NCBI GenBank assembly: GCA_049320885.1
Contig: JBMORA010000001.1
Location: forward strand, 417,307-481,306
Reading direction: 5' to 3'
DNA length: 64,000 nt
Origin: Thermodesulfobacteriota bacterium
GTDB taxonomy: Bacteria > Desulfobacterota > Desulfobacteria > Desulfobacterales > SURF-7
The number at the start of each line of letters is the position of its first letter. Positions within the stretch are counted from its first letter, which is position 1. Position numbers and translations under genes: made by a program. Shown in pieces: positions 1 to 64,000 of the stretch. The notes below the pieces were generated by a model, which worked only from the letters and a program-made list of their open reading frames with translations, was not told the origin of the DNA and searched no databases.

Positions 1-1
1 C

Positions 2-250
2 TGCAGACGCCACAATGCGGATCTGCTCTATGACGGCAATGCGGCCAAAAGCTTCATCAACCGGGACCTGTTCGCGGCAAACGGGATATCCGTCATCTTC
101 CAGGAATACCATCACACCCCTTACCCGCAATTGTGGGGCGATTTCACCTCCCATCTTTCGGTGCTGGACCTGCTGATGAATTGCGGACCGGAATCGAGAA
201 AAATTCTGCTGTCGAGTCCCGTTCCGGAATTGTTGGAGAAGCCATCATGA
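2..250 (+). CDS. WbqC-family protein, C-terminal part (5' truncated by the window edge; absent from the ORF track)
   Basis: Frame +2 reads ...QEYHHTPYPQLWGDFTSHLSVLDLLMNCG..., the typical WbqC C-terminal motif. Stop TGA 248-250 overlaps the next ATG (ATGA). Confidence 0.85.
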   Translation, partial: CRRHNADLLYDGNAAKSFINRDLFAANGISVIFQEYHHTPYPQLWGDFTSHLSVLDLLMNCGPESRKILLSSPVPELLEKPS

Positions 251-1422
251 CCTGCACCCGCAATTGCCCTGTCTGCGGCTCCGAAAACTGGGAGCCGTTT
301 CTTGGTTTCCGCACGGGCAGGGCGCTCACCAGCGACCAGGCCATTATCTGCGCCGATCTGGACAAATCCGTCTGCCGCGGGTGCGGGATAGTGGCGAACA
401 CCCGGAGGGCGACGGAAGCAGAGCTGCGACGCTATTATTCCACGGATTACACCCTCGGCCTGTCGGAAACCGAGCATCTGTTCTTCGGCAGCCATGGACC
501 GCTGCCCCGCTCCCAGGTATATTTCGACTGGATAAGCCCCCACCTGCCGGAACATTTTTCTAGTCTGCTGGAAATCGGCTGCGGTCAGGGGCATTTGCTG
601 AAAAGGCTTTCCGACCGGTATCCCGGAAAGCGCCTGCGGGGTATCGACGGCAGCCGGGAGGCCTGCGGAATCGCCAGGAAAAAAGGCCTTGCGGTTGATC
701 CGGGAATGCTGTCGCCGGACGATGGCGCCCCTCCCCGTCCCAAGGTGGATGTCATCCTCGCCGTCGGTGTTCTGGAACATGTGGAGACACCCGCCTTCTT
801 TGTCCATTCCATCAGCCAGATGCTTTCCGAAAACGGAACCGCCATCTTATGCGCTCCTGTTCAGGATTATCCCGGATGCGATCTGTTTTTCTGCGAACAC
901 ATCTGGCATTTCACCGCCTTCCAATGCGCCGGCATGCTGGAGAACAACGGCCTGGAAGTGGTGCATCTGGATTTCCATCATCCCGTCAACACCGGTTTCG
1001 GCCTTTTTGTCTGCCGAAGCGCCATGGGGAAAAAACATCCGGTGAACCCCGCGCCGCAAAGCCGCGCCGCCATAACGAACAGGGATGTCTGGCTACGGAT
1101 TTTCGACGCCGTGAACGCCTGGCTCGCCGCCAGGACCGGAATCCGGCTGGCGGTGTTCGGCTGCAGTGAGATCTTCAGTCTGTTGATGGCCTATACGGCG
1201 CTTGGCGACCATAACATCCTTGCCTGCCTCGACGAAAACCGCGCCCTCTGGGGCACCGGAAAGCACGGAATCGAGGTGGTTTCACCGGAATGGCTGGCCG
1301 CCGGGCGGGCGGATGCGGTTTTACTGGCCATCAGTCCAAAATATCACAATCTTGTATTGGAAAAAATCCGGCCTTACGGTATAGAGGTTTTTTCATTCAT
1401 CCAAAAGGAGATCGGTGCTTGA
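247..1422 (+). CDS. Class I SAM-dependent methyltransferase, NDP-sugar C-methyltransferase-like architecture
   Basis: N-terminal CPVC...CRGC zinc site, LEIGCGQG SAM motif, VLEHV, C-terminal Rossmann-like LAVFGC...LDEN domain. Start moved to ATG 247 (ATGA coupling). Confidence 0.8.
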   Translation: MTCTRNCPVCGSENWEPFLGFRTGRALTSDQAIICADLDKSVCRGCGIVANTRRATEAELRRYYSTDYTLGLSETEHLFFGSHGPLPRSQVYFDWISPHLPEHFSSLLEIGCGQGHLLKRLSDRYPGKRLRGIDGSREACGIARKKGLAVDPGMLSPDDGAPPRPKVDVILAVGVLEHVETPAFFVHSISQMLSENGTAILCAPVQDYPGCDLFFCEHIWHFTAFQCAGMLENNGLEVVHLDFHHPVNTGFGLFVCRSAMGKKHPVNPAPQSRAAITNRDVWLRIFDAVNAWLAARTGIRLAVFGCSEIFSLLMAYTALGDHNILACLDENRALWGTGKHGIEVVSPEWLAAGRADAVLLAISPKYHNLVLEKIRPYGIEVFSFIQKEIGA

Positions 1423-2450
1423 GAACCATATTAATCACCGGAGGCGCTGGTTTCATCGGCTCCAACCTGGTGCGCTACTGGTATGACAACCATCCGGAGG
1501 ACCGGATCATCGTCCTCGACACCCTGACCTATGCCGGCCGACTGTTGAACATACCGGTACGGATTCACAAGGACAAAGACCGTTTCGATTTCTACCTGGG
1601 AAGCGTCACGTCCATCGAGATGGTCAATTCGGTTGTCCAGAAATCGGATATTGTCGTTCATTTCGCGGCCGAAACCCATGTCACCCGGTCCATCCTCGAA
1701 AGCCGGCGCTTCTTTGAAACCGATGTTCTGGGTACCCATACCATCGCCAATGCCGTGCTGAAATTTCAGGACCAGGTGGAACGGTTCATCCACATATCCA
1801 CTTCGGAGGTTTACGGCACGGCCCTATACGATCCCATGGATGAGGAGCACCCCCTCAACCCCTGCAGCCCTTATGCCTCCGCCAAATGCGGCGCCGACCG
1901 CCTCGTGCTCTCGTATTTCCTGACCTATGGAATACCGGCGGTCATCCTGCGGCCTTTCAACCAGTATGGTCCCTATCAGCATCTGGAAAAAGTGATCCCG
2001 CGGTTCATCACCTCGGCCATTCATGACGAGCCCCTGACCATCCACGGGGACGGAACCGCCAAAAGGGATTGGTTGTATGTGGAGGACACCTGCCGCCGCA
2101 TCGAAGCGGCCATCGAGGCCCCGCTGGAAACGGTCCGCGGCCAGGCCATCAATATCGGCTCCGGGGAGGATATCAGCATCATCGACATCGCGCACATGAT
2201 CCTGCAGGAAACCGGAAAGCCCATGGAACTGCTCGTTCATGTGGGGGACCGTCTCGGCCAGGTTTCCCGACACATATCCTCAACGGAAAAAGCCGCAAAC
2301 CTGCTGGGTGTTGGTGCCGGCCGGCCGTTCCGGGAAGGGTTGCGGCAGACCATCGACTGGTATGTCCGCAATGAACCCTGGTGGCGGGAAATCGAATGGA
2401 TGAAACACGTAAAGGTATTGACCGATGCCGGAAAAGAGGAAGCCCATTGA
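1419..2450 (+). CDS. RmlB/RfbB-like NDP-sugar 4,6-dehydratase (extended SDR)
   Basis: TGGAGFIG, HFAAETHV, YASAK, YGPYQHLEKVIP. TTG start after AAGGAG overlaps the upstream stop. Confidence 0.85.
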   Translation: MRTILITGGAGFIGSNLVRYWYDNHPEDRIIVLDTLTYAGRLLNIPVRIHKDKDRFDFYLGSVTSIEMVNSVVQKSDIVVHFAAETHVTRSILESRRFFETDVLGTHTIANAVLKFQDQVERFIHISTSEVYGTALYDPMDEEHPLNPCSPYASAKCGADRLVLSYFLTYGIPAVILRPFNQYGPYQHLEKVIPRFITSAIHDEPLTIHGDGTAKRDWLYVEDTCRRIEAAIEAPLETVRGQAINIGSGEDISIIDIAHMILQETGKPMELLVHVGDRLGQVSRHISSTEKAANLLGVGAGRPFREGLRQTIDWYVRNEPWWREIEWMKHVKVLTDAGKEEAH

Positions 2451-2496
2451 TGCCATTTGTCAGGATTGAATAACCGATGAAACCATCGCCGCGGCC

Positions 2497-3540
2497 GTGC
2501 TTATGACCTTCAATCTATTGAAACTCAAACAACACCTGCGCATCATCGGCCACAACCCCTGGTTGTTGGGGCTGCATCCGAATATTCTCAACTATTTGAA
2601 ATACAAAATAGAAAAAAAAAGAACGACGGTCGATATCCACAAAAGGGGCGTGGTCTATACGACCCTGTATCTGACCCGCAGGTGCAATCTGAACTGCCGC
2701 TTCTGCATTGTGGCCCGGACGACGAACACCAGGGATCACCGCGAATTTGAAATGAGTCCTGGACAATGTCGGCGGATCATGGAGCATCCGGCTTTCAACC
2801 GCAGCCTGTATGTCATGCTCTCCGGAGGCGAACCGCTGCTGAACGACCATATCGGCGACATCGTCCGCCTGCTCAAAGGCCAGAAACGCATCGTCTCCGT
2901 CACCACCAACGGCCTTCTGTTGCCCCGGAAATTGGATCGGCTGCTGGAAGCCGGGCTTGATTCCATCAATATTTCCGTTTATGACGAGACCATCGAAAAA
3001 TTGCGGGAAATCGTCCCCGTGGCGGCCGCCGCTTCCTTTGTCAAGCTCTGCAAACTGGTGACCAGGGACATGCTTCATGATCCCGGAAAGGTGGAGGAGG
3101 CAGCGGAGCTTGCCGCCGCATCCAATTGCGGGGGGTTGTATCTGGCGAATGTCCTGCCCGGACCGGGGACGTCCCACGACATCAGCGCCGGGGTCGTTTT
3201 CGAGAACGATCCGGCCTTTGAACCATTTCAAAGACGATTGAAACGGAAGTTTCCCGGGTTGCCGATTCATTTTTTCGCTCCTCTGCAACGGACGCCCCGG
3301 AAAAGAGTCTGCCAGATCCCCTGGTACCTGGGAATTGTGGATAACCAGGGGAACTATGGTTTTTGCTGTTATGATCACCTGTGCAACAAGGGCAATATTT
3401 ATGATGAAGCCCTTTCCCGTTTCCACAACGGCGACCCCTGGCCCCGGGTGCGCGGGGAAATTCTGGATCCGTCGGCTCCGATGACCGTTTTTTGCAGAAA
3501 CTGCTACCTGTTGAACGACAGATGGGCCGCGAAGGTATAG
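2497..3540 (+). CDS. Radical SAM protein with C-terminal SPASM/twitch-like Cys cluster
   Basis: CNLNCRFC, SGGEPLL, TTNG, C-terminal CQIPW...CC...CRNC. Start may be 2503. Confidence 0.85.
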   Translation: MLMTFNLLKLKQHLRIIGHNPWLLGLHPNILNYLKYKIEKKRTTVDIHKRGVVYTTLYLTRRCNLNCRFCIVARTTNTRDHREFEMSPGQCRRIMEHPAFNRSLYVMLSGGEPLLNDHIGDIVRLLKGQKRIVSVTTNGLLLPRKLDRLLEAGLDSINISVYDETIEKLREIVPVAAAASFVKLCKLVTRDMLHDPGKVEEAAELAAASNCGGLYLANVLPGPGTSHDISAGVVFENDPAFEPFQRRLKRKFPGLPIHFFAPLQRTPRKRVCQIPWYLGIVDNQGNYGFCCYDHLCNKGNIYDEALSRFHNGDPWPRVRGEILDPSAPMTVFCRNCYLLNDRWAAKV

Positions 3541-3553
3541 GAAAGGGAAACAA

Positions 3554-3964
3554 GTGAATGAAACCGGCATCCGTTCATCCGATGGAGGCGGCCAAGTGAC
3601 GGGATATCTCTATCTTGGCGCGGCGCTGATACTGGCGGCCTATATCAATCTGGTTCTCAAATATTATCTGAACTCGGTGGGGGACATCCCTTCGGGAACC
3701 GATTTTCTCTTGTTCTGCCTGAAGTTTCTGTTTTTAAGCTTCTGGGGCCTGAGCTGCATTGCCAGTGTCGTCTCATGCGCCCTGCTGTGGTTCGCGATCA
3801 TCTCCCGGTTTGAGCTGAGCTACATTTTCCCTTTTATGAGCCTGAATTTCGTTCTGGTTACGGTTCTGTCCATGCTCATTCTGGGAGAGCCGTTTTCATG
3901 GAACAAAATCATCGGCGTGGCGTTGATCGTCCTCGGGGTTGTGGTGGTGGGGCGGGGTATCTGA
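3554..3964 (+). CDS. EamA/SMR-like small membrane protein (ArnE/ArnF-like flippase subunit)
   Basis: Four hydrophobic segments; ELSYIFPFMSL...LGEPFSWNKIIG motif. Confidence 0.8.
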   Translation: MNETGIRSSDGGGQVTGYLYLGAALILAAYINLVLKYYLNSVGDIPSGTDFLLFCLKFLFLSFWGLSCIASVVSCALLWFAIISRFELSYIFPFMSLNFVLVTVLSMLILGEPFSWNKIIGVALIVLGVVVVGRGI

Positions 3965-3966
3965 AA

Positions 3967-4707
3967 ATGACCGGATACTCCGCGAAAAGGATATCCAGCC
4001 TGCATACGGGACGGAATCATTTCTGGTTCCGGCATCGCAACCGTGTCATCGCGGGAAAACTTTACAAGGCCCTGGCCGGGATTTCGCACCCCAGGATCCT
4101 GGAACTGGGTTGCGGCAGCGGCATCATCGCCAACTATCTCAAAGCCTTGGGCTACGAAATGACGGCTTCGGATCTGAATCCGGGCTTTCAATCCTTTCTG
4201 ACCGACGGAATCGACGCCTTTGAATATTCCCTGGGGGATGATCCGCCCCCCGAACGGGCGCAGGCATACGACGCCCTTCTCCTGGGCGATGTCATCGAAC
4301 ACATCCGCAATCCCGTCGCCGCCCTGCAAAAAGCCCGGGGCTTTATCAGGCCGGGAGGCATCCTTCTCGTCACGGTGCCGGCCATGCGGGAGTTGTGGTC
4401 CGAATTGGATGACTTCAGCCTTCATGTAAAACGCTATGGCCCGGGCGATCTGCGCCGGGAGATGCAGGCCGCGGGGTATGCGGTGGAGTCGCTGGAATAT
4501 TTCATGTTCATTCCCGCGGTAATTTTGTATATCCAGCGCGGAATGATTCTGGGGAAAGGCTCGCGGAGACTGAATCACGACAGCCTTGCGATCCCGGGAT
4601 ACGTAAACGCCATCCTGGAAATGTGTATGCGCATGGAATATCATGTCCTGAAACAGATTGCGGCGCCTTTCGGCAGCTCGCTGATAACCATCGGAAGAAA
4701 ATCATGA
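3967..4707 (+). CDS. Class I SAM-dependent methyltransferase
   Basis: HFWFRHR, LELGCGSG, DVIEH, TVPA...WS..D...HVKRY pattern typical of glycosylation-locus methyltransferases. Confidence 0.85.
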   Translation: MTGYSAKRISSLHTGRNHFWFRHRNRVIAGKLYKALAGISHPRILELGCGSGIIANYLKALGYEMTASDLNPGFQSFLTDGIDAFEYSLGDDPPPERAQAYDALLLGDVIEHIRNPVAALQKARGFIRPGGILLVTVPAMRELWSELDDFSLHVKRYGPGDLRREMQAAGYAVESLEYFMFIPAVILYIQRGMILGKGSRRLNHDSLAIPGYVNAILEMCMRMEYHVLKQIAAPFGSSLITIGRKS

Positions 4708-5834
4708 AGGTTGAATTCTACAGACACGCGCTGGGGGATGAGGAGCGGGAAAGCGTTCAAACCTGCCTCAGGGGACTGTTTCTCACCACCGGCGAATATG
4801 TCGACCGTTTTGAAAAACAATTGGCCGGTTATCTCCATCTGCCCTGGGCCGTGGGCCTCACCTCCTGCACCGCCGCGCTCCATCTCTCCCTGCTGGCGCT
4901 CGATATCGGGCCGGGCGACGAGGTCATCACCACCCCCATGACCTTCATCGCCACCGTCACCGCCATCATGCACACCGGGGCGACGCCCGTGTTCGTGGAT
5001 GTGGAAGCGGCTACGGGCCTGCTGGATCCGGAGCGGATCGAAAAGGCGCTCACCCCCGCCACCAAAGCGATCCTGCCGGTGCACCTGTACGGCAACATGT
5101 GCGATATGCGGCGGCTGCGGGAAATCGCCGACCGATATGGCCTGCGCCTGGTGGAAGACAGCGCCCACTGCATCGAGGGCGAACGGGACGGGGTCCGGCC
5201 GGGCGGTCTCTCCGAGGCCGTCTGTTTCAGCTTTTACGCCACCAAGAACATCACCTCCGGCGAGGGGGGGGCGGCGGCCACGCGAAGAGCGGAAATCGCC
5301 GAGCGCATCCGCCTGCTGCGCCAGCACGGGATGTCCAGGGAGGCCGCGGACCGCTATCACGGCGAATACCGGCACTGGGACATGCTCGCCTGCGGCTGGA
5401 AATACAACATGGACAACATCCACGCCTCCCTGCTGCTGCCCCAGATGCGGAAAATCGACCGTCTCTGGGAAAAACGGCGCGAGCTTTACCAGCGATATGC
5501 GGCGGCCCTGGCCGGCATCCCCGGCGTCCGGCTGCCCGGAATACCGGACGGCTGCAAAAGCGCCCATCACCTGTTGACGATTCTCGTTTCAGCGGACCTT
5601 CGCGACCAGGTGCTGTCGTCTCTGTACCGCCAGGGCATCGGCGTGGCCGTCAACTACCGGGCCATTCATCTGCTGAGCTATCTGCGGGAGGCCCTCGGAT
5701 ACAAGGAAGGTGATTTCCCCCATGCCGAAACCATCGGCCGCAGCACCATCAGCCTGCCGTTCTGGATCGGCATGGGCGCTGCGGAAGTGGAAACCGTAGC
5801 CGACAGCCTCCGCCAAGCCATGCATGAAAAATAA
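4704..5834 (+). CDS. DegT/DnrJ/EryC1/StrS PLP-dependent sugar aminotransferase (ArnB-like)
   Basis: SCTAALHL, PVHLYG, EDSAH, FSFYATKNITSGEGG (PLP lysine). ATGA-coupled start. Confidence 0.92.
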   Translation: MKVEFYRHALGDEERESVQTCLRGLFLTTGEYVDRFEKQLAGYLHLPWAVGLTSCTAALHLSLLALDIGPGDEVITTPMTFIATVTAIMHTGATPVFVDVEAATGLLDPERIEKALTPATKAILPVHLYGNMCDMRRLREIADRYGLRLVEDSAHCIEGERDGVRPGGLSEAVCFSFYATKNITSGEGGAAATRRAEIAERIRLLRQHGMSREAADRYHGEYRHWDMLACGWKYNMDNIHASLLLPQMRKIDRLWEKRRELYQRYAAALAGIPGVRLPGIPDGCKSAHHLLTILVSADLRDQVLSSLYRQGIGVAVNYRAIHLLSYLREALGYKEGDFPHAETIGRSTISLPFWIGMGAAEVETVADSLRQAMHEK

Positions 5835-5885
5835 TGAAAATCAAGGTGGTATGCGGTATTATCGACGGGTTTGTCAAAAAAACAT

Positions 5886-7148
5886 TCAAACACGTTTCAT
5901 GTACTCCTCGATCCGCTCGATCATCCGCGTGAAGGTGAATTCCCGGCTCACTGTCCGGGCGGTTGCGGAGATGCGCCTGCGAAGCTCCCCGCTGCGCGCC
6001 AGCTGGACCACCATCTTCGCCAGGGAAGCGGCATCTCCCTTTGAAAACAGCATGCCGGTTCTGCCGTGGAATATGATCTCCGGATTCCCGCCGGCGCTGG
6101 AGGACACCGTCGGAATACCGGCTTCCAGGGCATGGATGAGGGTGAGGGAAAACGGCTCATAGAGAGAAGGAAACAGGTACAGGTCATACTGCTGAAAAAG
6201 GTCGAAAAGCGAACTTTCCGGCACCGGCGGCAGGAATCGGATCCGATCCTGAATGTTCAGGGAAGCCGCCGTTTTTTGCAGGCGTTCCAGGTACTGCCGA
6301 TCCTGGGCGTCGCCCAGGATGTCGAGCCTGACGTCATGACCGGACAGGGTTCGCAAGATTTCCGGCATTGCCTCGAGGATGGTGTGAACCCCTTTCATTT
6401 CAACCACTCTGCCGGCAAACAGGAGGTGGAGGCATCCGGGGCGGCGCAGCTCGCCCCGGTCGCAATAGGCGCTGTCGCCATGCGCCGCCAGATTGACGCC
6501 ATGGTGGATGACGGCGGCATCCTGGAAACCGATCCCTCCCCGGGCGTACAGGTCCCGCATGAACCGGCTTGGGAAAACCGCCCGCCCGCGGATATGGAAA
6601 CGCTTCCGCCCTCTTCCGGCCAGCAGTCTTGCCGCGACCGACTTCAACTCGTGTTTCCATGAAAAAGACGCCAGCACGTTTTCCGTGAAATAGGTCTGCC
6701 AGAAATCCGGCCGCAGAAAACACAGCAACCAGTTGTCGGTGAGCAGGAAAGCGAGTCTCCGGCCGGTCTCCTGCAGGGCGTCGAAAAAGGAGCGGTCCAG
6801 AAAAAACAGGTTCCAGGCGAAAATGATATCGGGCTTCCGTTCCGCGACCAGCCGTTGCATCCGGTCAACATTGTGCCGGTTGATGCGTTCCCGCTCGGAC
6901 GCCTGGGCGTCGAAGGGCCGGTAGATGTCCGTATGATCCGCCAGTAATTGCAGGGAACGATCCACGGTGATTCCCGGATAATCGGCCTTTTTGCTGCCAT
7001 AGCCGCTGGTCAACACAAAAACTTCATGGCCCCTGGCGGACAGGGCCAGGGCGTTTTCATGGCACAGCCGCTCGTACCCGCCGACGGCATTGGGGGGATA
7101 GAGATTGCTGATGAAAAAAAAATTCAACCGGCCATTCGAAGCATGCAT
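5886..7148 (-). CDS. Glycosyltransferase family 4
   Basis: YPPNAVGGYE, FAGRVVEMKG, EPFSLTLIHALEAG (second Glu of EX7E replaced by His). Start inferred at 7148. Confidence 0.88.
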   Translation of the reverse strand: MHASNGRLNFFFISNLYPPNAVGGYERLCHENALALSARGHEVFVLTSGYGSKKADYPGITVDRSLQLLADHTDIYRPFDAQASERERINRHNVDRMQRLVAERKPDIIFAWNLFFLDRSFFDALQETGRRLAFLLTDNWLLCFLRPDFWQTYFTENVLASFSWKHELKSVAARLLAGRGRKRFHIRGRAVFPSRFMRDLYARGGIGFQDAAVIHHGVNLAAHGDSAYCDRGELRRPGCLHLLFAGRVVEMKGVHTILEAMPEILRTLSGHDVRLDILGDAQDRQYLERLQKTAASLNIQDRIRFLPPVPESSLFDLFQQYDLYLFPSLYEPFSLTLIHALEAGIPTVSSSAGGNPEIIFHGRTGMLFSKGDAASLAKMVVQLARSGELRRRISATARTVSREFTFTRMIERIEEYMKRV

Positions 7149-8044
7149 GTGTAAAATTCCTGGTCCTCCTGGTAGCGCACCGGGTCCAACCCGCGTGCTG
7201 CGCAGGCATTCATGTAGCTGATAAACAAAGCGACCATGCTTGTCAACTGATGGGTTTCCGTGACGGCTGCGAATCTCTCCCAATACTGCCATCCCCCGCG
7301 CCTCAAATTCGGGTGAAGGGCGGTCGCCTGCAGAAATGCGGCGCAGCAATAGGCCCACTCCACCCGAACCCTGGCATGTTCTTCCCGGATGGTGTTCCCC
7401 TGGTGGATCCGGTAGGACAGGAGCGCCTCGTCATGCAGAAGGATCTCCTTTCCCCGGGTCAGCAGGCGCAGCATGAATTCCAGGTCATGGGCGTACCGCA
7501 GCGATTGAAAATAGCCGACTTCCTCGAAAACACTCTTTCTGAGAACCAGGTTGGAAGTGGTCATGATGAAGTTGCCGTTCAGAAGCGCCAGGGCCATATC
7601 GCCATCCTGATCATAAAACGCCCGCGCCTGCCGATACCATGCATTTTCGACGGACCGGCCGCTTTCGTTCATGAACGAAAGCCCGGTGGCGACGGCGGCC
7701 GCCTCCGGATGCTTTTTCAGCAGGGCCAGGCATATTTCCATGCGCCGCGGATGATAGGCGTCATCCGAATTCAGGATGGCGACGAATTCCGACGTGGCCC
7801 GATGCAAGCCGGAATTGATGGCCTGATGGGCTCCCTGATTGCGCTGGGACCAGCAGACGACGACTTCGGGATGCCGCCTTGCGACCCCGGCCGCCACGGA
7901 AGCCGAGCCGTCCAAAGAGCCGTCATCGACCACGATGATTTCCGCCGGCCGGACACTTTGCCGCAATACGCTTTCCATGGCCGCCTCTATATACTTTTCG
8001 TGGTTGTAGAGGGGGATTACCACCGAGAAACCACCGCTGCTCAT
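7124..8044 (-). CDS. Glycosyltransferase family 2
   Basis: SVVIPLYN, VVDDGSLD, LNSDD, HDLEF. Confidence 0.9.
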   Translation of the reverse strand: MSSGGFSVVIPLYNHEKYIEAAMESVLRQSVRPAEIIVVDDGSLDGSASVAAGVARRHPEVVVCWSQRNQGAHQAINSGLHRATSEFVAILNSDDAYHPRRMEICLALLKKHPEAAAVATGLSFMNESGRSVENAWYRQARAFYDQDGDMALALLNGNFIMTTSNLVLRKSVFEEVGYFQSLRYAHDLEFMLRLLTRGKEILLHDEALLSYRIHQGNTIREEHARVRVEWAYCCAAFLQATALHPNLRRGGWQYWERFAAVTETHQLTSMVALFISYMNACAARGLDPVRYQEDQEFYTCMLRMAG

Positions 8045-8107
8045 AGGCTGACAGCCTCCTTTGGCATGGTCACAGGACGCGGATATTCCGATATGCGGAT
8101 TGCCGGA

Positions 8108-11100
8108 TCATTCATTGCGCGCGGCCGCCCCATCCGGAAAACCCATCAAGCCGAGATCCGCCAGCATCCGGCGAATGGCGTCTTTCCCGGCCTCCAGTGA
8201 ATACCGTCTTTGAATATACGCTCTTCCGTTCACGGAAAGATGATTCCAGAGCTCCTGCTGCTCATGCAGATTGACCACGGCCCGGGCGAAAGCAGCCGGA
8301 TCGTCGGCTATCAGGATTTCCTCGCCATCCCGCAAACCGGTTCCCTCCACGGCCATGGTAGTCGCGACACAAGGCACACCGTATCCCAGGCTGGTGACCA
8401 CCTTGCCTTTCAGCCCGGCCCCGTAGCGGATCGGAGCCACCGCGATGCGACAGGCTGAAAAGCGGGGTGCGATGTCCGGTACATGTCCGAGAATGGATAT
8501 GCCGCCGCCGGAGAGATCCAGCACCGCCTGGGGGGCGTTTTTACCGATAACGAAACATTCCACCTGCGGGAGTTTTTTTCGGATCAAAGGCCATATTTCC
8601 GTCCCGAACCAGATAACCGCATCCACATTCGGCCGGTGCTGGAACCCGCCGATGAATACTACTCCCCGGCGTTCCTCAAATCCGGCATCCGCACCGGGAA
8701 AATCCCCCCGGATCAGGGGGATGACGAACAGGCTTTCCGGCGTCACGCCCGCTTCCCGAAGCAGGAGTTCCTTTTCCACCGGACTGAGCAGAATCGTGGC
8801 GTCGACACGACGGATCACGGACAATTCCAGTTCCTTGGTTCTGGCCGCCTGTTCGGCAAGCGCAGCGGAATTCTCCACGGCCGCCTGGCGCTCCTCGCGC
8901 AGATAATGCAAATCCACCGTGTTGTAAACGATTTTGGCGCGGGGGCAGAAACGCCGCACCAGATGAACATGGGCCGCGGCGCAATGCGGACGGTAGATCA
9001 TGACCAGCTCGAAGCGCTGGCCGTGTGCCTCCAGATAAGCCCCGATATCCCTGACAAACGGGGCATGGAGGCATTGCACCCCGATCCGTTGCAGATCCCG
9101 GGTGTATGGCTCCACGCATCTGAGATCCGCGGCTGGAATGAAGGTAATGCTGAATCCCAGGGATCGCAGAATCAGGAAATAGGAAACCAGATCCTGGGAA
9201 CCCGAATCCTGGTCAGGGGTGGGCGTCCATTCATCGATGATCAGCAAATTGCCGCGCGGGAGGGCAGCCTTCACAAACGCCCCCGCAAAATCCCTGCCCA
9301 AACGGAAACCCGATGATCTTTTTTTCTCCGTCATACCTTCCGTATCACCGATTCCGCGACAAACAACGGAATGCGGATTCAACACCACCCGGGACAATGG
9401 CTGGTGATACGCTTTCCTGCCCGCGGCCCTGACGGCCATGGCCAGATACATCCCTTCTTCTTCCGGGCTGCAATCCGAAGGCATTTCAGCGGCGCCGCCG
9501 AAAAACAGGTCCCGGGGAATCATGATGGCGAACGCCGGACAGAAGTCTACTTCCCGCAAATAATGGAAGGCCGGATGGGCCGGGTCTTCGCCGCTTCCCA
9601 TGCGCAGCAGTCCGCCTTCTTCATCCGCCTGTCCGCCCGCCGCCCAGATGCATCCGTCCGCGCGGACGACCGTTGCCCCGGCAAGACCCGCGTCAACCGT
9701 GTGCCGGAAAACCCAGGCCAATTCCCGCAGCCATCCTGGTGATGCGTGAACATCCCCCCGCAGGAATACAAGTCGCGCGCCTTTTGCGGCTTTTGCACCC
9801 GCCAGCCAGACGCTCATGCCGCTTCCTTCAGCCGGGACCATTCTTGCGCCGGCAATCCGCGAAAAAATCCGCTCGCGGTCTTCTTCGTCAAGCCGATCCG
9901 TAACCAGAATCACCTCACACTCCTCGTCCGGCAGGGTGTCCAGCAGGGATTTCAGGTTGCGCAAACTGCTTTCCGGATGGTCATGCAGGGGAACGATGAT
10001 CGAAATCTCCGGCACCGCCGGCTCCGGAAAGGCCAGGACCTCCTCCGGGGATAAATGCGGCGCGTGGAGACTGACAGACGTCTGTTCCGCATCGGGGCAG
10101 GCGCGTTCGTGGGCCATCCAGGCCTGATAGGAAGGGGAATGGCGGAACAGTCCCCCGGAATGACGAAACACGAAGGATCGCATCCGATAGCGGGTTTCGT
10201 AGGATAAGGGCAGCCCATGATACAGCAGGCGCAGCGGACGCCACAGACAGGGACCTGCCAGGGCCCGCAGAAAGCCCATGGTCCACCGCATCGGGGCGGT
10301 GATCCGCCAGCTGGTCGACGCCTGCAGGTCCGCGGCCGTTCCCTGAAGCGCCCGGATCTGACGCTGCAATTCAGCGGTTTCCTCTTGAAAGGCTTCCACC
10401 TGTCTGTCCCGGTCGGCGGAGAGACGGTTCATGCGGCGCTCCCGGTCGTCCACCGCCCGTATCAGGATGTCGATTCTTTCGGCCCGGTCCGCGATGATCC
10501 CGTCGAGGGCCTCTATTTTTTTTCCCAGCTCCGCCAGCCGCCGATCCTTTTCAGCCGCTTCCTGAATCAGGTCGGCTATTCGGCCATCGCGCTCCAGCAA
10601 GCTGCGGCCGAGAGCGCCCGCCTTGCTCTCCAAGTCGGCGGTGCGCCATTCGAATTCGATCCCCCGTCCCACAGCCCCGAAAAACCGTCGGAGCAGATGT
10701 CCCTCCGCCCGGCGCGACCATTCTTCCGTCAGCCGCCGCAGACTCTCCGGTTGCTCGGCGCCGACCAGGAGCACGCCGAGGCCGTGACTGTGATGGAAAC
10801 CCAGGTGCGGATGGACAGCGACCAGTTCCTCCCACAACCGCCATACGCCGAAATCCCGCTCCCGCACATCCGTGTCATGCAAGACGACGACAGCCTTTTC
10901 GGACAGTTTCGGCCGCCAGGTATCGAAATCGTGCTTCACCGCATCGTAGGTATGCAGGCCGTCGATGTGCAGGAAATCGATGCTGCCGTCGCTGAAATAG
11001 GCGACCGCTTCATCGAAGGTCATGCGCAGCAGGTTGGAAAAGCCGCTGTAATACCGCTGGTTGTGTTCTCGGACGGACTGGTAGACCTCTTCGCCGTAAA

Positions 11101-11350
11101 GACCGCTCTGTTCATCGCCCTGCCAGGTGTCCACCGCATGGCAACGCGTCGAAAGACCGTTCTCCAGCACCGACTGGCAGAAGGAAAAATAGGAATTGCC
11201 GGTATGGGTGCCCAGTTCGACCAGCAGGCGGGGTTCCGTCTGTTCCACCAGCCAGGCGCCGAAGGGAATATGCCCGACCCAGGAATGGGGCGGCATCACC
11301 CGGTGGGGCCGCATCAATGCGGACTTGGTGATCATCAGGGAAGCATTCAT
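8108..11350 (-). CDS. Multidomain protein: O-methyltransferase, coiled coil, GT2-like and GT4 domains (probable glycan polymerase/terminator)
   Basis: VELGTHTG...HIDGLHTY...HD methyltransferase; about 110-aa heptad-rich region ending ASTSWRITAPMR; ISIIVP GT2-like fold; PDQDSGS, GGFQHRPNVDA and RYGAGLKGK GT4 domain. Confidence 0.85.
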   Translation of the reverse strand: MNASLMITKSALMRPHRVMPPHSWVGHIPFGAWLVEQTEPRLLVELGTHTGNSYFSFCQSVLENGLSTRCHAVDTWQGDEQSGLYGEEVYQSVREHNQRYYSGFSNLLRMTFDEAVAYFSDGSIDFLHIDGLHTYDAVKHDFDTWRPKLSEKAVVVLHDTDVRERDFGVWRLWEELVAVHPHLGFHHSHGLGVLLVGAEQPESLRRLTEEWSRRAEGHLLRRFFGAVGRGIEFEWRTADLESKAGALGRSLLERDGRIADLIQEAAEKDRRLAELGKKIEALDGIIADRAERIDILIRAVDDRERRMNRLSADRDRQVEAFQEETAELQRQIRALQGTAADLQASTSWRITAPMRWTMGFLRALAGPCLWRPLRLLYHGLPLSYETRYRMRSFVFRHSGGLFRHSPSYQAWMAHERACPDAEQTSVSLHAPHLSPEEVLAFPEPAVPEISIIVPLHDHPESSLRNLKSLLDTLPDEECEVILVTDRLDEEDRERIFSRIAGARMVPAEGSGMSVWLAGAKAAKGARLVFLRGDVHASPGWLRELAWVFRHTVDAGLAGATVVRADGCIWAAGGQADEEGGLLRMGSGEDPAHPAFHYLREVDFCPAFAIMIPRDLFFGGAAEMPSDCSPEEEGMYLAMAVRAAGRKAYHQPLSRVVLNPHSVVCRGIGDTEGMTEKKRSSGFRLGRDFAGAFVKAALPRGNLLIIDEWTPTPDQDSGSQDLVSYFLILRSLGFSITFIPAADLRCVEPYTRDLQRIGVQCLHAPFVRDIGAYLEAHGQRFELVMIYRPHCAAAHVHLVRRFCPRAKIVYNTVDLHYLREERQAAVENSAALAEQAARTKELELSVIRRVDATILLSPVEKELLLREAGVTPESLFVIPLIRGDFPGADAGFEERRGVVFIGGFQHRPNVDAVIWFGTEIWPLIRKKLPQVECFVIGKNAPQAVLDLSGGGISILGHVPDIAPRFSACRIAVAPIRYGAGLKGKVVTSLGYGVPCVATTMAVEGTGLRDGEEILIADDPAAFARAVVNLHEQQELWNHLSVNGRAYIQRRYSLEAGKDAIRRMLADLGLMGFPDGAAARNE

Positions 11351-11362
11351 CTGGTTTCCTGT

Positions 11363-13735
11363 TCATTCTTTCCGGTAAAACCCGTTCAGCAGCAAGGCAA
11401 TCGATCCATCGGTCCCGCCGGCGATTTCATATTTCCGGCTCAAATCCGCGGAAACGAAAGCGATATAGGGTTGCCGCACTTTCAGACCGCCGACCTTTTC
11501 CAACCCGAGCCCCGCGAACAAACCGGAAAATTCAGCCGGTTCACACTGCATGGAATCGTGCACCACAATGGCGAAGGCGTGATAATCCTCCCGGGATCGC
11601 TCCACGACGGCCCGGAAGGGTTCGGCCGTCACAGGTTGATTCTGATCGGAGCAGGCGTCCACATTCGAAAGGATCGCCACCGTGGACGGGCCGGCGATGC
11701 CCACCAGCGAGACTCCCCGGGCAAGGACTTGTCGGGTATTTCCCGCCCGCAGATAGGAGTCGCCCTTATCGTAATGGCCCTGGGAGCGGATCCGGATCCT
11801 GCCGAGGGCATCCTTTCCCGGCAAAAAAACCAGCCGTTTGTGCTGATAGATTTTCAGGCGTCGGATGAGATGTTTCCGTCTTTCGTCTGCCAGGGCCGAT
11901 GAAACCGCATGGCTCAACACTTCCGCCAGCTGTTCCCGCCCGATATACAGCTCGTCTTCAACGCCCGCGACCAGGGCGTTCGGATCGCCCGGTTTCCCCA
12001 GGAAAACACAATACGTCGTTTTTCCGCAACCAGGTTGAAACGCGTCGACCTCCTCCCCGGCATCCACCCATAGGACGGGCTCTTCCGGACTCCGTTCCAG
12101 AACACGGTGCGCCAGTTTCCGTTCACCGGAAAAGTCGAAGAGGACTTCCTTTATCCCCCCCTCCTCCGTCAGGATCAGCAGCACCGGCAGTTTCAACACC
12201 CGGTCCTCCAGGCGCAGATGTCCCCGCAGGGCATCGACCAGGCAGCCGGAGCTGATTTCCGGGTATTCCCAGAACGTTTCGATCTCCTCGGCCCATCCTT
12301 TCAGGGTCTCATCCGGGTCCAGCGCCTTTTCCACCAATGTCGGTTCGTTTCCCAGCAGATTGCGGCCGAGACCCAGAGCCGGCGTATCATACCCGAGCAG
12401 GCTCAGGATCGTGGGCGCGATATCCAGCAGCGATCCGGGCTTGGCGATCGACACCGGTTGAGGACGGTCGGGATCGATGACGATGAACAGGTTTTTCCTG
12501 TCTCCTTGAGACAATTTATCCATGGCGCTGTTGTTCATGGCCAGGTGATCCGACCCGATGACGATCAGGGTGTCTTGCGCATACGGGGAGGCGAGGATCC
12601 GGTCCACCAGCTCGGTGATCAAAAAATCGGAGCAGCGCACGGCGTTGAGCATGGGGTTGCTTCCATCCCCATAGTCCAAGCCCCCGCACCGCCCGGATGG
12701 ATGCCCGACAGGATGGTGGGTGTCGACGCTCAGGGTGACAAGTCCGAATTTCTCGCCGGACTCCGACAATTCCTCGAAACGCCGATAGACCCTTTCAAAC
12801 AGGGAGTCGTCGAAGAGCCCCCAGTCGTTCACATAAGCCTCGTCCTCCAGGGTCGGAATCAATTCCCTGCTGCCGAAGGTCGCGTCGAAACCATGGGTGG
12901 CGTAAAATTTGCCTTTGCCGGCGAATTCCAAATCCGCGCCGGCCATGTAGGTCAGAAAATAACCGTGTTCCTTCAGGAGATCCCCGAGGCAGACCGCGCC
13001 GGAAAGGAACCGGTCCATGCCCGCCATGGAATTGCCGTCCGAGGGCGTGACCAGCGGGATTCCGCATTGGCCGGCAACCATGCCGGCGATGGTCCACCCC
13101 CCCCCGAAAACCGGATCCAGATGCGTGAAAGACAAGCCCCGCTGTTCCAGACGCCGGAGACCGACGATGAGTCCCGGGAAAAGCGTTTCGTCAAAATAGG
13201 TGCGCTCCAGCGACTCTGCGTAAATATACACCAGGTTTTTGGTCCGGGACGGTTCCGCCCCGCTCCCCGGCTTTGCGTACATTGCGGAAAAAGGGACGTC
13301 GCTGGCCCTCACCGCAAGAGTCGAGATCAACTCGCTGCGGACGACGGGATGCGACACAAGGGCCAGCAGGAGAAATGCATACCCCAGCCGCCCGGCCGGG
13401 GTCCGCCGAACCTCCCGGGCCGGTGGAATTACCCGGAACACGACGCAGCATGCCGCCAGCGCCAGCAGAATCGAGGCCGACGCCACCACCAATGCGCCGC
13501 GGTATTCCCCGAAACCGGCGCCTGCCAATCCATAGCGGAGATGGTACCAAACGGATTCATCGATGCCGTTTCCGGTGAAATAATCGGAAACGATATACAA
13601 ACCGGAGGACAGCACCAACAAAAATCCGCTGAAGCCGAAAAAGAGCCGCAGGATGCCCGTCCCTCCGCCCCTCCGGATCCAGAAGATGGCGGCGCCATAG
13701 AAAACAAGGGCCAGACAGATCAACAAAAAGTCCAT
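11363..13735 (-). CDS. mdoB: Phosphoglycerol transferase I / LTA-synthase family protein with C-terminal extension
   Basis: N-terminal TM helices, YFTGNGIDESV, YAESLERTYFD, GWTIAG (catalytic Thr), DTHHP, SDHLAM. Confidence 0.82.
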   Translation of the reverse strand: MDFLLICLALVFYGAAIFWIRRGGGTGILRLFFGFSGFLLVLSSGLYIVSDYFTGNGIDESVWYHLRYGLAGAGFGEYRGALVVASASILLALAACCVVFRVIPPAREVRRTPAGRLGYAFLLLALVSHPVVRSELISTLAVRASDVPFSAMYAKPGSGAEPSRTKNLVYIYAESLERTYFDETLFPGLIVGLRRLEQRGLSFTHLDPVFGGGWTIAGMVAGQCGIPLVTPSDGNSMAGMDRFLSGAVCLGDLLKEHGYFLTYMAGADLEFAGKGKFYATHGFDATFGSRELIPTLEDEAYVNDWGLFDDSLFERVYRRFEELSESGEKFGLVTLSVDTHHPVGHPSGRCGGLDYGDGSNPMLNAVRCSDFLITELVDRILASPYAQDTLIVIGSDHLAMNNSAMDKLSQGDRKNLFIVIDPDRPQPVSIAKPGSLLDIAPTILSLLGYDTPALGLGRNLLGNEPTLVEKALDPDETLKGWAEEIETFWEYPEISSGCLVDALRGHLRLEDRVLKLPVLLILTEEGGIKEVLFDFSGERKLAHRVLERSPEEPVLWVDAGEEVDAFQPGCGKTTYCVFLGKPGDPNALVAGVEDELYIGREQLAEVLSHAVSSALADERRKHLIRRLKIYQHKRLVFLPGKDALGRIRIRSQGHYDKGDSYLRAGNTRQVLARGVSLVGIAGPSTVAILSNVDACSDQNQPVTAEPFRAVVERSREDYHAFAIVVHDSMQCEPAEFSGLFAGLGLEKVGGLKVRQPYIAFVSADLSRKYEIAGGTDGSIALLLNGFYRKE

Positions 13736-13751
13736 GATTCGTGTATTCCCC

Positions 13752-14738
13752 TCACTTCAACCGCGGCCGGAGGCCCTTGTCAAAACTCCGCCAGACGGCA
13801 TGGGCGGAAGCCGTCCGCCGTGTCTGGACGACCTGGCGCTTGCGCCACATGGCCGGAAGTCCCCGGATCGCATCCCGTTTGGCGTGCAGGATGACCCGAC
13901 CCTGTCCGCGCAGAATGAAACGCGCAACGGCGGCGGCATTCATCAGCAAAAAGGCCGGCAGCAGCAGCCAGAACAGCAGGCCCGGCATATTCTTCACATA
14001 ACACCAGACCAGATTGCGATGGCCGTGGTAGACCGCGAAATCGCTTTTCTGGCCGCCGGTGGTCACCGAGCCCACATGACCGGCCACGGCGGCCGGAATC
14101 AGCCGGCATTCCCGGCCCATCAACCGCAGGCGGAACGCCAGATCCACATCTTCGAAATAGCAAAAAAAATCCTCGTCGAAAGCCCCGGCTTCCACGAGCA
14201 CATCCCGCCGATAGAGGGCGGCGGCGGCGCAGGGTCCGAACACGTCCATTTCCGTCAAAGGGAAGGTATTCCTTCTGGCGCCGTGCCCCCGGCGCCAGGC
14301 GATTCCGCTGAAATGGAAAGCATCGCCGGCTCCGTCCAGCCGGTCCGGGTCCAGGGCTTTGACCAGGCAGCCGGCGAAAACCGGAATCGTGGGATAACGG
14401 CGGGCGGCGTCCAGAAGCCTGCCGAGCCAATCCGGCTTTAAAAAAGCGTCCGGATTCACCAGGGCGATCCAGTCACAATCCGAAAGATGCGGCAAGGCGA
14501 TATTGTTGGCCTTTGCGAAGCCCACATTCCGGGGCAGAGCGATCCGTTGGAAATGACGCGGCCATACACCCTCCCATGCTCCGGCGGCAGCGTCATCGCC
14601 GTTGTCGACCACCACAACCCGGGTGAAGGCGGCTTCCTGCTCGGCCATGGCTTTCAGGCATCGGCCCAGGTATTCTCCGGAATTCCAGTTGACCACCACC
14701 GCGCCAACGGAAAAACCCGCGGGAGGTTTGCCGTCCAT
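13752..14738 (-). CDS. Glycosyltransferase family 2, WbbL-like (putative rhamnosyltransferase)
   Basis: VVVNWNS, NVGFAKANN, VNPD, FDEDFFCYFEDVDL. TAATG coupling with the upstream gene. Confidence 0.88.
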   Translation of the reverse strand: MDGKPPAGFSVGAVVVNWNSGEYLGRCLKAMAEQEAAFTRVVVVDNGDDAAAGAWEGVWPRHFQRIALPRNVGFAKANNIALPHLSDCDWIALVNPDAFLKPDWLGRLLDAARRYPTIPVFAGCLVKALDPDRLDGAGDAFHFSGIAWRRGHGARRNTFPLTEMDVFGPCAAAALYRRDVLVEAGAFDEDFFCYFEDVDLAFRLRLMGRECRLIPAAVAGHVGSVTTGGQKSDFAVYHGHRNLVWCYVKNMPGLLFWLLLPAFLLMNAAAVARFILRGQGRVILHAKRDAIRGLPAMWRKRQVVQTRRTASAHAVWRSFDKGLRPRLK

Positions 14739-15691
14739 TATACGCACCCGCCTTCATCACCCGCGGTCTTTTCCATCCGCAGCCAGTTCCGCATGCGCTC
14801 CAGCCCTTCCGGAAACGTCGTCCGCGGCTTCCAGCCCAGCTCCATGCCGGCACGTTCCACGGCCAGAACGCTGGACGGTACATCAAACGGTCTGGCTTCC
14901 TTGAACACCCGCTCCGCCGCGATACTCGTCACCTGTTCCACAGCCTCCAGCACATCCAGAAGGCGCATGCCGGTGCCGGAGCCGATATTGAATATCCGTT
15001 CGGCGCCGCCGTATTCCAACGCCAGAATCATCGCCTCGACCACGTCGCCGATATACACATAGTCCCGGACAACGGAACCGTCACCCCAAATCTCCACTGG
15101 TTCCCCCCGCAGGATTTTTCCCATGAAAACCGCCACGGCGCCCTGCCGGGCCAGTGTGCGCTGTCTCTCGCCGAAGGGATTGGAGAGGCGCAGCACGATA
15201 TACGGCATGCCGTGAAGCCGCTGATACAAGGCGAGGTATTTCTCTATGGCCAATTTGGTGATTCCGTACGAGCAAATCGGATTGGTGGGATGCGCCTCAT
15301 CCAGCGGCAGATACTGCGGGATACCGTATACCGTGCCCCCGGAAGAAATGAAAATAATCTTTTTGATGCCCGTCTGGACGGCCAGGCTCAACATCCTGAC
15401 GGTCCCCGTCAGGTTCGTTTCCACATCAAACGCCGGATCGGCATTGGAGGATTTCGGTATGGTCGTCGAGACCAGATGATAACAAACGTCACATCCCGCC
15501 AAAGCTTCACCCATGTCGGACACACTGGTGAAATCGCCCTCCATATATTCGACACCTTCCGTCCGGGGCTCCGGTTCGAGGGACTCCAGATGGGGCCGGT
15601 CGAATATCCGGACGTCGAATCCTTTTTTCAGCAACCCATCCACCAGATGCGAACCGATAAATCCTTTCCCGCCCAAGACCAGGCACTTCAT
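14738..15691 (-). CDS. NAD-dependent epimerase/dehydratase
   Basis: GGKGFIG, SSGGTVYG, YGITK, WGDGSVVRDY. Confidence 0.9.
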   Translation of the reverse strand: MKCLVLGGKGFIGSHLVDGLLKKGFDVRIFDRPHLESLEPEPRTEGVEYMEGDFTSVSDMGEALAGCDVCYHLVSTTIPKSSNADPAFDVETNLTGTVRMLSLAVQTGIKKIIFISSGGTVYGIPQYLPLDEAHPTNPICSYGITKLAIEKYLALYQRLHGMPYIVLRLSNPFGERQRTLARQGAVAVFMGKILRGEPVEIWGDGSVVRDYVYIGDVVEAMILALEYGGAERIFNIGSGTGMRLLDVLEAVEQVTSIAAERVFKEARPFDVPSSVLAVERAGMELGWKPRTTFPEGLERMRNWLRMEKTAGDEGGCV

Positions 15692-15736
15692 TCGCTTGTC
15701 CCTTTCACTCCGTATCGCGCTTAGCTCCCGCGGGTT

Positions 15737-16345
15737 CTATCCCATGGCCAGCCGCATCATCCGGTGACGGAGCGCCGCCTTCAGCCGGCTGTTGAAGTTC
15801 GGCCAGAAACCGTCATCCGGCTTGCGGCAGACCAGCAGGGAATCATGCCACTGATCGCTGCCGTCATCATATCCCTCGTCCTGCCACTGGGTGGATGTCT
15901 CCAGCGTCTCCAGCCGGGCGAAATCCGCCATGGCCCGCATCCCGTCCGGATAAAAGCGCCAGCAATCGTCCGGATAGCGATGCTCCGGACCGCCGGAGGG
16001 CGCCAGAACGCAGCAGAGGCCGCCGGGCTTCAGCACCCTCGCGATTTCGAGGATCGTCAGCCAGAAATAGCGGATATGCTCGAACGCTTGGCCGGAAACC
16101 ACCACATCCGCGGAATTGCCGCGGATCTCGCGGAAAGCATACGGATTCCGCAGAACAATGTCCACGTTTTTCCCGGGCGCCATATCGATTCCCGCGTAAC
16201 GCCAGCAGGAGCCGCTGAATATCGGCCGATAGCTGCCGTTGATGTCCTGGCTTCCCAGGTCATAAATCACCAGGGGAGCGCTTTTCCGGTCCGCCAGATA
16301 CCGGTCCCGGAACCGGATCATTTTGTCATAGGAACTCTGATGCAT
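15737..16345 (-). CDS. Class I SAM-dependent methyltransferase
   Basis: DLGSQDINGSY, SGQAFEH, HRYPDDCWRFYPDG. Confidence 0.85.
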   Translation of the reverse strand: MHQSSYDKMIRFRDRYLADRKSAPLVIYDLGSQDINGSYRPIFSGSCWRYAGIDMAPGKNVDIVLRNPYAFREIRGNSADVVVSGQAFEHIRYFWLTILEIARVLKPGGLCCVLAPSGGPEHRYPDDCWRFYPDGMRAMADFARLETLETSTQWQDEGYDDGSDQWHDSLLVCRKPDDGFWPNFNSRLKAALRHRMMRLAMG

Positions 16346-16358
16346 CCGTTTTGCTCTT

Positions 16359-17126
16359 TCAGCTTCTGCGCAGCAACCACCCGTCCGGACAATAGGTCAG
16401 GTTGCGAATGACGTATTCCTCGCCGTAAAGCGCCGCCGGCCTTTGAATGATGAAATTCGGGTTCAGGGCCGCAAACTCCCGGGCGGCGGCGGCCGGGTTG
16501 TCCTCGCGCCAGTGGGCGGCCCCTTCCGGCGTATCGGACAGAATCCGCATCACGCCGTCGGCGGCGACGATATACGAGCCGACGGAGACCAGCCCGGCAT
16601 AGGCATTCAACTCCCGCAGCACATGGGCCCTGGAATGGTCGCTGTCCAGGAAAACAAAGGTCCGCTCGCCCGGCCGGATCAGATCGCGCACCTTTCGGAC
16701 GGTGTCCGGCGCCGCCGAATCCGCCTGGATCAAGGTGATGGCCTCCCCGTATGGGCTTTCAGCCACGGCTTTCCGGACGGATTCCGGAATATGGACATCA
16801 ATGGAAATCACCCGGCCCTTGCCCAGCAGACGGCACAAGGAGGCGAAAAAAATCGCGCTCCCCCCCTGGTTCACCCCGGTTTCCACAATGACATCCGGCT
16901 GAATCCGGAACAGGCTTTCCTGCAGCCGGATCATGTCGTCGGGCAATTGCCAGATCGGGAAGCCTAGCCAGGACAAGGAGCGCCAGTTGGCCGCATTCCA
17001 CTGCTGCTTGATCCACAATCCGGTCATCTTTTCCAGGCCTTCCCTGGAAAACAGGTCGAGCGTTTCAACAACGCCGTCTTCTTCCACGACCATCGAGTTG
17101 GCCGCTGTATCAATACGGATTTTCAT
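16359..17126 (-). CDS. CmcI-family (cephalosporin hydroxylase / rhamnosyl O-methyltransferase-like) protein
   Basis: SWLGFPIWQLPDD, PDVIVETG..QGGS, LDSDH...HVLREL, PDGWL. Start at ATG 17126 (ATGA overlap). Confidence 0.88.
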   Translation of the reverse strand: MKIRIDTAANSMVVEEDGVVETLDLFSREGLEKMTGLWIKQQWNAANWRSLSWLGFPIWQLPDDMIRLQESLFRIQPDVIVETGVNQGGSAIFFASLCRLLGKGRVISIDVHIPESVRKAVAESPYGEAITLIQADSAAPDTVRKVRDLIRPGERTFVFLDSDHSRAHVLRELNAYAGLVSVGSYIVAADGVMRILSDTPEGAAHWREDNPAAAAREFAALNPNFIIQRPAALYGEEYVIRNLTYCPDGWLLRRS

Positions 17127-18484
17127 ACCAGATGAATCCTGATGTCGTTCATGGGCACGCCCATCAGCCCGAAACAGACGGAACTGGAATGTACCCGGAA
17201 AGCCAGGGCCTCGTGCAGCCAGTGGTGCTGGACATGCTCCTGCTGGGTGCCCTCGGCCGCCGAGGCGGCCACCGTGTAGTCCCCCACCGGCATAACCGGC
17301 ATGCGAAAGGAGAAGCTGGCTTGAAATTTCAAGCCGGACGGCACGTGCAGCGGTGAATTCATATGGGCGAGATAGGTATTGTCGGCAAACAGGACCTGAC
17401 CGAGCCTGTCCTGCACCATGAATCCGACAATCGGGTGAAACAGGTCGCAGTTGGCCCGGCACTGAATGACCAGTGTCAGCATTTCCCCCCCCACCACCCA
17501 TGCCAGCTGACGTCCCTCCCCGTCCTGGAGCCGGACGTCCGTCACGACAGCGCCGCCCTTGCCGAACTGGGCCTTGTCCGGTTTAAAGGCGAACAATTCG
17601 ATGTCGTTCCGGTGGGGCGTCGCATTGATGAAGTCCTGCCGCATATCCCGGGGTGGTTCATCCGCTGGGGCAGCTTTGTTATCCCGCACCGCCGGAACAG
17701 CGGCGATGCTCTCTCCCTGGCGTGCCTCATAACACGCCGTCAGATATTTTGCCACGATATCTTTGGGTTCCCCCCGCCCCCGGACAACCCCCTTATCCAG
17801 CCAGAAAGCGGTCCGGCACAGGCCGGTCACGGCGCCGGTATCGTGGCTGACCAGGATGATGGTCCCCTGTTCCATGAAACGCCGCAGAAAACGCATGCAC
17901 TTCTGGACAAAAAACGCATCCCCGACCGCCAGGGCTTCATCGATGACCAGGATATCGGCGTCCACATGGGCCATCACGGCGAACGCCAGCCGGACATACA
18001 TGCCGCTGGAGTAGGTTTTGACCGGCCGTTCGATGAATTCACCGATATCGGCAAAAGCCGCGATATCGTCGAAACGCGCGTCGATCTCCGTTTTCGTGAG
18101 CCCCAGCACGGCCGCGTTCATGTAGACATTTTCCCGGCCGGTGAATTCCGGGTTGAACCCGGAGCCGAGTTCCAGCAGGGCCGCCACTCTGCCGCGAGTC
18201 TCCACCGTTCCGGAAGTGGGCGACAAGGTCCCGCAGATGATCTGCAGCAGGGTCGATTTGCCGGAGCCGTTGCGGCCGATGATGCCCGTCGTTTCGCCGC
18301 GCCGGATTTCGAAAGAGACGTCCCGGAGGGCCCAGAAATCACGATAATACCGGCTTTGCTTCCACCCCGCCATGCGCTGGAGACGGGGTACGACGAACTG
18401 CTTGAGCCGGTCCCGGGGAGTATCGTATATCTGATATCCCTTGCTGAGATTTTCGATGCGGATGGCGATCTGTTCAGATAACAT
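17123..18484 (-). CDS. wzt: Polysaccharide ABC exporter ATP-binding subunit with C-terminal Wzt_C carbohydrate-binding domain
   Basis: GRNGSGKST, YSSGMYVRLAF, IDEALAVGD, plus an extra C-terminal beta-sandwich domain. Confidence 0.93.
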   Translation of the reverse strand: MLSEQIAIRIENLSKGYQIYDTPRDRLKQFVVPRLQRMAGWKQSRYYRDFWALRDVSFEIRRGETTGIIGRNGSGKSTLLQIICGTLSPTSGTVETRGRVAALLELGSGFNPEFTGRENVYMNAAVLGLTKTEIDARFDDIAAFADIGEFIERPVKTYSSGMYVRLAFAVMAHVDADILVIDEALAVGDAFFVQKCMRFLRRFMEQGTIILVSHDTGAVTGLCRTAFWLDKGVVRGRGEPKDIVAKYLTACYEARQGESIAAVPAVRDNKAAPADEPPRDMRQDFINATPHRNDIELFAFKPDKAQFGKGGAVVTDVRLQDGEGRQLAWVVGGEMLTLVIQCRANCDLFHPIVGFMVQDRLGQVLFADNTYLAHMNSPLHVPSGLKFQASFSFRMPVMPVGDYTVAASAAEGTQQEHVQHHWLHEALAFRVHSSSVCFGLMGVPMNDIRIHLV

Positions 18485-19325
18485 CGGCAAACCCCTTGCG
18501 GGTTTTCTGAAACCAGGCGAAACCCAGCCAGGCAACCACCAGGGCCGCGGCGGAATAAACCAGAAGTCCTGGCCAATCCGGCAACCGTCCCCAGACCAGA
18601 ACATCGCGGGACTGTTCGATGATGAACGCCAGGGGATTGGCCATCATCCAGGGACGATAGGCTTCCGGCAAGGCGGTTATGGGGAAAAAAACCGGGGAGA
18701 CGAACAGCAGCACGGCGGTGACGATGCCGATGAACTGACCCACGTCACGGATATACACGCCGAGGGAGGCCAGGCCCCAGGAAACGCCGGCGGAAACCGC
18801 CACCAGGGGCAGCAGGATCAGGGGGAACAGGATGACGGTCCAGTGCAGAAAGCCATTGAACAGAAAAATGGCCATCAGCAGCACCGCCAGGCTGACCAGG
18901 CACTGGAAAAGCGCCGCGGCCACGGACACCACCGGCAGGATTTCCAGGGGGAAAACGACTTTCTTGACATAGTTCGCATTGGCCAGGATGACCCCCGGGG
19001 CCCGGTTGGCGGCTTCCGCCAGCAGGTTGTAAACAATCAGTCCGGCAAACAGCATCACGGCGAACTGGGTTCTGGTCTCCTGTTCACCCATTCCCCAGCG
19101 GGCCTTGAACACCACCGAAAAGACGAAAGTATACACCGCCAGCATGAGCAGGGGATTGGAGAAGGACCAGGCCAGGCCGAGAATCGAGCCCCGATACCGG
19201 CCGATGACCTCGCGCCGGGTCATCTGAAAAATCAGGTCGCGGCTGGTCCACAGGCAGGCCAGCATGGCCTGGATGGATGCGGGATGGGCTCTGTGAGGAT
19301 TCATGGATGTTGCCACCGCCTTCAA
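18474..19325 (-). CDS. wzm: Polysaccharide ABC exporter permease
   Basis: RYRGSILGLAW, YVKKVVFP, SPVFFP, KGFADVI. Start is 19325 (TTG) or 19304. Confidence 0.93.
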   Translation of the reverse strand: MKAVATSMNPHRAHPASIQAMLACLWTSRDLIFQMTRREVIGRYRGSILGLAWSFSNPLLMLAVYTFVFSVVFKARWGMGEQETRTQFAVMLFAGLIVYNLLAEAANRAPGVILANANYVKKVVFPLEILPVVSVAAALFQCLVSLAVLLMAIFLFNGFLHWTVILFPLILLPLVAVSAGVSWGLASLGVYIRDVGQFIGIVTAVLLFVSPVFFPITALPEAYRPWMMANPLAFIIEQSRDVLVWGRLPDWPGLLVYSAAALVVAWLGFAWFQKTRKGFADVI

Positions 19326-20287
19326 TCCCTTAAATTGATCGCCCCGCAGCCGGCGATGTCCATCTCCAGACCGAGCTCCCGGGCATGACGGCGGGCCAGG
19401 GTCAGGCAGGATTCCATTTCGCCGGTGAGCTGCGGCTGGAAGGCATCCACGTCGAACACCACATGATGCACACCCAGCCTGCCGGAGCGTTCCAGAAACG
19501 TGACGATATCACTTGGAATCGTGTTTTCCGGGAGCAGAATATACTTGGTTACCAGGGTTTTGCCGTGTTCCGCGTAACCGGCCAGGTTTTCCCAGACAGC
19601 TTCATATCGATCGCTTTGTTTCAGGTGGCGATAGGTCTCCCGGCTGCCGGCATCCACCGAGCAGATAATCGTCAGATTCGGCTGGCTGGCTTCGGCCATG
19701 GTCCGGTTGAAGATGGTTGCGTTGGTGGTCAGGGTCACCCAGGGGCCGTATTCCAGCAACATCAGCAGCAGGTCCTCGAAACCCGGCATGAGGGTCGGCT
19801 CCCCCCCGCCCCAGAAGATCTCCGCCTGGCGGGAAAGAAAACCGCTCTCCATGAATTGGCGGAAGACCGGCCCCAGGTCCAGGGGATGGTGCCCGAACTG
19901 AATGTCACGGTCATCATTCCACCAGGCCGCGGCAATGCGCTCCTTTTGCAGATAACAATAGGCGCAGCGCAGGTTGCAACGGGTGAAATGACTGAGATTG
20001 ATTTTCCGCAGGGTGAATTCGGGGCTGGTTTCATCGGCCGGACGAATTGTCAGCAAGGGGCATTCCCGGCATTGTTCCGCCTTGCCGGCCGCAAGGGCTT
20101 CCCGCAGCGCGCGCTTCGCCTGCTGGAAGCGCCCCACATCAAACGGACCGCCGTCATACGGGAACAGGAGCGGCCACCCGCAGGTTTCATGATGCACTAC
20201 GCAACAGGCGTGCGCCGACCGGGGGGCGAAGGCGAGCCCGCCCTCGATCCATTCACAGCTCAAGCGTTCATGCATATCGCCCCGCAT
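19322..20287 (-). CDS. Radical SAM protein with N-terminal Cys-rich domain
   Basis: CNLRCAYC, GGGEPT, TTNAT, SVDAG; N-terminal C...CC...CRECP. Start uncertain. Confidence 0.8.
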   Translation of the reverse strand: MRGDMHERLSCEWIEGGLAFAPRSAHACCVVHHETCGWPLLFPYDGGPFDVGRFQQAKRALREALAAGKAEQCRECPLLTIRPADETSPEFTLRKINLSHFTRCNLRCAYCYLQKERIAAAWWNDDRDIQFGHHPLDLGPVFRQFMESGFLSRQAEIFWGGGEPTLMPGFEDLLLMLLEYGPWVTLTTNATIFNRTMAEASQPNLTIICSVDAGSRETYRHLKQSDRYEAVWENLAGYAEHGKTLVTKYILLPENTIPSDIVTFLERSGRLGVHHVVFDVDAFQPQLTGEMESCLTLARRHARELGLEMDIAGCGAINLRD

Positions 20288-20415
20288 TTCCGTTCCCCAT
20301 TCCCGGTCCCTTCCTGTCTTTTCAAACCCTTTTGTTTCTATCCACGGCAATTCTTGAGTCCGGCTATTACCAAAAAATGAGGAAAATGCAAGCTTTTCAA
20401 GCACCCCGCCGGCCG

Positions 20416-21177
20416 TCACTCCGCAGTCGGCGCGCCCTCTTTTTTCCGGGATTCATACCAGGACACCATTTTCTGGGCCTCGCTGTTTCCTTTAACAGCC
20501 GCCTCTTGATACAATTCCAGGGCCTTGTCATGGTCCTGCCGAAACACTCCCACTCCCTGCTGGTACAGGGACGCCAGGTGCACCATGGCCTCCGCATCCC
20601 CCTGGGCCGCTGCCTTGGCATACCATTCCCCGGCCATGACCGGATCCCGCGCCAGGCCGCCCGCGCCGTTATAATACATCACCCCCAGCGCGTCCTGCCC
20701 CCGGGGGTTTCCCTGGGCCGCCGATTTCTGGAAATACCCGAGGGCCTTCTCCGGGTCGGCCTGGATACCCGGCCCGCCCAGCAGATGCACCACACCGGCG
20801 AAATATTGTCCCACCGCCGTCCCCAATTCAGCGGATTTTTCAAACAATTCAAGCGCTTTCTTATCATCCTTGGCCAGCCCGGCAAGCCCCTGGTAATACA
20901 TCACGCCCAGCCGATTCATGGCAAACGCATTGCCCTTCTCCGCAGCCAGCGCATACCATTTTCGAGCGGTTGTCAAATCCCTGGCCAGCCCCCGGTCGCC
21001 TTCCTCATAGCATCTTCCCAGCTCAAACGCAGCCGGAGCGATCCCCGCCGCCGCCATTTTCCTCAGTTGCGCCATATCCACCGGGGCGGAACCTTCCCCG
21101 GCCAGACCCGGGGGAACGCCCACCGCCAAAAACCACATCAGGACGGACATCAGGCTCCAGAACATATTTTTTTTCAT
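20416..21177 (-). CDS. Exported Sel1-like repeat protein
   Basis: Signal peptide, then repeated LG.MY..G..G...D...A..W...AA..G units. Confidence 0.88.
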   Translation of the reverse strand: MKKNMFWSLMSVLMWFLAVGVPPGLAGEGSAPVDMAQLRKMAAAGIAPAAFELGRCYEEGDRGLARDLTTARKWYALAAEKGNAFAMNRLGVMYYQGLAGLAKDDKKALELFEKSAELGTAVGQYFAGVVHLLGGPGIQADPEKALGYFQKSAAQGNPRGQDALGVMYYNGAGGLARDPVMAGEWYAKAAAQGDAEAMVHLASLYQQGVGVFRQDHDKALELYQEAAVKGNSEAQKMVSWYESRKKEGAPTAE

Positions 21178-21309
21178 ATGAATAGATATGGTTGCCGTAT
21201 TCAGCCCCCCTTGCCGGCGCAAACATTTTCCTTGCATAAAACACTCCTTTATGTCAGATATTCGGTCTCTACACGGTTGATCAGCAATCCATACATTTTG
21301 GAGGAACCT

Positions 21310-22362
21310 ATGCGTTACCACTCGTATTGCATGTATATTACGCTTTTCTTTCTACTCTGCGGCCTTGCCCCGGCAAGGTCGAGCGCCGATGCGCAAACCG
21401 CAAAGGAATTGTTCGATGAAGCCGGCCGCCTTGCGGAAAAAGGCAACATGGAGCAGGCGCAGCCGTTATTTGATAAAGCGATCCAGCTGGATCCGTCCAT
21501 GGCCGGCTTGGCCAATTTCCGGCTGGGAACAGCCTTTGCCCAGCAACAAAATTTCACGGAAGCTGTGAAGTATTACGAAAAAGCGCTGGAGTCAAAGAAA
21601 AACGAGCCCATTATTTATATGAACATGGCCAATGCCTATCTCGCTCTGCATCGACCCGACAGGGCCGTCGATTGCTATAAACGGATAACGGAGTTGGATC
21701 CCAAAGCGGTTTGGGCTTATCACAATCTGGGTTCCCTCTATCTGCAGATGAAAGCATATCCTTCGGCCGTAGAAGCATTCAACAAGGTCATCGAAATCGA
21801 TGCCAACACGTTCCGCACCGTGTACGAACAAATTGGCTATGCCTATCAGATGATGAGAAACTTCGACCAGGCCATCCTCGCCTACCAGAAGGCGATCAAG
21901 GTGAACCCCAAATCGTTCGCGGCCCATTACAATCTGGGCAAGTGCTACTTCGACCTCCGGGAAGCGGACAATGCCATCAAGTCGTATACCACGGCCATCG
22001 AGCTGGATCCGAAAAGCGCCGAGGCCATCACCAACCTGGGGCATGCATATTACTATAAATATACCATCTCGTTCGCCCGCAGCGACCTCGATCTGGCGTC
22101 AGCCGCCTTCAATCGCGCCCTGATGATGAAAAAGGACCTGGGTCAGGCCCTGTTCGGTCTTTCCCTGGTAAACCGGGAACGGGGGGAATATCAGACGGCC
22201 CTGGATCTCGCGGAGCGGGCCAAGCAATCCGGTCTCAAAGTGAGTTCAAAATATATCGAGAATCTGCAGGCCCGTATCGAAAAGAAACCCTTGGCGGATG
22301 ATCCGGCGGCAAAGCCGGCCATCCCGCCCGACACCAAGGAAGACACCACCGGCAAGAGCTGA
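21310..22362 (+). CDS. Exported tetratricopeptide repeat protein
   Basis: GGAGG RBS, signal peptide, multiple 34-aa TPR units (A.YNLG..Y......A...Y.KAI...P). The track's 20047 start is spurious. Confidence 0.88.
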   Translation: MRYHSYCMYITLFFLLCGLAPARSSADAQTAKELFDEAGRLAEKGNMEQAQPLFDKAIQLDPSMAGLANFRLGTAFAQQQNFTEAVKYYEKALESKKNEPIIYMNMANAYLALHRPDRAVDCYKRITELDPKAVWAYHNLGSLYLQMKAYPSAVEAFNKVIEIDANTFRTVYEQIGYAYQMMRNFDQAILAYQKAIKVNPKSFAAHYNLGKCYFDLREADNAIKSYTTAIELDPKSAEAITNLGHAYYYKYTISFARSDLDLASAAFNRALMMKKDLGQALFGLSLVNRERGEYQTALDLAERAKQSGLKVSSKYIENLQARIEKKPLADDPAAKPAIPPDTKEDTTGKS

Positions 22363-22498
22363 GCCATCGCTTTGCCATCCCCGTTTGTTGGCCACGGATT
22401 CCGCCGGGCCGCGCTTTCCCGGGCTCGGCGCGCACAGCCATCCGGCGCTCCTTCATTCCGGCTGCGGCGCAGCGGAAAGCCGGAACGAAGGAAATCCA

Positions 22499-22966
22499 TT
22501 AAAAGGGCGACCCGGACTTGGGCGGCGCCAAATCCGCCACCCACCTCCCGTCTTCCTGAAGCCAATTTTCCTGAAGGATTGCCCCGGGTATCAGAAAACC
22601 CATCTGCTTGATATCGAACCGGACGCTCACCTTGGCCCTGGTTTTATCCTCTGAGAACGTAATCCCGGCGATTTCGAATTTCTCAATCCGTGAGCGGCAT
22701 TTGGACCGGTTGTCCTCCAGGGTAACCTGCCGGCGGTAGAGAGCTGAAGCGTTTTCGTAAATGACGTCGCAATCCCCGTCCACTTTGGCCTGCCAGACCA
22801 CCGCCACCCGTTCCCGCAAATCCTGTTCGGACACTTTCGGAAACAGATGCGCGCAACCGAGAAAAGCGAAAACCAGCGCCCACGCCGCGATGGCCATCCC
22901 CATCGCAGCAAATCGGGCGCCGATGCCACCAAGCCCGTGATCGGATCTCTTTTTTTCCATCGCCAC
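22499..22966 (-). CDS. Hypothetical lipoprotein (possible NTF2-like fold)
   Basis: Hydrophobic stretch ending FLGC lipobox; C-terminal ENWLQEDGRW; co-oriented behind the UshA-like gene. Confidence 0.65.
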   Translation of the reverse strand: MAMEKKRSDHGLGGIGARFAAMGMAIAAWALVFAFLGCAHLFPKVSEQDLRERVAVVWQAKVDGDCDVIYENASALYRRQVTLEDNRSKCRSRIEKFEIAGITFSEDKTRAKVSVRFDIKQMGFLIPGAILQENWLQEDGRWVADLAPPKSGSPF

Positions 22967-22977
22967 TTCCTTCGTCT

Positions 22978-23940
22978 TTACCGGTTCCCCGATGTCCTTC
23001 TTTTGGCCAGGTTGCGTTGTGTCTCGAATTCTTTTTCCAGGGCATCAAATTCCGGATCCGATGCCACGGACGGTGTCAATTCCTTTAAAAAGCTTTCCTG
23101 CCGCTCGATTTTCCCGTTCCGGTCCAGCCATATCCGGATGACCCCCACATGTTTCCCGCCCATGCTGGATTTCAGCAGAATCTTGCCATGGACCACCGCC
23201 GGCTCGAAATCATAATAATACTGGTGTCCCACGATGATCACATCGATGCCGTCCACCTCATTCGCCAGTCGCACGCTTTCGTCCCAGCCGGCATGGGACA
23301 GCAGGACAACGAGGCCGGTTTCCTTTTTCAGGGCCGGCAGGACGGCCTTCAGGGATGAAACCATATCCCGCACTTCGATTCCATCCGCACCTGTCCGGGC
23401 CGGGTCCGTGAAACCGGCGGAAACGACCCCCACCACGCCGATCTTGACGCCGTTGACGGTTTTCGTATGGTAGGGTTTCCAGGCGTATTCCTTGCCCACA
23501 AAGGTATTCGAGCCGATGAAACCCGGCTGAATCGAGTCCCGGAAACGCTGCAAGAAAGGCAGGCCATACCCCAGCTCACCGTCCGCGACATTCATGGCGT
23601 CATATCCCAACATCTTCAGGGCTCTTGCGGTAAACTCGGCCCTCAGTTCCGCCGGTTCTTCCTGGCTCCAGAAAAAATCCCCGGCATCCACCAGCAGGAT
23701 GTCGCCGTATTCCTTCCGCAGCTCCGCAACATAGCCGGCCCGCCGGGCCAGCCCGCCAGGGGCGTTCGTTGCTCAGCCAAAGCATTTGATATGCCCCTGG
23801 CCGTCGCTGGTGTAGGCGATCACCACATCCGGCGGGGCGGCCTGTTTGCTTTCCGCGCCCTGGCCCGGGCCCACGGATCCGAGGCCCACCGCCAGAACCA
23901 GAACAACGCTCCATAACCGACAGGAAAAGAAACACCTCAT
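22978..23940 (-). CDS. Exported UshA-like metallophosphoesterase-fold protein with in-frame UGA at 23773-23775 (probable selenoprotein, 320 aa)
   Basis: Track ORFs 23773-23967 and 22978-23691 share a frame and are separated only by TGA. Read-through gives YTSDGQGHIKCFG-U-ATNAPGGLARRA...LLVDAGDFF. Strong RBS and signal peptide at 23940. Confidence 0.85.
23733..23753 (-). promoter_or_regulatory. Candidate bacterial SECIS hairpin
   Basis: mRNA GGCUGGCCC-GGC-GGGCCGGCU stem-loop; G-led apical loop about 29 nt 3' of the UGA. Alternative folds are possible in this GC-rich sequence. Confidence 0.45.
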
Positions 23941-23991
23941 GAATGACCTCTCCTCGTAACCTGACACTCAACCAATGAACCATATTCCATC

Positions 23992-24026
23992 ATTCGTAAT
24001 TCGAAATTCCTAATTCGTAATTCCGA
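23992..24026. repeat. Heptamer tandem repeat (ATTCGTA)n, 5 imperfect units
   Basis: ATTCGTA ATTCGAA ATTCCTA ATTCGTA ATTCCGA. Confidence 0.85.
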
Positions 24027-24033
24027 TTTGCTT

Positions 24034-26499
24034 TTACCGGTACAGTTCCGCTCCGCTGAGCAACCCGAGGCTCCCGTCACCATAGAGGAAAAGTCCCATG
24101 ATGCCGTTGCCGTCGGCGGTGATCCGCACCCAGGGCAGCTCCGGCAAGCGGGTTTCCGGGAAAACCTCGCCGAGGTTGAAAACGGCCTTGGTAAAAGGCG
24201 CAACGGTCAAAACCACCTCCTCCCCCGGCACCATTTCACCGTTCCGGCCCATGGGAGTCAGGGTCACCGCAACACCCATCGGCCCCGGGTTGTACAGCGC
24301 GACTCCGGTCCACCAATCGCCGTCCCGGGCGATGTGGGGAATGGCCAGTTGATTCACGCCCTGATCCAGGGCCATGAGTTCAAAAGCCGCGCTGCTGACG
24401 GCGGTCTTATAGGTGAAATAACCGGCGACGGGGGTCTGGGCGGTGATCTGCAGGGCTCCCTGGGCCAGCTCCTCCTCCGTCATCGCCGGAAACAGGTCGA
24501 CGATGGACCGGGTTGTTTTTTCATAGGGCATCAACTCCAGCGGAACCGGTTCGCCGCCCTGGCCATTCACCATCCGGCATTCAACGGCATTGACGGCGCC
24601 GCCCGGATTGATCAAGGTCATTTCCGTACGCCAGACGCCGGAAACCGCCACATGGGGAATGATCATCCGGGTATCGGTCCGGGTCAGGGCAAACAGGCTG
24701 TCCGGACCGCCGGAATCGTTTTTGAGCCAGCGGGAAAAGCCGTCCACGCCGGCAGCGGTGTCCGGGACAGAGGTCTGCACGTCGATCCAGCCGTTTTCAA
24801 TGGCTTTGTAAAACGGATTGGCGCTGGGCGAGTACCGCAGGACGGAACCGGCCGGAAGATGGATGCCCGCCTGGCGCTCCGGTATTCCCTGGGCGCTGTA
24901 CAGCAGGCAATTCAACTCCACGGCCTGGGCGAAGCGGTTGACCAGCCCCCAGGTGACGACCTTGCTGGTGGAAAAAAGTCCGGAAGTATCGGGTATCATC
25001 CATCGTCCGGCGCCGGATCCGCCGGGCTGGCCGAAACCGGCCAGGCTTTGCCGGCCGATGCCGTCCAGGGAAATCATCGCCGCCGGGTCGTCGCATAACA
25101 GTTTCAGGGCCTTGATCGAGGCTTTTTCGTGCAGACGCATGGGCAGGCTTTCCGCCAGCCAGACATCCTTTTGCCGGGGGCCGATTTCGTAAGGCCCCTT
25201 GAGGGTGGCCACAGGCCGGGAGGCGCTGTCATAGGCGACGATCTGGACATCGGTGAGCGGGAGATCGAAGGTATTGGTGATGGCGACCCCGTTCCAGGCC
25301 GATCCCTTTTGAAGATCGGGAATCCATTGTTCGTTGGCCTTGGACTGGTCGAAAACGATGCGGTAAATTCCCCCTCCGCCGTAGTTGTCGCGGCGGACGT
25401 TCAAGCGATAGGGTGGATTTTCCGCTGCAAGGGTCAGGGTGGCCGTATCATTGAGTTCCGCCTGCCATACCATCCGGCCGGCCGCATCCAGGAGGTCAAT
25501 CCGGATGCCGTCCTCCAGGGTATCGATCTTCTCGAACCCAAACGCCAGCCGGTCGCCGGAACCGGCGTTGATGGTATAGGCATCCTCGTTCAGCAATATC
25601 AGGTTGTAATTGCCCGGCGTCAACTGCACGGCTCCCGTGTTTTCCAGAAAATCATCCTTGTGCAGGGAAATGGACCGGATCAGCTCATAGTTGAGAAAGG
25701 GATTGGTGGCCTGGGGCGCCAGCGGATAAAATACCGAGCGGGGCGGGCTCCCGGCGCTGGTGCCGGTCCATTCGCCGCCGGTGATTTCATTCCGGGCGTT
25801 GAGATAGAGAAGATAGGTGTAAATCTTTGTCTTGACCACCGTACCCTGGATATCCGGATGCACGTTGTCGTCGGCGTACCAGATCTGGCAACGCACCTCC
25901 TTGCCGGCACTGGTGTTGGTGAGCTGCATGTCATACTGGAAAATGGGGTAAAACCAGGCTTCCGTGGCCGAACCGAGATTGGCCACAAAGGCCCGGCGGT
26001 GAACCTTGATATAGTTCAACAGCCAGGCGTGAAAAATCTCCGGGTTGTACCGCACCGATTCGCTGATGGTCAGGTCGCTGCCATGGCAGGCGGAGAGCAG
26101 GCCTTTTTTGTCCCCCACCCGGAAAATGATATTATTGTAGGAAGAGGGGTAAAAAACGATGTTTTCATAGGCTGCGGCCGCGGCCCAGGCATGGCATTGG
26201 CCGTTCCAGCTTTCCGCGTCCGGGTCGTAATGGTTGGCCAGTTCCCACTGGGTGGTGGCGCCCGGATAGGTTCCGGTGGTCAGCAGCTCGAACTTCTCGG
26301 TGGGCGCCGGATGGCCGAAATTGGCATAGCCGTTGGCCAGGGCGCCGCTTCTGGTGGACCACCAATAGCCGGACCAGGGCCGAAAATAGGTTTCCGCCGC
26401 ATCCGTGCCGGCCAGGGCCTGGAACGGCGGAGCCAACAAAACCGCCCACAACACGGAGGTCATGACAAGGGCGGCTGCATGGAAGGTCTTGGTTTTCAT
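24034..26499 (-). CDS. Secreted protein: GP42/TGase-elicitor-like cysteine enzyme domain, a PPC-like domain and four ~100-aa beta repeats
   Basis: Signal peptide; PWSGYWW, WNGQCHAWAAAA, DKKGLL, NPEIFH, WFYPI, YTYLLYL...ITGGEW occur in GP42-family order; repeats begin IP...W.G....N. Confidence 0.75.
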   Translation of the reverse strand: MKTKTFHAAALVMTSVLWAVLLAPPFQALAGTDAAETYFRPWSGYWWSTRSGALANGYANFGHPAPTEKFELLTTGTYPGATTQWELANHYDPDAESWNGQCHAWAAAAAYENIVFYPSSYNNIIFRVGDKKGLLSACHGSDLTISESVRYNPEIFHAWLLNYIKVHRRAFVANLGSATEAWFYPIFQYDMQLTNTSAGKEVRCQIWYADDNVHPDIQGTVVKTKIYTYLLYLNARNEITGGEWTGTSAGSPPRSVFYPLAPQATNPFLNYELIRSISLHKDDFLENTGAVQLTPGNYNLILLNEDAYTINAGSGDRLAFGFEKIDTLEDGIRIDLLDAAGRMVWQAELNDTATLTLAAENPPYRLNVRRDNYGGGGIYRIVFDQSKANEQWIPDLQKGSAWNGVAITNTFDLPLTDVQIVAYDSASRPVATLKGPYEIGPRQKDVWLAESLPMRLHEKASIKALKLLCDDPAAMISLDGIGRQSLAGFGQPGGSGAGRWMIPDTSGLFSTSKVVTWGLVNRFAQAVELNCLLYSAQGIPERQAGIHLPAGSVLRYSPSANPFYKAIENGWIDVQTSVPDTAAGVDGFSRWLKNDSGGPDSLFALTRTDTRMIIPHVAVSGVWRTEMTLINPGGAVNAVECRMVNGQGGEPVPLELMPYEKTTRSIVDLFPAMTEEELAQGALQITAQTPVAGYFTYKTAVSSAAFELMALDQGVNQLAIPHIARDGDWWTGVALYNPGPMGVAVTLTPMGRNGEMVPGEEVVLTVAPFTKAVFNLGEVFPETRLPELPWVRITADGNGIMGLFLYGDGSLGLLSGAELYR

Positions 26500-26522
26500 G
26501 GGTAAGAAAATCGTTTCGGAGA

Positions 26523-27164
26523 TCAATGGGTTTCCCGCCAGGATCGACGATCGCCGGTGTCTTCGTAGAGCCACCACCGGTCGCCCTCGGCCCATAGCTG
26601 ACGGACGCGGATGGATTTTCCATAATGAACGGAAACCAGTTTCAGGACACGGCCCGTGTGGACATGGGCCTGGTCCGGCGGAATCATTTCCCGGGCCACG
26701 GCTTCCGCCAGGGTGATGGGGCGGGTCTCTTTGTCGAGGTGATAGGCAAACCCGGTGTCGCCGACCAGTTTGCGACTGACGGCTTGGGTCTGGCCGCTGT
26801 CTCCGGGGTTCAGATCGTCCAGGGGAAACGGATAGCCCCAGGAAAGGGTGATGGTTTCTTCCGCCCGGGTGTCATGGGTGTAGATGCCGGACAGCCGGTC
26901 TTCGATTCTCATCAGGCGGCCGGTAGCCGCATATTGGAGCATCAGGTCGGGCTGGGCCTGATCGTTGCGGAAAACGGCGTAGGAACCGGATTCCCGGGGA
27001 ACAAGGCGCCATTTGATTTCATTGTCCCAGGCCTGGGTAACGGGATTGAGGTAGCGGCTGCGGATGACGATCCCGGCCGGCTCCGCCGGAGCCGTGGCCG
27101 CGAACAGTGCAGCGAGTGCCGATGTCACGGCGAAAACGATGCTAATGATCTTAAATGGTTTCAT
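26523..27164 (-). CDS. Exported hypothetical protein
   Basis: Clear signal peptide; fills the gap between co-oriented genes; no recognised family. Alternative GTG start at 27170. Confidence 0.7.
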   Translation of the reverse strand: MKPFKIISIVFAVTSALAALFAATAPAEPAGIVIRSRYLNPVTQAWDNEIKWRLVPRESGSYAVFRNDQAQPDLMLQYAATGRLMRIEDRLSGIYTHDTRAEETITLSWGYPFPLDDLNPGDSGQTQAVSRKLVGDTGFAYHLDKETRPITLAEAVAREMIPPDQAHVHTGRVLKLVSVHYGKSIRVRQLWAEGDRWWLYEDTGDRRSWRETH

Positions 27165-27194
27165 TTTCACAATTCAAAACCTGCCGCCCAAAAT

Positions 27195-27231
27195 AAGATG
27201 AAGAAGGAATCAGGGATTCCTTCTTCATCTT
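27195..27231 (-). terminator. Perfect 17-bp inverted repeat, probable terminator or 3' stabiliser of the S-layer candidate mRNA
   Basis: AAGATGAAGAAGGAATC-AGG-GATTCCTTCTTCATCTT, followed by ATTTT on the minus strand. Confidence 0.8.
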
Positions 27232-27288
27232 TACAGCTGCTGTTTCAAGCGCCCGCGTTCAAGCCGGACGTTTCAAACAGGTTGGTGG

Positions 27289-29127
27289 TTAGTTGTTCCA
27301 CTGGCTGGCGTTGGTGTAGGCCGTGTAACCGGTGCTGTCGGACCCGTTGCCGGTCATGCCGAAACCGCCGGCGCTGGCGAACTGGGTCACCACCACGATG
27401 TGGCAGGACGAGTCGCCCAAGGTGCCGGTGCCGGCAGTCTGGGTCAGGTTGGCCAGCAGCGTGGAAGCGCCGTATACCGCCAGTCCGCCCGCCGCGATGG
27501 AAGGCGTGGTGTAGGTGCCGACGTCGCCGTCAGACTCGTATACCGTCACCGCGGCGGTGCCGGCGGCTGAAGACGGGTTGCCGATGGTCATGCCATACCA
27601 CCATCCTTGGGAACCATCCAGCGCAACCGCATAGGGATAGTACAGGGTGGTGGTGGGTACGGAAGCCGCACAGGTATCGACGAATTCGGCGATGATGCGG
27701 TCGTCGGTGAAAATCAGGCCGCAGGGCAGTCTGTACAGTTCCACGGTGACGGTGACCTGGTCGCCGTTGTCGAACTGGGCCGGGTCATAGACGACCAGCG
27801 GGACATCCACGCGGATCACGTTATCGGTGTCGATGCCGGTGAAGGCAGCAGCGGTGGTGAATTCCACCACGCGTTCGCCTGCGGGAATGGCCTGGCAGTC
27901 AGCACCGCTGGCATAGCCGGTAACCGCAACGCCGGTTTCCGTGGCCGGGGTGCCCAGGGCCACAACCGCCGTGCCGGGATCCGAGCAGGGATCTTCGCTC
28001 GGCAGGAAGGAAGCAGCGGTCGGAGCAGCGGCAAAATAAGCGCCGTCGCCGGAGATCGTCAACGTCAAACGGTATTCGTCGTTCGGGTTGAAGAAGGTGC
28101 CGCTCTGGTTTTCGATCAGCAGGGTGTTGCCGCCGAAGGTGGTGGAGGTGCAGTAGGAAGCTGCCGTCTCATAGTTGAAGGTACAGGAAGAGCTCTGGCC
28201 GCCGGCCGGTTCCACATAACCGTACAGATCACCCTTGCAGGCGTCCAGAACGATGGTGGTGGCCGCGATCAGATGGGCAACCTGGGGGTTGGAGGGGTTG
28301 AAGGTCAGGAAGTTGTTGCCATCCACACCGCCGGAGTTGATGCTCACGTTGATGGTGGTGCCGCTGTACTGGGCGCTGTTCACCGTCACGCAGATGTTGT
28401 TGTCCCAGTCGGCGTTGTACTGCAGCACGTCCGCGGCAGCGCCGGGACCGGCAATGCCGTCGCCGTAGATGCCGTCGCCGTCATAGTCCTTGACCGCCAG
28501 CTGGGCGCCGTTGGTGGGCACGGTGACGCCGTCATGGGGGTTGTTGTCGAACAGTTTGATCTGGAACTCGGTGCCGGGCTCGACGGTGAGGGAAGAAGAA
28601 CCGTCATAGTTGGCGGCATTGTTGATGCCCAGGGCGTTGTCTTCGTCGTAGACATCGATGCGGATCCGGCTGGAGCCGCTGGTGCCGCGCACGCGGAAAA
28701 CGATTTCCTGACCGGCTACGGTGATGCCGGCGTTGGTGCCGTCACCCACGGTGCCGACATCCTTGATGGCCCACAGGTAATTGTCAACCACCGCGCCGGT
28801 GTCGCCGATATCGGTGGTGGCGAAGCCGGAGTTGCCGGCGGGCAGGGGCACGGTGTCGGCGCCCAAGGCCGCGCCCAGGACCAGGAAGTCAAAAGACTGG
28901 CAGAGGGTGACGCCCAGGGGCATGTCCATGGTGACCCAGTCGCCGTCACGCAGCACGGTGCCGCCGTCGAAAATCAGGGTGACGTTACCGGTTTTTTCAC
29001 AGGCATTCGCCGCAGCGGTGATGCCTTCCGAGTTGGTTTTCACTTCGACCTGTTGCGCGGCCATCGCGGACATGGTGATTCCCATGACCAGCATCAACGC
29101 CGCCATGACTACAGTAAATTTTCTCAT
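27289..29127 (-). CDS. Secreted acidic Thr/Gly/Ala-rich protein, candidate S-layer or major surface protein (612 aa)
   Basis: GGAGG RBS, Sec signal (AMA-AQ), strongly skewed codon use (ACC, GGC, AAC, TTC, TAC), very few Lys/Arg, DYDGDG Ca-type motif, long leader and strong downstream hairpin. The ORF is secure; the function is inferred. Confidence 0.65.
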   Translation of the reverse strand: MRKFTVVMAALMLVMGITMSAMAAQQVEVKTNSEGITAAANACEKTGNVTLIFDGGTVLRDGDWVTMDMPLGVTLCQSFDFLVLGAALGADTVPLPAGNSGFATTDIGDTGAVVDNYLWAIKDVGTVGDGTNAGITVAGQEIVFRVRGTSGSSRIRIDVYDEDNALGINNAANYDGSSSLTVEPGTEFQIKLFDNNPHDGVTVPTNGAQLAVKDYDGDGIYGDGIAGPGAAADVLQYNADWDNNICVTVNSAQYSGTTINVSINSGGVDGNNFLTFNPSNPQVAHLIAATTIVLDACKGDLYGYVEPAGGQSSSCTFNYETAASYCTSTTFGGNTLLIENQSGTFFNPNDEYRLTLTISGDGAYFAAAPTAASFLPSEDPCSDPGTAVVALGTPATETGVAVTGYASGADCQAIPAGERVVEFTTAAAFTGIDTDNVIRVDVPLVVYDPAQFDNGDQVTVTVELYRLPCGLIFTDDRIIAEFVDTCAASVPTTTLYYPYAVALDGSQGWWYGMTIGNPSSAAGTAAVTVYESDGDVGTYTTPSIAAGGLAVYGASTLLANLTQTAGTGTLGDSSCHIVVVTQFASAGGFGMTGNGSDSTGYTAYTNASQWNN

Positions 29128-29241
29128 TGTTCCTCCATTGATTGTGGGTTTGCTTGTTTCATTCCAAATTCCACTTTGGATCGGACTGTCTCCGGCCCGG
29201 GCCGCAGCCCGCCCGATCCCCTGCATGCGAGATTCCGCGCC

Positions 29242-29253
29242 ATCACCTCCTTT
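29242..29253 (-). promoter_or_regulatory. Extended Shine-Dalgarno (AAAGGAGGTGAT) in the leader, STAB-SD-like
   Basis: 12-nt match to the consensus 16S rRNA 3' end complement, 115-126 nt upstream of the ATG at 29127, which has its own RBS. Confidence 0.55.
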
Positions 29254-29339
29254 TCAATTTCAGAAACCGGCCGCCGGCGGTTTTTCCACGATCCACACCA
29301 AGGCATCCGCCCGGCCCATTATGGTGAAAGTTATCATGA

Positions 29340-29366
29340 AACCGCGCCTGGTGTGCCGGCGCGGTT
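29340..29366 (-). terminator. 9-bp GC hairpin after the CAP gene (weak terminator or processing site)
   Basis: AACCGCGCC-N9-GGCGCGGTT with only a short T run. Confidence 0.4.
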
Positions 29367-29410
29367 CCTGAACCGTATTACAGAAAAATCAGATAGTCTT
29401 ATTTGTTTTA

Positions 29411-30862
29411 TCAGTTGTCCGTGGAAACCGGTAAACCGATTTTCCAGGCGTTCCAAACGCTGCCTGCTCCCCCATCCGTCCAATTCTCGTTGTTCAGCAC
29501 CCCCGGCCAGATCACCAGCCGCGTGCCTCCCGGATCCAGCGGCAGTTCCAGCCCGCCGACCGCATCCGTGGCCAGCTCCAGCTTGACATTGGGATAATCG
29601 ACAAACAGCGGCAATCCCGGGATTCCTTCGCCCGGATCGAACAGGTTGTTGCCGTTTCCATCCGCGTAGGCCACGCCCATGACCCGTGATGTCCCGGCCG
29701 CCGCCGGCGTCGCGAAGACAACCGTCACCAGATACAGATGGCGGAATTCCTCCCCCTCCCGCGGTGCCACCGGGCGCAAGCCGATGCCCATTTCCGTCAG
29801 GGCCGGATGGAACAACTGCCGGGCCTCGCTCCCGCTTTCGCTGAAGGCCCGAAACAGCAATTGCTCGAACACCGCCTCACTCACCTCCGCCAGGGGCGTT
29901 TCCGGTTCCAGGGCGAGGATATCGATGATCTGGGCGAACTCCCGCGGTTCATACCCGGCTGCCTTCAGCCTGTCCGGAGTCGACCGGCCGTCATATCCGT
30001 TGGGATCGAAATACCGGTGAGCCGCCATTTCCTCGGTGTGGGCCTGCGCGGCCCAGCCCAAGGTTTCATCGGCGGACAATGCCTGCATGCCGCTGGTCAG
30101 CGCGGCGCGCCATTCGGGTCGGGTTGTCAGAATGGTTTCCGGATTCAAGCCCATCGCGGCAGCCACCTCTACCGGTTTGGTTCTTGCCTGGTTGATCAGA
30201 TGCGCCAGAATTGTCTCCGCTTCCTGCAGGGAGCCGACCTGCGATGCACCTGAAACGCCAAAATCGCATACGGCAAGATACACATTGTAGGCAGTTTTCC
30301 CAATCGTCAATGATCCGGTCTGGACGCCGATACCGATATGGGTAAAATGGGGGTTGAGCAACTTACGCTCCACGTCGGCGCCGGTTTGCAGCTCATCTAA
30401 AAACATGTTTTTAAACAAAATGTCAACTGCTTTTTGCGGTTCGATGAAATTTTTGAAGGCCACCAGCCCCAGGCTTTCACCGGTCATAAGCGGCATAAAC
30501 CCCTGAAACCGTATTCGATCCTCATGGGTTAAGCCGTCCGGGGAAACGGTGCTGTAATAATTCCGGGCCAGCATATCCCCGGTATGTTCGCGGGCCGCCG
30601 CCGAAAGCGATTCCTGCGCCTGCAGGGGCATGAGCCCGCTGTTCAGGATATCACCGAATTCCGGCAGGGCTGCGAGCAGCGCCTTCGGGTCTTTCCCCAG
30701 GGAGGCCGCCGTCGCCAACGGATTGGAGCGGGCCGCATTGATCCGGTTCATCAGCATGGCTTCCATATTCCTGGACTGATCATATGGTTCATCCGCCCGG
30801 GCCACGCCCGCCACCGGCAAGGCAAACAGAAAAAGCAATATGAAGCGGAGGCAATATGTCAT
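29411..30862 (-). CDS. Secreted protein with two CAP (SCP) domains and a C-terminal SdrD-B-like domain
   Basis: Signal peptide; two copies of IN.AR..P...L..AA..H...M....Y...G.G; C-terminal GVAYADGNGNNLFDPGEGIPG. Confidence 0.8.
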   Translation of the reverse strand: MTYCLRFILLFLFALPVAGVARADEPYDQSRNMEAMLMNRINAARSNPLATAASLGKDPKALLAALPEFGDILNSGLMPLQAQESLSAAAREHTGDMLARNYYSTVSPDGLTHEDRIRFQGFMPLMTGESLGLVAFKNFIEPQKAVDILFKNMFLDELQTGADVERKLLNPHFTHIGIGVQTGSLTIGKTAYNVYLAVCDFGVSGASQVGSLQEAETILAHLINQARTKPVEVAAAMGLNPETILTTRPEWRAALTSGMQALSADETLGWAAQAHTEEMAAHRYFDPNGYDGRSTPDRLKAAGYEPREFAQIIDILALEPETPLAEVSEAVFEQLLFRAFSESGSEARQLFHPALTEMGIGLRPVAPREGEEFRHLYLVTVVFATPAAAGTSRVMGVAYADGNGNNLFDPGEGIPGLPLFVDYPNVKLELATDAVGGLELPLDPGGTRLVIWPGVLNNENWTDGGAGSVWNAWKIGLPVSTDN

Positions 30863-30876
30863 GGCGCACCTGGCTT

Positions 30877-30893
30877 ATGCAACGAAAATGCCA
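30877..30893 (-). promoter_or_regulatory. Sigma54 (-24/-12) promoter
   Basis: TGGCATTTTCGTTGCAT has exact GG-N10-GC spacing with TTGC. AT tract about 65-80 bp upstream. The predicted start leaves only about 5 nt of leader. Confidence 0.65.
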
Positions 30894-31047
30894 TCCATTC
30901 CCGACGCGGTTACCCTCCTCCGATCCGATCGTTCATTTGCTGGATAACAATCCGTTTTTATATTATATATTCGTTCAGAAAAAACTGCGCTGATGGGTCC
31001 CACCCCCCTGTTTGCCCAGCGGTGCGGTTGCTTGCCGCCGTTTCGAT

Positions 31048-31083
31048 TGGCTAGATTTAGCCAGCCATGGCTGATTTCGACCA
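31048..31083. promoter_or_regulatory. Tandem palindromes, candidate enhancer for the adjacent sigma54 activator
   Basis: TGGCTAGATTTAGCCA and TGGCTGATTTCGACCA, starts 20 bp apart, about 180-215 bp upstream of the predicted start. Confidence 0.55.
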
Positions 31084-31135
31084 GCTTCCCGCCGGCGACA
31101 TTCACTTTCCGTTTCGCTCTATCCGAACCGCCCAT

Positions 31136-31200
31136 CTGGATGCCGGATCAAGTCCGGCATGACGAAAACCGAGATACCCGACTTTTTACAATTCCATCAA
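31136..31200. repeat. REP/MITE-like palindromic element, apparently only one half
   Basis: CTGGATGCCGGATCAAGTCCGGCATGAC hairpin followed by GACTTTTTAC...CATCAA. Resembles intergenic repeats recalled from deltaproteobacterial genomes; single copy here. Confidence 0.5.
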
Positions 31201-31214
31201 TATTGAATTATTTT

Positions 31215-33320
31215 TTACCACTTGTATCGCAACATCACCTGGACGGTCCGGGGCGGCCCCTCGATGACCCGATACTGTCCCGGCTGGGTGTATTCCCGGT
31301 CCAACAGATTCCGAACCGACAGGGTCAACTCCATGCTCGGAATCACGAAACGGTGGACCGTGGCATTCCAGTCCAACAGCCAGGCCTCCTTGCAGGTGAT
31401 GACCGCTTCCTCCCGGGGATGGATCAGGTCCCGGGCAGAGATATACCGCAATATGCCCGTGGTGCTGAACCGCTGGACGGGTCGCCAGGTACCGATCAGA
31501 TTGAACAATCGGTCAGGCCCCAGATCGTAGGGATAAACCAGTTCGACATAGTGTTTTTCGACGCTGCCGTCCGGCCGGATGAAATCATAATCGTTGTACA
31601 GGTATTTCTCATCCGGCCCGCTGTTGCTCAGCACCGTGAAATTGAGTTCCACATCCAGGGTGTCATGGGGATGCAGGCGGGTTTCGAATTCAAGCCCGTT
31701 GATTGTCTGCGTGTTGGGACTGCTCAAGCCCGCGTAGGGATCCTCCATCACATGATTGGCGATACGGTTGTTGAAGCCGCAGAGCGACATATCCAAAACC
31801 ATGGAGGGCTTCCAGGCGACCTGGGCGCTGAGATTGGTGATTTTCTCCGGCTCGAGTTCGTCTTCTTCCCGCAGCTGGCTCGCATAGGGCGTGCGGAAAG
31901 CCGTTCCGTGAAACAGCTTGACCACCCACTGCCGGTTCGGCGACCAGACCAGCCCCGTATTGTAGCTGACGGCGTCATCGTATTCATCGTGGGCATCGTT
32001 CCGAAGCCCGAGCAGTATATCCACCGGCCCCATTTTGTGGACGTACTGACCGAAAACAGACACCAGGCGTGTATGATAATCCACCTGATCGAGTTCGGGC
32101 AGCAGGTTTTCGTTTTCCGGCCCCAAATAGTCCGGCAGATAGCCGTCCCAGATGAGAGCGTCATCGACCCGCCGGTCCCGGTAGGAAGCCCCGGCGGTCA
32201 GCAACCCCCGTCCCGCCATCAGGGTGTGATCGAAAATCAGTTCCGTGTAGAAACTGTTTTCATTCTGCTCGATGGTGCGATCGATGATATCGTATTCCGG
32301 ATTCAGCATACTGTAGCTGGCGGTGAAACGAAGCGCGGAACGAAAGTCGAGACGCTGTTTGCTTTCCAGTTTCAGAAAACCGGAAGGTACTCTTTCCGTT
32401 TCGCGCCAGGTATAGTCCCCTCCCTGTTCCGCCAGGGCATAGGGATGCCGGTAATCGGATATCCGGCCGGAAAGGGAAAAGCGTTCGCCGTGGGAAACCC
32501 GGCCGGCAGCCTCCACATACTGGGAATCTCCGACGCTTGCCGTACCGTATCGGTTCTCGGGAGGAACCGCCTCTTCCAGATCGCCCCAGAATCGGACGAC
32601 ATTGACATCGCCGTCCTCCTCCTGCTGCTGATGGTGGGCGCTGACCGAAAAAAATGCATCCCAGTTTCCCGAAAGGAATCCGGCGTTGGCATAGGCGCCC
32701 ACCGGATGACCGGGCTCCCCGAAATAGCCGCCCACCTCGCCGCCCTGCACATCCCGGCCGGTGAGGGGGACAATATTGACCACCCCGGCAAAAGCGTCCG
32801 GACCCCACAGGACCGAACCCGGTCCGCTGACGATTTCGATCCGCTTCACCGATTCGAGCGACATCTCCCTGTCCAGAAATTGCAGCGATTTGGATACCTC
32901 CGAACCCATCGGCACCGTATCGTATAAACAAAGGATGGAATTGGAGACGCCGCGCATATAGGCTTGCGTGCCGCTTTCGCGGCCGGCCATGTGGAATCCA
33001 GGCACCAGCGCCAAGGCTTCACCGAGGGTGGAAACTCCGCGTTCACGGATCTGTTCCCTTGTGACCACGTGGGCCACAGCCGGCACCTGCCAGGCGCTTT
33101 CCTCCCGGCGCGTGGCAATGGACAAAACGTCCAGCGACTCTCCAACAAACATGAGCAACGTATCGCTTTCGGCCGCTCCATCCGGCTTCACTTCGCCTTC
33201 AGCCCCGGCTCCCGCTCCCGGCCGGATCAATACGACCATCAGACAGCAGCACAGGAAAAGATTGCCCACCCGATGAAACAGCCTTGCGATTCCGCGCAGG
33301 ATAAAATCGTTTTTTTTCAT
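31215..33320 (-). CDS. TonB-dependent receptor
   Basis: Plug motifs VVTREQI, LALVPG, RIEIVSGPGSVLWG; barrel GTAFRTP, LEPEK, SVRNLLD; C-terminal YKW. Start uncertain. Confidence 0.9.
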   Translation of the reverse strand: MKKNDFILRGIARLFHRVGNLFLCCCLMVVLIRPGAGAGAEGEVKPDGAAESDTLLMFVGESLDVLSIATRREESAWQVPAVAHVVTREQIRERGVSTLGEALALVPGFHMAGRESGTQAYMRGVSNSILCLYDTVPMGSEVSKSLQFLDREMSLESVKRIEIVSGPGSVLWGPDAFAGVVNIVPLTGRDVQGGEVGGYFGEPGHPVGAYANAGFLSGNWDAFFSVSAHHQQQEEDGDVNVVRFWGDLEEAVPPENRYGTASVGDSQYVEAAGRVSHGERFSLSGRISDYRHPYALAEQGGDYTWRETERVPSGFLKLESKQRLDFRSALRFTASYSMLNPEYDIIDRTIEQNENSFYTELIFDHTLMAGRGLLTAGASYRDRRVDDALIWDGYLPDYLGPENENLLPELDQVDYHTRLVSVFGQYVHKMGPVDILLGLRNDAHDEYDDAVSYNTGLVWSPNRQWVVKLFHGTAFRTPYASQLREEDELEPEKITNLSAQVAWKPSMVLDMSLCGFNNRIANHVMEDPYAGLSSPNTQTINGLEFETRLHPHDTLDVELNFTVLSNSGPDEKYLYNDYDFIRPDGSVEKHYVELVYPYDLGPDRLFNLIGTWRPVQRFSTTGILRYISARDLIHPREEAVITCKEAWLLDWNATVHRFVIPSMELTLSVRNLLDREYTQPGQYRVIEGPPRTVQVMLRYKW

Positions 33321-33387
33321 AACCGATTTGATTCCCATCCAAAACGACCCGCATCCGTCATTCGCGATTGCCGATCCGTCATATCCC

Positions 33388-34731
33388 TCATCCAAGATTT
33401 TTCAGGAACACCCGGAGCTTTGCCCGGGTCAGCCCCAGCAATTTGGCCGCCTGGGTCTGGTTGTTGCCGGTCATCCGCAGGGCCTGATGGACCATTTCCT
33501 TGTTGAAATCCTCCAGACAAATCCCCCCCGGTGGCAGCTGGAAGTTCCGGGAACCCGGGTCGGAAGCACCAGCATTGTTCAAAAAAGAAAGCGTTTCGGC
33601 CGTAATGGCTTCCCGGTCCGATCCGATGATCATGGCCCGCTCCATGGCATTGGCGAGTTCCCGGACATTACCCGGCCACCGGTAGGCCGTCAGCATGCGC
33701 CCCGCGCCGTCGGTCAATTCCATGGCCCGGCCTTCTCCGAGGAGATTGAGAAAATGCTGGCACAGGGGCAGAATATCCTCCGTCCGTTCCCGCAGGGGAG
33801 GCAGTTCAATGGGCACCACATTGATGCGGTAAAACAAGTCCTGCCGAAAACGGCCGTTCCGGACCGATTCCATCAGGTTTTGATTGGTGGCGCATATGAA
33901 ACGTGCATCCACGGGTATTTCCTCGTTTCCTCCCACGCGCCGGACGGTTTTTTCCTGGAGGGTCCGCAGCAGCTTGGCCTGGGCTTCCAGCGGCAGGTCG
34001 CCGATCTCGTCCATCAACAGAGTGCCCTGGGAGGCGAATTCAAATTTCCCCTTGGTTCTTCGTTCCGCCCCCGTGAAAGCGCCTTTTTCATATCCGAACA
34101 ATTCCGATTCCACCAAGGAAGCCGGGATGGCCGCGCAGTTGATGGGCACGAAACGACCGTTTCTCCGTCCGCTCTGGCTGTGTATGTATCGGGCCAACAA
34201 TTCCTTGCCGGTCCCGGACTCGCCTTGAATCATCACCACCGAGTCGCTGCGGGCCACCTTGGCCGCCAGTTCCATCACGGACTGCATCGCCTTGGAGCGA
34301 TAGACGATGTCGCCGGCGCCGGCCACCAGGGAAAGCTCCCGCTTCAGTTCCTTGTTTTCCTGTATCACTCTGGAAAAGTTCAAGGTTCTTTCAATAGTGA
34401 GCTGGATGCGGTCCTCCTCGAACGGTTTGGTGATATAATCGGAGGCCCCCATGCGCATGGATTCCACCGCCGAGTCCACGGTGGCGAACGCAGTGATGAA
34501 AACGAAGGGACACGGCAGGTCTTCCGCCTTGACCTTCTGCAGCAGTTCGACGCCGCTCATGCGGGGCATCTTGATATCGCTGATCACCATGTCATAAGGT
34601 GTTTCCTTGATCTTCGCATATGCCTCCAACCCGTCCGAGGCCTGTTCCGTTGTATGACCGTTTCGCTGCAGCAACAGGGCCAGGAGATGACGCATTTTTT
34701 CTTCATCATCGACGATCAGTATGTGAGCCAT
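33388..34731 (-). CDS. Sigma54-dependent response regulator (NtrC/AtoC family)
   Basis: REC domain (VDDE, SDIKMP), GESGTGKE, GAFTGA, WPGNVREL, C-terminal Fis-type HTH. Confidence 0.95.
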   Translation of the reverse strand: MAHILIVDDEEKMRHLLALLLQRNGHTTEQASDGLEAYAKIKETPYDMVISDIKMPRMSGVELLQKVKAEDLPCPFVFITAFATVDSAVESMRMGASDYITKPFEEDRIQLTIERTLNFSRVIQENKELKRELSLVAGAGDIVYRSKAMQSVMELAAKVARSDSVVMIQGESGTGKELLARYIHSQSGRRNGRFVPINCAAIPASLVESELFGYEKGAFTGAERRTKGKFEFASQGTLLMDEIGDLPLEAQAKLLRTLQEKTVRRVGGNEEIPVDARFICATNQNLMESVRNGRFRQDLFYRINVVPIELPPLRERTEDILPLCQHFLNLLGEGRAMELTDGAGRMLTAYRWPGNVRELANAMERAMIIGSDREAITAETLSFLNNAGASDPGSRNFQLPPGGICLEDFNKEMVHQALRMTGNNQTQAAKLLGLTRAKLRVFLKNLG

Positions 34732-34827
34732 TGTCTTCACTCCTTCCAATCGGATATCTTTCCCCCCGCCTTCCCCCCTCTGCGTCGACCGTGGGCCGCA
34801 ACCGGCTTCTTGCCGCATGGTGCATGA

Positions 34828-36249
34828 CTATCTTCCCTGCTGCAGGGGAATGTCCACCGTGAAAAGCGCCCCACCCGAATCGGCATCCTCCACCAGGATG
34901 AACCCTCCATGGGATTTGAAAACCTGGGAGGCGAACGCCAGCCCCAGGCCCGTGCCTTTGGCTCGTGTTGTGAAGAACGGTTCAAAGATTTTTCCCTTGT
35001 CATCCGGACGAATGCCACCGCCGTTGTCCTCGATCTGCACCCGCCAGCGGTCGAAATCGACTTCCGCCTTGATCCGCACATATCCGTTCTCCCCCGCCGC
35101 CTGGCAGGCATTTTCGATGATGTTGCCGAAAGCCCGGACCATCAAATCACGGTCCGCATGACGGATCGCCGGCCGTTCCGGCAGATCGAGATTCAACTGC
35201 AGGGCGGACTGATGGTGCAGCATTTCAAAACGCCGGAATACATCATCCAGCATCTGATTGAGATCAACGGTCCGGAAAACCGGTTTCGTCGGTCTGGCGA
35301 ACTGCAGAAAGGCCTCGATCATGCTGTTAAGGCGGCGGATTTCATCCTCGATATAACCCACCAGGGTCTGCTCGCTGCTCAGGTTGTAATCGCGCTTGAT
35401 CATATCCAGGGAAGTTTTGATAATGGCCAGCGGATTTTTCACCTCATGGGCGATCATCAGGGAAAATTTTCCCATTTCCGCCAGGGATTTCTGCTTCATC
35501 ATTTCCCGGTTCACCCGGGCAAGATCCTCCTGGCTTTCCTTCAAGGAATCCAGCATGGCGTTAAACGATTTCGCCAGCGCCCTGGTTTCCGGCAATTTAC
35601 CGGGCCGGGCTCTCAATTCGAAGTCCCCCCGGCCGATGTGCATGGCGGTGGCGGTCAGTTGTTTCAATTCGGAACCGATGGGCCGGGACACGAAATAAAA
35701 CACCAGGCCGGCAATCAGTGCCAGACCCAGGGACATCCAGATGAATCTGCGCGCGATATCGGCCATCAGCAGATCGATTCCATGGGTGCTGAAGTGGATG
35801 CGCACCTTGCCGATATGGTCCACGATCGCGGTCCGCACGGGTTCGAAAGGGGTACGCGCCACGACTTTCCCGCCGGAAAATACGATATTCTCGTCGCTCG
35901 CCCGCTTGAAAACCACCGGCGTCTCCACCAGCGACAGGGGGCCTTCGGCGGATCGGGACAAATCCACCAGCGTATTGTTGTGATTATCCAGAATCAGCAC
36001 CCGCGCCACATCCTTTTCCCCCAGCAGGTTATGAGCCAGATTTTTCAGTCCCTCCTTGTCATTGATCAGGACCCCCACTTCCGAATTCAGGGCCAGGTAC
36101 CGGGCCAGAAACGCTATCCGGTCCTCGAAGCGCTCATGCATGAAACGGCTGGTGATCCGCACCCCCACGATGCCGAAAATGGCCGTGGAAGCGCCGATCA
36201 GCACAAAAGCCGCCAGCAGAAAGCGCGTATGGATACCGGGACTTTTCAC
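34828..36249 (-). CDS. Sensor histidine kinase (2 TM, HAMP, HisKA, HATPase)
   Basis: AHEVKNPL, NIIENA, DNGGG, FEPFFTT, GTGLGL. Confidence 0.95.
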   Translation of the reverse strand: MKSPGIHTRFLLAAFVLIGASTAIFGIVGVRITSRFMHERFEDRIAFLARYLALNSEVGVLINDKEGLKNLAHNLLGEKDVARVLILDNHNNTLVDLSRSAEGPLSLVETPVVFKRASDENIVFSGGKVVARTPFEPVRTAIVDHIGKVRIHFSTHGIDLLMADIARRFIWMSLGLALIAGLVFYFVSRPIGSELKQLTATAMHIGRGDFELRARPGKLPETRALAKSFNAMLDSLKESQEDLARVNREMMKQKSLAEMGKFSLMIAHEVKNPLAIIKTSLDMIKRDYNLSSEQTLVGYIEDEIRRLNSMIEAFLQFARPTKPVFRTVDLNQMLDDVFRRFEMLHHQSALQLNLDLPERPAIRHADRDLMVRAFGNIIENACQAAGENGYVRIKAEVDFDRWRVQIEDNGGGIRPDDKGKIFEPFFTTRAKGTGLGLAFASQVFKSHGGFILVEDADSGGALFTVDIPLQQGR

Positions 36250-37241
36250 GGCTTCTCCTCTTCCTTCTCGCCGCCGGCCTGCCCTTCAAAGGGAATGTGC
36301 AACGCCTCCAGCACCTGATGGTTCAGCAACACCTTGAAGGCGGGAACGGCCAGATGGCAAGGGCGCCCTTCCAGCCGGTCCAGCCCCATGGCTGCCGCCT
36401 GTTTCCCGATGGCCTGGTAATCGCACACCAGGCCCAGCGCCGCGCCGCTGTCGGTAAAAAACCGATTGTATCCCAGCACCGCCACGTTGCTGGCAATGGC
36501 TTCCTTGATCAGGAACAGGATAATGCTCTCGGAAATCACCGTGTGGTCCGGAATCACCCACAAGGCGTTGATGTCCTTGCGGTGTTTTTTAAAAACCGCC
36601 AGGATGTCGCTGCGGGATTTCACCGTGAGGGGGACGATGTCGATACCGTGATCCCGGGCCGCCGCCGCCGCGCCGGCCGCGAAATCACTGTTGTTGGCGG
36701 GGTCATAGATCAGGCCGATCCGCCTGGTCTTGGGCAATTTCCGGCCGATCTCCCTGACCTGGATTTGGGCCGGGATGTCCAACGGGATTCCGCACCACCC
36801 CTTGGCTTCCGGCACGATCTTTTCCGGATGCAGCACCATGGCGAAAACCTTGGGAACCGTTTCATCCGGAAAGGTTTTCCAGATCAACTCCATGGCCTCC
36901 GGACCGACGGCGATCAGCAGATGGAAACGCTCCTTTTTCAGCCGGCGGATCAAAACCGTGTGATCCGGGTCCGTCTCCGGTTCCAGAAACGACACGTCCA
37001 ACGACATATGGTCTTTCTGTTCGAAAGAAGATTGGATTCCCTGGAGTGCATCCAGATACGGCCTGATTTTCTGGGAAACCACCACCGCCGCGCTGGAAGG
37101 CGGCGGATTTTCCGCAGGCAAGACCCGGCCGGCCGCCATTAGCGTCACCATCAGACTCGCCATCAGGACCGGCAACAGACCGACGCCCGTCCTTCGCGGT
37201 GCTGCAAAAACCGCTTTCTCCTTTTGGCCGCCTGGTCTCAT
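36246..37241 (-). CDS. Periplasmic ABC-type substrate-binding-like protein, with no transporter genes alongside
   Basis: Signal peptide; IGLIYDP, ALWVIPD, GKQAA; stop overlaps the kinase start. Confidence 0.8.
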   Translation of the reverse strand: MRPGGQKEKAVFAAPRRTGVGLLPVLMASLMVTLMAAGRVLPAENPPPSSAAVVVSQKIRPYLDALQGIQSSFEQKDHMSLDVSFLEPETDPDHTVLIRRLKKERFHLLIAVGPEAMELIWKTFPDETVPKVFAMVLHPEKIVPEAKGWCGIPLDIPAQIQVREIGRKLPKTRRIGLIYDPANNSDFAAGAAAAARDHGIDIVPLTVKSRSDILAVFKKHRKDINALWVIPDHTVISESIILFLIKEAIASNVAVLGYNRFFTDSGAALGLVCDYQAIGKQAAAMGLDRLEGRPCHLAVPAFKVLLNHQVLEALHIPFEGQAGGEKEEEKP

Positions 37242-37252
37242 CGATTGCTGGA

Positions 37253-39607
37253 TTATCGTCCGGTTTCGATCCTGTTTCTGAAATCCCTGGTTACATCATC
37301 CACCGCGCTCAAATCGGCGATGACCCGCGGAGTGATCAGCACGATCATTTCGTTGCGACTGGTTTTATTCGTGTTTTTCCCGAACAGATAGCCGAGCACG
37401 GGGATGTCTTTCAAATACGGCACCCCGGAATCCCCTTCCGATGTGTCATTTTTGATCAGGCCGCCGATGACGATGGTCTGGTTATGCCCCACGGTCAGAT
37501 TCGTGGAAACGCTGCGCTGGAAAAAGGAAGGGTATGCGACGCCGCCCACCAGTACATCGCCGGCCACGTCGCTGACCTCCTGGTTGACGGTCAGGCTCAC
37601 CAGACCGTTGTCGTTGATATGGGGCGTGACCGACAGGATGATGCCGGTGTTGCGATACTGGATATTGGTCTGGACCATGGACTCATTGCTCAGGTTGGTG
37701 GTGTTGTACACGGCGCTGGCCACCGGAACTTCCGTGGAGATATTGATTTTCGCCTCCTTGTCGTTGGAAGCCAGGACGGTGGGCGAGGAGAGCACATTGA
37801 CCCTGTTTTCCTTGGCAAGGGCCGACAGGGTCGCCGACCAGCGCGCGGTCTGCCCCATCACGTAGGTGAGGCCGTCCACTCCCATGCTGGCGCTCAAGAC
37901 TTCGGTGCTCGGACCGCCTTTGCCGCTGACATACCGCCACTCGACACCAAATTCCTCCGAATCGGACAGCGTGATATCGGCGATCATGACTTCGATCAAC
38001 ACCTGGCGCGGCAGGACATCCAGGGATTCCAGCATGCGTTGAATAATCTGATAATCCGAAGGGATCGCTTCGATAATCAAAGCGTTGCGGGAGAGATCCG
38101 GTGTTATTTTGATCGGTGCCCGGAGGGTGCCGGAGCCGATTTCGCCGAATTCCCGCGGGGTCTGGGGTTTGGAGCCGCCGGCCGCCGGCTTGGCGATGGC
38201 AAAGGGATTGGGGGAGGTTTTGACGGTTTCCGCTTCCTGAGCGCCGCCGGCTTTCTTGGCGCCGGCCTTTTCCTGCCCGGTTTTGGTCTCGGAAGCGGTC
38301 TTGAATATTCCGTCCAGCAGGCCGGCCAATTCCCCGGCCTGGCCGTTCTTGACCTTGTAGACATACAATTGGGGGGCGACGGTCTCATTGGGGCCGTCCA
38401 GGGTCTTGAGGAGCTGGGCCACCTTTTCGATGACCCGGGGCTGCCGGCTCATCACCAGCAGCATGCCCAGCCGGTCGATGGGAATCAACCGGACATCCGT
38501 CTCGGAAGCACTGTAATAGACCGGCAGGGCGTCCTGCAGCACCTTGATGATGTCCTCCATCGTGTTGTATTCGATCCGGAAAAACCGGTGGCCGACCCCG
38601 GCGAACATGTCCAGATCGAAACTTTCCACCAGCTTCAAGGCCTTGGCGACATTGACCCCCTTGTCCACCAGCAGGATGGAATTGGAATTATCCGGGGCCA
38701 CCATGGTTCCCTCGGAGGAGATGAACGGCGTCAGGATTTTCATCATTTCCGCGGAATGGATATTCTTCAGGGGAATGATCTGCATGAGCACCCGCTCCCC
38801 GGGAGGCAACGCCTGGCTTTCCGCCTCCTGCCGGGTCAGCATCGGCATCCGGGCCGCTTCCTTGAGGCTCGTGATGTTATATACCGCCCCTTCCTTGACG
38901 GCCGTCAATCCGTTGGTCTCGAGGATTTGAAAAAAAACCGGGAACAAATCCCGGGGGCTGATGGTGCCGGCGGTATGCAGGGTCACCCGCCCGCGCACAG
39001 CGGGGTCCACGATATACGAGATTTTCAGGATATCCGCCATGGTCCGGATGACTTCATACAGATCGGCGTCATCAAAATTGAGCGTCACTTTTTCCTTTTC
39101 GGATTTCGCGGCCTCGGGGGCGGCTTCCTTGCCCCTTGCCTCCGGGGATGTCATACCGGCCCCCGGCTGTTCCTGTTTCGTAGCCGGTGCTGTCCGCCGG
39201 ATGTCCGCGGGCTCTTCGCTCTCTATTGCCGGTGCTTCGGGGGCCGGCTCCGCTTTCACCGGAGCGGGCGCCGGACGCCGGTCCGCACTTGTTTCCTTCC
39301 GGGCGGCAGCCGGTTTTGGGGTGGCGGCGGGCTCCTTTTCCGATTTTCCGGAAGGCGGGCCGGCTTCCGCGGGCTGCTTCATCATGCCGAAGGGCGTGCT
39401 GACGATCCGGTATGTTTTTCCGTTTTCCGTCACCAGTTTGGGAAAATCCTTCTGCAGCATCTCTCCGCCGGCCGGCCCGGAGGCGACCCCGGCGCTGCCG
39501 GATTCCGCCCGGCCATCCCCCGGACCCAGAAAGCACATACACACAAAGGCCGCAATACCCGGCACCATCCTACAGCATCTGCCGATTGATCTTGTAATTC
39601 GCATCAT
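37253..39607 (-). CDS. gspD: Type II secretion secretin
   Basis: LNFDDADL, N-domain repeats, LDVLPRQVLIE, GVPYLKDIPVLGYLF, LITPRVI; long Pro/Ala/Lys-rich N-terminal linker. Confidence 0.95.
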   Translation of the reverse strand: MMRITRSIGRCCRMVPGIAAFVCMCFLGPGDGRAESGSAGVASGPAGGEMLQKDFPKLVTENGKTYRIVSTPFGMMKQPAEAGPPSGKSEKEPAATPKPAAARKETSADRRPAPAPVKAEPAPEAPAIESEEPADIRRTAPATKQEQPGAGMTSPEARGKEAAPEAAKSEKEKVTLNFDDADLYEVIRTMADILKISYIVDPAVRGRVTLHTAGTISPRDLFPVFFQILETNGLTAVKEGAVYNITSLKEAARMPMLTRQEAESQALPPGERVLMQIIPLKNIHSAEMMKILTPFISSEGTMVAPDNSNSILLVDKGVNVAKALKLVESFDLDMFAGVGHRFFRIEYNTMEDIIKVLQDALPVYYSASETDVRLIPIDRLGMLLVMSRQPRVIEKVAQLLKTLDGPNETVAPQLYVYKVKNGQAGELAGLLDGIFKTASETKTGQEKAGAKKAGGAQEAETVKTSPNPFAIAKPAAGGSKPQTPREFGEIGSGTLRAPIKITPDLSRNALIIEAIPSDYQIIQRMLESLDVLPRQVLIEVMIADITLSDSEEFGVEWRYVSGKGGPSTEVLSASMGVDGLTYVMGQTARWSATLSALAKENRVNVLSSPTVLASNDKEAKINISTEVPVASAVYNTTNLSNESMVQTNIQYRNTGIILSVTPHINDNGLVSLTVNQEVSDVAGDVLVGGVAYPSFFQRSVSTNLTVGHNQTIVIGGLIKNDTSEGDSGVPYLKDIPVLGYLFGKNTNKTSRNEMIVLITPRVIADLSAVDDVTRDFRNRIETGR

Positions 39608-39610
39608 AAG

Positions 39611-40333
39611 CTACTGTTTCTTCCGTTTCATCATACCGAACGGCGTACTGATCGTTTCATACTGCTCGTCCGTTCCCGAATCCTTTTTGCGCCGGCTGGC
39701 GATGCCGGCATCCTTCTTCGGTTCCGGCTTGGGTTTCTTTTCCGGCGGTGTCGCCACGACAACGGGTTTTGCCGGTTGACGGGCGGCCGCCGGTTGCCGG
39801 ATCTTGCTCTGTTCGTACAGTCCCACGCGAAACTTCTTTCGGCCTTCGTCCGTGAAGACGACTCCATCCGCGAAGATCTGCTCAACCCGCAACTGTCCCA
39901 CCCGATCCCCCCGCCTGACCCACAGGGAATGATCGGCGGCGGATTTCGCCTCGGGATTGTTGATCAGGGCCGCTTCGTAACCATCCAGAATCACGACGCC
40001 GAAAAGCAGGATGTCCCGTCCCTCGATCCGGGGCTTGTCTTCTTCCGGCAGGGCTTCGATCCCGGGTTCCGGGGCCTGGTATTCCTCCCGCTCCGGTGAA
40101 AACAGGTTTTTCCCCACCACATCCTGAAAGGCGCTCTGGGGCTGCGGGCGTTCCCCGGGAAAGCCGCCGGCGGGAACGGACGGCGTCTCCCTTTCCAGGG
40201 CGCGGTTTTCCGAAGGCCGCTCCGGCTGGCGGATGGGCAAGGGATCGTGCCGCCATACCTGAACGGTCTTGTGGATAAAAAAAACACTCAGAACGGCCAG
40301 GCCGATATTGATGTAGGTGATCTTGGAAATCAT
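39611..40333 (-). CDS. T2SS GspC-like assembly protein
   Basis: N-terminal TM, KNLFSPER, LFGVV...ALI...GDRVG HR-like domain; position immediately before gspD. Confidence 0.7.
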   Translation of the reverse strand: MISKITYINIGLAVLSVFFIHKTVQVWRHDPLPIRQPERPSENRALERETPSVPAGGFPGERPQPQSAFQDVVGKNLFSPEREEYQAPEPGIEALPEEDKPRIEGRDILLFGVVILDGYEAALINNPEAKSAADHSLWVRRGDRVGQLRVEQIFADGVVFTDEGRKKFRVGLYEQSKIRQPAAARQPAKPVVVATPPEKKPKPEPKKDAGIASRRKKDSGTDEQYETISTPFGMMKRKKQ

Positions 40334-40354
40334 GCGCGATTTTTCATGCCCCGG

Positions 40355-40945
40355 TCACCGAATTTCCTGATTCTTCATTTTCTTTTCCGGTCTTTTCATA
40401 TAACCCGAAACGGTCATGCTGGCCGTCAGCACATCCGGTCCGGCCGCTTCCATGCGAAGCAGGCGCATATCGACAATCGCCAGCAATTTCGGAGCGGATT
40501 CAATTCTATACAAAAAAGTTCGCAATTGCGCGACATTCATCCGGGTCGTGATCTGGACAGGAATTTCAAGATAGTCCTTTTCCGGCTCTTCCCTGGTTTT
40601 CAGAACCAGTTGGGATAGAATTTCCAAGCCGTTTGCCTGGGCGATCTCATTGATCACATTCTGAATGCTCACCGCGGCCAGAGCCGGTGTGGCCCCATCC
40701 AGCAGCGCCTGTTCGGCCTGCTCCAGACGCCGGGTCAGGATCATGTTGCGCTCCTGAATCCGGCGGCGTTCCGCCACTTTCTGCCGGTAGCGCTCCACGG
40801 TTTTCATTTTCACATCCAGCTCCCCGCCATCGGGCAGGAGGCCGGCGACATCCGGATAGAAGCGATACACCAGGCCCAGCAGGAGCAGGAGGCCGCCCAC
40901 CGCCAAAATGATTTTCCTTTCCTTGGTTATCTCGAACCCAGCCAT
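40355..40945 (-). CDS. gspM: T2SS protein M
   Basis: TM, coiled coil and ferredoxin-like FLYRIE domain; position. Start 40945 or 40969. Confidence 0.78.
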   Translation of the reverse strand: MAGFEITKERKIILAVGGLLLLLGLVYRFYPDVAGLLPDGGELDVKMKTVERYRQKVAERRRIQERNMILTRRLEQAEQALLDGATPALAAVSIQNVINEIAQANGLEILSQLVLKTREEPEKDYLEIPVQITTRMNVAQLRTFLYRIESAPKLLAIVDMRLLRMEAAGPDVLTASMTVSGYMKRPEKKMKNQEIR

Positions 40946-40972
40946 GGCCGCCACTATCTCCGAATTCAATTT

Positions 40973-42373
40973 TTATTGCAAGCCCATACCGATCCGGAAT
41001 CGTTCCTTGCCGTTCTTGTCCTTGGTAATGGCGGAAAGAAAAACCACCTCTTCAAAAACAGGCGAATCCTCAAGCAATTCTACAATTTCCCTTGCCGAAT
41101 CGGCCAGCCCGACGATCTGCACACCGCCTTTCTGGAGAGCAAATTCCTGAATCCAGGCAGTGGTGGGAACGCGGGTGCTGAGTTCATTCAACAGCACCAG
41201 CGTCGGAATCCGCCCGCTACGCAGTTGGGCTAGCGTCTCGATCCGGGATTCCATGGCTTCTGCCTGCCGGACCATGTTTTCGATTTCCTTCACTTCCTCC
41301 TGGAGACCGCTCAATTCCTTGTTGAGACCGGACAAGGCCATCCGGTGCCGGACGACAAGACTTCCGGACCAGGAAACGACGGAGATCAGCGTCAGCAGGA
41401 CGAGGGCCAGCATGGTGTAATAGCCGATGCGGCTCGGTTTTTTACGCAGCTTTTCCGGCAGGAGATTCACCTTTGTCGCGGCATCACGCAGTCCCTTGCA
41501 GGCCAGCCCGTAAGCCGGAGCGAAATCCGCGGAAGGCAGCCCGGAATTCCCGGTGCTCACCGGATCGATTTCCCGTGACGCCTTTTCCCGGATACGATCC
41601 AGAAGGCGCTCCGATCCGGGCGATCCATAAAAGCTCCAGTGGAAGGGACCGCCGATTCCCTGTCTCTGGTTCTCGGCCGTTTCCAGGTTTGCCGCCAGCT
41701 CCGCTGCCAGATCGTCGCCTTCGTCCGTCGGCTGGATCAGCTTGGAATATTCCAGCCGCCCTCCCCGGTAAATGCAGATTTCACCGCTTTTGTTTCCGGC
41801 CCGGATCACGGCCTGGGAGGTCTGCTCCCCGCCCGGGCCCTGAAACTCCAGAAAACCCGCAAAGGCCGTGGCGCCGATTTCGATTCCTCCCAAATTCCGG
41901 CCGAGGTGGGTAGCCAACGGCAGGTATCCGTCCAGATCCCGTTTGCGCATCGCAAACAGCAGGATCCGCAACGTGTTTTGCGAACGGTTTTCCTCCGTGA
42001 TCAGATAATCGAAGTAGATTTCGTCGGCGGGCAAGGGAACGTATTTGGGCATTTCATATCCCAGAGTGGCGCGCAGGTTTTCCTTCACGGAAAGCGGAAG
42101 ACCGATTTCACGCACAATGACATGCTCCCTGGGGATGGCGACAAATATTTCCGCTGGCCCCATGCCTTCCTGCCGGCTCATTTCATTGACGACATCGGCA
42201 ATCACCTTGACCCTGTCGTTCAGATGCAGGCTGCCGTCAAAACCGACCGTGTTGCAGGCCGAAAGGCGAACTCCCTTGAAGCCGTCCTTCAGCGCCACGA
42301 CGCTGAAACTTTCGGCCCGGATATCAATCCCGATGCTGTTCTGAAATAACAAAAACCGCCTCCTCCGCCGCAC
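40973..42373 (-). CDS. gspL: T2SS protein L (PilM-like plus PilN domains)
   Basis: IGIDI, NLLP, TM, coiled coil, GLADSA...LEDSPVF. Confidence 0.82.
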   Translation of the reverse strand: MRRRRRFLLFQNSIGIDIRAESFSVVALKDGFKGVRLSACNTVGFDGSLHLNDRVKVIADVVNEMSRQEGMGPAEIFVAIPREHVIVREIGLPLSVKENLRATLGYEMPKYVPLPADEIYFDYLITEENRSQNTLRILLFAMRKRDLDGYLPLATHLGRNLGGIEIGATAFAGFLEFQGPGGEQTSQAVIRAGNKSGEICIYRGGRLEYSKLIQPTDEGDDLAAELAANLETAENQRQGIGGPFHWSFYGSPGSERLLDRIREKASREIDPVSTGNSGLPSADFAPAYGLACKGLRDAATKVNLLPEKLRKKPSRIGYYTMLALVLLTLISVVSWSGSLVVRHRMALSGLNKELSGLQEEVKEIENMVRQAEAMESRIETLAQLRSGRIPTLVLLNELSTRVPTTAWIQEFALQKGGVQIVGLADSAREIVELLEDSPVFEEVVFLSAITKDKNGKERFRIGMGLQ

Positions 42374-42415
42374 GGGAATTCTGCTTCCCGGTCCGTATTT
42401 CCTGGTTCACGCTCC

Positions 42416-43468
42416 TCACCTGGCAACGGGCATATGGTCAAACCATTGCACGATACGATATTTTTCCTTGGATTTCAAATCAAGATAGATCATCGCGCTG
42501 ATTTCCTGACGCACCTTTCCTTCGGCGAACAGCCCCCGGGACGTAACCCGGAAATACGGCGACAGGGAGAAGGTGATATAATTCTGCGTGGCGGCGTAAG
42601 CCTCGGCGCCCACAAGTGTCAGGTAATCCCCGTTGGAAGCGATGTCCTTTTCCCGCCGATAGGTATGGACCGCTGCCACGATTTCAGGGGTGAAACCCGG
42701 CAATAAGAGCAACAGCGCCGGCGGAGCCGCATTGATGTTGAATTTGTTGTAATTAAAACCGGTTTTGGCGACGGCGGCGCCTGGAGCGGCGCCTGTTTTT
42801 GTTTCCACGGCCTTTCTCGAGGGATATACCGTGACCGTCTGCCGGAAACATTCGTGAAAAATACCCGGGGTGATTCCTTTTACCAGCAGAAGCTCTTCAA
42901 CGCTGTCAAAATCACCGTTTTTGCAGTGGTAGGGGTTCGGCAGGGACTGGTAGTAGTCCTCCTCGGCGCCGTGCATGCGATGGAGGTCGTCACTGTCGCG
43001 CCAGTCCATAATCGAATCCACGATGGCGCTCTTTTCATCCTCGCTGATCGGAAGCCCCTTCAGGAGAAGGAGGATCAGCGCCTGGTCGGCAAGATTGATA
43101 TTCACTTTGCCGCCTTCGTTGTCGATCCTCACCATGATCTGTCCTTCTCCGAAAGGAATCGCCGGGATTTCGGTATTGACGCGCCAGTCGATGTCAGCCC
43201 CCTCCTCTTTCGCCACTTCCGAGGCGGGGCGGGGATTGAACATCGTCCGCAGCATCTGGTAAACGGTCAGATGGATGCCCCCCAAAGCCGCATAATATCC
43301 CTGGCTGGTTTCCTTGAAATTCCGGGCGATCATCAATTCCGTGCGCATGGAACGAGAGAATTCGGCGGCGATGACGGACAGGAAAGCCAGCACCCACAGC
43401 ACCAGCAGCAGGGCAATCCCTTTTTGATTGCAAGTATCCCCCCGCGGTTTCATCCTATCTGCCCTCAT
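42416..43468 (-). CDS. gspK: T2SS minor pseudopilin K
   Basis: G/IALLLVLW, GKVNIN, IMDWRD.D, ELLLVKGI, NINAA. Confidence 0.92.
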   Translation of the reverse strand: MRADRMKPRGDTCNQKGIALLLVLWVLAFLSVIAAEFSRSMRTELMIARNFKETSQGYYAALGGIHLTVYQMLRTMFNPRPASEVAKEEGADIDWRVNTEIPAIPFGEGQIMVRIDNEGGKVNINLADQALILLLLKGLPISEDEKSAIVDSIMDWRDSDDLHRMHGAEEDYYQSLPNPYHCKNGDFDSVEELLLVKGITPGIFHECFRQTVTVYPSRKAVETKTGAAPGAAVAKTGFNYNKFNINAAPPALLLLLPGFTPEIVAAVHTYRREKDIASNGDYLTLVGAEAYAATQNYITFSLSPYFRVTSRGLFAEGKVRQEISAMIYLDLKSKEKYRIVQWFDHMPVAR

Positions 43469-43487
43469 GATGTTTCGCCGATGGTTC

Positions 43488-44135
43488 TCACAATCCCAAG
43501 CTGCGAACGGGGATGACGGTAACGATGGGAAAGTCATCCGCTCGATCCTGAATGCTGATCTTCACGGCCTGGGGAAGACCTTCTTCCGCTGCCGGGTCCC
43601 ATTGCGGCTGCCAATCATAGATGTTCTGCGTATCCGGGGGCTTTAAAAACTGAAAAAGGATCGAATGCATCCCTGCCAGCAGCCTGCGTCTTCCGGTCTC
43701 TGGTGCCGTCGCATCGACATCCACAGGTGCCGCCGCCGTGGGCGCCTTTTCCTCGATCAGAAACAGTTCGGCCCCTTGGGAGGTCTCCTCGACGATATAT
43801 TGACTGTAGACATCACCGAATCGGTTCCGTGGATCCAGCGCCAGTTTTGAAATCATGGACATTCGTTGCTCATGGCCCTCGAAAGCGGCCGGTTTTTCCG
43901 AGCTTCGGAGTACTTCCAAGGGGGCCAGGGAAGCGATCTGCTTTTTCATCAATTCTAGGACGACGCGCAGGCGCTGTTGCCGTTCGATGTCCCGCTCCCC
44001 CCTTTCCCAGGCCCGCAGTCCAACCCTGAATATCCCGAAAATCAAGCCGATGATGATGGCGGTGATGGCCATGGAAAGCAGCAGTTCCAGCAGGGTAAAA
44101 CCGCCGCCACCTTCCCGTTGGAGTTTATTTTTCAT
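43488..44135 (-). CDS. gspJ: T2SS minor pseudopilin J
   Basis: GFTLLELL prepilin motif; W...W...LPQAV C-terminus. Confidence 0.85.
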   Translation of the reverse strand: MKNKLQREGGGGFTLLELLLSMAITAIIIGLIFGIFRVGLRAWERGERDIERQQRLRVVLELMKKQIASLAPLEVLRSSEKPAAFEGHEQRMSMISKLALDPRNRFGDVYSQYIVEETSQGAELFLIEEKAPTAAAPVDVDATAPETGRRRLLAGMHSILFQFLKPPDTQNIYDWQPQWDPAAEEGLPQAVKISIQDRADDFPIVTVIPVRSLGL

Positions 44136-44571
44136 CGGCCAGCCTTGCCGCCAATGCCAGGGTTTGCAGGTCGATCCGGCGTTGCCGTTCGCCGTCCGTC
44201 CAGGACACCTCCAGCTTTACATGAAACGGTTCGGGTTCGTCAGGCAGGATTTCCACTTCCTCCGGTTCCAATCGGGCGATCTCCGCTTTCCAGGAAAAAC
44301 CGTCCTCCCAGCGGCCTTCGATCATGGTATCCTCCATCCGGGTCGCCAGAAGGATTTCCTCCATTTTCTCGCGGGCGTGGAAGACGGCCCGGGTATACCG
44401 ATCCGCCAGGAAAACCGCCCCCAGCCCTCCGGAGAAAAGCCGCAGCAGGATGATCAGCGCCGTGGCCAGAATCATGGTGGCGGCCAAGGTCTCGAAAAGA
44501 GTGAAACCGGCGGCGTTCGATGCGCAAACCGGAATCCGGTATGGCCAGCGGAAGACGTGTCTGCGTCGCAT
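44125..44571 (-). CDS. gspI: T2SS minor pseudopilin I
   Basis: GFTLFETL prepilin motif; size and position. Confidence 0.82.
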   Translation of the reverse strand: MRRRHVFRWPYRIPVCASNAAGFTLFETLAATMILATALIILLRLFSGGLGAVFLADRYTRAVFHAREKMEEILLATRMEDTMIEGRWEDGFSWKAEIARLEPEEVEILPDEPEPFHVKLEVSWTDGERQRRIDLQTLALAARLADEK

Positions 44572-45111
44572 TCATTCTCCCAGGGACACGGCGCCGGTGA
44601 TGGAATCGACCTCCACGCGGCGGCTTCGGCCCATGGCGTCGCTCAACCGGATATCCGCGCCGGTGCAGTTGCCGATGGGGAAAAAAGTGATGATATCGAT
44701 ATCCGTTTCTAACGCCTCCTCCGGACCGGGCTCACAGGCGAGGGTCAGATTCACCGGCAGGTGATAGATTCGCTCGACGCCGTCATCGATTTCCTTCGAC
44801 TCCGCCGCCGCATCGCCTTCCGGCGCTTTGGGAACGGCAACAAAAATCCGCCGGTCTTCGGGTTGGAACCACACCGCCATGGAACAGCTTCGGCTGACGG
44901 CCTGGCTGCGGGCGAACCGCATGATTGCCGCAAGATCCCTGGCCGCCGTAACCAGAGGCAGTTTTTCATAGGAGCCGGATAAACGGGGAACCGCCATGGC
45001 CGCCATCAAACCGACCAGCACCAGCACCACCATCATCTCCAGCAGCGTGAAACCCGCGGCATCTTCTTCATCACAACGCCCTCCGCGCGGCAAATCGGCT
45101 TCGGCAATCAC
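44572..45111 (-). CDS. gspH: T2SS minor pseudopilin H
   Basis: GFTLLEMM, FARSQAV, ITFFPIG, ITGAV. GTG start inferred just after the gspG stop. Confidence 0.82.
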   Translation of the reverse strand: MIAEADLPRGGRCDEEDAAGFTLLEMMVVLVLVGLMAAMAVPRLSGSYEKLPLVTAARDLAAIMRFARSQAVSRSCSMAVWFQPEDRRIFVAVPKAPEGDAAAESKEIDDGVERIYHLPVNLTLACEPGPEEALETDIDIITFFPIGNCTGADIRLSDAMGRSRRVEVDSITGAVSLGE

Positions 45112-45112
45112 G

Positions 45113-45541
45113 TCATTCCAGATTTTTCCAGCTGACGACATCCTCGTCTTCCCCCTCTCCTCCGGGACTGCCATCCGCTCCATAGGAAAGGATATCAAAG
45201 TCGCCGTGCTCTCCCGGCGAACGGTACTCATACGGCCGCCCCCATGGATCCGTGGGGATATCCTTGGGCAGATAGGGGCCTTCCCATTTTTCCGCATCGT
45301 CCGGTTTGACGCGCAGGGCCGTCAGTCCCATTTCGGTTGTGGGATATTTCCCGACATCCAGACGATAGGTATCCAGGGCGGTTTCAAACAGGGATATCTG
45401 GGCCTTGGCCGATTTCTGCTTGGACTTGCCGACCTTGCCGAACATTCTCGGCCCCACCAGGGCGGCCAGCAACCCCAGAATCACCATGACAATCAACATT
45501 TCAATCAGCGTAAACCCTTTTTGGTCTTTTCCGATCTTCAT
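45113..45541 (-). CDS. gspG: T2SS major pseudopilin G
   Basis: GFTLIEML, YRLDVGKYP, WEGPYL, DPWG, SYGADG. Confidence 0.96.
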   Translation of the reverse strand: MKIGKDQKGFTLIEMLIVMVILGLLAALVGPRMFGKVGKSKQKSAKAQISLFETALDTYRLDVGKYPTTEMGLTALRVKPDDAEKWEGPYLPKDIPTDPWGRPYEYRSPGEHGDFDILSYGADGSPGGEGEDEDVVSWKNLE

Positions 45542-45552
45542 TCTCGCTTCCC

Positions 45553-46782
45553 TTAAAATGGTAGTTCATTCATGCTGAAAATGGCCATCAGCATCGAAAT
45601 GACGATGAATCCGACCACCACCGCCATAAGCAAAATCAATGCCGGCTCCAACAGGCTGATAAAGCGTTTCACCAGGTTTCGCAACGATTTTTCATAATTG
45701 TCCGCCACCCGCAGCAGCATTTCCTCCAGCCGGCCGGTCTCTTCTCCCACGGTGATCATCTGAAGCGCCAGGGAGGGGAAGACACCGGCGTGTTCGAGCG
45801 TTTTCGACAGGCGATCCCCGGCCTTCACCCGGGTGTGGACCTGGTTCATGGACTGGGAAACGATCTGGTTGGCCAGTACATGGCGCACCAATTCAATTCC
45901 CTGCAAAATCGGAACTCCGCTGCGGATCAGGGTGCCCAGGGTTCTGGCGAATCGGGCCACTTCCGCCTTTTTCACCAACTCCCCGATGAAGGGCAGGCGC
46001 AACTTCAGGGAGTCGATGGACATCCGTCCCTTCTCCGTGCCCCGATAGCGGCGGAAACCGAATACCGCCAGGATCAATGCTCCCAGCAGAAGCCACCAGT
46101 AATTTCGTAACAATTCACTTCCTGCCAGCAAGAGACGGGAGGATAACGGGATGGAAGCACCCATATCCGAGAAAATGAAAGCGAATTTAGGAATCACGTA
46201 CGTTATCAGGATGATAATGGATATCCCGCTTACACACACCAGGAAGACGGGATACACCAACGCCGACTTGATAAAATCCTTCAAATCCTGGGAGCTTTCC
46301 AGGTACCCGCCGAGTCGTGAAAGCACCTCCTCCAAGACGCCGCCGGCCTCTCCGGCCCGCACCATGTTTACGTAAAAATCTGAAAAAACATCCGGGTTCT
46401 TTGCAAGGGCATCGGAAAGATAGGCCCCTCCCTGAACCGCGGCCAACATTCCGGCGATAATGGTCTTGAATTTCTTTTTTTCAGTCACCTCCACCAGGAT
46501 GGCCAATGCCCGGTCGACAGGCAGGCCGGCTTCCAGCAGCGCCGAAAGATCCTGCGTGAACATCATGACATCCTTGCCGCCGATCCCCCCGAAGATCATG
46601 CCCGGCAGTTCCGCGGGATGATATTGAAACAGGCGCATCTGTTTTCCCGCCGGTGATATCCGGATCGGAATCAGGCCCATTTCCTGAATGCGCGCGGCCG
46701 CCGCCGATTCGTCCGCCGCGTCCAGCACCGCCCGGACAATTTTCCCGCTCGAATCCGATGCTTTGTAAGAAAAAATCGCCAT
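45553..46782 (-). CDS. gspF: T2SS inner-membrane platform protein F
   Basis: AGEAGG, SALVYP, SGVPIL, VGEETG, LLEP. Confidence 0.95.
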   Translation of the reverse strand: MAIFSYKASDSSGKIVRAVLDAADESAAAARIQEMGLIPIRISPAGKQMRLFQYHPAELPGMIFGGIGGKDVMMFTQDLSALLEAGLPVDRALAILVEVTEKKKFKTIIAGMLAAVQGGAYLSDALAKNPDVFSDFYVNMVRAGEAGGVLEEVLSRLGGYLESSQDLKDFIKSALVYPVFLVCVSGISIIILITYVIPKFAFIFSDMGASIPLSSRLLLAGSELLRNYWWLLLGALILAVFGFRRYRGTEKGRMSIDSLKLRLPFIGELVKKAEVARFARTLGTLIRSGVPILQGIELVRHVLANQIVSQSMNQVHTRVKAGDRLSKTLEHAGVFPSLALQMITVGEETGRLEEMLLRVADNYEKSLRNLVKRFISLLEPALILLMAVVVGFIVISMLMAIFSMNELPF

Positions 46783-46812
46783 AATGCTGTTTACAATCGA
46801 CTCCCATCCACC

Positions 46813-46840
46813 ATTCGTAATTCCCAATTCGTAATTCGTA
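46813..46840. repeat. Heptamer tandem repeat (ATTCGTA)n, 4 units
   Basis: ATTCGTA ATTCCCA ATTCGTA ATTCGTA between gspE and gspF. Confidence 0.85.
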
Positions 46841-46846
46841 ATTGCG

Positions 46847-48364
46847 TTAATTATCGAGCGTCACCCGCAGCACTTCCTCAATGGTGGTGATGCCGGCCTT
46901 GACTTTGCGCCAGCCGTCTTCCCGCAGCGTGATGACGCCTTTTTCCTGGGCGATCTTCTTGATGCGCTCGGTGCTGGACCGGTTGGTGATCTCCCGCCGG
47001 ATATCTTCATCCACCCCGATGTATTCAAAGATACCGATTCGGCCGCGATAGCCGGTAAAATGGCAGGTTTCACAACCCGCGCCGCTGAAAAAACGGATTC
47101 CAGCCAGTTCCTTCGGCTGAATGCGCATGGGGCGCAATAATTTGTCATCCGGCCGGGTCTCTTCTTTACAGTCCGCACAAATGACCCGGACGAGTCTCTG
47201 GGCCAGGATCCCGAGCAGGGTGGAACTGAGCAGAAAATGCTCGACCCCCATGTCCATCAGACGCGTGATGGCGCCGGCCGCGTCATTGGTGTGCAGGGTG
47301 CTGAACAGCAGATGCCCGGTCAGGGCGGATTGAATGGCGATCTGGGCCGTCTCCTGGTCGCGGATTTCACCCACCAGAATGATATCCGGGTCCTGCCGGA
47401 CGATGGAGCGCAGTCCGTTCGCGAAATTCAGGCCGATTTTTGGATTGACCTGCAGTTGATTCACCCCCATCAATTGATATTCCACCGGATCTTCCAATGT
47501 GATGATTTTGCTTTTGGGCGAGTTGATCCGCTCCAGGGTGGCATATAAAGTCGATGTCTTTCCGCTTCCGGTGGGCCCCGTCACCAGGATCATACCGTAG
47601 GGCTGACGGATAATGTCCAGATAGCTTTCCAGAATGTCTTCGGGAAAGCCGATGGCGTGGAAATCCAGGACCAGGGAACCGCGATCCAGGATACGCATGA
47701 CCAGGCTCTCACCGAACAGAGTCGGCAGGGTCGAAACCCGGAAATCGATTTCCCGTTCGGCGATCTTGATTTTAATCCGGCCGTCCTGGGGCAGGCGCCT
47801 TTCGGCGATGTCCAGCTTGGCCATGATTTTCACGCGGGAAATGATGGCGGCCTGCAACCGCACCGGAGGAGACTCGGTCTCGTGGAGGATACCGTCGATA
47901 CGATACCGCACCTTGAAGGCATTTTCGAACGGTTCGAAATGAATATCGCTGGCCCGCTGCTCGATGGCGTTCAGGATCAGGCGGTTCACCAGGCGAATGA
48001 TCGGCGCTTCGGACGCCAGATCGCGCAGATGGTCGGCGTCCTCGTCCATGTAGGAAGTCAGGTCCTCCACATTTTTCCCGGCTTCCTCAATGATCATGTC
48101 CATGCTCTGGCTGCCGGCGCCGTACAAACGGTCGATGGCATCCTGGATATCCTCCGGTTTTCCAGGGCAGGTCTCAATCCGAAAGCCATAGGCGAAAGCG
48201 AGGGCTTCAACCGTATAAAAATCGCCCGGGTCCGCCATGGCGATTCGCAGGATATCGCCATCCAGATGGATCGGCACGAAACCGGACGTCTTCATGAACT
48301 TGATCGACAGGTTGTCGATCACCACGGGCTCCTTGGGGTAGTCGGCTGAGGATAATGGGGTCAT
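46847..48364 (-). CDS. gspE: T2SS ATPase E
   Basis: ASDIHFEP, GPTGSGKT, RQDPDIILVGEIRD, CADC...CETC zinc motif. Confidence 0.96.
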   Translation of the reverse strand: MTPLSSADYPKEPVVIDNLSIKFMKTSGFVPIHLDGDILRIAMADPGDFYTVEALAFAYGFRIETCPGKPEDIQDAIDRLYGAGSQSMDMIIEEAGKNVEDLTSYMDEDADHLRDLASEAPIIRLVNRLILNAIEQRASDIHFEPFENAFKVRYRIDGILHETESPPVRLQAAIISRVKIMAKLDIAERRLPQDGRIKIKIAEREIDFRVSTLPTLFGESLVMRILDRGSLVLDFHAIGFPEDILESYLDIIRQPYGMILVTGPTGSGKTSTLYATLERINSPKSKIITLEDPVEYQLMGVNQLQVNPKIGLNFANGLRSIVRQDPDIILVGEIRDQETAQIAIQSALTGHLLFSTLHTNDAAGAITRLMDMGVEHFLLSSTLLGILAQRLVRVICADCKEETRPDDKLLRPMRIQPKELAGIRFFSGAGCETCHFTGYRGRIGIFEYIGVDEDIRREITNRSSTERIKKIAQEKGVITLREDGWRKVKAGITTIEEVLRVTLDN

Positions 48365-48756
48365 GTCCGTCTTTACTTTCGTCCCGGTTACAGATAATAG
48401 CTCCGCTTTTCAGCCGGACGGCTTCGACGCGCAGTTCTTCCAACCTCGTGAATCCTTCTTCCGGAAGAGTGGTAATGATCTCGTCTCCAGAACAAGGCGA
48501 CAGCTCCGCATCCTGCTTTCCAGGCCGTTCGTGCGTCCATCCATTGACCATGAATGCCCAGGCTTGTCAAGAAAATAGAGCCATCAACGATCCAAACCAG
48601 AACCTGCGGATTATCTTACATTTTTTTCAGGAAAAGTCCATCCCAATCAACGATCCGGAACCCCGGCCGCCCGGGAATGAAACCAACGGCCGGTCAGCCG
48701 GGCTCTGAAGGCTTCGGCCGAACCCTCAGGGCCGCTGCCAAGGAATTGCATCCGCC

Positions 48757-48785
48757 TTGACACGCCGACGCCTTTTGCATATACT
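48757..48785 (+). promoter_or_regulatory. Sigma70-type promoter for the FecR/CHASE2 operon
   Basis: TTGACA-17 bp-TATACT, 53 bp before ATG 48838. Confidence 0.7.
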
Positions 48786-48837
48786 CGTCTATAATCTTTT
48801 TTTTACCAATATATATAATAATTTACGTCGGTGAACC

Positions 48838-51800
48838 ATGAACAGACAACAACTCCCGGTCATCCTGTTATTCCTGTTCTTTTTACCCGCCCTTATTTCC
48901 GCGGCAGACAAGATCGAACGCGACGACGTTCCAAAAAGCGCCGAAATCATCTCGGTGGCGGGGGAAGGCTGGATGCGTTTTGTCACCGCCACCGACTGGC
49001 AGGCCGCCGTCCGGGACCAGGCCCTGTCCGCCGGCGATGCCATCCGGACCGGCGACCACGGCCGGATGGGCCTCCTGTTCACCGACGGCATTCAGATCAA
49101 GGTGAATCGCAACACCCTGCTGGCCATCCAGGATCGCCAGGGCAAGGCCCCGCAAGGGAGCTGGCCCCTGACCCTGAATCTCCGGATCGGTGAAATCTGG
49201 AGCCGGTCGAAAACCATCCCGGACGGCATGCGGGTGGAAACCCCCTCCGCCACGGCCGCCATCCGGGGTACGGACTGGGATATCCTGGTGGATGAACAGG
49301 GACGCAGCTATCTGACCGTCATCCGGGGCTCCGTGGAACTCGGCAACGATTTCGGCCGGATCACGGTGGGGCGCGGCGAACAGGCCCTGGCGGAACCGGG
49401 ACAACCGCCCCGCAAAACCATGCTCTTCACGCCCGCCGAACGCATTCAATGGACCTATCCGGCGGATATCGACCTGATCCGGTTTGTGGTTTTCCACTCC
49501 CACCGGACCGCTGAAATCAACGCGAAACTGGTTCCGGTCAGCGCGGCCCTGGAAAAAAATCCCGAGGATGCGGCGGCGCGCCTGTGGCTGGCGGGGCTGC
49601 TGTTCGATCTGGGGTCCCTGGATGACAGTCTCAGCCGGTTCGACGAGATCCTGAAAACCGAGCCCCGCAACCCCTCCGCCCTGGTGTACAAAGGGATGAT
49701 CCTGCTCAAAAAAGGTGCAACACCCGATACCGCCTCGGCGTTGTTCGATCAGGCCCTGGCCGTTGCGACAAGCCCCGAGGCCCTGGTGGGAAAAGCGGAA
49801 GCCTTGCTGAGGGAGAACCGCTGGCAGGAGGCCTATGCCCTCCTGCGGACGGCGGAGGATGCGGGCAACAAGCCCATCGCCGGCCTGGCCATGGCGGCCG
49901 CCCTGGCCTATACCGGCAGTTATCCGGAAGCGGAGAAAACCTGCCGGGAATACCGGAAACGCCATCCCGGCGACGAACGCTTCCCGGTGCTGCTGGGTTC
50001 CCTTTACGTCGCCATGGATGAATTGGGGAGAGCCCGGGAGGAAATCAAAACCACCCTGGCCGACCACCCGGATTACGGACCGGCTTTTACCGTGCTGGCC
50101 GCCATCGAATACCTGGAAGGGAATGCCGCGGAAGCGGAAGCGGCCTCCCGCAAAGCCCTGGAACTCAACCCCGCGGATCCCGCCGCCAAGGTTTCCCTCG
50201 GCGTGGTGCTGACGGAAACAGGTCATTATGAAGAGGCCCGGGAAACCCTCGACGAGGCCGTGGCCTTGAATCCCGGGAATCCCCTGGCCAATGCCGAGAG
50301 GGGTCTGTTGAACCTGCTGACCGAACGGACCGCCGAGGCCCGCAGCGATCTGGACGCGGCCTATGCCGCCGACCCCACCTATCATCCGGCCCTCAACTGC
50401 AAGGCCCTGGCCCTGCTCAAGGAAGGAGAAACCGACGCGGCCATCGACCTGCTGCTGGCCTCCGGGGTGATCGAACCCAAGCGTTCCCAGACCCACAGTT
50501 TCCTGGCGGTGGCCTACCATCAGAAAAGAGAATTCGAGAAGGCTCTGGCGGAAATCGAACTGGCCGCGGAGCTGGATCCCCGGGACAGCCTGCCCCACCT
50601 CATCGCCAACTACATTCATCAGGATACCTACCGGCCCTTCGAAGCCATCACCGCCTCCCGGAAGGCCCTGGAACTGCTTCCCTATCAGAAAAGCCTGAAC
50701 GTCATCGAGGACACCAGGGCCGGAACGGCCAACGTGGGCTCGGCGCTGCTGGGACTGGGCATGAACGAATGGGCCGACAGTTTCGCCCAGGAAGGCTATG
50801 ACACCTTCCGGCCCTCCAGCCATTTCCAGTCCTCCAGACGCTATCATGACAACCACTACGTCAATGCCAGCGAGCTGCTCCAGGGGTTGATCCTGGACCC
50901 CATGGCCAACTATTCCCCCATGGGATACAGCGACATCATCCGGCGGCCCCGGCATGACGCCGGCCTGAGCGCCTCCGTCGGCGATACGGGCGCCGGCGTT
51001 TCCAAAGATGTCAATGCCGCAATCCAGGGCTATGTCCGCAGCCCCATGGAGATCGCCTACGCCCTTTCGGTCCAGGCCAACGATTTGGACGGGGAAGAAA
51101 ACAACGATTTCTCAAGGGGGGGGACGATGGCCGCCGGAATCGGTATCCGACCCGATTATCGCAACGCCTTTCATATCGGCCTGAGCGCCTCCCACCAGAA
51201 CAGCGGCGATCCCGGCTCGGAAACCAAGCCGGACCCGGACGACGAAATCACCTACGACAATTATACCGCCGATCTGGGATACACCCATCGTTTCGGCGTC
51301 CGCAACCGTCTCCTCTGCCGGGGCGCCTATGACAACAACAACATGGAAAAAACCAACCCCTACCCCTTCGGTTCCGGCATGGGGGCCTTTGAAACCTCCT
51401 TCATTACGGCCGGCTATACCCCGGAGGAAACCCAGGAGTTTTTCCGGCAGGGGGTCTACGATATCAGCGGGTACATGGGCGGCGAGGAAATCAGCCTGGC
51501 CACGGATTCCACCGGCACCCTGGCGGCGGATCCCCTGGTGAATCGACTGGCCTATGCGTTTCCGGCCGTGTACGACGACGATGTCCGCCGGCTGGACGGC
51601 TATGAAACCGCCTCCTCGGCCTTTCAGGCCCGGCACATCCTGGCCGCGGCAGACCATGAGCTGAGCTGGGGCCTGGAATACGTACCCTTCCGGGTGGACC
51701 ACCAGCTGATCTACAACGAACTCCTCCAGGGAAACCAGGACATTCTGTTTTACGAAGACCCGCTGGTGGATCCCGAAGCCTATGCCTGGCGCTTTCCCCT

Positions 51801-52629
51801 GCTGTCCGCTGCCGAAACCTCCACTCGGACAATCGAGGAAAACAGCACCGCCATGATCTATGCGGCCGACCGCTGGACCCCCACCGACCGGATTCTGGTG
51901 GACGCCGGCCTGTTCGGCGAACAGTACGACGACACTTACAACGACGACCGCCGGCTCTACCCGCGGATCGGAACGGCCGTCCGGCTCCCCGCGGACCATG
52001 TGCTGCGCTGCGCCTATCAGCAATGGCTGGAGAAACCGACCATCGGCACCCTCTCGCCCCTGGCAACGGCCGGGCTGGTCCCCGACAACAGCCTGGGCCT
52101 GTTGGGCTCCCGGATCGAGGATTTCCAGGCCCGCTTCGAATCCAGGTGGACCGACCGGCTGTTCACGGTGATCGGCGCCGAACTGTCGGAAATCATCGAC
52201 CCGGAGGCGGAAATCGATCTACTGAAACGGGAACTTTACCTCCACAAGGCCGGCCTGGCCGTCAACGCCATCCTGACGGACCAGCTGGGCGCCTATGCCC
52301 GGTTTTCCTACGCCGCCGGTGAATACACGGAAGGAATTTTCAAGGATCTGCCCCTGCAGTATCTACCCGAACGCCAGGCCTCCGGCGGCCTGGTCTGGGT
52401 GTCTCCCCGGTATGTCAAGACGGTGATTTCCGAAAACTACATCGGCCGTCAATACACGGGATATTCCCGCGAGTCGAAGCTGCCGGAATACTACACCACC
52501 GATCTGCGGGTGATCTGGGAACCCCTCGGGAAACGGGCGGTCTTCACCGTTTCCGTGCTGAACCTCTTCAACCAGGGGTATCCGGCCCCGGACAGAACCC
52601 TGCTCTGCAGCGCCGGAGTCCGGTTCTGA
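48838..52629 (+). CDS. Exported FecR-domain, TPR and outer-membrane beta-barrel fusion
   Basis: Signal peptide; GDAIRTG...ETPSATAAIRGT FecR domain; many TPR units; TBDR-like barrel ending NLFN...GVRF. Confidence 0.82.
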   Translation: MNRQQLPVILLFLFFLPALISAADKIERDDVPKSAEIISVAGEGWMRFVTATDWQAAVRDQALSAGDAIRTGDHGRMGLLFTDGIQIKVNRNTLLAIQDRQGKAPQGSWPLTLNLRIGEIWSRSKTIPDGMRVETPSATAAIRGTDWDILVDEQGRSYLTVIRGSVELGNDFGRITVGRGEQALAEPGQPPRKTMLFTPAERIQWTYPADIDLIRFVVFHSHRTAEINAKLVPVSAALEKNPEDAAARLWLAGLLFDLGSLDDSLSRFDEILKTEPRNPSALVYKGMILLKKGATPDTASALFDQALAVATSPEALVGKAEALLRENRWQEAYALLRTAEDAGNKPIAGLAMAAALAYTGSYPEAEKTCREYRKRHPGDERFPVLLGSLYVAMDELGRAREEIKTTLADHPDYGPAFTVLAAIEYLEGNAAEAEAASRKALELNPADPAAKVSLGVVLTETGHYEEARETLDEAVALNPGNPLANAERGLLNLLTERTAEARSDLDAAYAADPTYHPALNCKALALLKEGETDAAIDLLLASGVIEPKRSQTHSFLAVAYHQKREFEKALAEIELAAELDPRDSLPHLIANYIHQDTYRPFEAITASRKALELLPYQKSLNVIEDTRAGTANVGSALLGLGMNEWADSFAQEGYDTFRPSSHFQSSRRYHDNHYVNASELLQGLILDPMANYSPMGYSDIIRRPRHDAGLSASVGDTGAGVSKDVNAAIQGYVRSPMEIAYALSVQANDLDGEENNDFSRGGTMAAGIGIRPDYRNAFHIGLSASHQNSGDPGSETKPDPDDEITYDNYTADLGYTHRFGVRNRLLCRGAYDNNNMEKTNPYPFGSGMGAFETSFITAGYTPEETQEFFRQGVYDISGYMGGEEISLATDSTGTLAADPLVNRLAYAFPAVYDDDVRRLDGYETASSAFQARHILAAADHELSWGLEYVPFRVDHQLIYNELLQGNQDILFYEDPLVDPEAYAWRFPLLSAAETSTRTIEENSTAMIYAADRWTPTDRILVDAGLFGEQYDDTYNDDRRLYPRIGTAVRLPADHVLRCAYQQWLEKPTIGTLSPLATAGLVPDNSLGLLGSRIEDFQARFESRWTDRLFTVIGAELSEIIDPEAEIDLLKRELYLHKAGLAVNAILTDQLGAYARFSYAAGEYTEGIFKDLPLQYLPERQASGGLVWVSPRYVKTVISENYIGRQYTGYSRESKLPEYYTTDLRVIWEPLGKRAVFTVSVLNLFNQGYPAPDRTLLCSAGVRF

Positions 52630-54422
52630 TGACTTTCAAAGGCCTGAAGCCCCACGCCGTCGCCGGAAGTCTACTGGCGGTGCTGCTGGGCCTGTCTTCC
52701 CCGCTCGGCCTTATGAAATCCGCGGACCGGGTCTTCTATGATCTCTGCCACCCGGATCAGGCGGCAAGCCGGCGATCGGATCCAGACGTGATTGAAGACA
52801 TCGTCATCGTGGCCATCGATCAGCCGTCCTTCGACGAACTCAATATGCAATGGCCCTGGCCCCGCAGCCTGCATGCCCGCCTGATCGACACCCTCACCCG
52901 GGAGGAAGCGGCCGTCATCGCCCTGGATCTGCTCTTCGACAGGCCGACGTCGGCAGCCCAAGACCAGGCCCTGGCCGGTTCCATCGCCGCCTCCGGGCGG
53001 GTGGTGCTGGCCTCCGCCGAAGAGCCGCAGAAGGGCGCCGGCTTTTCCGGCACCGTGCTGGTGCGCCCCATGGATATGCTGCGCCGCCATGCGGCGGTGG
53101 GACTGGCCACGGTCCCCCTGGATCCGGACAATGTGGTGCGGCGGTATTACGATCTGCCGCCGGAGGAAAGCAGCTTCGCCGGCGCGACGGCCGGCCGGTT
53201 TTCCGGAACGGCCATCCGCCCCGCGGCGGGCGCCTATATTCCGTATGCGGGACCGCCCTACACTTTTCAGACGATATCCTATTACCAGGCCCTTTCCCCC
53301 GAGGAATTTCTACCACCGGATTTCTTCAAGAACAAAATCGTGCTGGTGGGCCTGTCAGTGAAAACCACGGCCGGCAAGGACCGCCCGGACACCTTCGCCA
53401 CCCCCTATCAGCGCTCCGGCGCCGCCGATTACATGAGCGGGGTGGAAGTCCAGGCCAACATGATCGCCGGCCTCCTGCGGCGGAACTGGATCACCACGGC
53501 CGGGCCGTCCGCCGCATGCCTCCTGGTGGTACTCTCCGCTGTGGCCGGCAGCCTGCTCCAGGCCGGCTGGCGCCCCGTCAAAAGCGCCATGCTTGCGGCC
53601 GGCGCCGCTCTCGCATATCTCTCCGCCGCTTTCATCTGCCTGCGGTGGGCAGGACTGCTCATTCCGGCAACCCTGCCCCTTGCGGCGTTCATCCTGCCCT
53701 ATGGTCTGTTCGGCGGACGGGCCTACCTCCAGGGCGAAAAACGCCGCCGGGAAATCCGCAACGCTTTTTCCAAATATCTTTCCCCCGCCATTCTCCAGGT
53801 GGTGCTGGACAACCCCGGCGCCCTGGAGCTGGGGGGCCGGAAACGCCTGGTGACGGTTTTTTTCTCCGATCTGGCGGGGTTCACCACCATATCCGAAAAG
53901 CTGGCGCCCGAGGAGGTGGCGGCTTTTCTGAACCGCTATTTCGACGTCATGACGGAGATCATTTTTCAGCACAAGGGGACGGTGGACAAATTCATCGGCG
54001 ACGCCATCATGGCCTTCTGGGGCGCGCCGGTTGCGGATCCGGATCACAGCGTCAACGCCTGCCGGGCGGCCCTTGCCATGCAGGCCCGCATGGAGTCCCT
54101 GCGCCGGGACATGCAGGCGGAGGGCATGCCCGCGCTTTCCATGCGCATCGGGCTGAACACCGGCGAAGCCATCGTCGGCAACATGGGGTCATCCCGGCTG
54201 TTCAATTATTCCCTGCTGGGCGACACGGTCAACCTGGCCTCCCGGCTGGAAGGCGCCAACAAGGAGTTCGGCACCGCCATTCTCATCAGCCGGTCCGTGG
54301 TGGACCATGCCGGCGGCAAAATCGTAGTAAAATCCCTGGGGGATATCCGGGTGAAAGGCAAGGCGGAGGCCACCGCGGTGTTCGAATTGACCGGAATGTC
54401 ACCGGAGGAGGCCCGGGAATAA
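52629..54422 (+). CDS. CHASE2-domain class III adenylate cyclase
   Basis: IVAID...WPWPRSLHA, TPY...MSGVEVQA, 3 TM, FSDLAGFT, DKFIGDAIMA, GDTVNLASRLE. Confidence 0.93.
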   Translation: MTFKGLKPHAVAGSLLAVLLGLSSPLGLMKSADRVFYDLCHPDQAASRRSDPDVIEDIVIVAIDQPSFDELNMQWPWPRSLHARLIDTLTREEAAVIALDLLFDRPTSAAQDQALAGSIAASGRVVLASAEEPQKGAGFSGTVLVRPMDMLRRHAAVGLATVPLDPDNVVRRYYDLPPEESSFAGATAGRFSGTAIRPAAGAYIPYAGPPYTFQTISYYQALSPEEFLPPDFFKNKIVLVGLSVKTTAGKDRPDTFATPYQRSGAADYMSGVEVQANMIAGLLRRNWITTAGPSAACLLVVLSAVAGSLLQAGWRPVKSAMLAAGAALAYLSAAFICLRWAGLLIPATLPLAAFILPYGLFGGRAYLQGEKRRREIRNAFSKYLSPAILQVVLDNPGALELGGRKRLVTVFFSDLAGFTTISEKLAPEEVAAFLNRYFDVMTEIIFQHKGTVDKFIGDAIMAFWGAPVADPDHSVNACRAALAMQARMESLRRDMQAEGMPALSMRIGLNTGEAIVGNMGSSRLFNYSLLGDTVNLASRLEGANKEFGTAILISRSVVDHAGGKIVVKSLGDIRVKGKAEATAVFELTGMSPEEARE

Positions 54423-54448
54423 GGAGGGAACCCCGGCTCCCTGCCGCT

Positions 54449-55225
54449 CTACATTTCCGAATCCCGGACATTTTCATTGAACAGCAACACGCTGATCCGC
54501 CTGTTCTTCGGATCATAGGGATCGGCTTTGTTCAGGGGCCGCGCGGAGGCGAAGCCCGAGACCCGGACGATGCGGCCGGAATCCACCCCGCTCTGGCCCA
54601 GGATCCGCCTGGCCATGGAAGCCCGGTCGGTGGACAGTTCCCAGTTGGTGTACTCATCGCCGCTGTATTTCACCGCGTCGGTGTGGCCTTCGATGGCGAT
54701 GCTGTTGGGCAGGTCCTTGATGCTGACGCCGATTTCCGACAGGATTTTCTGGCCGATGGGCGTGGGCGCGGAACTGCCCGAATCGAAAAGCGCCTTGTCT
54801 TCCTTGTGGGTGGCCTCGATTCTCACGCCCTGATCGAACACTTCGACGATGATCTGGTCCTTCAGCTCCGCCAGGGCGTCCTCCAGGTGGCTGGACAGCA
54901 TCTCGGCGATTTCCTCATCCGATTGGACATCGCCCAGGGTGGCGCTCTGGTGTTCGGGGGGCACCTGTTCGGACTGGCCGGGAACATCGGAAACGCCTTT
55001 GTAGTCGAACAGGCTGAATTCTTTGAAATATCCTGCTAAATGTTCTTTCTGTTCCTTCGAAGCCGCCGAAATCAGCCACATCAGCAGAAAGAAGGCCATC
55101 ATGGCCGTGACGAAATCGGCATAGGCCACCTTCCAGCTGCCGCCATGGTGCCCGCCGTGGCCGCCCTTCTGGATTTTCTTGATGATGATGGGTTTGTTGC
55201 CCCCTTCCTTCTCATTTTTTTGCAC
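54449..55225 (-). CDS. motB: Flagellar-type stator protein B
   Basis: GSWKVAYADFVTAMMAFFLLMW; OmpA-like EGHTD, NWELS..RA, NRR. Confidence 0.93.
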   Translation of the reverse strand: MQKNEKEGGNKPIIIKKIQKGGHGGHHGGSWKVAYADFVTAMMAFFLLMWLISAASKEQKEHLAGYFKEFSLFDYKGVSDVPGQSEQVPPEHQSATLGDVQSDEEIAEMLSSHLEDALAELKDQIIVEVFDQGVRIEATHKEDKALFDSGSSAPTPIGQKILSEIGVSIKDLPNSIAIEGHTDAVKYSGDEYTNWELSTDRASMARRILGQSGVDSGRIVRVSGFASARPLNKADPYDPKNRRISVLLFNENVRDSEM

Positions 55226-56069
55226 TTTTCAATGCTCCTTCCAGCTCGTTGAATGAGGGCCGCTCGTGGGCGGGAATCGCCCGCCGGGCTGCTTCAATAA
55301 CCAGGGACGGATGCCAGTGATAGGAAAAAGCGATCAAGGCGGCTTTCACCACCCGATACACGATGGCTTCGTCATTATTCAGGTGTTCCATATGGGTGGC
55401 CATGGGGCCCACGAAACCGTAACAGGCAAGAATGCCCAAAAACGTGCCGACCAGGGCGGCGCCGATATGTTGGCCCAGGACTTCCGGTGGTTCGTTGATT
55501 TTCCCCATGGTGACCACCACCCCCAGCACCGCGGCGACGATCCCCAGCCCCGGAAGCGAATCCGCCACGTTGGTGATGGCTTTGGGATAGGCCTCCTCGT
55601 CCCGGTGCAAGGCATCAAGATCAATATCCATTATATTTTCAAATACATGTGGCTCTGGAGAGGTGGCGATATATATCTTGAAATTGTCACAGATGAAATT
55701 CAGGACTTCGTGCTTCTTGACGATGTTCGGGTATTTTGTAAAGATTTTGCTTTTTTCCGGCTGATTGACGTGCTCCTCCAGGCTGAGCAGGCCGTCCTTT
55801 CGCGAGAGCACCAGGAGTTCGTTGAAAAGCATCAGGACTTCCAGGTAATATTCCTTGGGCTTGGTTTTGCCGGAAAACACCCGGGAGATGCCTTTCAGGG
55901 ATCCGATGGCCGTCTTCTTGGGATTGGCGATCAGGAAGGAGCCGATGGCCGCACCGCCGATGATCACCAGTTCGGCGGGCTGAAACAGAATCGACAGGTT
56001 CCCATGTGCCATGAGATATCCGCCCACGATCATTCCGATAACGGTAACAATTCCGATAATGGGGAACAT
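55212..56069 (-). CDS. motA: Flagellar-type stator protein A
   Basis: QPAELVIIGGAA, RKDGLLSLE, PGLGIVAAVLGVV, GAALVGTFLGIL. Confidence 0.95.
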   Translation of the reverse strand: MFPIIGIVTVIGMIVGGYLMAHGNLSILFQPAELVIIGGAAIGSFLIANPKKTAIGSLKGISRVFSGKTKPKEYYLEVLMLFNELLVLSRKDGLLSLEEHVNQPEKSKIFTKYPNIVKKHEVLNFICDNFKIYIATSPEPHVFENIMDIDLDALHRDEEAYPKAITNVADSLPGLGIVAAVLGVVVTMGKINEPPEVLGQHIGAALVGTFLGILACYGFVGPMATHMEHLNNDEAIVYRVVKAALIAFSYHWHPSLVIEAARRAIPAHERPSFNELEGALKSAKK

Positions 56070-56142
56070 GCTGACTATTCCTTTTGTGAGGTGGTGCTTG
56101 AATGCGGATTGATGAATGAAGAACAGATTTTGAATTAAATTA

Positions 56143-57645
56143 TCACAATCTGTTGGAAAAAGAAAGTCCCTTCAGGCGTTCTGCCGTCCGTCGCCTGCCG
56201 ATGCACATCAGACATTCCAGAAAGCCGGGACCAACAGATTGGCCGGTAACCGCCACCCGAACTGCGTTGACCAGCGCACCAATTTTCAGCCCGAACTCCG
56301 CCGCCGCATCGCGGATCAGGGCTTCAAGGGTTTCCGCAACAAACGGTTCGAGACATTCCATGCGCCTGCCGAGCTCCGCCAGGCAGCCTATTAGACTGTC
56401 TTGGGACAGCACGTATTTTTCCAAGGCCTCCGGCTCCACGGGGAACTCATCGGTGAAATAGGCCCTTCCCAGGGTCGTAAAATCAGTGAGCAGTTGGAAC
56501 CGGGCCCGGATCAGATCGACAGTATCCAGAAACCACTTCCGCCCGTCCCCTTCAAAGAACGGTTGCCACAGGCCTTCCGTGATCAACTGGTCCCGGACAT
56601 ATCCGGCGACTTCCGCCACCGGCAGGGTGCGCAGATAATGGGCGTTGATGCTCACCGCCTTGGGATCGGCGATGAACCGGGGATCATCCTGGCGGAGATC
56701 GATGACCGGATTGTTGCGGCTGATTCCGGCAAAGGAAAAGGCCCGGATCAATTCGGGTGCGGAAAAAATTTCGCGATTATCCGCGGGCGACCAGCCCAGC
56801 AAGACCAGGAAATTGACCAGCGCCCAGGGCAGAAAGCCCTTTTCCCGGTAGTACTGAATCGCCACCGCCTCCCCGTGTTTGCGTTTGGAAATCTTGGCCT
56901 TCCCCGGATCCAGGGCCAGGGACATGTGGACAAAAACCGGGAGCGGGGCCCCCAGGGCCTGGTAAATCAGAATCTGCTTCGGCGTGTTGGCCAGGCCGTC
57001 CTGGCCGCGGATCACATGGGTCACGCCGTCGCGGATGTCATCCACGGAATTGGAAAGGACATACAGGGGCCGGCCGTTGGAACGCACGATGATAAAATCC
57101 TCGAGGTCCCGGTATTGTTTTTCGATCCGGCCATACACCGCATCCTCGAAAACGACTCCACCTTCCGTCCGGGGCACCTTCAGACGGATGGTGTGGGGCA
57201 GACCGGCCGCCTCCCTATCCGCCGCCTCCTCCGACCGAAGTCGCCGACAGGCGCCGTCATATCGATAGGTCGTCTTGCCCGCCCGGGCGGTTTCGCGCTG
57301 CCGGTCCAGTTCTTCCGGGGCGCAGAAGCATTTGTAGGCATATCCGCTTTCCACCAGCTGCCGGGCGGCCGCCAAATGGTGGTCGATATTCCCGCTCTGG
57401 AGATACGGGCCTTCGTCCCATTCGAGTCCCAGCCAGCGCAGGCCGTCCAGGATCCCCTGGACCGACGCTTGGGAGGACCGTTCCTCGTCGGTGTCCTCGA
57501 TGCGCAGGATGAATTTCCCGCCCGTTTTCCTGGCGTAGAGCCAGTTGAAAATCGCCGTCCGCGCGCCGCCGATATGCAGATAGCCCGTGGGGCTAGGGGC
57601 AAACCGCACCACGACATCCCGTTTCAAATGATCACCATCCACCAT
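56143..57645 (-). CDS. gltX: Glutamate--tRNA ligase
   Basis: RFAPSPTG, HIGG, LRIEDTD, KISKR, anticodon-binding domain present. Exact start uncertain. Confidence 0.93.
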   Translation of the reverse strand: MVDGDHLKRDVVVRFAPSPTGYLHIGGARTAIFNWLYARKTGGKFILRIEDTDEERSSQASVQGILDGLRWLGLEWDEGPYLQSGNIDHHLAAARQLVESGYAYKCFCAPEELDRQRETARAGKTTYRYDGACRRLRSEEAADREAAGLPHTIRLKVPRTEGGVVFEDAVYGRIEKQYRDLEDFIIVRSNGRPLYVLSNSVDDIRDGVTHVIRGQDGLANTPKQILIYQALGAPLPVFVHMSLALDPGKAKISKRKHGEAVAIQYYREKGFLPWALVNFLVLLGWSPADNREIFSAPELIRAFSFAGISRNNPVIDLRQDDPRFIADPKAVSINAHYLRTLPVAEVAGYVRDQLITEGLWQPFFEGDGRKWFLDTVDLIRARFQLLTDFTTLGRAYFTDEFPVEPEALEKYVLSQDSLIGCLAELGRRMECLEPFVAETLEALIRDAAAEFGLKIGALVNAVRVAVTGQSVGPGFLECLMCIGRRRTAERLKGLSFSNRL

Positions 57646-57671
57646 TCGTAATTCGTAATTCGTAATTCGTA
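57644..57671. repeat. Heptamer tandem repeat (ATTCGTA)4, perfect
   Basis: Four exact units between the DnaJ-domain gene stop and gltX. Confidence 0.9.
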
Positions 57672-57672
57672 A

Positions 57673-58476
57673 TTATTTAGCCCCTGGCAGCAAATCCCGG
57701 ATTTTTTCAAGCAATGTCCGCGGCAGCTCCACCCGCAGGTAGAGATCACCAGGCCTTCCGTCTGCGCCTTCCGTCAGCCCCATGCCGGCCAGCCGGATCC
57801 GTTGTCCGTGCTGAACCCCCGGAGGAATTTTCACCACCAGTTTCTTGTTCAGCCGGTGATGAAAATAGGCATACGGCCCCCCCTGGCGAGCCAGGTCCGG
57901 GCCGATCCGGATCGTATCCTGCAGATCCCCGCCGCTCTGCCGGAACAAGCTCTCTCCTGCTTTTCCCAGGAGGGGACGAAGAATGCGACCCAGCTTGCCG
58001 CTTTGAAACAATTTTGGCAGGGGCAGATTCCCGGGGCCGAACGCACCGAAAAAAAAGAACCCCCGCAGGGAGCCTCCGGGACCGGTAAAATGGAATTTGC
58101 GCGTATTCGGCCCGTAAAATTCCCTGAAGATTTCTTCAAATCCCCGGAACCCGAAGGAACGGGCCAGTTCGTCGAAAACCCGGTTGATGTCCGTGCCGGT
58201 GAAAATGTCCTGGTCCGTGTACTGCCGGCGGAAGCGGCCGTAGGCCCCGTCCGAACCGAACCGGCTGCGCAGCAGATCGTATTCGCTGCGTTTTTCCGCA
58301 TTGGAGAGCACGGCATAGGCCTCGTTGACCTGCTTCATTTTCTCCACCGCCGTCGCGTCGTCCTTGTTGCGATCCGGATGGTAGCGGAAGGCCATCTCGC
58401 GATAGGCCTCCTTGATTTTTTTGGCGTCCGCGTCCTGGGGAACGCCGAGTATTTCATAGTAATCTATCTGCTTCAT
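57673..58476 (-). CDS. DnaJ-domain protein (J domain, G/F region, partial C-terminal domain, no zinc finger)
   Basis: DYYEILGV, HPD, NEAYAVLS, KIPPGV...GDLYL. Confidence 0.9.
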   Translation of the reverse strand: MKQIDYYEILGVPQDADAKKIKEAYREMAFRYHPDRNKDDATAVEKMKQVNEAYAVLSNAEKRSEYDLLRSRFGSDGAYGRFRRQYTDQDIFTGTDINRVFDELARSFGFRGFEEIFREFYGPNTRKFHFTGPGGSLRGFFFFGAFGPGNLPLPKLFQSGKLGRILRPLLGKAGESLFRQSGGDLQDTIRIGPDLARQGGPYAYFHHRLNKKLVVKIPPGVQHGQRIRLAGMGLTEGADGRPGDLYLRVELPRTLLEKIRDLLPGAK

Positions 58477-58569
58477 TTCCTTATCCCCAAACCGTCTTCG
58501 GACGACTGTTCGTGATTGGCCGTATTTTTCAAGAATCCGCTGTCAGCAGAACCAAAGCCGGGCCCTTCC

Positions 58570-59394
58570 TCATGGCGGACTCCTGAAAGCGACCTGCCCG
58601 TTTCTGGAAAAGGGTACGGCCTTGACGCCGATTTTCGGAACATCCACCCCCATGCTGCCGGTGATTTCGTAGGCGGCCGAACCGGATTGCAGCATCCGGT
58701 AGGCGGTCTGGCCCAGGGTCAGAAAATCAAGCCGGACCGGAATCTCCAGCACCTGACGTCCCTGGTTGTCCAGGGGCTTCAACGCGGCGGTCTTGCCGGC
58801 GGCGAGCTGCACCCCGCCGATTTTGATGCCGTAGTCCAGGCTGCGGAGTACCATGGCGAAATCATTCTGGTTGGCCATTTCCAGTTGCAGGATCATCTCC
58901 GCGCCGGTCAGTGACAGCTCCCGGATGGTTGCCTTTTTCAAGGCGACCCGGGGCAGCCTGGGTATATCCAGCACCCCTTGCTGGCTGTAGGGAATCTGCA
59001 GCAGACCGAAGCCGAATGTCCCGGAAAGATCGTAGCCGAGTTTGTCCTTTTGCAACAAGTCGGCAACGGAATTGAAAAAATCCAGGTAATTGATCCGTAT
59101 GGGCAATTCCACTGCCTGAACCCCTTTGGCCGGCAGGGAAAGCCCCTGTTTCAGGTCACCCTTGACCAGTTCCCGGCCATCAACGGCGAGCCGGTAGGCC
59201 AGACTGTCCAGATCCAGCCCCACGGGGTTGGGATTGGTCACCTGGAACCGAAACACCGCCGTTCCATCGGTCAGGGACATGTCCTTCATGGAGACACTGT
59301 CGAAGGTCACCGTGGGTTGCTGGACCAGGGCCTGCAGCAAGGCGCACCCGGCCAGCAAAACGGAACAACCGATAAGAACAAACCATTTTTTCAT
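58570..59394 (-). CDS. Lipoprotein with two LEA_2/WHy domains
   Basis: LAGC lipobox; NPN and NQN motifs in a duplicated domain. Confidence 0.85.
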   Translation of the reverse strand: MKKWFVLIGCSVLLAGCALLQALVQQPTVTFDSVSMKDMSLTDGTAVFRFQVTNPNPVGLDLDSLAYRLAVDGRELVKGDLKQGLSLPAKGVQAVELPIRINYLDFFNSVADLLQKDKLGYDLSGTFGFGLLQIPYSQQGVLDIPRLPRVALKKATIRELSLTGAEMILQLEMANQNDFAMVLRSLDYGIKIGGVQLAAGKTAALKPLDNQGRQVLEIPVRLDFLTLGQTAYRMLQSGSAAYEITGSMGVDVPKIGVKAVPFSRNGQVAFRSPP

Positions 59395-59524
59395 GTCAAT
59401 TCCTCGTGCCCCCGTTGCAAATGATGAATGCCGCAATCCGACTGCCGGCATCCGGATCAATTATCGGAAAACAAGCCGGCGGTCAACCGCTAAGCGGCCG
59501 TCATATTCATCAGAAGAGCGGGCG

Positions 59525-59652
59525 GCGATCCAGCCGCACCCGTTCCCCAGCATCCCCCCCCGAATTCCCGCAACCCGAAATCCATGCACAAAAATCCATC
59601 TTTACTGTTCTGTTGCATGTGATACCCGATGGAATTCCAACGGTAATCCTCG
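59525..59652 (-). pseudogene. Remnant of a RAYT-like transposase (segment after the catalytic Tyr)
   Basis: Near copy of about 62913-63042 (CCGAATTCCCGCAA...AAAATCCATCTTTA...GCATGTGATACCCGATGGAATTCCA). Confidence 0.85.
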
Positions 59653-59736
59653 GTTACGATTTTCGCCGTTCGCCGCCAGCAAAAAGAAGCTTCCCAAAAG
59701 TATGGCCCATTTTTTCTTGACTTTTTGTTTTCTCTT

Positions 59737-59771
59737 CGCTACTTATTATGTAGCGCTACATTTTTTGTATC
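59737..59771. promoter_or_regulatory. Candidate HxlR operator (overlapping palindromes)
   Basis: CGCTAC-N7-GTAGCG, then GCTAC-N7-GTATC; the junction ATGTAGCGCTACAT is a perfect 14-bp palindrome. Confidence 0.55.
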
Positions 59772-59793
59772 ATTATCGGCAACAGGAGGCCGC

Positions 59794-60192
59794 ATGACAT
59801 CCCCGAAACCCGGAACCCCCGCCAGAGGCTCCCAGACCGGCCGCCCCATCATGGTGCTCCTGGATCTCCTGGGCAGGCGCTGGGCCCTGCGAATCCTCTG
59901 GGAACTGCATCAGAGCGGGCCCAACAGTTTCCGAACCCTGCAAAAACGATGCGGCGACATTTCCCCCACCGTGCTCAACGCCCGCCTGTCGGAATTGCGC
60001 GAAGCCGGCATCGTGGAGCTGCGCGATGGGGAGGGCTATGTCATCACTGCGGAAGGCGTCACCCTGGGCGGCATTATCGGTCAGCTCAATGCGTGGGCAA
60101 AACGTTGGGTGGAACACTCGGTATCCGCGAGCGGACCCCAGCCCACCGGAAAGACCTCGCCCAGAGGCAAAACCAACTCCTCAACCCCTTAG
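59794..60192 (+). CDS. HxlR-family winged-helix regulator
   Basis: LDLLGRRWALRILWEL, ISPTVLNARLSEL; GGAGG RBS. Confidence 0.92.
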   Translation: MTSPKPGTPARGSQTGRPIMVLLDLLGRRWALRILWELHQSGPNSFRTLQKRCGDISPTVLNARLSELREAGIVELRDGEGYVITAEGVTLGGIIGQLNAWAKRWVEHSVSASGPQPTGKTSPRGKTNSSTP

Positions 60193-60201
60193 GAGGAAAC
60201 C

Positions 60202-60603
60202 ATGCCCCATCACGTGCACCATGTTCATCTGTTCGCAGCGGACATCGAAAAAAGCCTGACATTCTACAAAAGCTTTTTCGGCGGCGAAGTCGTTCTAGAT
60301 CTGGAAATTGCCGGCGCCCGCAACGTCTTCATGAAGGTCGGCACCGGCCGTATCCATTTTTACGATCAGCCCCCCAAAATAAGCGGTCCCGGCAGCATTC
60401 ACCATTTCGGCATCCAGACCGACGATGTGGAAAGGGACTATCAGTCAATGAAGACCAACGGCATCCCCTTCAACAAGACCGTGGTGGACCTGGCCTACAT
60501 GAAGTACATCATGGTGCCGGCGCCGGACAACGTTCTCATCGAACTTTTTGAAATCAACAAAACGGTCATCCCGGCTGAATACCACGACTACTTTCCAATC
60601 TAG
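60202..60603 (+). CDS. VOC/glyoxalase-family protein
   Basis: HHVHL, HHFGI, PDNVLIELFE. Confidence 0.9.
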   Translation: MPHHVHHVHLFAADIEKSLTFYKSFFGGEVVLDLEIAGARNVFMKVGTGRIHFYDQPPKISGPGSIHHFGIQTDDVERDYQSMKTNGIPFNKTVVDLAYMKYIMVPAPDNVLIELFEINKTVIPAEYHDYFPI

Positions 60604-60616
60604 GGGCAAGGGGGGC

Positions 60617-61528
60617 ATGAAAATGAACTCGACTGTTGATTTCAGCGACATACAACAAATTCATGTAAGCGGCCCTGTCTCCACCGCCGGCCTTTTTTTC
60701 AAGGGTGCCTGGCGTTCCATTTTCCGATCCCAGGGTGTTCTGGTCCATCCACAGCCCAAACAACTGCTGGCGGAAATGAGGGGGGTTCAGGCGGATCCGG
60801 CCAAAGTGAAGCTTTACCGCGAGACGTGCGGCTATCCAAGTCATTGCGGAGAACTGCCGCTGCCTTTTCCAGAAACATTGTTTAACGGGCTACTCGGCCG
60901 GCTGGTGACCTCGCGGCATTTTCCCCTCAGCCCCGTCGGCCTTATTCACATCGGTCAGGGCATCACCCAATACCAACCGCTGCATGAAACCGCCGTTTTC
61001 GATCTCTGCTGCCGCATGTCAGGGCTGGCGCACACCGACCGGGGAATAGAGCTGAATGTCGCTTTTGAGGTCCGGGGGGAAGGTGATTTGGTATGGGACG
61101 GGATGGCCTATTTTCTATCACGCTCACCTGAGACCCTGAAGGGAAAAAGGAAAAAAACAGGACATCTCGCTGAACCGCCGCCGGCGGGCAGTTTGCGGAT
61201 CGATGTACCGGGGAACACCGGCTTGCGGTATGCCAAGGCATCGGGAGATTACAATCCTCACCATCTCTATCCCCTGACCGCAAAACCGCTCGGATATAAG
61301 CGTCCCATCGCCCATGGCATGTGGTCTCTGGCCAGGAGTCTGGCGGAAATCCAAAAAGAAATGCCGCTGCCGTATCCTGTTTCCGTTCGGGCCGAATTCA
61401 AGCTGCCCATTTATATGCCGGCCACCGTTGCCCTGAACTGGGAAAAGAACGAAAGGGGGAAAAGAACGGTTTTCAAGCTGTGCGACGCCCGGAGCGGACG
61501 ACCCCATGTAAAAGGTTCGATCGAGTAA
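60617..61528 (+). CDS. MaoC-like double hot-dog dehydratase
   Basis: YAKASGDYNPHH, PIAHGMW, FKLP. Confidence 0.9.
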   Translation: MKMNSTVDFSDIQQIHVSGPVSTAGLFFKGAWRSIFRSQGVLVHPQPKQLLAEMRGVQADPAKVKLYRETCGYPSHCGELPLPFPETLFNGLLGRLVTSRHFPLSPVGLIHIGQGITQYQPLHETAVFDLCCRMSGLAHTDRGIELNVAFEVRGEGDLVWDGMAYFLSRSPETLKGKRKKTGHLAEPPPAGSLRIDVPGNTGLRYAKASGDYNPHHLYPLTAKPLGYKRPIAHGMWSLARSLAEIQKEMPLPYPVSVRAEFKLPIYMPATVALNWEKNERGKRTVFKLCDARSGRPHVKGSIE

Positions 61529-61608
61529 ACCACCACCTGCATCGCGTGGGAATGATATTCATACGAAAACCGGCATCCCCATTCTCTACCGCAAATCATA
61601 CCCCCAAC

Positions 61609-61862
61609 ATTTGTGTTTCAGAAAGGGAATCTGACCGTCCAAACAGATCTTGTCCGGCCCGTACAGCCGGGCATAGCGTTCTTTGATGTCATCGTCCGCA
61701 ACCGCCTTCTCCGGCAACATCCGCAGCAATAAATGGAAATGGTTGCCCATGATATAAAAGCCGAATATTTCGAAAAAATAGATCTTACTCATCCGGCGGA
61801 TCAGCTCCACCAGGAAATCCTTTTCCACATCCCCCAACGGGAATCCGTCCAGCGCCGTCCGG
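61609..61862 (-). pseudogene. 5' fragment of a RAYT-like (Y1 HUH) transposase
   Basis: Near-identical to about 63236-63490; retains NHFH but stops before the catalytic Tyr. Confidence 0.9.
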
Positions 61863-62018
61863 TACACCATATGCCCTATCAAATATTTATCCAGATAAAA
61901 TCAAGACGCGCTTTTTCCTTGAGCTCATAACCAAAAGGCTTTATTATAAATCGAAATTCAACAATCAGAACTGGAACGCATGCGAAAGCATACTGGGTTC
62001 AAAAAAGGAAAACGAACT

Positions 62019-62270
62019 ATGCAAGTACTTTCCATACCATACAGCGAAGATCTACTTGTGGCCACCGGCAAATCAAAAGAGGCCCTCGAAAAGGAGATGT
62101 GCTTTCTGCTGGCTGTCAAATTGTTCGAACTTCGCCGCATCTCGTTGGGCAAGGCTGCGCAACTATGCGGTATGACAAAATTGCATTTTATGGATGAATT
62201 GGGCCGCATGGAAATACCGGTCATAAATCTTGACGATGACCAGATCCGGGATGAACTGAAGAATGCGTGA
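62019..62270 (+). CDS. UPF0175-family antitoxin-like protein
   Basis: LAVKLFE...ISLGKAAQLCGM...F..EL. Confidence 0.85.
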   Translation: MQVLSIPYSEDLLVATGKSKEALEKEMCFLLAVKLFELRRISLGKAAQLCGMTKLHFMDELGRMEIPVINLDDDQIRDELKNA

Positions 62271-62566
62271 AACCAGATCCCCAATTGGTCAAATCTTTGA
62301 GCATCCTGGTAGACTCCGGAGAAGCAGAAGCCATTGCCTTGGCACAAAAAACTGCCGACTGCATTATCCTGCTTGATGATTCTCGCGCCAGAAAGATAGC
62401 ACAACGGTTAAACATAAACCAAATCGGAACCCTTGGGCTGCTACTACGGGCCAAACGGCATGGAATGCTACAGAAAATAAAGCCCGCTATTGATGCTCTT
62501 ATTGAAAATGCTGTTTATATACGCCAAGAATTGATTACCGCTATTCTCGAGGATGCCGGGGAATAG
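62267..62566 (+). pseudogene. DUF3368/PIN-domain toxin-like protein, N-terminally truncated
   Basis: GEAEAIALA, LLDDSRAR, GTLGLLL and DAGE are present; the N-terminal PIN strand and helices are absent (99 aa). Confidence 0.7.
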
Positions 62567-62609
62567 AAGCATAGTCCGAAACAATCCGCAAAATCCGCGT
62601 CAAAAAATC

Positions 62610-63548
62610 CTACTCCTCCGATAGCCGCTTCAAAGAATATATCCCCGCCAATCCCGCAACGGGCTTCGGTTTCTTCTCCTTTTCATAACCGAACAATTCC
62701 CTGATCCGCTCATACTGCAACCGCACGAACTCCCTGGACCCGATAATCCCCGAATCCGTAAAATACCGGGTCCGGAACCGGAACCGGTCCACCCGCGTAA
62801 CCCGATACCCTTTCGTCCGCTCCCGTTCGATGACTTCCTGTTTTATTCCCCTTTCACCCGTCACCCGTCCAACTTCCCCCTTCTTTATCCCTCCGGCTTC
62901 ATACAAAAACCGCCGATACAGCCGCACCCTCTCCGTTGCCTCCGCCACGCCGAATTCCCGCAAGCCGAAATCCATGGACAAAAATCCATCTTTATTGTTC
63001 TGCTGCATGTGATACCCGATGGAATTCCAGCGGTACTCCTCCGGCCTTGCCACCAGGCCAGCCCGGATGGGATTCAAATCGATATAGGCCAGGCAGTTGA
63101 TCAGGGTTTCGCCTTTTTCCACGATCAGACTCTTGAATCGGCCGCCCCAGAAAAACCCCCGGCGGCCGTGGCGTTTGTTGTAATAGCGCGAAAAGACCTG
63201 TTTCAATTCCTTGCCGAACTCGGAAAGACTGGTCCATTTGTGTTTCAGAAAGGGAATCTGACCGTCCATGCAGATCTTGTCCGAGCCGTACAGCCGGGCA
63301 TAGCGGTTTTTGATGTCATCGTCCGCAACCGCCTTTTCCGGCAACATCCGCAGCAACAAATGGAAATGGTTGCCCATGATGCAAAAGCCAAATATTTCGG
63401 CAAAATAGATCTTGCTCATCCGGCGGATCAGCTCCACCAGGAAATCCTTTTCCACATCCCCCAACGGAAATCCGTCCAGCGCCGTCCGGGACATTATATG
63501 ATACACCGCCGGTTCATCCGGGATGACAATCCGTGCGCTTCTGGGCAT
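62610..63548 (-). mobile_element. Y1 HUH transposase, REP-associated tyrosine transposase (RAYT)-like, apparently intact
   Basis: MPR.AR, YHIMSR, CIMGNHFHLL, FWGGRFKS, YIDLNPIRAG, YRWNS. Confidence 0.9.
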
Positions 63549-63695
63549 ATCATGGCCTCCTCGTGTTCCTGTCATAAATGTTTTTCTATATATTTTCAGA
63601 TAGTTTTCTAATTTTGGTGAAATCCAGAGCCAATGCCCTTTTCATAAACGAATCCAAGCGGTTGGTCAAGCATATTTTGACTGTCCCTATTTTCT

Positions 63696-63782
63696 TTTCA
63701 GGATTAATGTTCCAGCAATACCGTGGAACCGGGTCGCACCAAGTTAACAGGCAGATATTTCAGGATTAATGTTCCAGCAATA
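63696..63782. repeat. 25-bp direct repeat, two copies 62 bp apart
   Basis: TTTCAGGATTAATGTTCCAGCAATA at 63696-63720 and 63758-63782. Confidence 0.9.
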
Positions 63783-63998
63783 TGTATTTTTTAGGCCAAT
63801 ATCGCTTTTTTTGACCCCAAAAAAGCAATTATAGAAACCCTCGTCTTCACGTAACTCGGAACAATTTTCAGCCTGCCGGATGGAACGTCCGATTGCCATG
63901 GAATTCATTTTTTTCTTTATCAACTCCATAAAAGATCGGCTGCCAACGGCGATTGATTGCGTCCACATCGATTCCCTCTGCAGGTCTGAATTGGATAC
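63744..63998 (-). CDS. C-terminus of a probable second RAYT-like transposase (5' end beyond the window)
   Basis: Frame open to the window edge; RESMWTQSIAVGSRSF...ELRE...Y resembles the C-terminal tail of such transposases. Confidence 0.55.
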   Translation of the reverse strand, partial: VSNSDLQRESMWTQSIAVGSRSFMELIKKKMNSMAIGRSIRQAENCSELREDEGFYNCFFGVKKSDIGLKNTYCWNINPEISAC

Positions 63999-64000
63999 CG

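Follow-up and report, generated by a model that had tools for sequence, protein, structure and literature searches.

Gene layout and control elements

The window analysed here is a stretch of 64,000 nucleotides from the genome of a Thermodesulfobacteriota bacterium. As the original prediction had it, all genes from position 48364 down to 22499 lie on the minus strand; Pfam and NCBIfam assignments of the annotated genes give a run from gspE to a lipoprotein gene. The run starts with a T2SS operon in the order gspE, F, G, H, I, J, K, L, M, C and D (37253..48364) and continues with genes for a periplasmic SBP of the ABC_sub_bind type (36246..37241; PF04392, E 7.5e-19), a HAMP histidine kinase with a weak CHASE8 sensor match (34828..36249), a sigma54-dependent response regulator (33388..34818; both assigned by domain search) and a TonB-dependent receptor with plug and barrel (31215..33395). 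The last six genes carry export signals of the Sec or lipoprotein type as judged by eye, again as predicted. They encode a secreted CAP protein with two CAP domains (29411..30862; two stretches matching PF00188), the 612-residue putative S-layer protein SL (27289..29127), a conserved secreted hypothetical protein (26523..27164; recognised by synteny, with a predicted open beta-sheet fold), the enzyme TG (24034..26499), a secreted UshA-like selenoprotein with a metallophosphoesterase fold (22978..23940) and a small conserved lipoprotein (22499..22960; lipobox seen by eye, conservation by synteny). TG combines a GP42-like cysteine catalytic domain (46.7 bits against PF16683, gathering cut-off 25) with a PPC-like domain and four ASRAH repeats. 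The predicted fold of the hypothetical protein resembles DUF3108/TapB, which we take as a lead only.

Within the T2SS cluster the GspC-M core genes are present, and no prepilin peptidase was found there. GspD, gspE, gspG and gspM score above their NCBIfam cut-offs and gspF falls just below (410.8 vs 424); gspC gives a weak match (E 8e-6) and was assigned from its position and its orthologues. A T2SS of this type is common without SL, a GspK match being present in 108 of 401 genomes. The sigma54/TonB/CAP block is missing from the family-f87 loci, and genome G431 has the same T2SS/sigma54/CAP chassis with an acidic cargo that is non-homologous to SL and without a match to TG or the selenoprotein; the block is dispensable and, as in G431, able to serve another cargo. 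We take this alternative cargo to be reminiscent of NpdA (see below); its family shows no detectable homology to SL or to the repeats (hhalign under 1%). A second, more distant T2SS is encoded on contig C18 of the same genome.

The motif of the predicted sigma54 promoter was confirmed on the minus strand at 30893-30878, where the -24/-12 box TGGCAT-N5-TTGCA ends 16 nt 5' of the CAP start codon. Such a box precedes CAP in 6/6 of the loci first compared, in 8/12 metagenome loci (one of them a twin of L011) and in 0/3 further genome loci, and the pattern occurs nine times across the whole window. The SL leader contains an extra SD-like element, AAGGAGGTGA (29243..29254, minus strand), 124 nt 5' of the SL start; no start codon follows it at the usual distance. 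The element is found in 15/31 SL leaders, against 6.3% in the genome background and 12/67 TG leaders. A 17-pair hairpin 3' of the SL stop codon (27195..27231, minus strand) is a candidate 3' stabiliser or attenuator; a generic terminator scan missed it and detected no terminator excess (9 vs 10.8 expected). The adjacent SBP/kinase/activator/TonB-receptor module may drive the sigma54 promoter, which would transcribe the six genes from CAP to the lipoprotein, and the SD-like element and the hairpin may stabilise the SL part of the transcript, leaving SL in excess. Near-identical contigs from four RNA-library runs of three studies cover the SL gene and leave most of TG, the selenoprotein gene, the receptor and gspD uncovered; these contigs are possibly part DNA and unfit for ranking genes, and were therefore not used as evidence of abundance. 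A codon-bias index built on C-ending F/Y/I/N codons was discarded, because it put SL at percentile 99 but the EF-Tu control at percentile 4.

A Wzm/Wzt operon had been predicted to follow the cassette. Glycan genes do lie nearby on the minus strand (5886..20419), encoding a radical SAM protein, Wzm, Wzt with a Wzt_C domain, CmcI-type and other methyltransferases, an epimerase, GT2s, an OpgB-like phosphoglycerol transferase, a methyltransferase-coiled-coil-GT fusion and a GT4. They are separated from the cassette by a plus-strand gene for a TPR protein (21310..22362), which stands tail-to-tail with the lipoprotein gene and head-to-head with the Sel1-repeat gene (20416..21237, minus strand; domain search), the radical SAM gene, wzm and wzt, and therefore form a separate transcription unit. 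This unit adjoins the cassette in the window, in 6 other genome loci and in 7/14 long metagenome loci. The predicted glycosylation of SL was not upheld, given this separate and variable unit and a genome with no STT3 match; an oligosaccharyltransferase was likewise not found in the window. LpxC is present in the genome, so an LPS acceptor exists, and the unit is more likely to provide O-antigen than an S-layer glycan. An aminotransferase is encoded in the operon that converges on the cassette, and four Wzy_C genes lie elsewhere in the genome.

Co-inheritance and relation to known S-layer systems

The predicted co-conservation of SL, TG, the selenoprotein, the lipoprotein and the hypothetical gene was borne out in the synteny test. 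Scanning with the TG alignment (a PF16683 scan missed the window's own gene), we found the TG catalytic domain in 11/13 SL-positive and 4/388 SL-negative genomes, counts that include non-independent kin genomes. Among the 25 non-redundant TG loci whose upstream sequence extends over 3 kb or more, 22 are preceded by SL. The gsp genes adjoin SL in 10/13 other genome loci (L009, L011, G001, G384, G412, G435, G373, G350, G396 and G154); as to the remaining three, G201 is split between two contigs inside CAP, the flank of L012 ends at the SBP gene and G029 shows no gsp genes. G419 has SL and no TG match (87% complete genome, 1.7-kb contig), the match in G432 is a fusion of domains 1 and 2 with a PKD-like domain that lacks the Gln loop, and the same-genus genome G002 (94% complete) gave no match to SL, TG or CAP. 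For Desulfobacterota-type anaerobes, among them genomes titled Eth-SRB2 and Desulfosudis, SL supplies a candidate family of S-layer proteins.

The A-layer of Aeromonas salmonicida, a tetragonal layer tethered by LPS, depends on a locus with the spsE-L T2SS, vapA and wzm/wzt O-antigen genes (PMC4483657). Our locus resembles it in having a dedicated-looking T2SS before the surface-protein gene and an ABC-exported O-antigen cluster in or beside it, but adds the signalling block, CAP protein, GP42-like enzyme, selenoprotein and lipoprotein; Pfam, NCBIfam and PDB sequence searches with SL brought up no link to VapA. Slr4 of Pseudoalteromonas tunicata is a Sec-exported protein of about 57-60 kDa that is encoded downstream of a T2SS operon and forms a p4 lattice (PMC7821379), and its Vibrio parahaemolyticus homologue is encoded beside an ABC-transporter capsule locus (bioRxiv 2025.06.27.661923). 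SL shares the position downstream of a T2SS operon, the Sec signal and a mass of about 60 kDa, but stems from a different host group and has no PF19526 match; five genes separate it from the T2SS in the window and none in the f87 loci. In Delftia/Paracidovorax the S-layer gene npdA follows 12 gsp genes, and the genome encodes another T2SS besides (PMC10765051); SL resembles NpdA in this locus layout.

Since T2SS, S-layer gene and Wzm/Wzt genes are known from Aeromonas vapA, slr4 and npdA, with the S-layer gene lying within the O-antigen cluster in A. salmonicida, this frame is not new, and the claim of an undescribed combination holds for the remainder only. A search of titles and abstract openings, with thin coverage of subscription journals, returned no description of the combination, and the word 'transglutaminase' is absent from the main texts of bioRxiv 2025.06.27.661923 and PMC11094555. 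New here are the TG-SL association, the loop glutamine Q311 of SL, the one-versus-four pattern of ASRAH domains and the retention of UGA in the UshA-like gene.

In the SlpA/Cwp84 system of Clostridioides difficile with its CWB2 domains, and in SLH systems, the anchoring domain of the S-layer protein reportedly recurs in a papain-like enzyme and in many passenger proteins. The proposed analogy stands insofar as SL and TG have an anchoring-type domain in common; this domain is, however, ASRAH and not CWB2, for which neither protein has a Pfam match. The present locus also differs in its Gram-negative host, its T2SS route and the four-fold ASRAH in place of three-fold CWB2/SLH.

The SL family and its ASRAH domain

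SL (63 kDa, pI 4.05; family median pI 4.09 for 137 sequences) belongs to an unannotated family of 410 clusters at 50% identity. Its sequence has no Pfam or NCBIfam match, the family alignment found nothing among PDB sequences, and 0/80 family members matched Slr4 (PF19526) or another S-layer family in Pfam at E <= 0.05. The predicted model is all-beta (pLDDT 80.6), with three Ig-like domains behind the signal peptide and a C-terminal ASRAH domain at residues 488-607; the best whole-protein fold matches are Ig arrays of Gram-positive adhesins and pilins (Z 8-9). Short forms without two of the domains exist in the family. In the Atlas, 20/30 matches to the features of SL were clusters with Slr4 members (score 0.96), of which the top three have 15-20% of members carrying Pfam Slr4, and structural comparison gave TM 0.31/0.37. 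Sequence, synteny and predicted folds make it quite likely that SL is an S-layer protein. We lean towards the reading that the T2SS exports an S-layer built from a protein family not described before, and that this layer has a maturation kit of its own; of the S-layer system originally proposed, the T2SS/S-layer part survives the synteny test, and the glycosylation of SL and full novelty do not. SL would cross by Sec, fold with about five disulfides and exit via the adjacent T2SS.

ASRAH domains (TM1070, 1NC7; ASRT, 2II7; DUF5719-type) occur as tetramers or as tandem dyads and tetrads and are predicted sugar binders (PMC2739507). The eight-stranded sandwich of TM1070/ASRT was recovered both in the SL C-terminal domain (Z 9.3, rmsd 3.5, 103 aligned residues against TM1070) and in a TG repeat (Z 13.8, rmsd 2.4, 105 aligned), and hhalign (97.3%, E 2.6e-11) established that the repeat noted as shared by SL and TG is real. 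The invariant Asn that ends strand 2 is N517 in SL (122/122) and N410/N632/N738 in TG; in place of the Trp at the start of strand 1 SL has L-Y-Y-P, and a conserved W510 precedes strand 2. Fold, Asn and tetramer or tandem arrangement agree with PMC2739507. The present proteins fall outside its three families: a single copy sits at the end of a putative lattice protein, and tetrads, seen only in genomes that have the system, mark many secreted enzymes.

SL has a single ASRAH copy and therefore, unlike CWB2/SLH proteins, must oligomerise. Four copies of SL 486-612 were predicted as a tetramer with an ipSAE of 0.95 (best control 0.00; the mark is reached by 20/30 solved homo-pairs and 1/23 single chains), a result that may reproduce solved TM1070/ASRT tetramers memorised by the predictor and that comes from a four-copy job unlike the two-copy calibration. 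Contacts agree to at least 97%, pLDDT is at least 93, and the modelled subunits touch head-to-tail via the conserved P498, Y499, G588, F589, G600 and Y601. TG and a protein encoded on contig C31 each carry four copies; among 27 ORFs of other genomes, found with a multi-repeat TG alignment that favours multi-repeat proteins, 21 have four, three have three and three have two, four being the maximum. Their passengers include subtilase, trypsin, FG-GAP, LVIVD, beta-helix and rhodanese domains, and the four tandem repeats of TG and other secreted enzymes are likely a lattice-docking tag. Four SL C-terminal domains would form a four-fold hub, with the Ig-like arms building a square lattice; the hub probably binds the capped O-polysaccharide exported by Wzm/Wzt, and TG and other enzymes with four ASRAH domains per chain would mimic the hub and dock in the layer. 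If true, the rule that either four chains contribute one domain each or a single chain contributes all four would be a surface-display code, of use in secretome prediction and lattice engineering.

TG, glutamine Q311 and the UshA-like selenoprotein

PF16683 is the family of the GP42 transglutaminase of Phytophthora sojae (PDB 3TW5), described in PMC10318531. The TG catalytic domain is homologous (E 5.6e-7 against 3TW5): C103, D131 and K133 are present in 66/66 TGs, and the positions of C103 and D131 align to 3TW5. The CH-motif His after the Cys is found in the window's TG but in only 8/66 across the family, so TG chemistry may differ from that of GP42; the fused PPC-like domain and four ASRAH repeats, the bacterial origin and the tie to SL likewise set TG apart. 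The catalytic domain is modelled with a pLDDT under 50 and active-site geometry is therefore unreadable; Foldseek with the whole model was uninformative. No TG relatives were found among the viral contigs searched.

Q311 is kept in 121/122 SL sequences and in 105/106 distant members, ranking tied third of 83 control positions amid variable neighbours (background Gln 2.7%). In the model it lies in the loop between domains 2 and 3, and it stays near the N-terminus in the short forms without two domains. K298, 13 residues upstream, is present in 90/122 sequences, and a C-K motif is kept in the short forms. These sequence patterns suggest that TG probably acts on Q311, which would give GP42-like bacterial enzymes a predicted substrate and site. 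The TG Cys would attack Q311, and transfer to K298 or K45 of a neighbour, the most likely outcome, would yield a covalent cross-link; that TG cross-links SL subunits is our tentative proposal. More speculative is the full scheme in which TG, docked in a square lattice by its four-repeat ASRAH pseudo-tetramer, joins the invariant SL Gln to a neighbour's Lys in a cross-linked S-layer, the four-repeat tag is a Gram-negative counterpart of SLH/CWB2 and displays proteases and adhesins on the layer, and the periplasmic selenoprotein is an obligate helper. Such a layer, if real, would change the view of envelope resistance to phage, predators and detergents.

TG could instead be a Cwp84-like maturation protease that cleaves SL at Q311, so that the N-terminal domains or a short pro-peptide come free and the layer can assemble only once SL has left the cell. 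Membership of GP42 in the papain-like superfamily, loss of the GP42 His, the placement of Q311 and the usually small residue after it (Gly in 55/106) all suit a protease; we nevertheless regard this as unlikely, as the sole characterised relative found is a transglutaminase, the residue after the Gln is overall widely variable, and K298 and the C-K motif are conserved. It is decidedly unlikely that SL is secreted as a matrix, sheath or fibrillar adhesin protein that does not crystallise, with Q311 structural and TG serving other substrates: the Ig domains do resemble those of antigen I/II and pilins and no S-layer family matches, but the gene slot and neighbourhood are those of three proven T2SS S-layers, a four-fold hub is predicted and TG is tightly linked to SL. 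Alternatively, TG could anchor SL and not cross-link it, by joining Q311 to a non-protein amine (such as an amino sugar or phosphoethanolamine of the glycan) or by deamidation, or the Wzm/Wzt glycan itself could be transferred onto SL. These readings could draw on the often adjacent glycan unit, the aminotransferase and the Wzy_C genes, but are very improbable: that unit varies and has its own transcription, neither an oligosaccharyltransferase in the window nor an STT3 match in the genome was found, and an LPS acceptor is at hand.

For the UshA-like gene, the predicted in-frame UGA was verified at 23775-23773; tRNA-Sec, selA and selB are present in the genome, and UGA is kept in 19/19 orthologues detected among 31 loci scanned. 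A SECIS fold search gave a 9-pair hairpin 21 nt past the UGA, insignificant against shuffles (z = -0.53). The protein scores below the cut-offs of both NF041198 (144.9 vs 275) and NF049981 (47.9 vs 140), UshA-like selenoproteins tabulated in PMC13188914. These share with it the metallophosphoesterase fold and Sec directly before a GGLARR motif; the window's protein differs in having no conserved Cys before Sec and in its tie to SL and TG. A cytochrome c tail, present in the f87 loci, is absent here. The protein may act as a periplasmic metal/redox helper of the SL/TG kit, which would give an orphan selenoprotein a candidate pathway. A Cys-bearing paralogue is encoded on contig C9.

Gene order and co-inheritance of the locus

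The locus is a variant of the known T2SS-S-layer-O-antigen locus, to which an undescribed putative subunit family, a co-inherited putative modifying enzyme, a predicted docking tag and a selenoprotein are added. The original prediction had taken the whole combination as undescribed. This appears to hold for the subunit family with its co-inherited enzyme, docking tag and selenoprotein but not for the underlying arrangement: in A. salmonicida, according to PMC4483657, the T2SS and vapA are located inside an O-antigen-type glycan cluster.

ORF calling and family scans verified the predicted minus-strand run of gspE-F-G-H-I-J-K-L-M-C-D, SBP, kinase, sigma54 activator, TonB receptor, CAP protein, the putative S-layer protein SL (27289-29127), a hypothetical protein, the GP42-like cysteine enzyme TG (24034-26499), the UshA-like gene (22978-23940) and a lipoprotein. 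The proposed sigma54 promoter was located as a box at 30893-30878 on the minus strand, before the CAP gene. In most loci only about 13-20 nt separate this box from the CAP start (30862-30893 in the window), so the CAP mRNA would have almost no leader. The glycan operon thought to follow the cassette is adjacent (5886-20419, minus strand) but not on the same transcript, because the TPR gene between them (21310-22362) is on the plus strand. Contig C18 of the source genome carries another, more distant T2SS. Divergent from gspE lie genes for a FecR-TPR-barrel outer-membrane protein and then a CHASE2 adenylate/guanylate cyclase (48838-54422), a pair whose conservation beside the cassette was not found in the mapped loci. 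Short intergenic repeats at 23995-24025 and 31135-31168 have 50 and 8 blastn matches in the genome, respectively; a motA/motB pair stands alone at 54449-56069, and a Y1_Tnp transposase gene (IS200/REP-associated type) is found within a low-GC stretch at 62610-63575.

Co-conservation of SL with the T2SS, TG and UshA-like genes, on which the S-layer reading had been made to depend, was borne out. Loci were mapped by tblastn in five titled genome loci and in genomes G001, G029, G384, G412, G435, G201, G154, G350, G373 and G396. SL lies next to gsp genes in 10 of the 13 loci carrying SL and TG; of the others, one is split across contigs, one has too short a flank and one (G029) is without adjoining gsp genes. 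A TG-based survey covered the best 80 of 151 metagenome loci, collapsing to 72. Among these 72, SL was upstream of TG in 22 of 25 loci whose flank reached 3 kb or more, and the three exceptions had divergent TGs lacking the GDKK motif. Within the same 72, the UshA-like gene was seen in 15/25 and the lipoprotein in 19/25 loci with 3 kb downstream of TG, wzm in 7/14 with 8 kb downstream and CAP in 9/15 with 9 kb upstream. In one sample of 401 genomes of the phylum, SL was matched in 13, the TG catalytic domain in 15 and both in 11; two further genomes match the TG repeats only, and the TG alignment at E 1e-10 found matches in only 17. All these co-occurrence counts overstate significance, since related genomes are not independent. 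One family (f87) has a reduced locus, gspD-SL(short)-lipoprotein-TG-UshA-like(+cytochrome c)-hypothetical, which defines the core as T2SS, SL, TG, selenoprotein, lipoprotein and hypothetical protein. The UshA-like protein of f87 bears a C-terminal multiheme cytochrome c554-like domain (L044:8701-9837; L045:7581-8699).

The SL protein and its repeat domain

The SL gene was covered at near identity by contigs from four RNA-library runs (three studies), although such contigs give no ranking of genes. In 15 of 31 SL leaders an extra SD-like element precedes the start by 89-174 nt, compared with a 6.3% background and 12 of 67 TG leaders, not all starts being certain; a 17-pair hairpin follows the SL stop codon. 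STAB-SD is a stabiliser of Bacillus cry3A, and the upstream element and hairpin are reminiscent of it.

No Pfam or NCBIfam family matched SL, which has 410 relatives at 50% clustering (median pI 4.09). In its model (pLDDT 80.6), three Ig-like domains resemble those of antigen I/II and pilins (Z 8-9). The modelled C-terminal domain is similar to TM1070 (Z 9.3) and ASRT (Z 8.5), which marks it as an ASRAH domain. De Souza et al. (PMC2739507) describe such domains as tetrameric and probably sugar-binding. Four copies of SL 486-612 gave a predicted ipSAE of 0.95, whereas the highest of three controls gave 0.00; the ipSAE mark was reached by 20/30 solved homo-pairs and 1/23 single chains. Contact agreement was at least 97% and pLDDT at least 93, and the predicted contacts run head-to-tail through the most conserved SL residues. 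This pass may be a memory of solved tetramers. The predicted four-fold hub fits the square lattices stated for Slr4 (PMC7821379) and VapA (PMC4483657). SL would work like Slr4; membership of that family found no support in sequence, 0/80 SL family members matching the Slr4 model PF19526. By Atlas features SL was closest to clusters containing Slr4 members (0.96), with low structure scores. Acidobacteriota clusters of 610-675 aa match the SL model along its length (TM 0.46-0.50, structure rows 2-4) and are possibly a wider SL family.

The SL C-terminal profile aligned with the TG repeats (hhalign 97.3%), and a TG repeat with TM1070 (Z 13.8). There is one ASRAH copy in SL, but four in TG and four in another secreted protein, encoded on contig C31, which is the sole other repeat-tagged protein found in the source genome. 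In this 934-aa paralogue (L001:8115-10919) the SL N-terminal domain also occurs as two short copies, and there is an FN3-like region. Elsewhere, in 20 regions of other genomes plus locus L046, picked from TG-alignment matches, 27 repeat-bearing ORFs carried four (21), three (3) or two (3) repeats, joined to subtilase, trypsin, FG-GAP, LVIVD, beta-helix, rhodanese, Lcl or PKD domains. A four-repeat chain would imitate one lattice hub and dock such passengers. In Gram-positive bacteria, passengers are docked by SLH and CWB2 triplets, the counterpart of the proposed four-repeat tag.

The GP42-like enzyme and the selenoprotein

TG passes PF16683 and is alignable with GP42. Residues C103, E113, D131 and K133 (numbering from 26502) were invariant in 66 sequences, but the His following Cys, used by GP42 according to PMC10318531, is retained in only 8 of them, so the chemistry of TG is not simply that of GP42. 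In SL, the loop glutamine Q311 was present in 121/122 sequences in a loop variable in length and sequence (Gln background 2.7%), and tied third among 83 seed-invariant positions in 106 distant members. Another 45 SL genes were found only through TG adjacency; 16 were cut by contig ends, and the Gln occurs in all 29 that span the loop, recognised by pattern in 22 and by eye in 7. Such conservation is what a transglutaminase substrate would be expected to show; the main rival explanation is that Q311 marks a Gln-specific protease site. SL is Lys-poor, and for a transglutaminase K298 (90/122) and K45 (98/122) are candidate acceptor lysines.

The UGA proposed for the UshA-like gene is in frame (23775-23773), and the genome has selA, two selB genes and two tRNA-Sec genes (C1:315730 and C12:2364). 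UGA stands 5-8 codons ahead of GG-x-x-R in 19/19 orthologues detected in 31 loci, with no conserved flanking Cys around Sec. The protein is without the 5'-nucleotidase substrate domain and scores under both UshA-like cut-offs; we infer a metal/redox helper. A Cys paralogue is encoded on contig C9 (L002:7911-8957), in surroundings that by eye appear arsenic-resistance-like (permeases, Acr3-like transporter).

The glycan unit and an alternative cargo

Two features typical of ABC-exported chains with a cap, Wzt_C and a methyltransferase-GT fusion, occur in the glycan unit. LpxC is present and no STT3 match was found in the genome, which makes an O-antigen more likely than a protein glycan and speaks against the suggestion that the locus glycosylates its own S-layer. 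Identity to G001 (L013/L014) is 69-79% for wzm, wzt and rSAM (window 17123-20419) and 34-47% for SL, TG and TPR, which suggests separate exchange of the glycan unit. A plus-strand operon for sugar modification (133-5834), with methyltransferases, a dehydratase, a radical SAM protein and a DegT aminotransferase, converges on this unit.

The T2SS type itself is common, with GspK matches in 108 of the 401 genomes. In the best GspK match without SL, genome G431, T2SS-SBP-kinase-activator-receptor is followed by an insert, then by CAP and finally by an acidic secreted protein of an unrelated family, indicating that the position after CAP is a cargo slot. Neither TG nor the selenoprotein was matched in G431; hence both belong to SL and not to the T2SS-signalling-CAP block. 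The G431 cargo (L181:4466-5837, contig C22) is from a 65-member family, a candidate second S-layer family, with one member named from Desulfonema magnum. Its N-terminal motif presumably resembles NpdA, and an SD-like element is found upstream of its gene as well.

Follow-up and report, generated by a model that had tools for sequence, protein, structure and literature searches.

Why should a secreted transglutaminase-like enzyme carry four copies of the domain that ends a nearby surface protein? The question is raised by a locus in a 64,000-nucleotide stretch of a Thermodesulfobacteriota genome (the window), whose surface protein is a predicted S-layer protein and is called the S protein here. 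S-layers are normally non-covalent lattices, and it is mainly in Gram-positive bacteria that anchoring modules common to a layer and its passengers have been described. The explanation toward which we lean, by a little, is an S-layer cross-linked by the enzyme, which would itself be held by an anchor that mimics the lattice. The genes concerned are as follows.

17123..19325, minus strand, wzt/wzm-type ABC glycan exporter heading a glycosyltransferase cluster (named from translations)
24034..26499, minus strand, secreted GP42-fold cysteine enzyme with four ASRAH repeats, 821 aa (an N-terminal hydrophobic helix is read as a signal peptide)
26523..27164, minus strand, conserved 213-aa secreted protein of no known family (tblastn match in 36 of 80 related loci)
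27289..29127, minus strand, predicted S-layer protein, 612 aa, Slr4-like, with two Ig/CnaA-like domains and one C-terminal ASRAH domain
29411..30862, minus strand, secreted protein with a double CAP domain (PF00188), upstream of the S gene and conserved in 43 of 80 related loci
37253..48364, minus strand, type II secretion (T2SS) gene cluster, GspD to GspE (named from translations)

The enzyme gene, which likely starts at the ATG at 26499 and not at the ORF start at 26595, is not adjacent to the S gene. The gene for the 213-aa protein, which had no match in Pfam or the PDB, intervenes, placing the enzyme two genes after S. The S protein is encoded upstream of the enzyme in 52 of the 56 related loci with at least 2 kb of upstream sequence, and a wider profile adds three more (55/56). 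The T2SS cluster and S gene are arranged as at slr4, and the cluster is likely dedicated to the layer; Gsp genes lie within 10 kb in 7 of 80 related loci, and further GspD and GspE paralogs occur elsewhere in the genome. For this locus, a scan for promoters and terminators produced no usable result.

The S protein has a signal-like N-terminus, as read from its sequence, and several comparisons support its proposed standing as an S-layer candidate. Its Atlas features match, at 0.95, clusters with 10-16% PF19526 (Slr4), and a Slr4-named model of 152 aa aligns to residues 408-607 with a TM of 0.68. The 612-aa protein itself has no Pfam match to PF19526, and among the ORFs of 32 relatives two match, at 18.5 and 15.9 bits, below the cut-off of 25. 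No solved S-layer clearly matched the S protein, the top Foldseek and VIA rows being Ig/CnaA adhesin and pilin domains. This Ig/CnaA and pilin resemblance also raised the idea of an autocatalytic isopeptide of the pilin type. The S gene is covered by contigs from RNA libraries, and in four runs of three studies such contigs map to the S gene, with hardly any on the enzyme gene; contigs cannot rank genes, and the RNA runs, all of them contigs with small shares (0.05-0.15), were not taken as expression evidence. The codon adaptation rank of the S gene, 341 of 3,255 crude gene calls, is uninformative.

The domains of the enzyme, and the S-protein domain with which its repeats are compared, are the following.

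25654..26409, minus strand, GP42-like catalytic domain, residues 31-282 (Pfam, structure comparison, invariant Cys102)
25336..25653, minus strand, jelly-roll domain of the PPC, collagen-binding or GOLD type, residues 283-388 (VIA)
25018..25335, minus strand, ASRAH repeat 1, R1 (hhalign to R4, HMM)
24676..25005, minus strand, ASRAH repeat 2, R2 (hhalign to R4)
24358..24669, minus strand, ASRAH repeat 3, R3 (VIA to 1nc7, Z 13.9, rmsd 2.2, 102 aligned)
24037..24351, minus strand, ASRAH repeat 4, R4, the copy nearest to the S-protein domain (hhalign, sequence comparison)
27292..27657, minus strand, single ASRAH domain of the S protein, predicted four-fold node (VIA to 1nc7 and 2ii7)

The repeats start at residues 392, 501, 613, and 719. 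The jelly-roll domain between them and the catalytic domain (VIA Z 11-13 to 7rrm, 3jqw, and 5sv5) is possibly a substrate-binding spacer. The earlier note had proposed, from motifs that were all found (the Cys codon, TGC, at 26194-26196; YYPYAV at S-protein residue 496), that the four repeats are copies of the domain that ends the S protein. Single sequences back only part of this claim: R3 against R4 gives a z of 14.7 and R4 against the S C-terminus 4.3 (3/1000 shuffles), and R1 and R2 against the S C-terminus stay at chance level (z -0.3 and 0.0). Homology is settled by profiles. A profile from the enzyme repeats alone matches S-protein C-termini at up to E 5.8e-13, and one from S-protein C-termini alone matches the cassette repeats over their full length at E 8.2e-13. 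Profile comparison by hhalign gives 98% for R1-R4, 93% for R2-R4, 98% for R3-R4, and 74% (E 2.9e-5) for R4 with the S C-terminus. The cassette repeats are hardly nearer to the S domain of their own genome than to those of others, the one exception in four tests being R1, with p 0.003.

A difference in fold between the repeats and the S C-terminus would have spoken against a shared domain, and both adopt the ASRAH fold (TM1070/ASRT). R3 matches 2ii7 at VIA Z 11.9, and the S C-terminus matches 1nc7 at Z 8.4 (residues 490-606) and 2ii7 at Z 8.1 (490-593); profile A4 matches 2ii7 at E 0.0035 and 1nc7 at E 0.046. The conserved strand-1 Trp and the Asn ending strand 2 are present (A4 consensus P-x(7)-W-x-T-G-x(4)-N), and N27 is nearly invariant in A3. 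ASRAH proteins with a solo domain are tetramers, and further families of the fold occur as dyads or tetrads (PMC2739507). The four tandem ASRAH domains of the enzyme likely reproduce, within a single chain, the tetramer that the S protein would form, and the enzyme is thus likely built into the lattice.

The four-copy cassette is a general module and is not special to this enzyme. The domain profile matches 23,809 clusters (50% identity), many with no Pfam name for the domain, and the best 150 carriers all have exactly four contiguous copies, although they were ranked by total score, which would favor longer arrays. Gaps between copies in these 150 span 6-10 residues (5th-95th percentile), and the cassette is C-terminal in 97, N-terminal in 35, and internal in 18. 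Its cargoes are many and mutually unrelated, with a GP42-like domain in only six of the best 150. Among 14 other repeat-positive genomes, the five with the enzyme are the five with the S protein. Neither was found in the other nine, so the cassette is not always accompanied by a detectable layer; one example is G048 (100% complete, 70 contigs), which encodes a four-copy protein.

Such four-copy proteins in genomes with no S protein found favor another explanation, to which we give an appreciable chance, though one short of even: the cassette and the S-protein ASRAH domain may bind a surface glycan, the wzm/wzt product, as CWB2 and SLH domains do, leaving the enzyme under or beside the layer, where it may still cross-link. 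A sugar-binding cleft, to which the dimer interface contributes, is predicted for ASRAH domains (PMC2739507), wzm and wzt are within reach in 23 and 26 of 80 related loci, and in CWB2 three repeats make one closed glycan-binding unit (PMC5842191). Against this, the A3 and A4 consensus lacks the His/Cys signature with which ASRT proteins contact their ligand, and an S protein is present in each of G084, G116, and G207, genomes rich in the cassette. Glycan binding and a lattice role are compatible and not exclusive. That the shared domain is instead a T2SS sorting signal is very improbable. In its favor, the locus includes a T2SS cluster, and most carriers begin with a signal-like N-terminus. 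Against it, a fixed count of four in free positions suits a structural ring, and the domain is absent from the remaining secreted genes here, with clear scores for only 3 of the 45,327 six-frame ORFs of the source genome. Of the roles suggested in the earlier note, docking or anchoring gains support and sorting does not.

The assignment of the enzyme to the GP42 type is borne out. It scores 46.9 bits against PF16683 (TGase_elicitor; gathering cut-off 25), and the catalytic domain matches 3tw5 over 249 residues (VIA Z 24.5, rmsd 2.4, 22% identity; Foldseek E 1.9e-11). The PF16683 search under-counts the family, having missed an enzyme in G207 that a direct query found. The catalytic residues of GP42 are numbered Cys290/His291/Asp328. 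Across the alignment of homologs, Cys102, W98, G100, K132, and W182 are each invariant (79/79), and P185 is kept in 75 of 79. The intact CHAW reported earlier is present in the enzyme, including H103, but is not a family trait, as this His is kept in only 16/79. Nor is the GP42 Cys-His-Asp triad found family-wide: Asp occupies the aligned position in 27/79, and His and aligned Asp occur jointly in 2/79, or in 15/79 if Asp is allowed at 140-142. In the enzyme itself the GP42 Asp is matched by Gly140 and the GP42 Asn by Phe183, and, judging by sequence, Asp142 could stand in for the Asp. GP42-type enzymes have a CH motif with Asn/Asp partners (PMC10318531, accessible part). Since the catalytic His is rarely kept and the position of the Pep-13 Asn varies among Ser, Asn, Tyr, and Phe, the chemistry of GP42 cannot be transferred to this enzyme.

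If the enzyme does cross-link the S protein, two S-protein residues are candidates for the substrate.

28234..28236, minus strand, Lys298, candidate amine acceptor (28/29 in alignment A2)
28195..28197, minus strand, Gln311, in loop 306-313 of the model, candidate acyl donor (conserved in S proteins)

Cys102 would form a thioester with Gln311, which would then be transferred to the epsilon-amine of Lys298 in another subunit; in short forms of the S protein that lack the Lys, it would pass to the mature N-terminal amine. With windows chosen after the alignment had been viewed, a six-residue Lys298 window holds Lys in 27/27 long forms (8.5 expected), and the Gln window, the best in the scanned part, holds Gln in 46 of 50 scored S proteins (10.3 expected); the next-best Lys and Gln windows reach 17/27 long forms. 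Both residues, which the S protein has retained over very great evolutionary distances, are kept in all 27 long-form relatives, 12-16 residues apart in 24 of them, although Gln311 floats by several residues among S proteins. Such a pair in a Lys-poor surface protein (six Lys in 588 mature residues) lends indirect support, at the level of sequence, to cross-linking. Other polar residues are also strongly conserved in long forms (N517 27/27, N243 25/27, E531 24/27), so K298 and Q311 could be structural. Nine of the ten Lys-less short forms fall in one clade of the enzyme tree, and a rescue by the alpha-amine thus rests on one or two events; locus L058 fits neither version, and L061 and L062 lack the Gln with the Cys of the enzyme intact. 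A protein search for distant S homologs without the enzyme, in which loss of the pair could show, returned close relatives only.

The earlier note had left cleavage of the layer beside cross-linking, and we consider it unlikely that the enzyme is a papain-fold protease of the Cwp84 kind that cuts or remodels the S protein, in maturation or to open the lattice during growth. PMC10318531 places GP42 proteins in the papain-like superfamily, the His/Asp arrangement of GP42 is not conserved here, and Cwp84, a papain protease, cleaves SlpA, with which it has an anchor domain in common. Long and short S forms also differ by an N-terminal domain whose boundary falls right before K298. Yet a protease leaves the Lys-Gln pair unexplained, the only solved relative is a transglutaminase, and the enzyme is still kept with short forms that lack the N-terminal domain. 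Pfam found neither a C1A protease domain nor CWB2 repeats in the enzyme, which places it outside the Cwp84 type. Equally doubtful is action on Gln311 with a non-protein amine (amino sugar, ethanolamine, or polyamine) or water as the acceptor, by which the layer would be anchored or modified. A glycan export cluster is adjacent, and Gln is more widely kept (53/56 S proteins) than Lys (absent in 10/22 short forms), but the constancy of Lys in long forms, at a near-constant spacing from Gln, speaks against it.

We return to the proposed enzyme-cross-linked layer with a lattice-mimicking anchor. The S protein would be exported by the adjacent T2SS and assemble into a square (p4) layer in which ASRAH tetramers occupy one of the four-fold axes. 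Any protein with a four-copy cassette could occupy such a node, which would make the cassette a general display anchor; the enzyme would be the one cargo retained in the S-layer operon, since it finishes the layer. A broader version is held more tentatively: a lineage related to sulfate reducers may build a covalently stitched square S-layer with ASRAH-tetramer nodes and Gln311-Lys298 links made between subunits by a GP42-family enzyme, into which dozens of unrelated enzymes and adhesins are plugged by four-domain copies of the node. If so, bacterial GP42 homologs would have a native substrate, diderm S-layers would have a passenger system like SLH or CWB2 that works by lattice mimicry, and Slr4-like layers would be indicated in Acidobacteriota and other phyla of uncertain S-layer status. 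The locus suggests a covalent S-layer made by an enzyme and a passenger anchor that copies a lattice node, and names Q311 and K298 as a candidate pair of substrate residues for a GP42 homolog of bacteria. A single annotation of the cassette domain would cover its large unnamed family, and the four-domain plug could be a simple tool for surface display. Literature searches, mainly among open-access papers, found no prior description of such a system.

Each part of the locus resembles a known system and departs from it. Phytophthora sojae GP42 (PF16683, 3TW5) has the same fold, the same W-x-G-x-C setting of its catalytic Cys, and the Pep-13 W and P in common with the enzyme; unlike GP42, the bacterial enzyme is of a family that does not conserve the His after Cys or its Asp/Asn partners, continues in one chain into a jelly-roll domain and an ASRAH tetrad, and sits in an S-layer locus. 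The ASRAH superfamily (ASRT 2II7, TM1070 1NC7, PF07100; DUF5719 PF18986) shares the fold, the Trp and Asn, and copy numbers of one, two, or four, but here one copy terminates a predicted S-layer protein and the tetrad bears many cargo types. The accessible part of the 2009 survey (PMC2739507) covers solo intracellular, Chloroflexi amidase-fused, and actinobacterial lipoprotein families, and draws no S-layer link. The Slr4 S-layer protein of Pseudoalteromonas tunicata (PF19526) forms a p4 layer and adjoins a T2SS cluster, which lies upstream; it is similar in size and has a signal peptide, and the C-terminal regions of the two proteins resemble each other in language-model features, in predicted structure, and through weak Pfam matches. 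Unlike Slr4, which was described from marine Gammaproteobacteria, the S protein falls under the Pfam cut-off; Slr4 migrates as a 57-kDa band, and the paper describing it mentions neither a transglutaminase nor a cross-link. Bacillus spore-coat Tgl (PF20085) is a papain-like enzyme that links Gln with Lys within an envelope layer made of protein (PMC10318531), but it belongs to a different family, acts on a spore coat instead of an S-layer, and has no anchor domain in common with it. Finally, the SlpA/Cwp84/CWB2 system of Clostridioides difficile likewise has a papain-superfamily enzyme in an S-layer locus and a fixed-number repeat anchor common to the S-layer protein and many cargo proteins. 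Its anchor fold is unrelated, a toprim trimer binding PSII, and Cwp84 cleaves; SlpA carries three repeats in one chain, whereas the S protein carries a single copy and only the passengers carry four.

The enzyme (P0001), the predicted S-layer protein (P0002, hereafter the S protein) and the product of the gene between them (P0003) form a three-gene core:

24034-26499, minus strand: P0001, GP42-fold enzyme, 821 aa
26523-27164, minus strand: P0003, conserved secreted protein whose C-terminus reads Q-x-W-x(4)-W-W-x-Y-E
27289-29127, minus strand: P0002, S protein, 612 aa; the feature described in the earlier note takes in only its end

P0003 has no match in Pfam or the PDB and may serve as a chaperone in assembly or as an accessory to the T2SS. 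All motifs quoted in the earlier note were found, with the Cys codon at 26194-26196.

The domain common to the four C-terminal repeats of the enzyme (R1 to R4) and the S-protein C-terminus is ASRAH. The repeats together take up residues 389-821 of the enzyme, and the single domain of the S protein spans residues 491-612. R3 aligned with TM1070 (1nc7; VIA Z 13.9, rmsd 2.2, 102 residues) and ASRT (2ii7; Z 11.9), and the same structures were the best two matches of the S-protein C-terminus (Z 8.4 and 8.1), though these scores lie near the range that VIA calls common. A joint profile of repeats and S domain reached 2ii7 at E 0.0035. A difference in fold between the two, which the earlier note had set against its own proposal, was thus not found, both aligning to TM1070 and ASRT. 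When single sequences of the repeats and the S-protein C-terminus were compared, R3 paired with R4 (z 14.7) and R4 with the C-terminus (z 4.3; 3 of 1000 shuffles), and no other pair rose above chance. Family profiles made from 22 and 29 homologs tied R1, R2 and R3 to R4 at 98, 93 and 98%, and R4 to the S-protein C-terminus at 74% (E 2.9e-5). Because a profile of the repeats alone matched S-protein C-termini (best E 5.8e-13) and one of S sequences alone matched the repeats (E 8.2e-13), the homology is not circular. Across 40 loci, mean scores were 48 for S versus R4, 53 for R3 versus R4 and 27 +/- 5 for shuffles. The claim that the enzyme carries four copies of the S protein's C-terminal domain therefore holds with family profiles, single sequences linking only R4.

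The ASRAH tetrad is a general module. In the portion of De Souza et al. covered here, the solo members of ASRAH are reported to form tetramers, and dyads or tetrads are described for other families (PMC2739507). An ASRAH profile search matched 23,809 cluster representatives, and the best 150 of these, ranked by total score (which hides one- and two-copy proteins and would have raised longer arrays), all had exactly four contiguous copies on rescoring, with no longer array among them. The tetrad was C-terminal in 97 of these 150, N-terminal in 35 and internal in 18; only 6 carried a GP42-like domain. Pfam cargo in the first 60 of the 150 comprised subtilase, trypsin, serpin, rhodanese, phosphodiesterase, CAP, PKD, beta-helix, NHL, LRR and other domains. 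Three genomes (G084, G116, G207) encode several ASRAH-repeat proteins apiece, some two-copy. Secreted proteins at L087:2062-2790 and L088:2297-3076 consist of nothing but two ASRAH domains, and could dimerise into cargo-less plugs. The repeat-HMM scan proposed earlier, run on the window's own genome (G000), found one further tetrad protein, a 935-aa ORF on contig C31 (G000:C31:44111-46915; L001:10112-12916) that also carries the N-terminal domain of the S protein twice and is likely a minor layer component. The middle part of this orphan ORF appears FN3-like by eye.

Sugar binding by ASRAH is a prediction of De Souza et al., in the same portion of PMC2739507, and the tetrad and S domain might serve as a glycan anchor, a reasonable possibility that falls short of probable and can coexist with cross-linking. 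S-layers are not mentioned in that portion of the text, and one supplement (2,805 characters, perhaps not the full architecture table) contains no Desulf, Syntroph, S-layer or transglutaminase.

The GP42-type domain, for which a TGase_elicitor search had been proposed, was confirmed by a PF16683 match of 46.9 bits (cut-off 25) and by fold: the AlphaFold2 model of P0001 (pLDDT 86.9, pTM 0.80) matched GP42 3tw5 at Foldseek E 1.9e-11 and VIA Z 24.5 (rmsd 2.4, 249 residues). VIA also identified a PPC/GOLD-type jelly roll at residues 283-388. Among 79 GP42-like domains (P0001 and 78 from related loci, 4 of the latter without repeats), the candidate catalytic cysteine C102 is invariant, as are W98, G100, K132 and W182, and H157 is present in 76; this is very probably a cysteine-enzyme domain. 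GP42 has an unusual CH motif, whose partner is an Asp from a neighbouring helix or an Asn in strand 2, according to part of PMC10318531. The W.G.CHAW motif described as intact is present in P0001 but is not a family trait, H103 being kept in only 16 of the 79 domains. P0001 has a Gly where GP42 has its Asp, a site at which 27 of the 79 domains do carry Asp, and a Phe in place of the Asn. Because 15 of the 16 His-bearing domains carry Asp at 140-142, the alignment suggests that a shifted triad may persist in P0001 itself, though not across the family. GP42-like domains without repeats occur in L077-L080, outside Desulfobacterota (record titles Zipacnadia, Thermoplasmata, Ozemobacter), two being fused to DUF4384 or PPC domains. 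The reaction of P0001 cannot be deduced from GP42 alone. By analogy with Cwp84, for which part of PMC5842191 provides the precedent, P0001 might be a protease, which we consider improbable.

The S protein has a signal-like N-terminus, an all-beta predicted model of three domains (pLDDT 83.2) and no Pfam match. It is not assigned to PF19526. By inference it works like Slr4, because Atlas features place it at 0.95 with clusters having Slr4 in 10-16% of members, an Atlas 152-aa Slr4-named model matches residues 408-607 (TM 0.68), Pfam Slr4 matches 2 of 32 relatives under cut-off on the ASRAH segment, and the T2SS arrangement is alike. Acidobacteriota proteins of 610-675 aa also matched it in the Atlas (TM 0.47-0.49). 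An S-layer survey, in the part covered here, calls Acidobacteriota S-layers ambiguous and gives beta-helix types for Desulfobacterota (bioRxiv 2024.05.28.596244). Tandem S-protein genes precede a single enzyme gene at L044:5100-8985, and L066 also has two S-like ORFs, possibly reflecting layer variation. Short S forms (~400 aa; L012, L013, L017 and others) lack most of the N-terminal domain; short and long forms interleave on the enzyme tree, which implies that the domain was lost more than once or that genes were exchanged.

Lysine is scarce in the mature S protein, at 6 of 588 residues. Aligned S ORFs numbered 58; two were frameshifted fragments and six had no anchor Cys, which left 50, and 46 of these have a Gln at most nine residues before Cys315 (10.3 expected; offset 1 to 7), or 53 of 56 with a looser anchor. 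This nine-residue stretch is the best Gln window over residues 290-605 (0.91 versus 0.29 elsewhere), and the Gln lies in loop 306-313 of the predicted model. In all 27 long forms, a class set by a crude signal-peptide rule, a Lys lies 7-26 residues upstream (8.5 expected), with a Lys-Gln spacing of 12-16 in 24; six-residue windows at 298 (Lys) and 308 (Gln) each score 27/27, the next best 17/27. Short forms have the Lys in 12 cases and lack it in 10, of which nine, with mature N-termini near the missing site, belong to one clade of the enzyme tree, so that these nine absences are one or two events. The S proteins of L061 and L062 lack the Gln. Conservation of K298 and Q311, putative amine acceptor and acyl donor, supports a cross-linking substrate and falls short of proof, because the relatives are not independent and Asn and Glu are also conserved. 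Transfer of the Gln to a non-protein amine instead of K298 is unlikely.

Of 179 relatives, the 80 best were retained in the locus scan; almost all have record titles naming Desulfobacterota or deltaproteobacteria. Upstream DNA of 2 kb or more is available at 56 loci, and 52 of these have an S-like ORF upstream of the enzyme gene; three more were recovered with a wider profile, and the remaining locus (L074) stops 2.2 kb upstream. Among the 80 loci, many of them short, genes for a CAP protein (43), P0003 (36), TonB receptor (27), wzm (23) and wzt (26) recur, as do the first two of the following:

22499-22966, minus strand: predicted lipoprotein, 155 aa; 45 of 80 loci, sometimes between the S and enzyme genes
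22978-23940, minus strand: UshA-like gene with in-frame TGA in C-F-G-stop; 31 of 80 loci
31215-37241, minus strand: TonB-dependent receptor, sigma-54 response regulator and histidine kinase (both named from translations), ABC-type binding protein; between T2SS and S gene, conserved in 17-27 of 80 loci
62610-63575, minus strand: ORF at the low-GC window end, which we take to resemble a REP-associated (Y1) transposase

With TGA read as Sec, the UshA-like gene is a single ORF of ~320 aa with a signal-like start; NF041198 'UshA-like (seleno)protein' matches it under cut-off, and G000 has tRNA-SeC calls. The repeat is present in 15 of 251 genomes sampled from the phylum. Besides G000, five of the 14 positive genomes have the enzyme, and those same five the S protein; nine have neither, two of them looking like chance matches. 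G048 has a full tetrad, yet no S protein was found there.

The folds, the homology of the domains, the number of copies, the order of the genes and the conserved residues are established; from them we infer a model towards which, taken whole, we lean. The S protein would form a p4 layer with ASRAH tetramers as nodes, tetrad proteins would occupy a lattice node, and C102 would pass Q311 to K298 of the adjacent subunit. That the ASRAH domain, shared by the enzyme and S protein, is instead a T2SS signal is very improbable.

We found no literature combining these parts, most subscription journals lying outside the coverage, nor does the combination occur in the covered portions of PMC11094555, PMC10765051, PMC12175726, PMC9879208 and bioRxiv 2025.06.27.661923. 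Each part is already known: the GP42 fold, ASRAH tetrads, Slr4 and the shared anchors of Gram-positive layers. Slr4, as described in part of PMC7821379, forms a p4 lattice, and its gene has a T2SS cluster upstream, an arrangement that the S gene in the window shares. The nearest functional precedent is Tgl of the spore coat.
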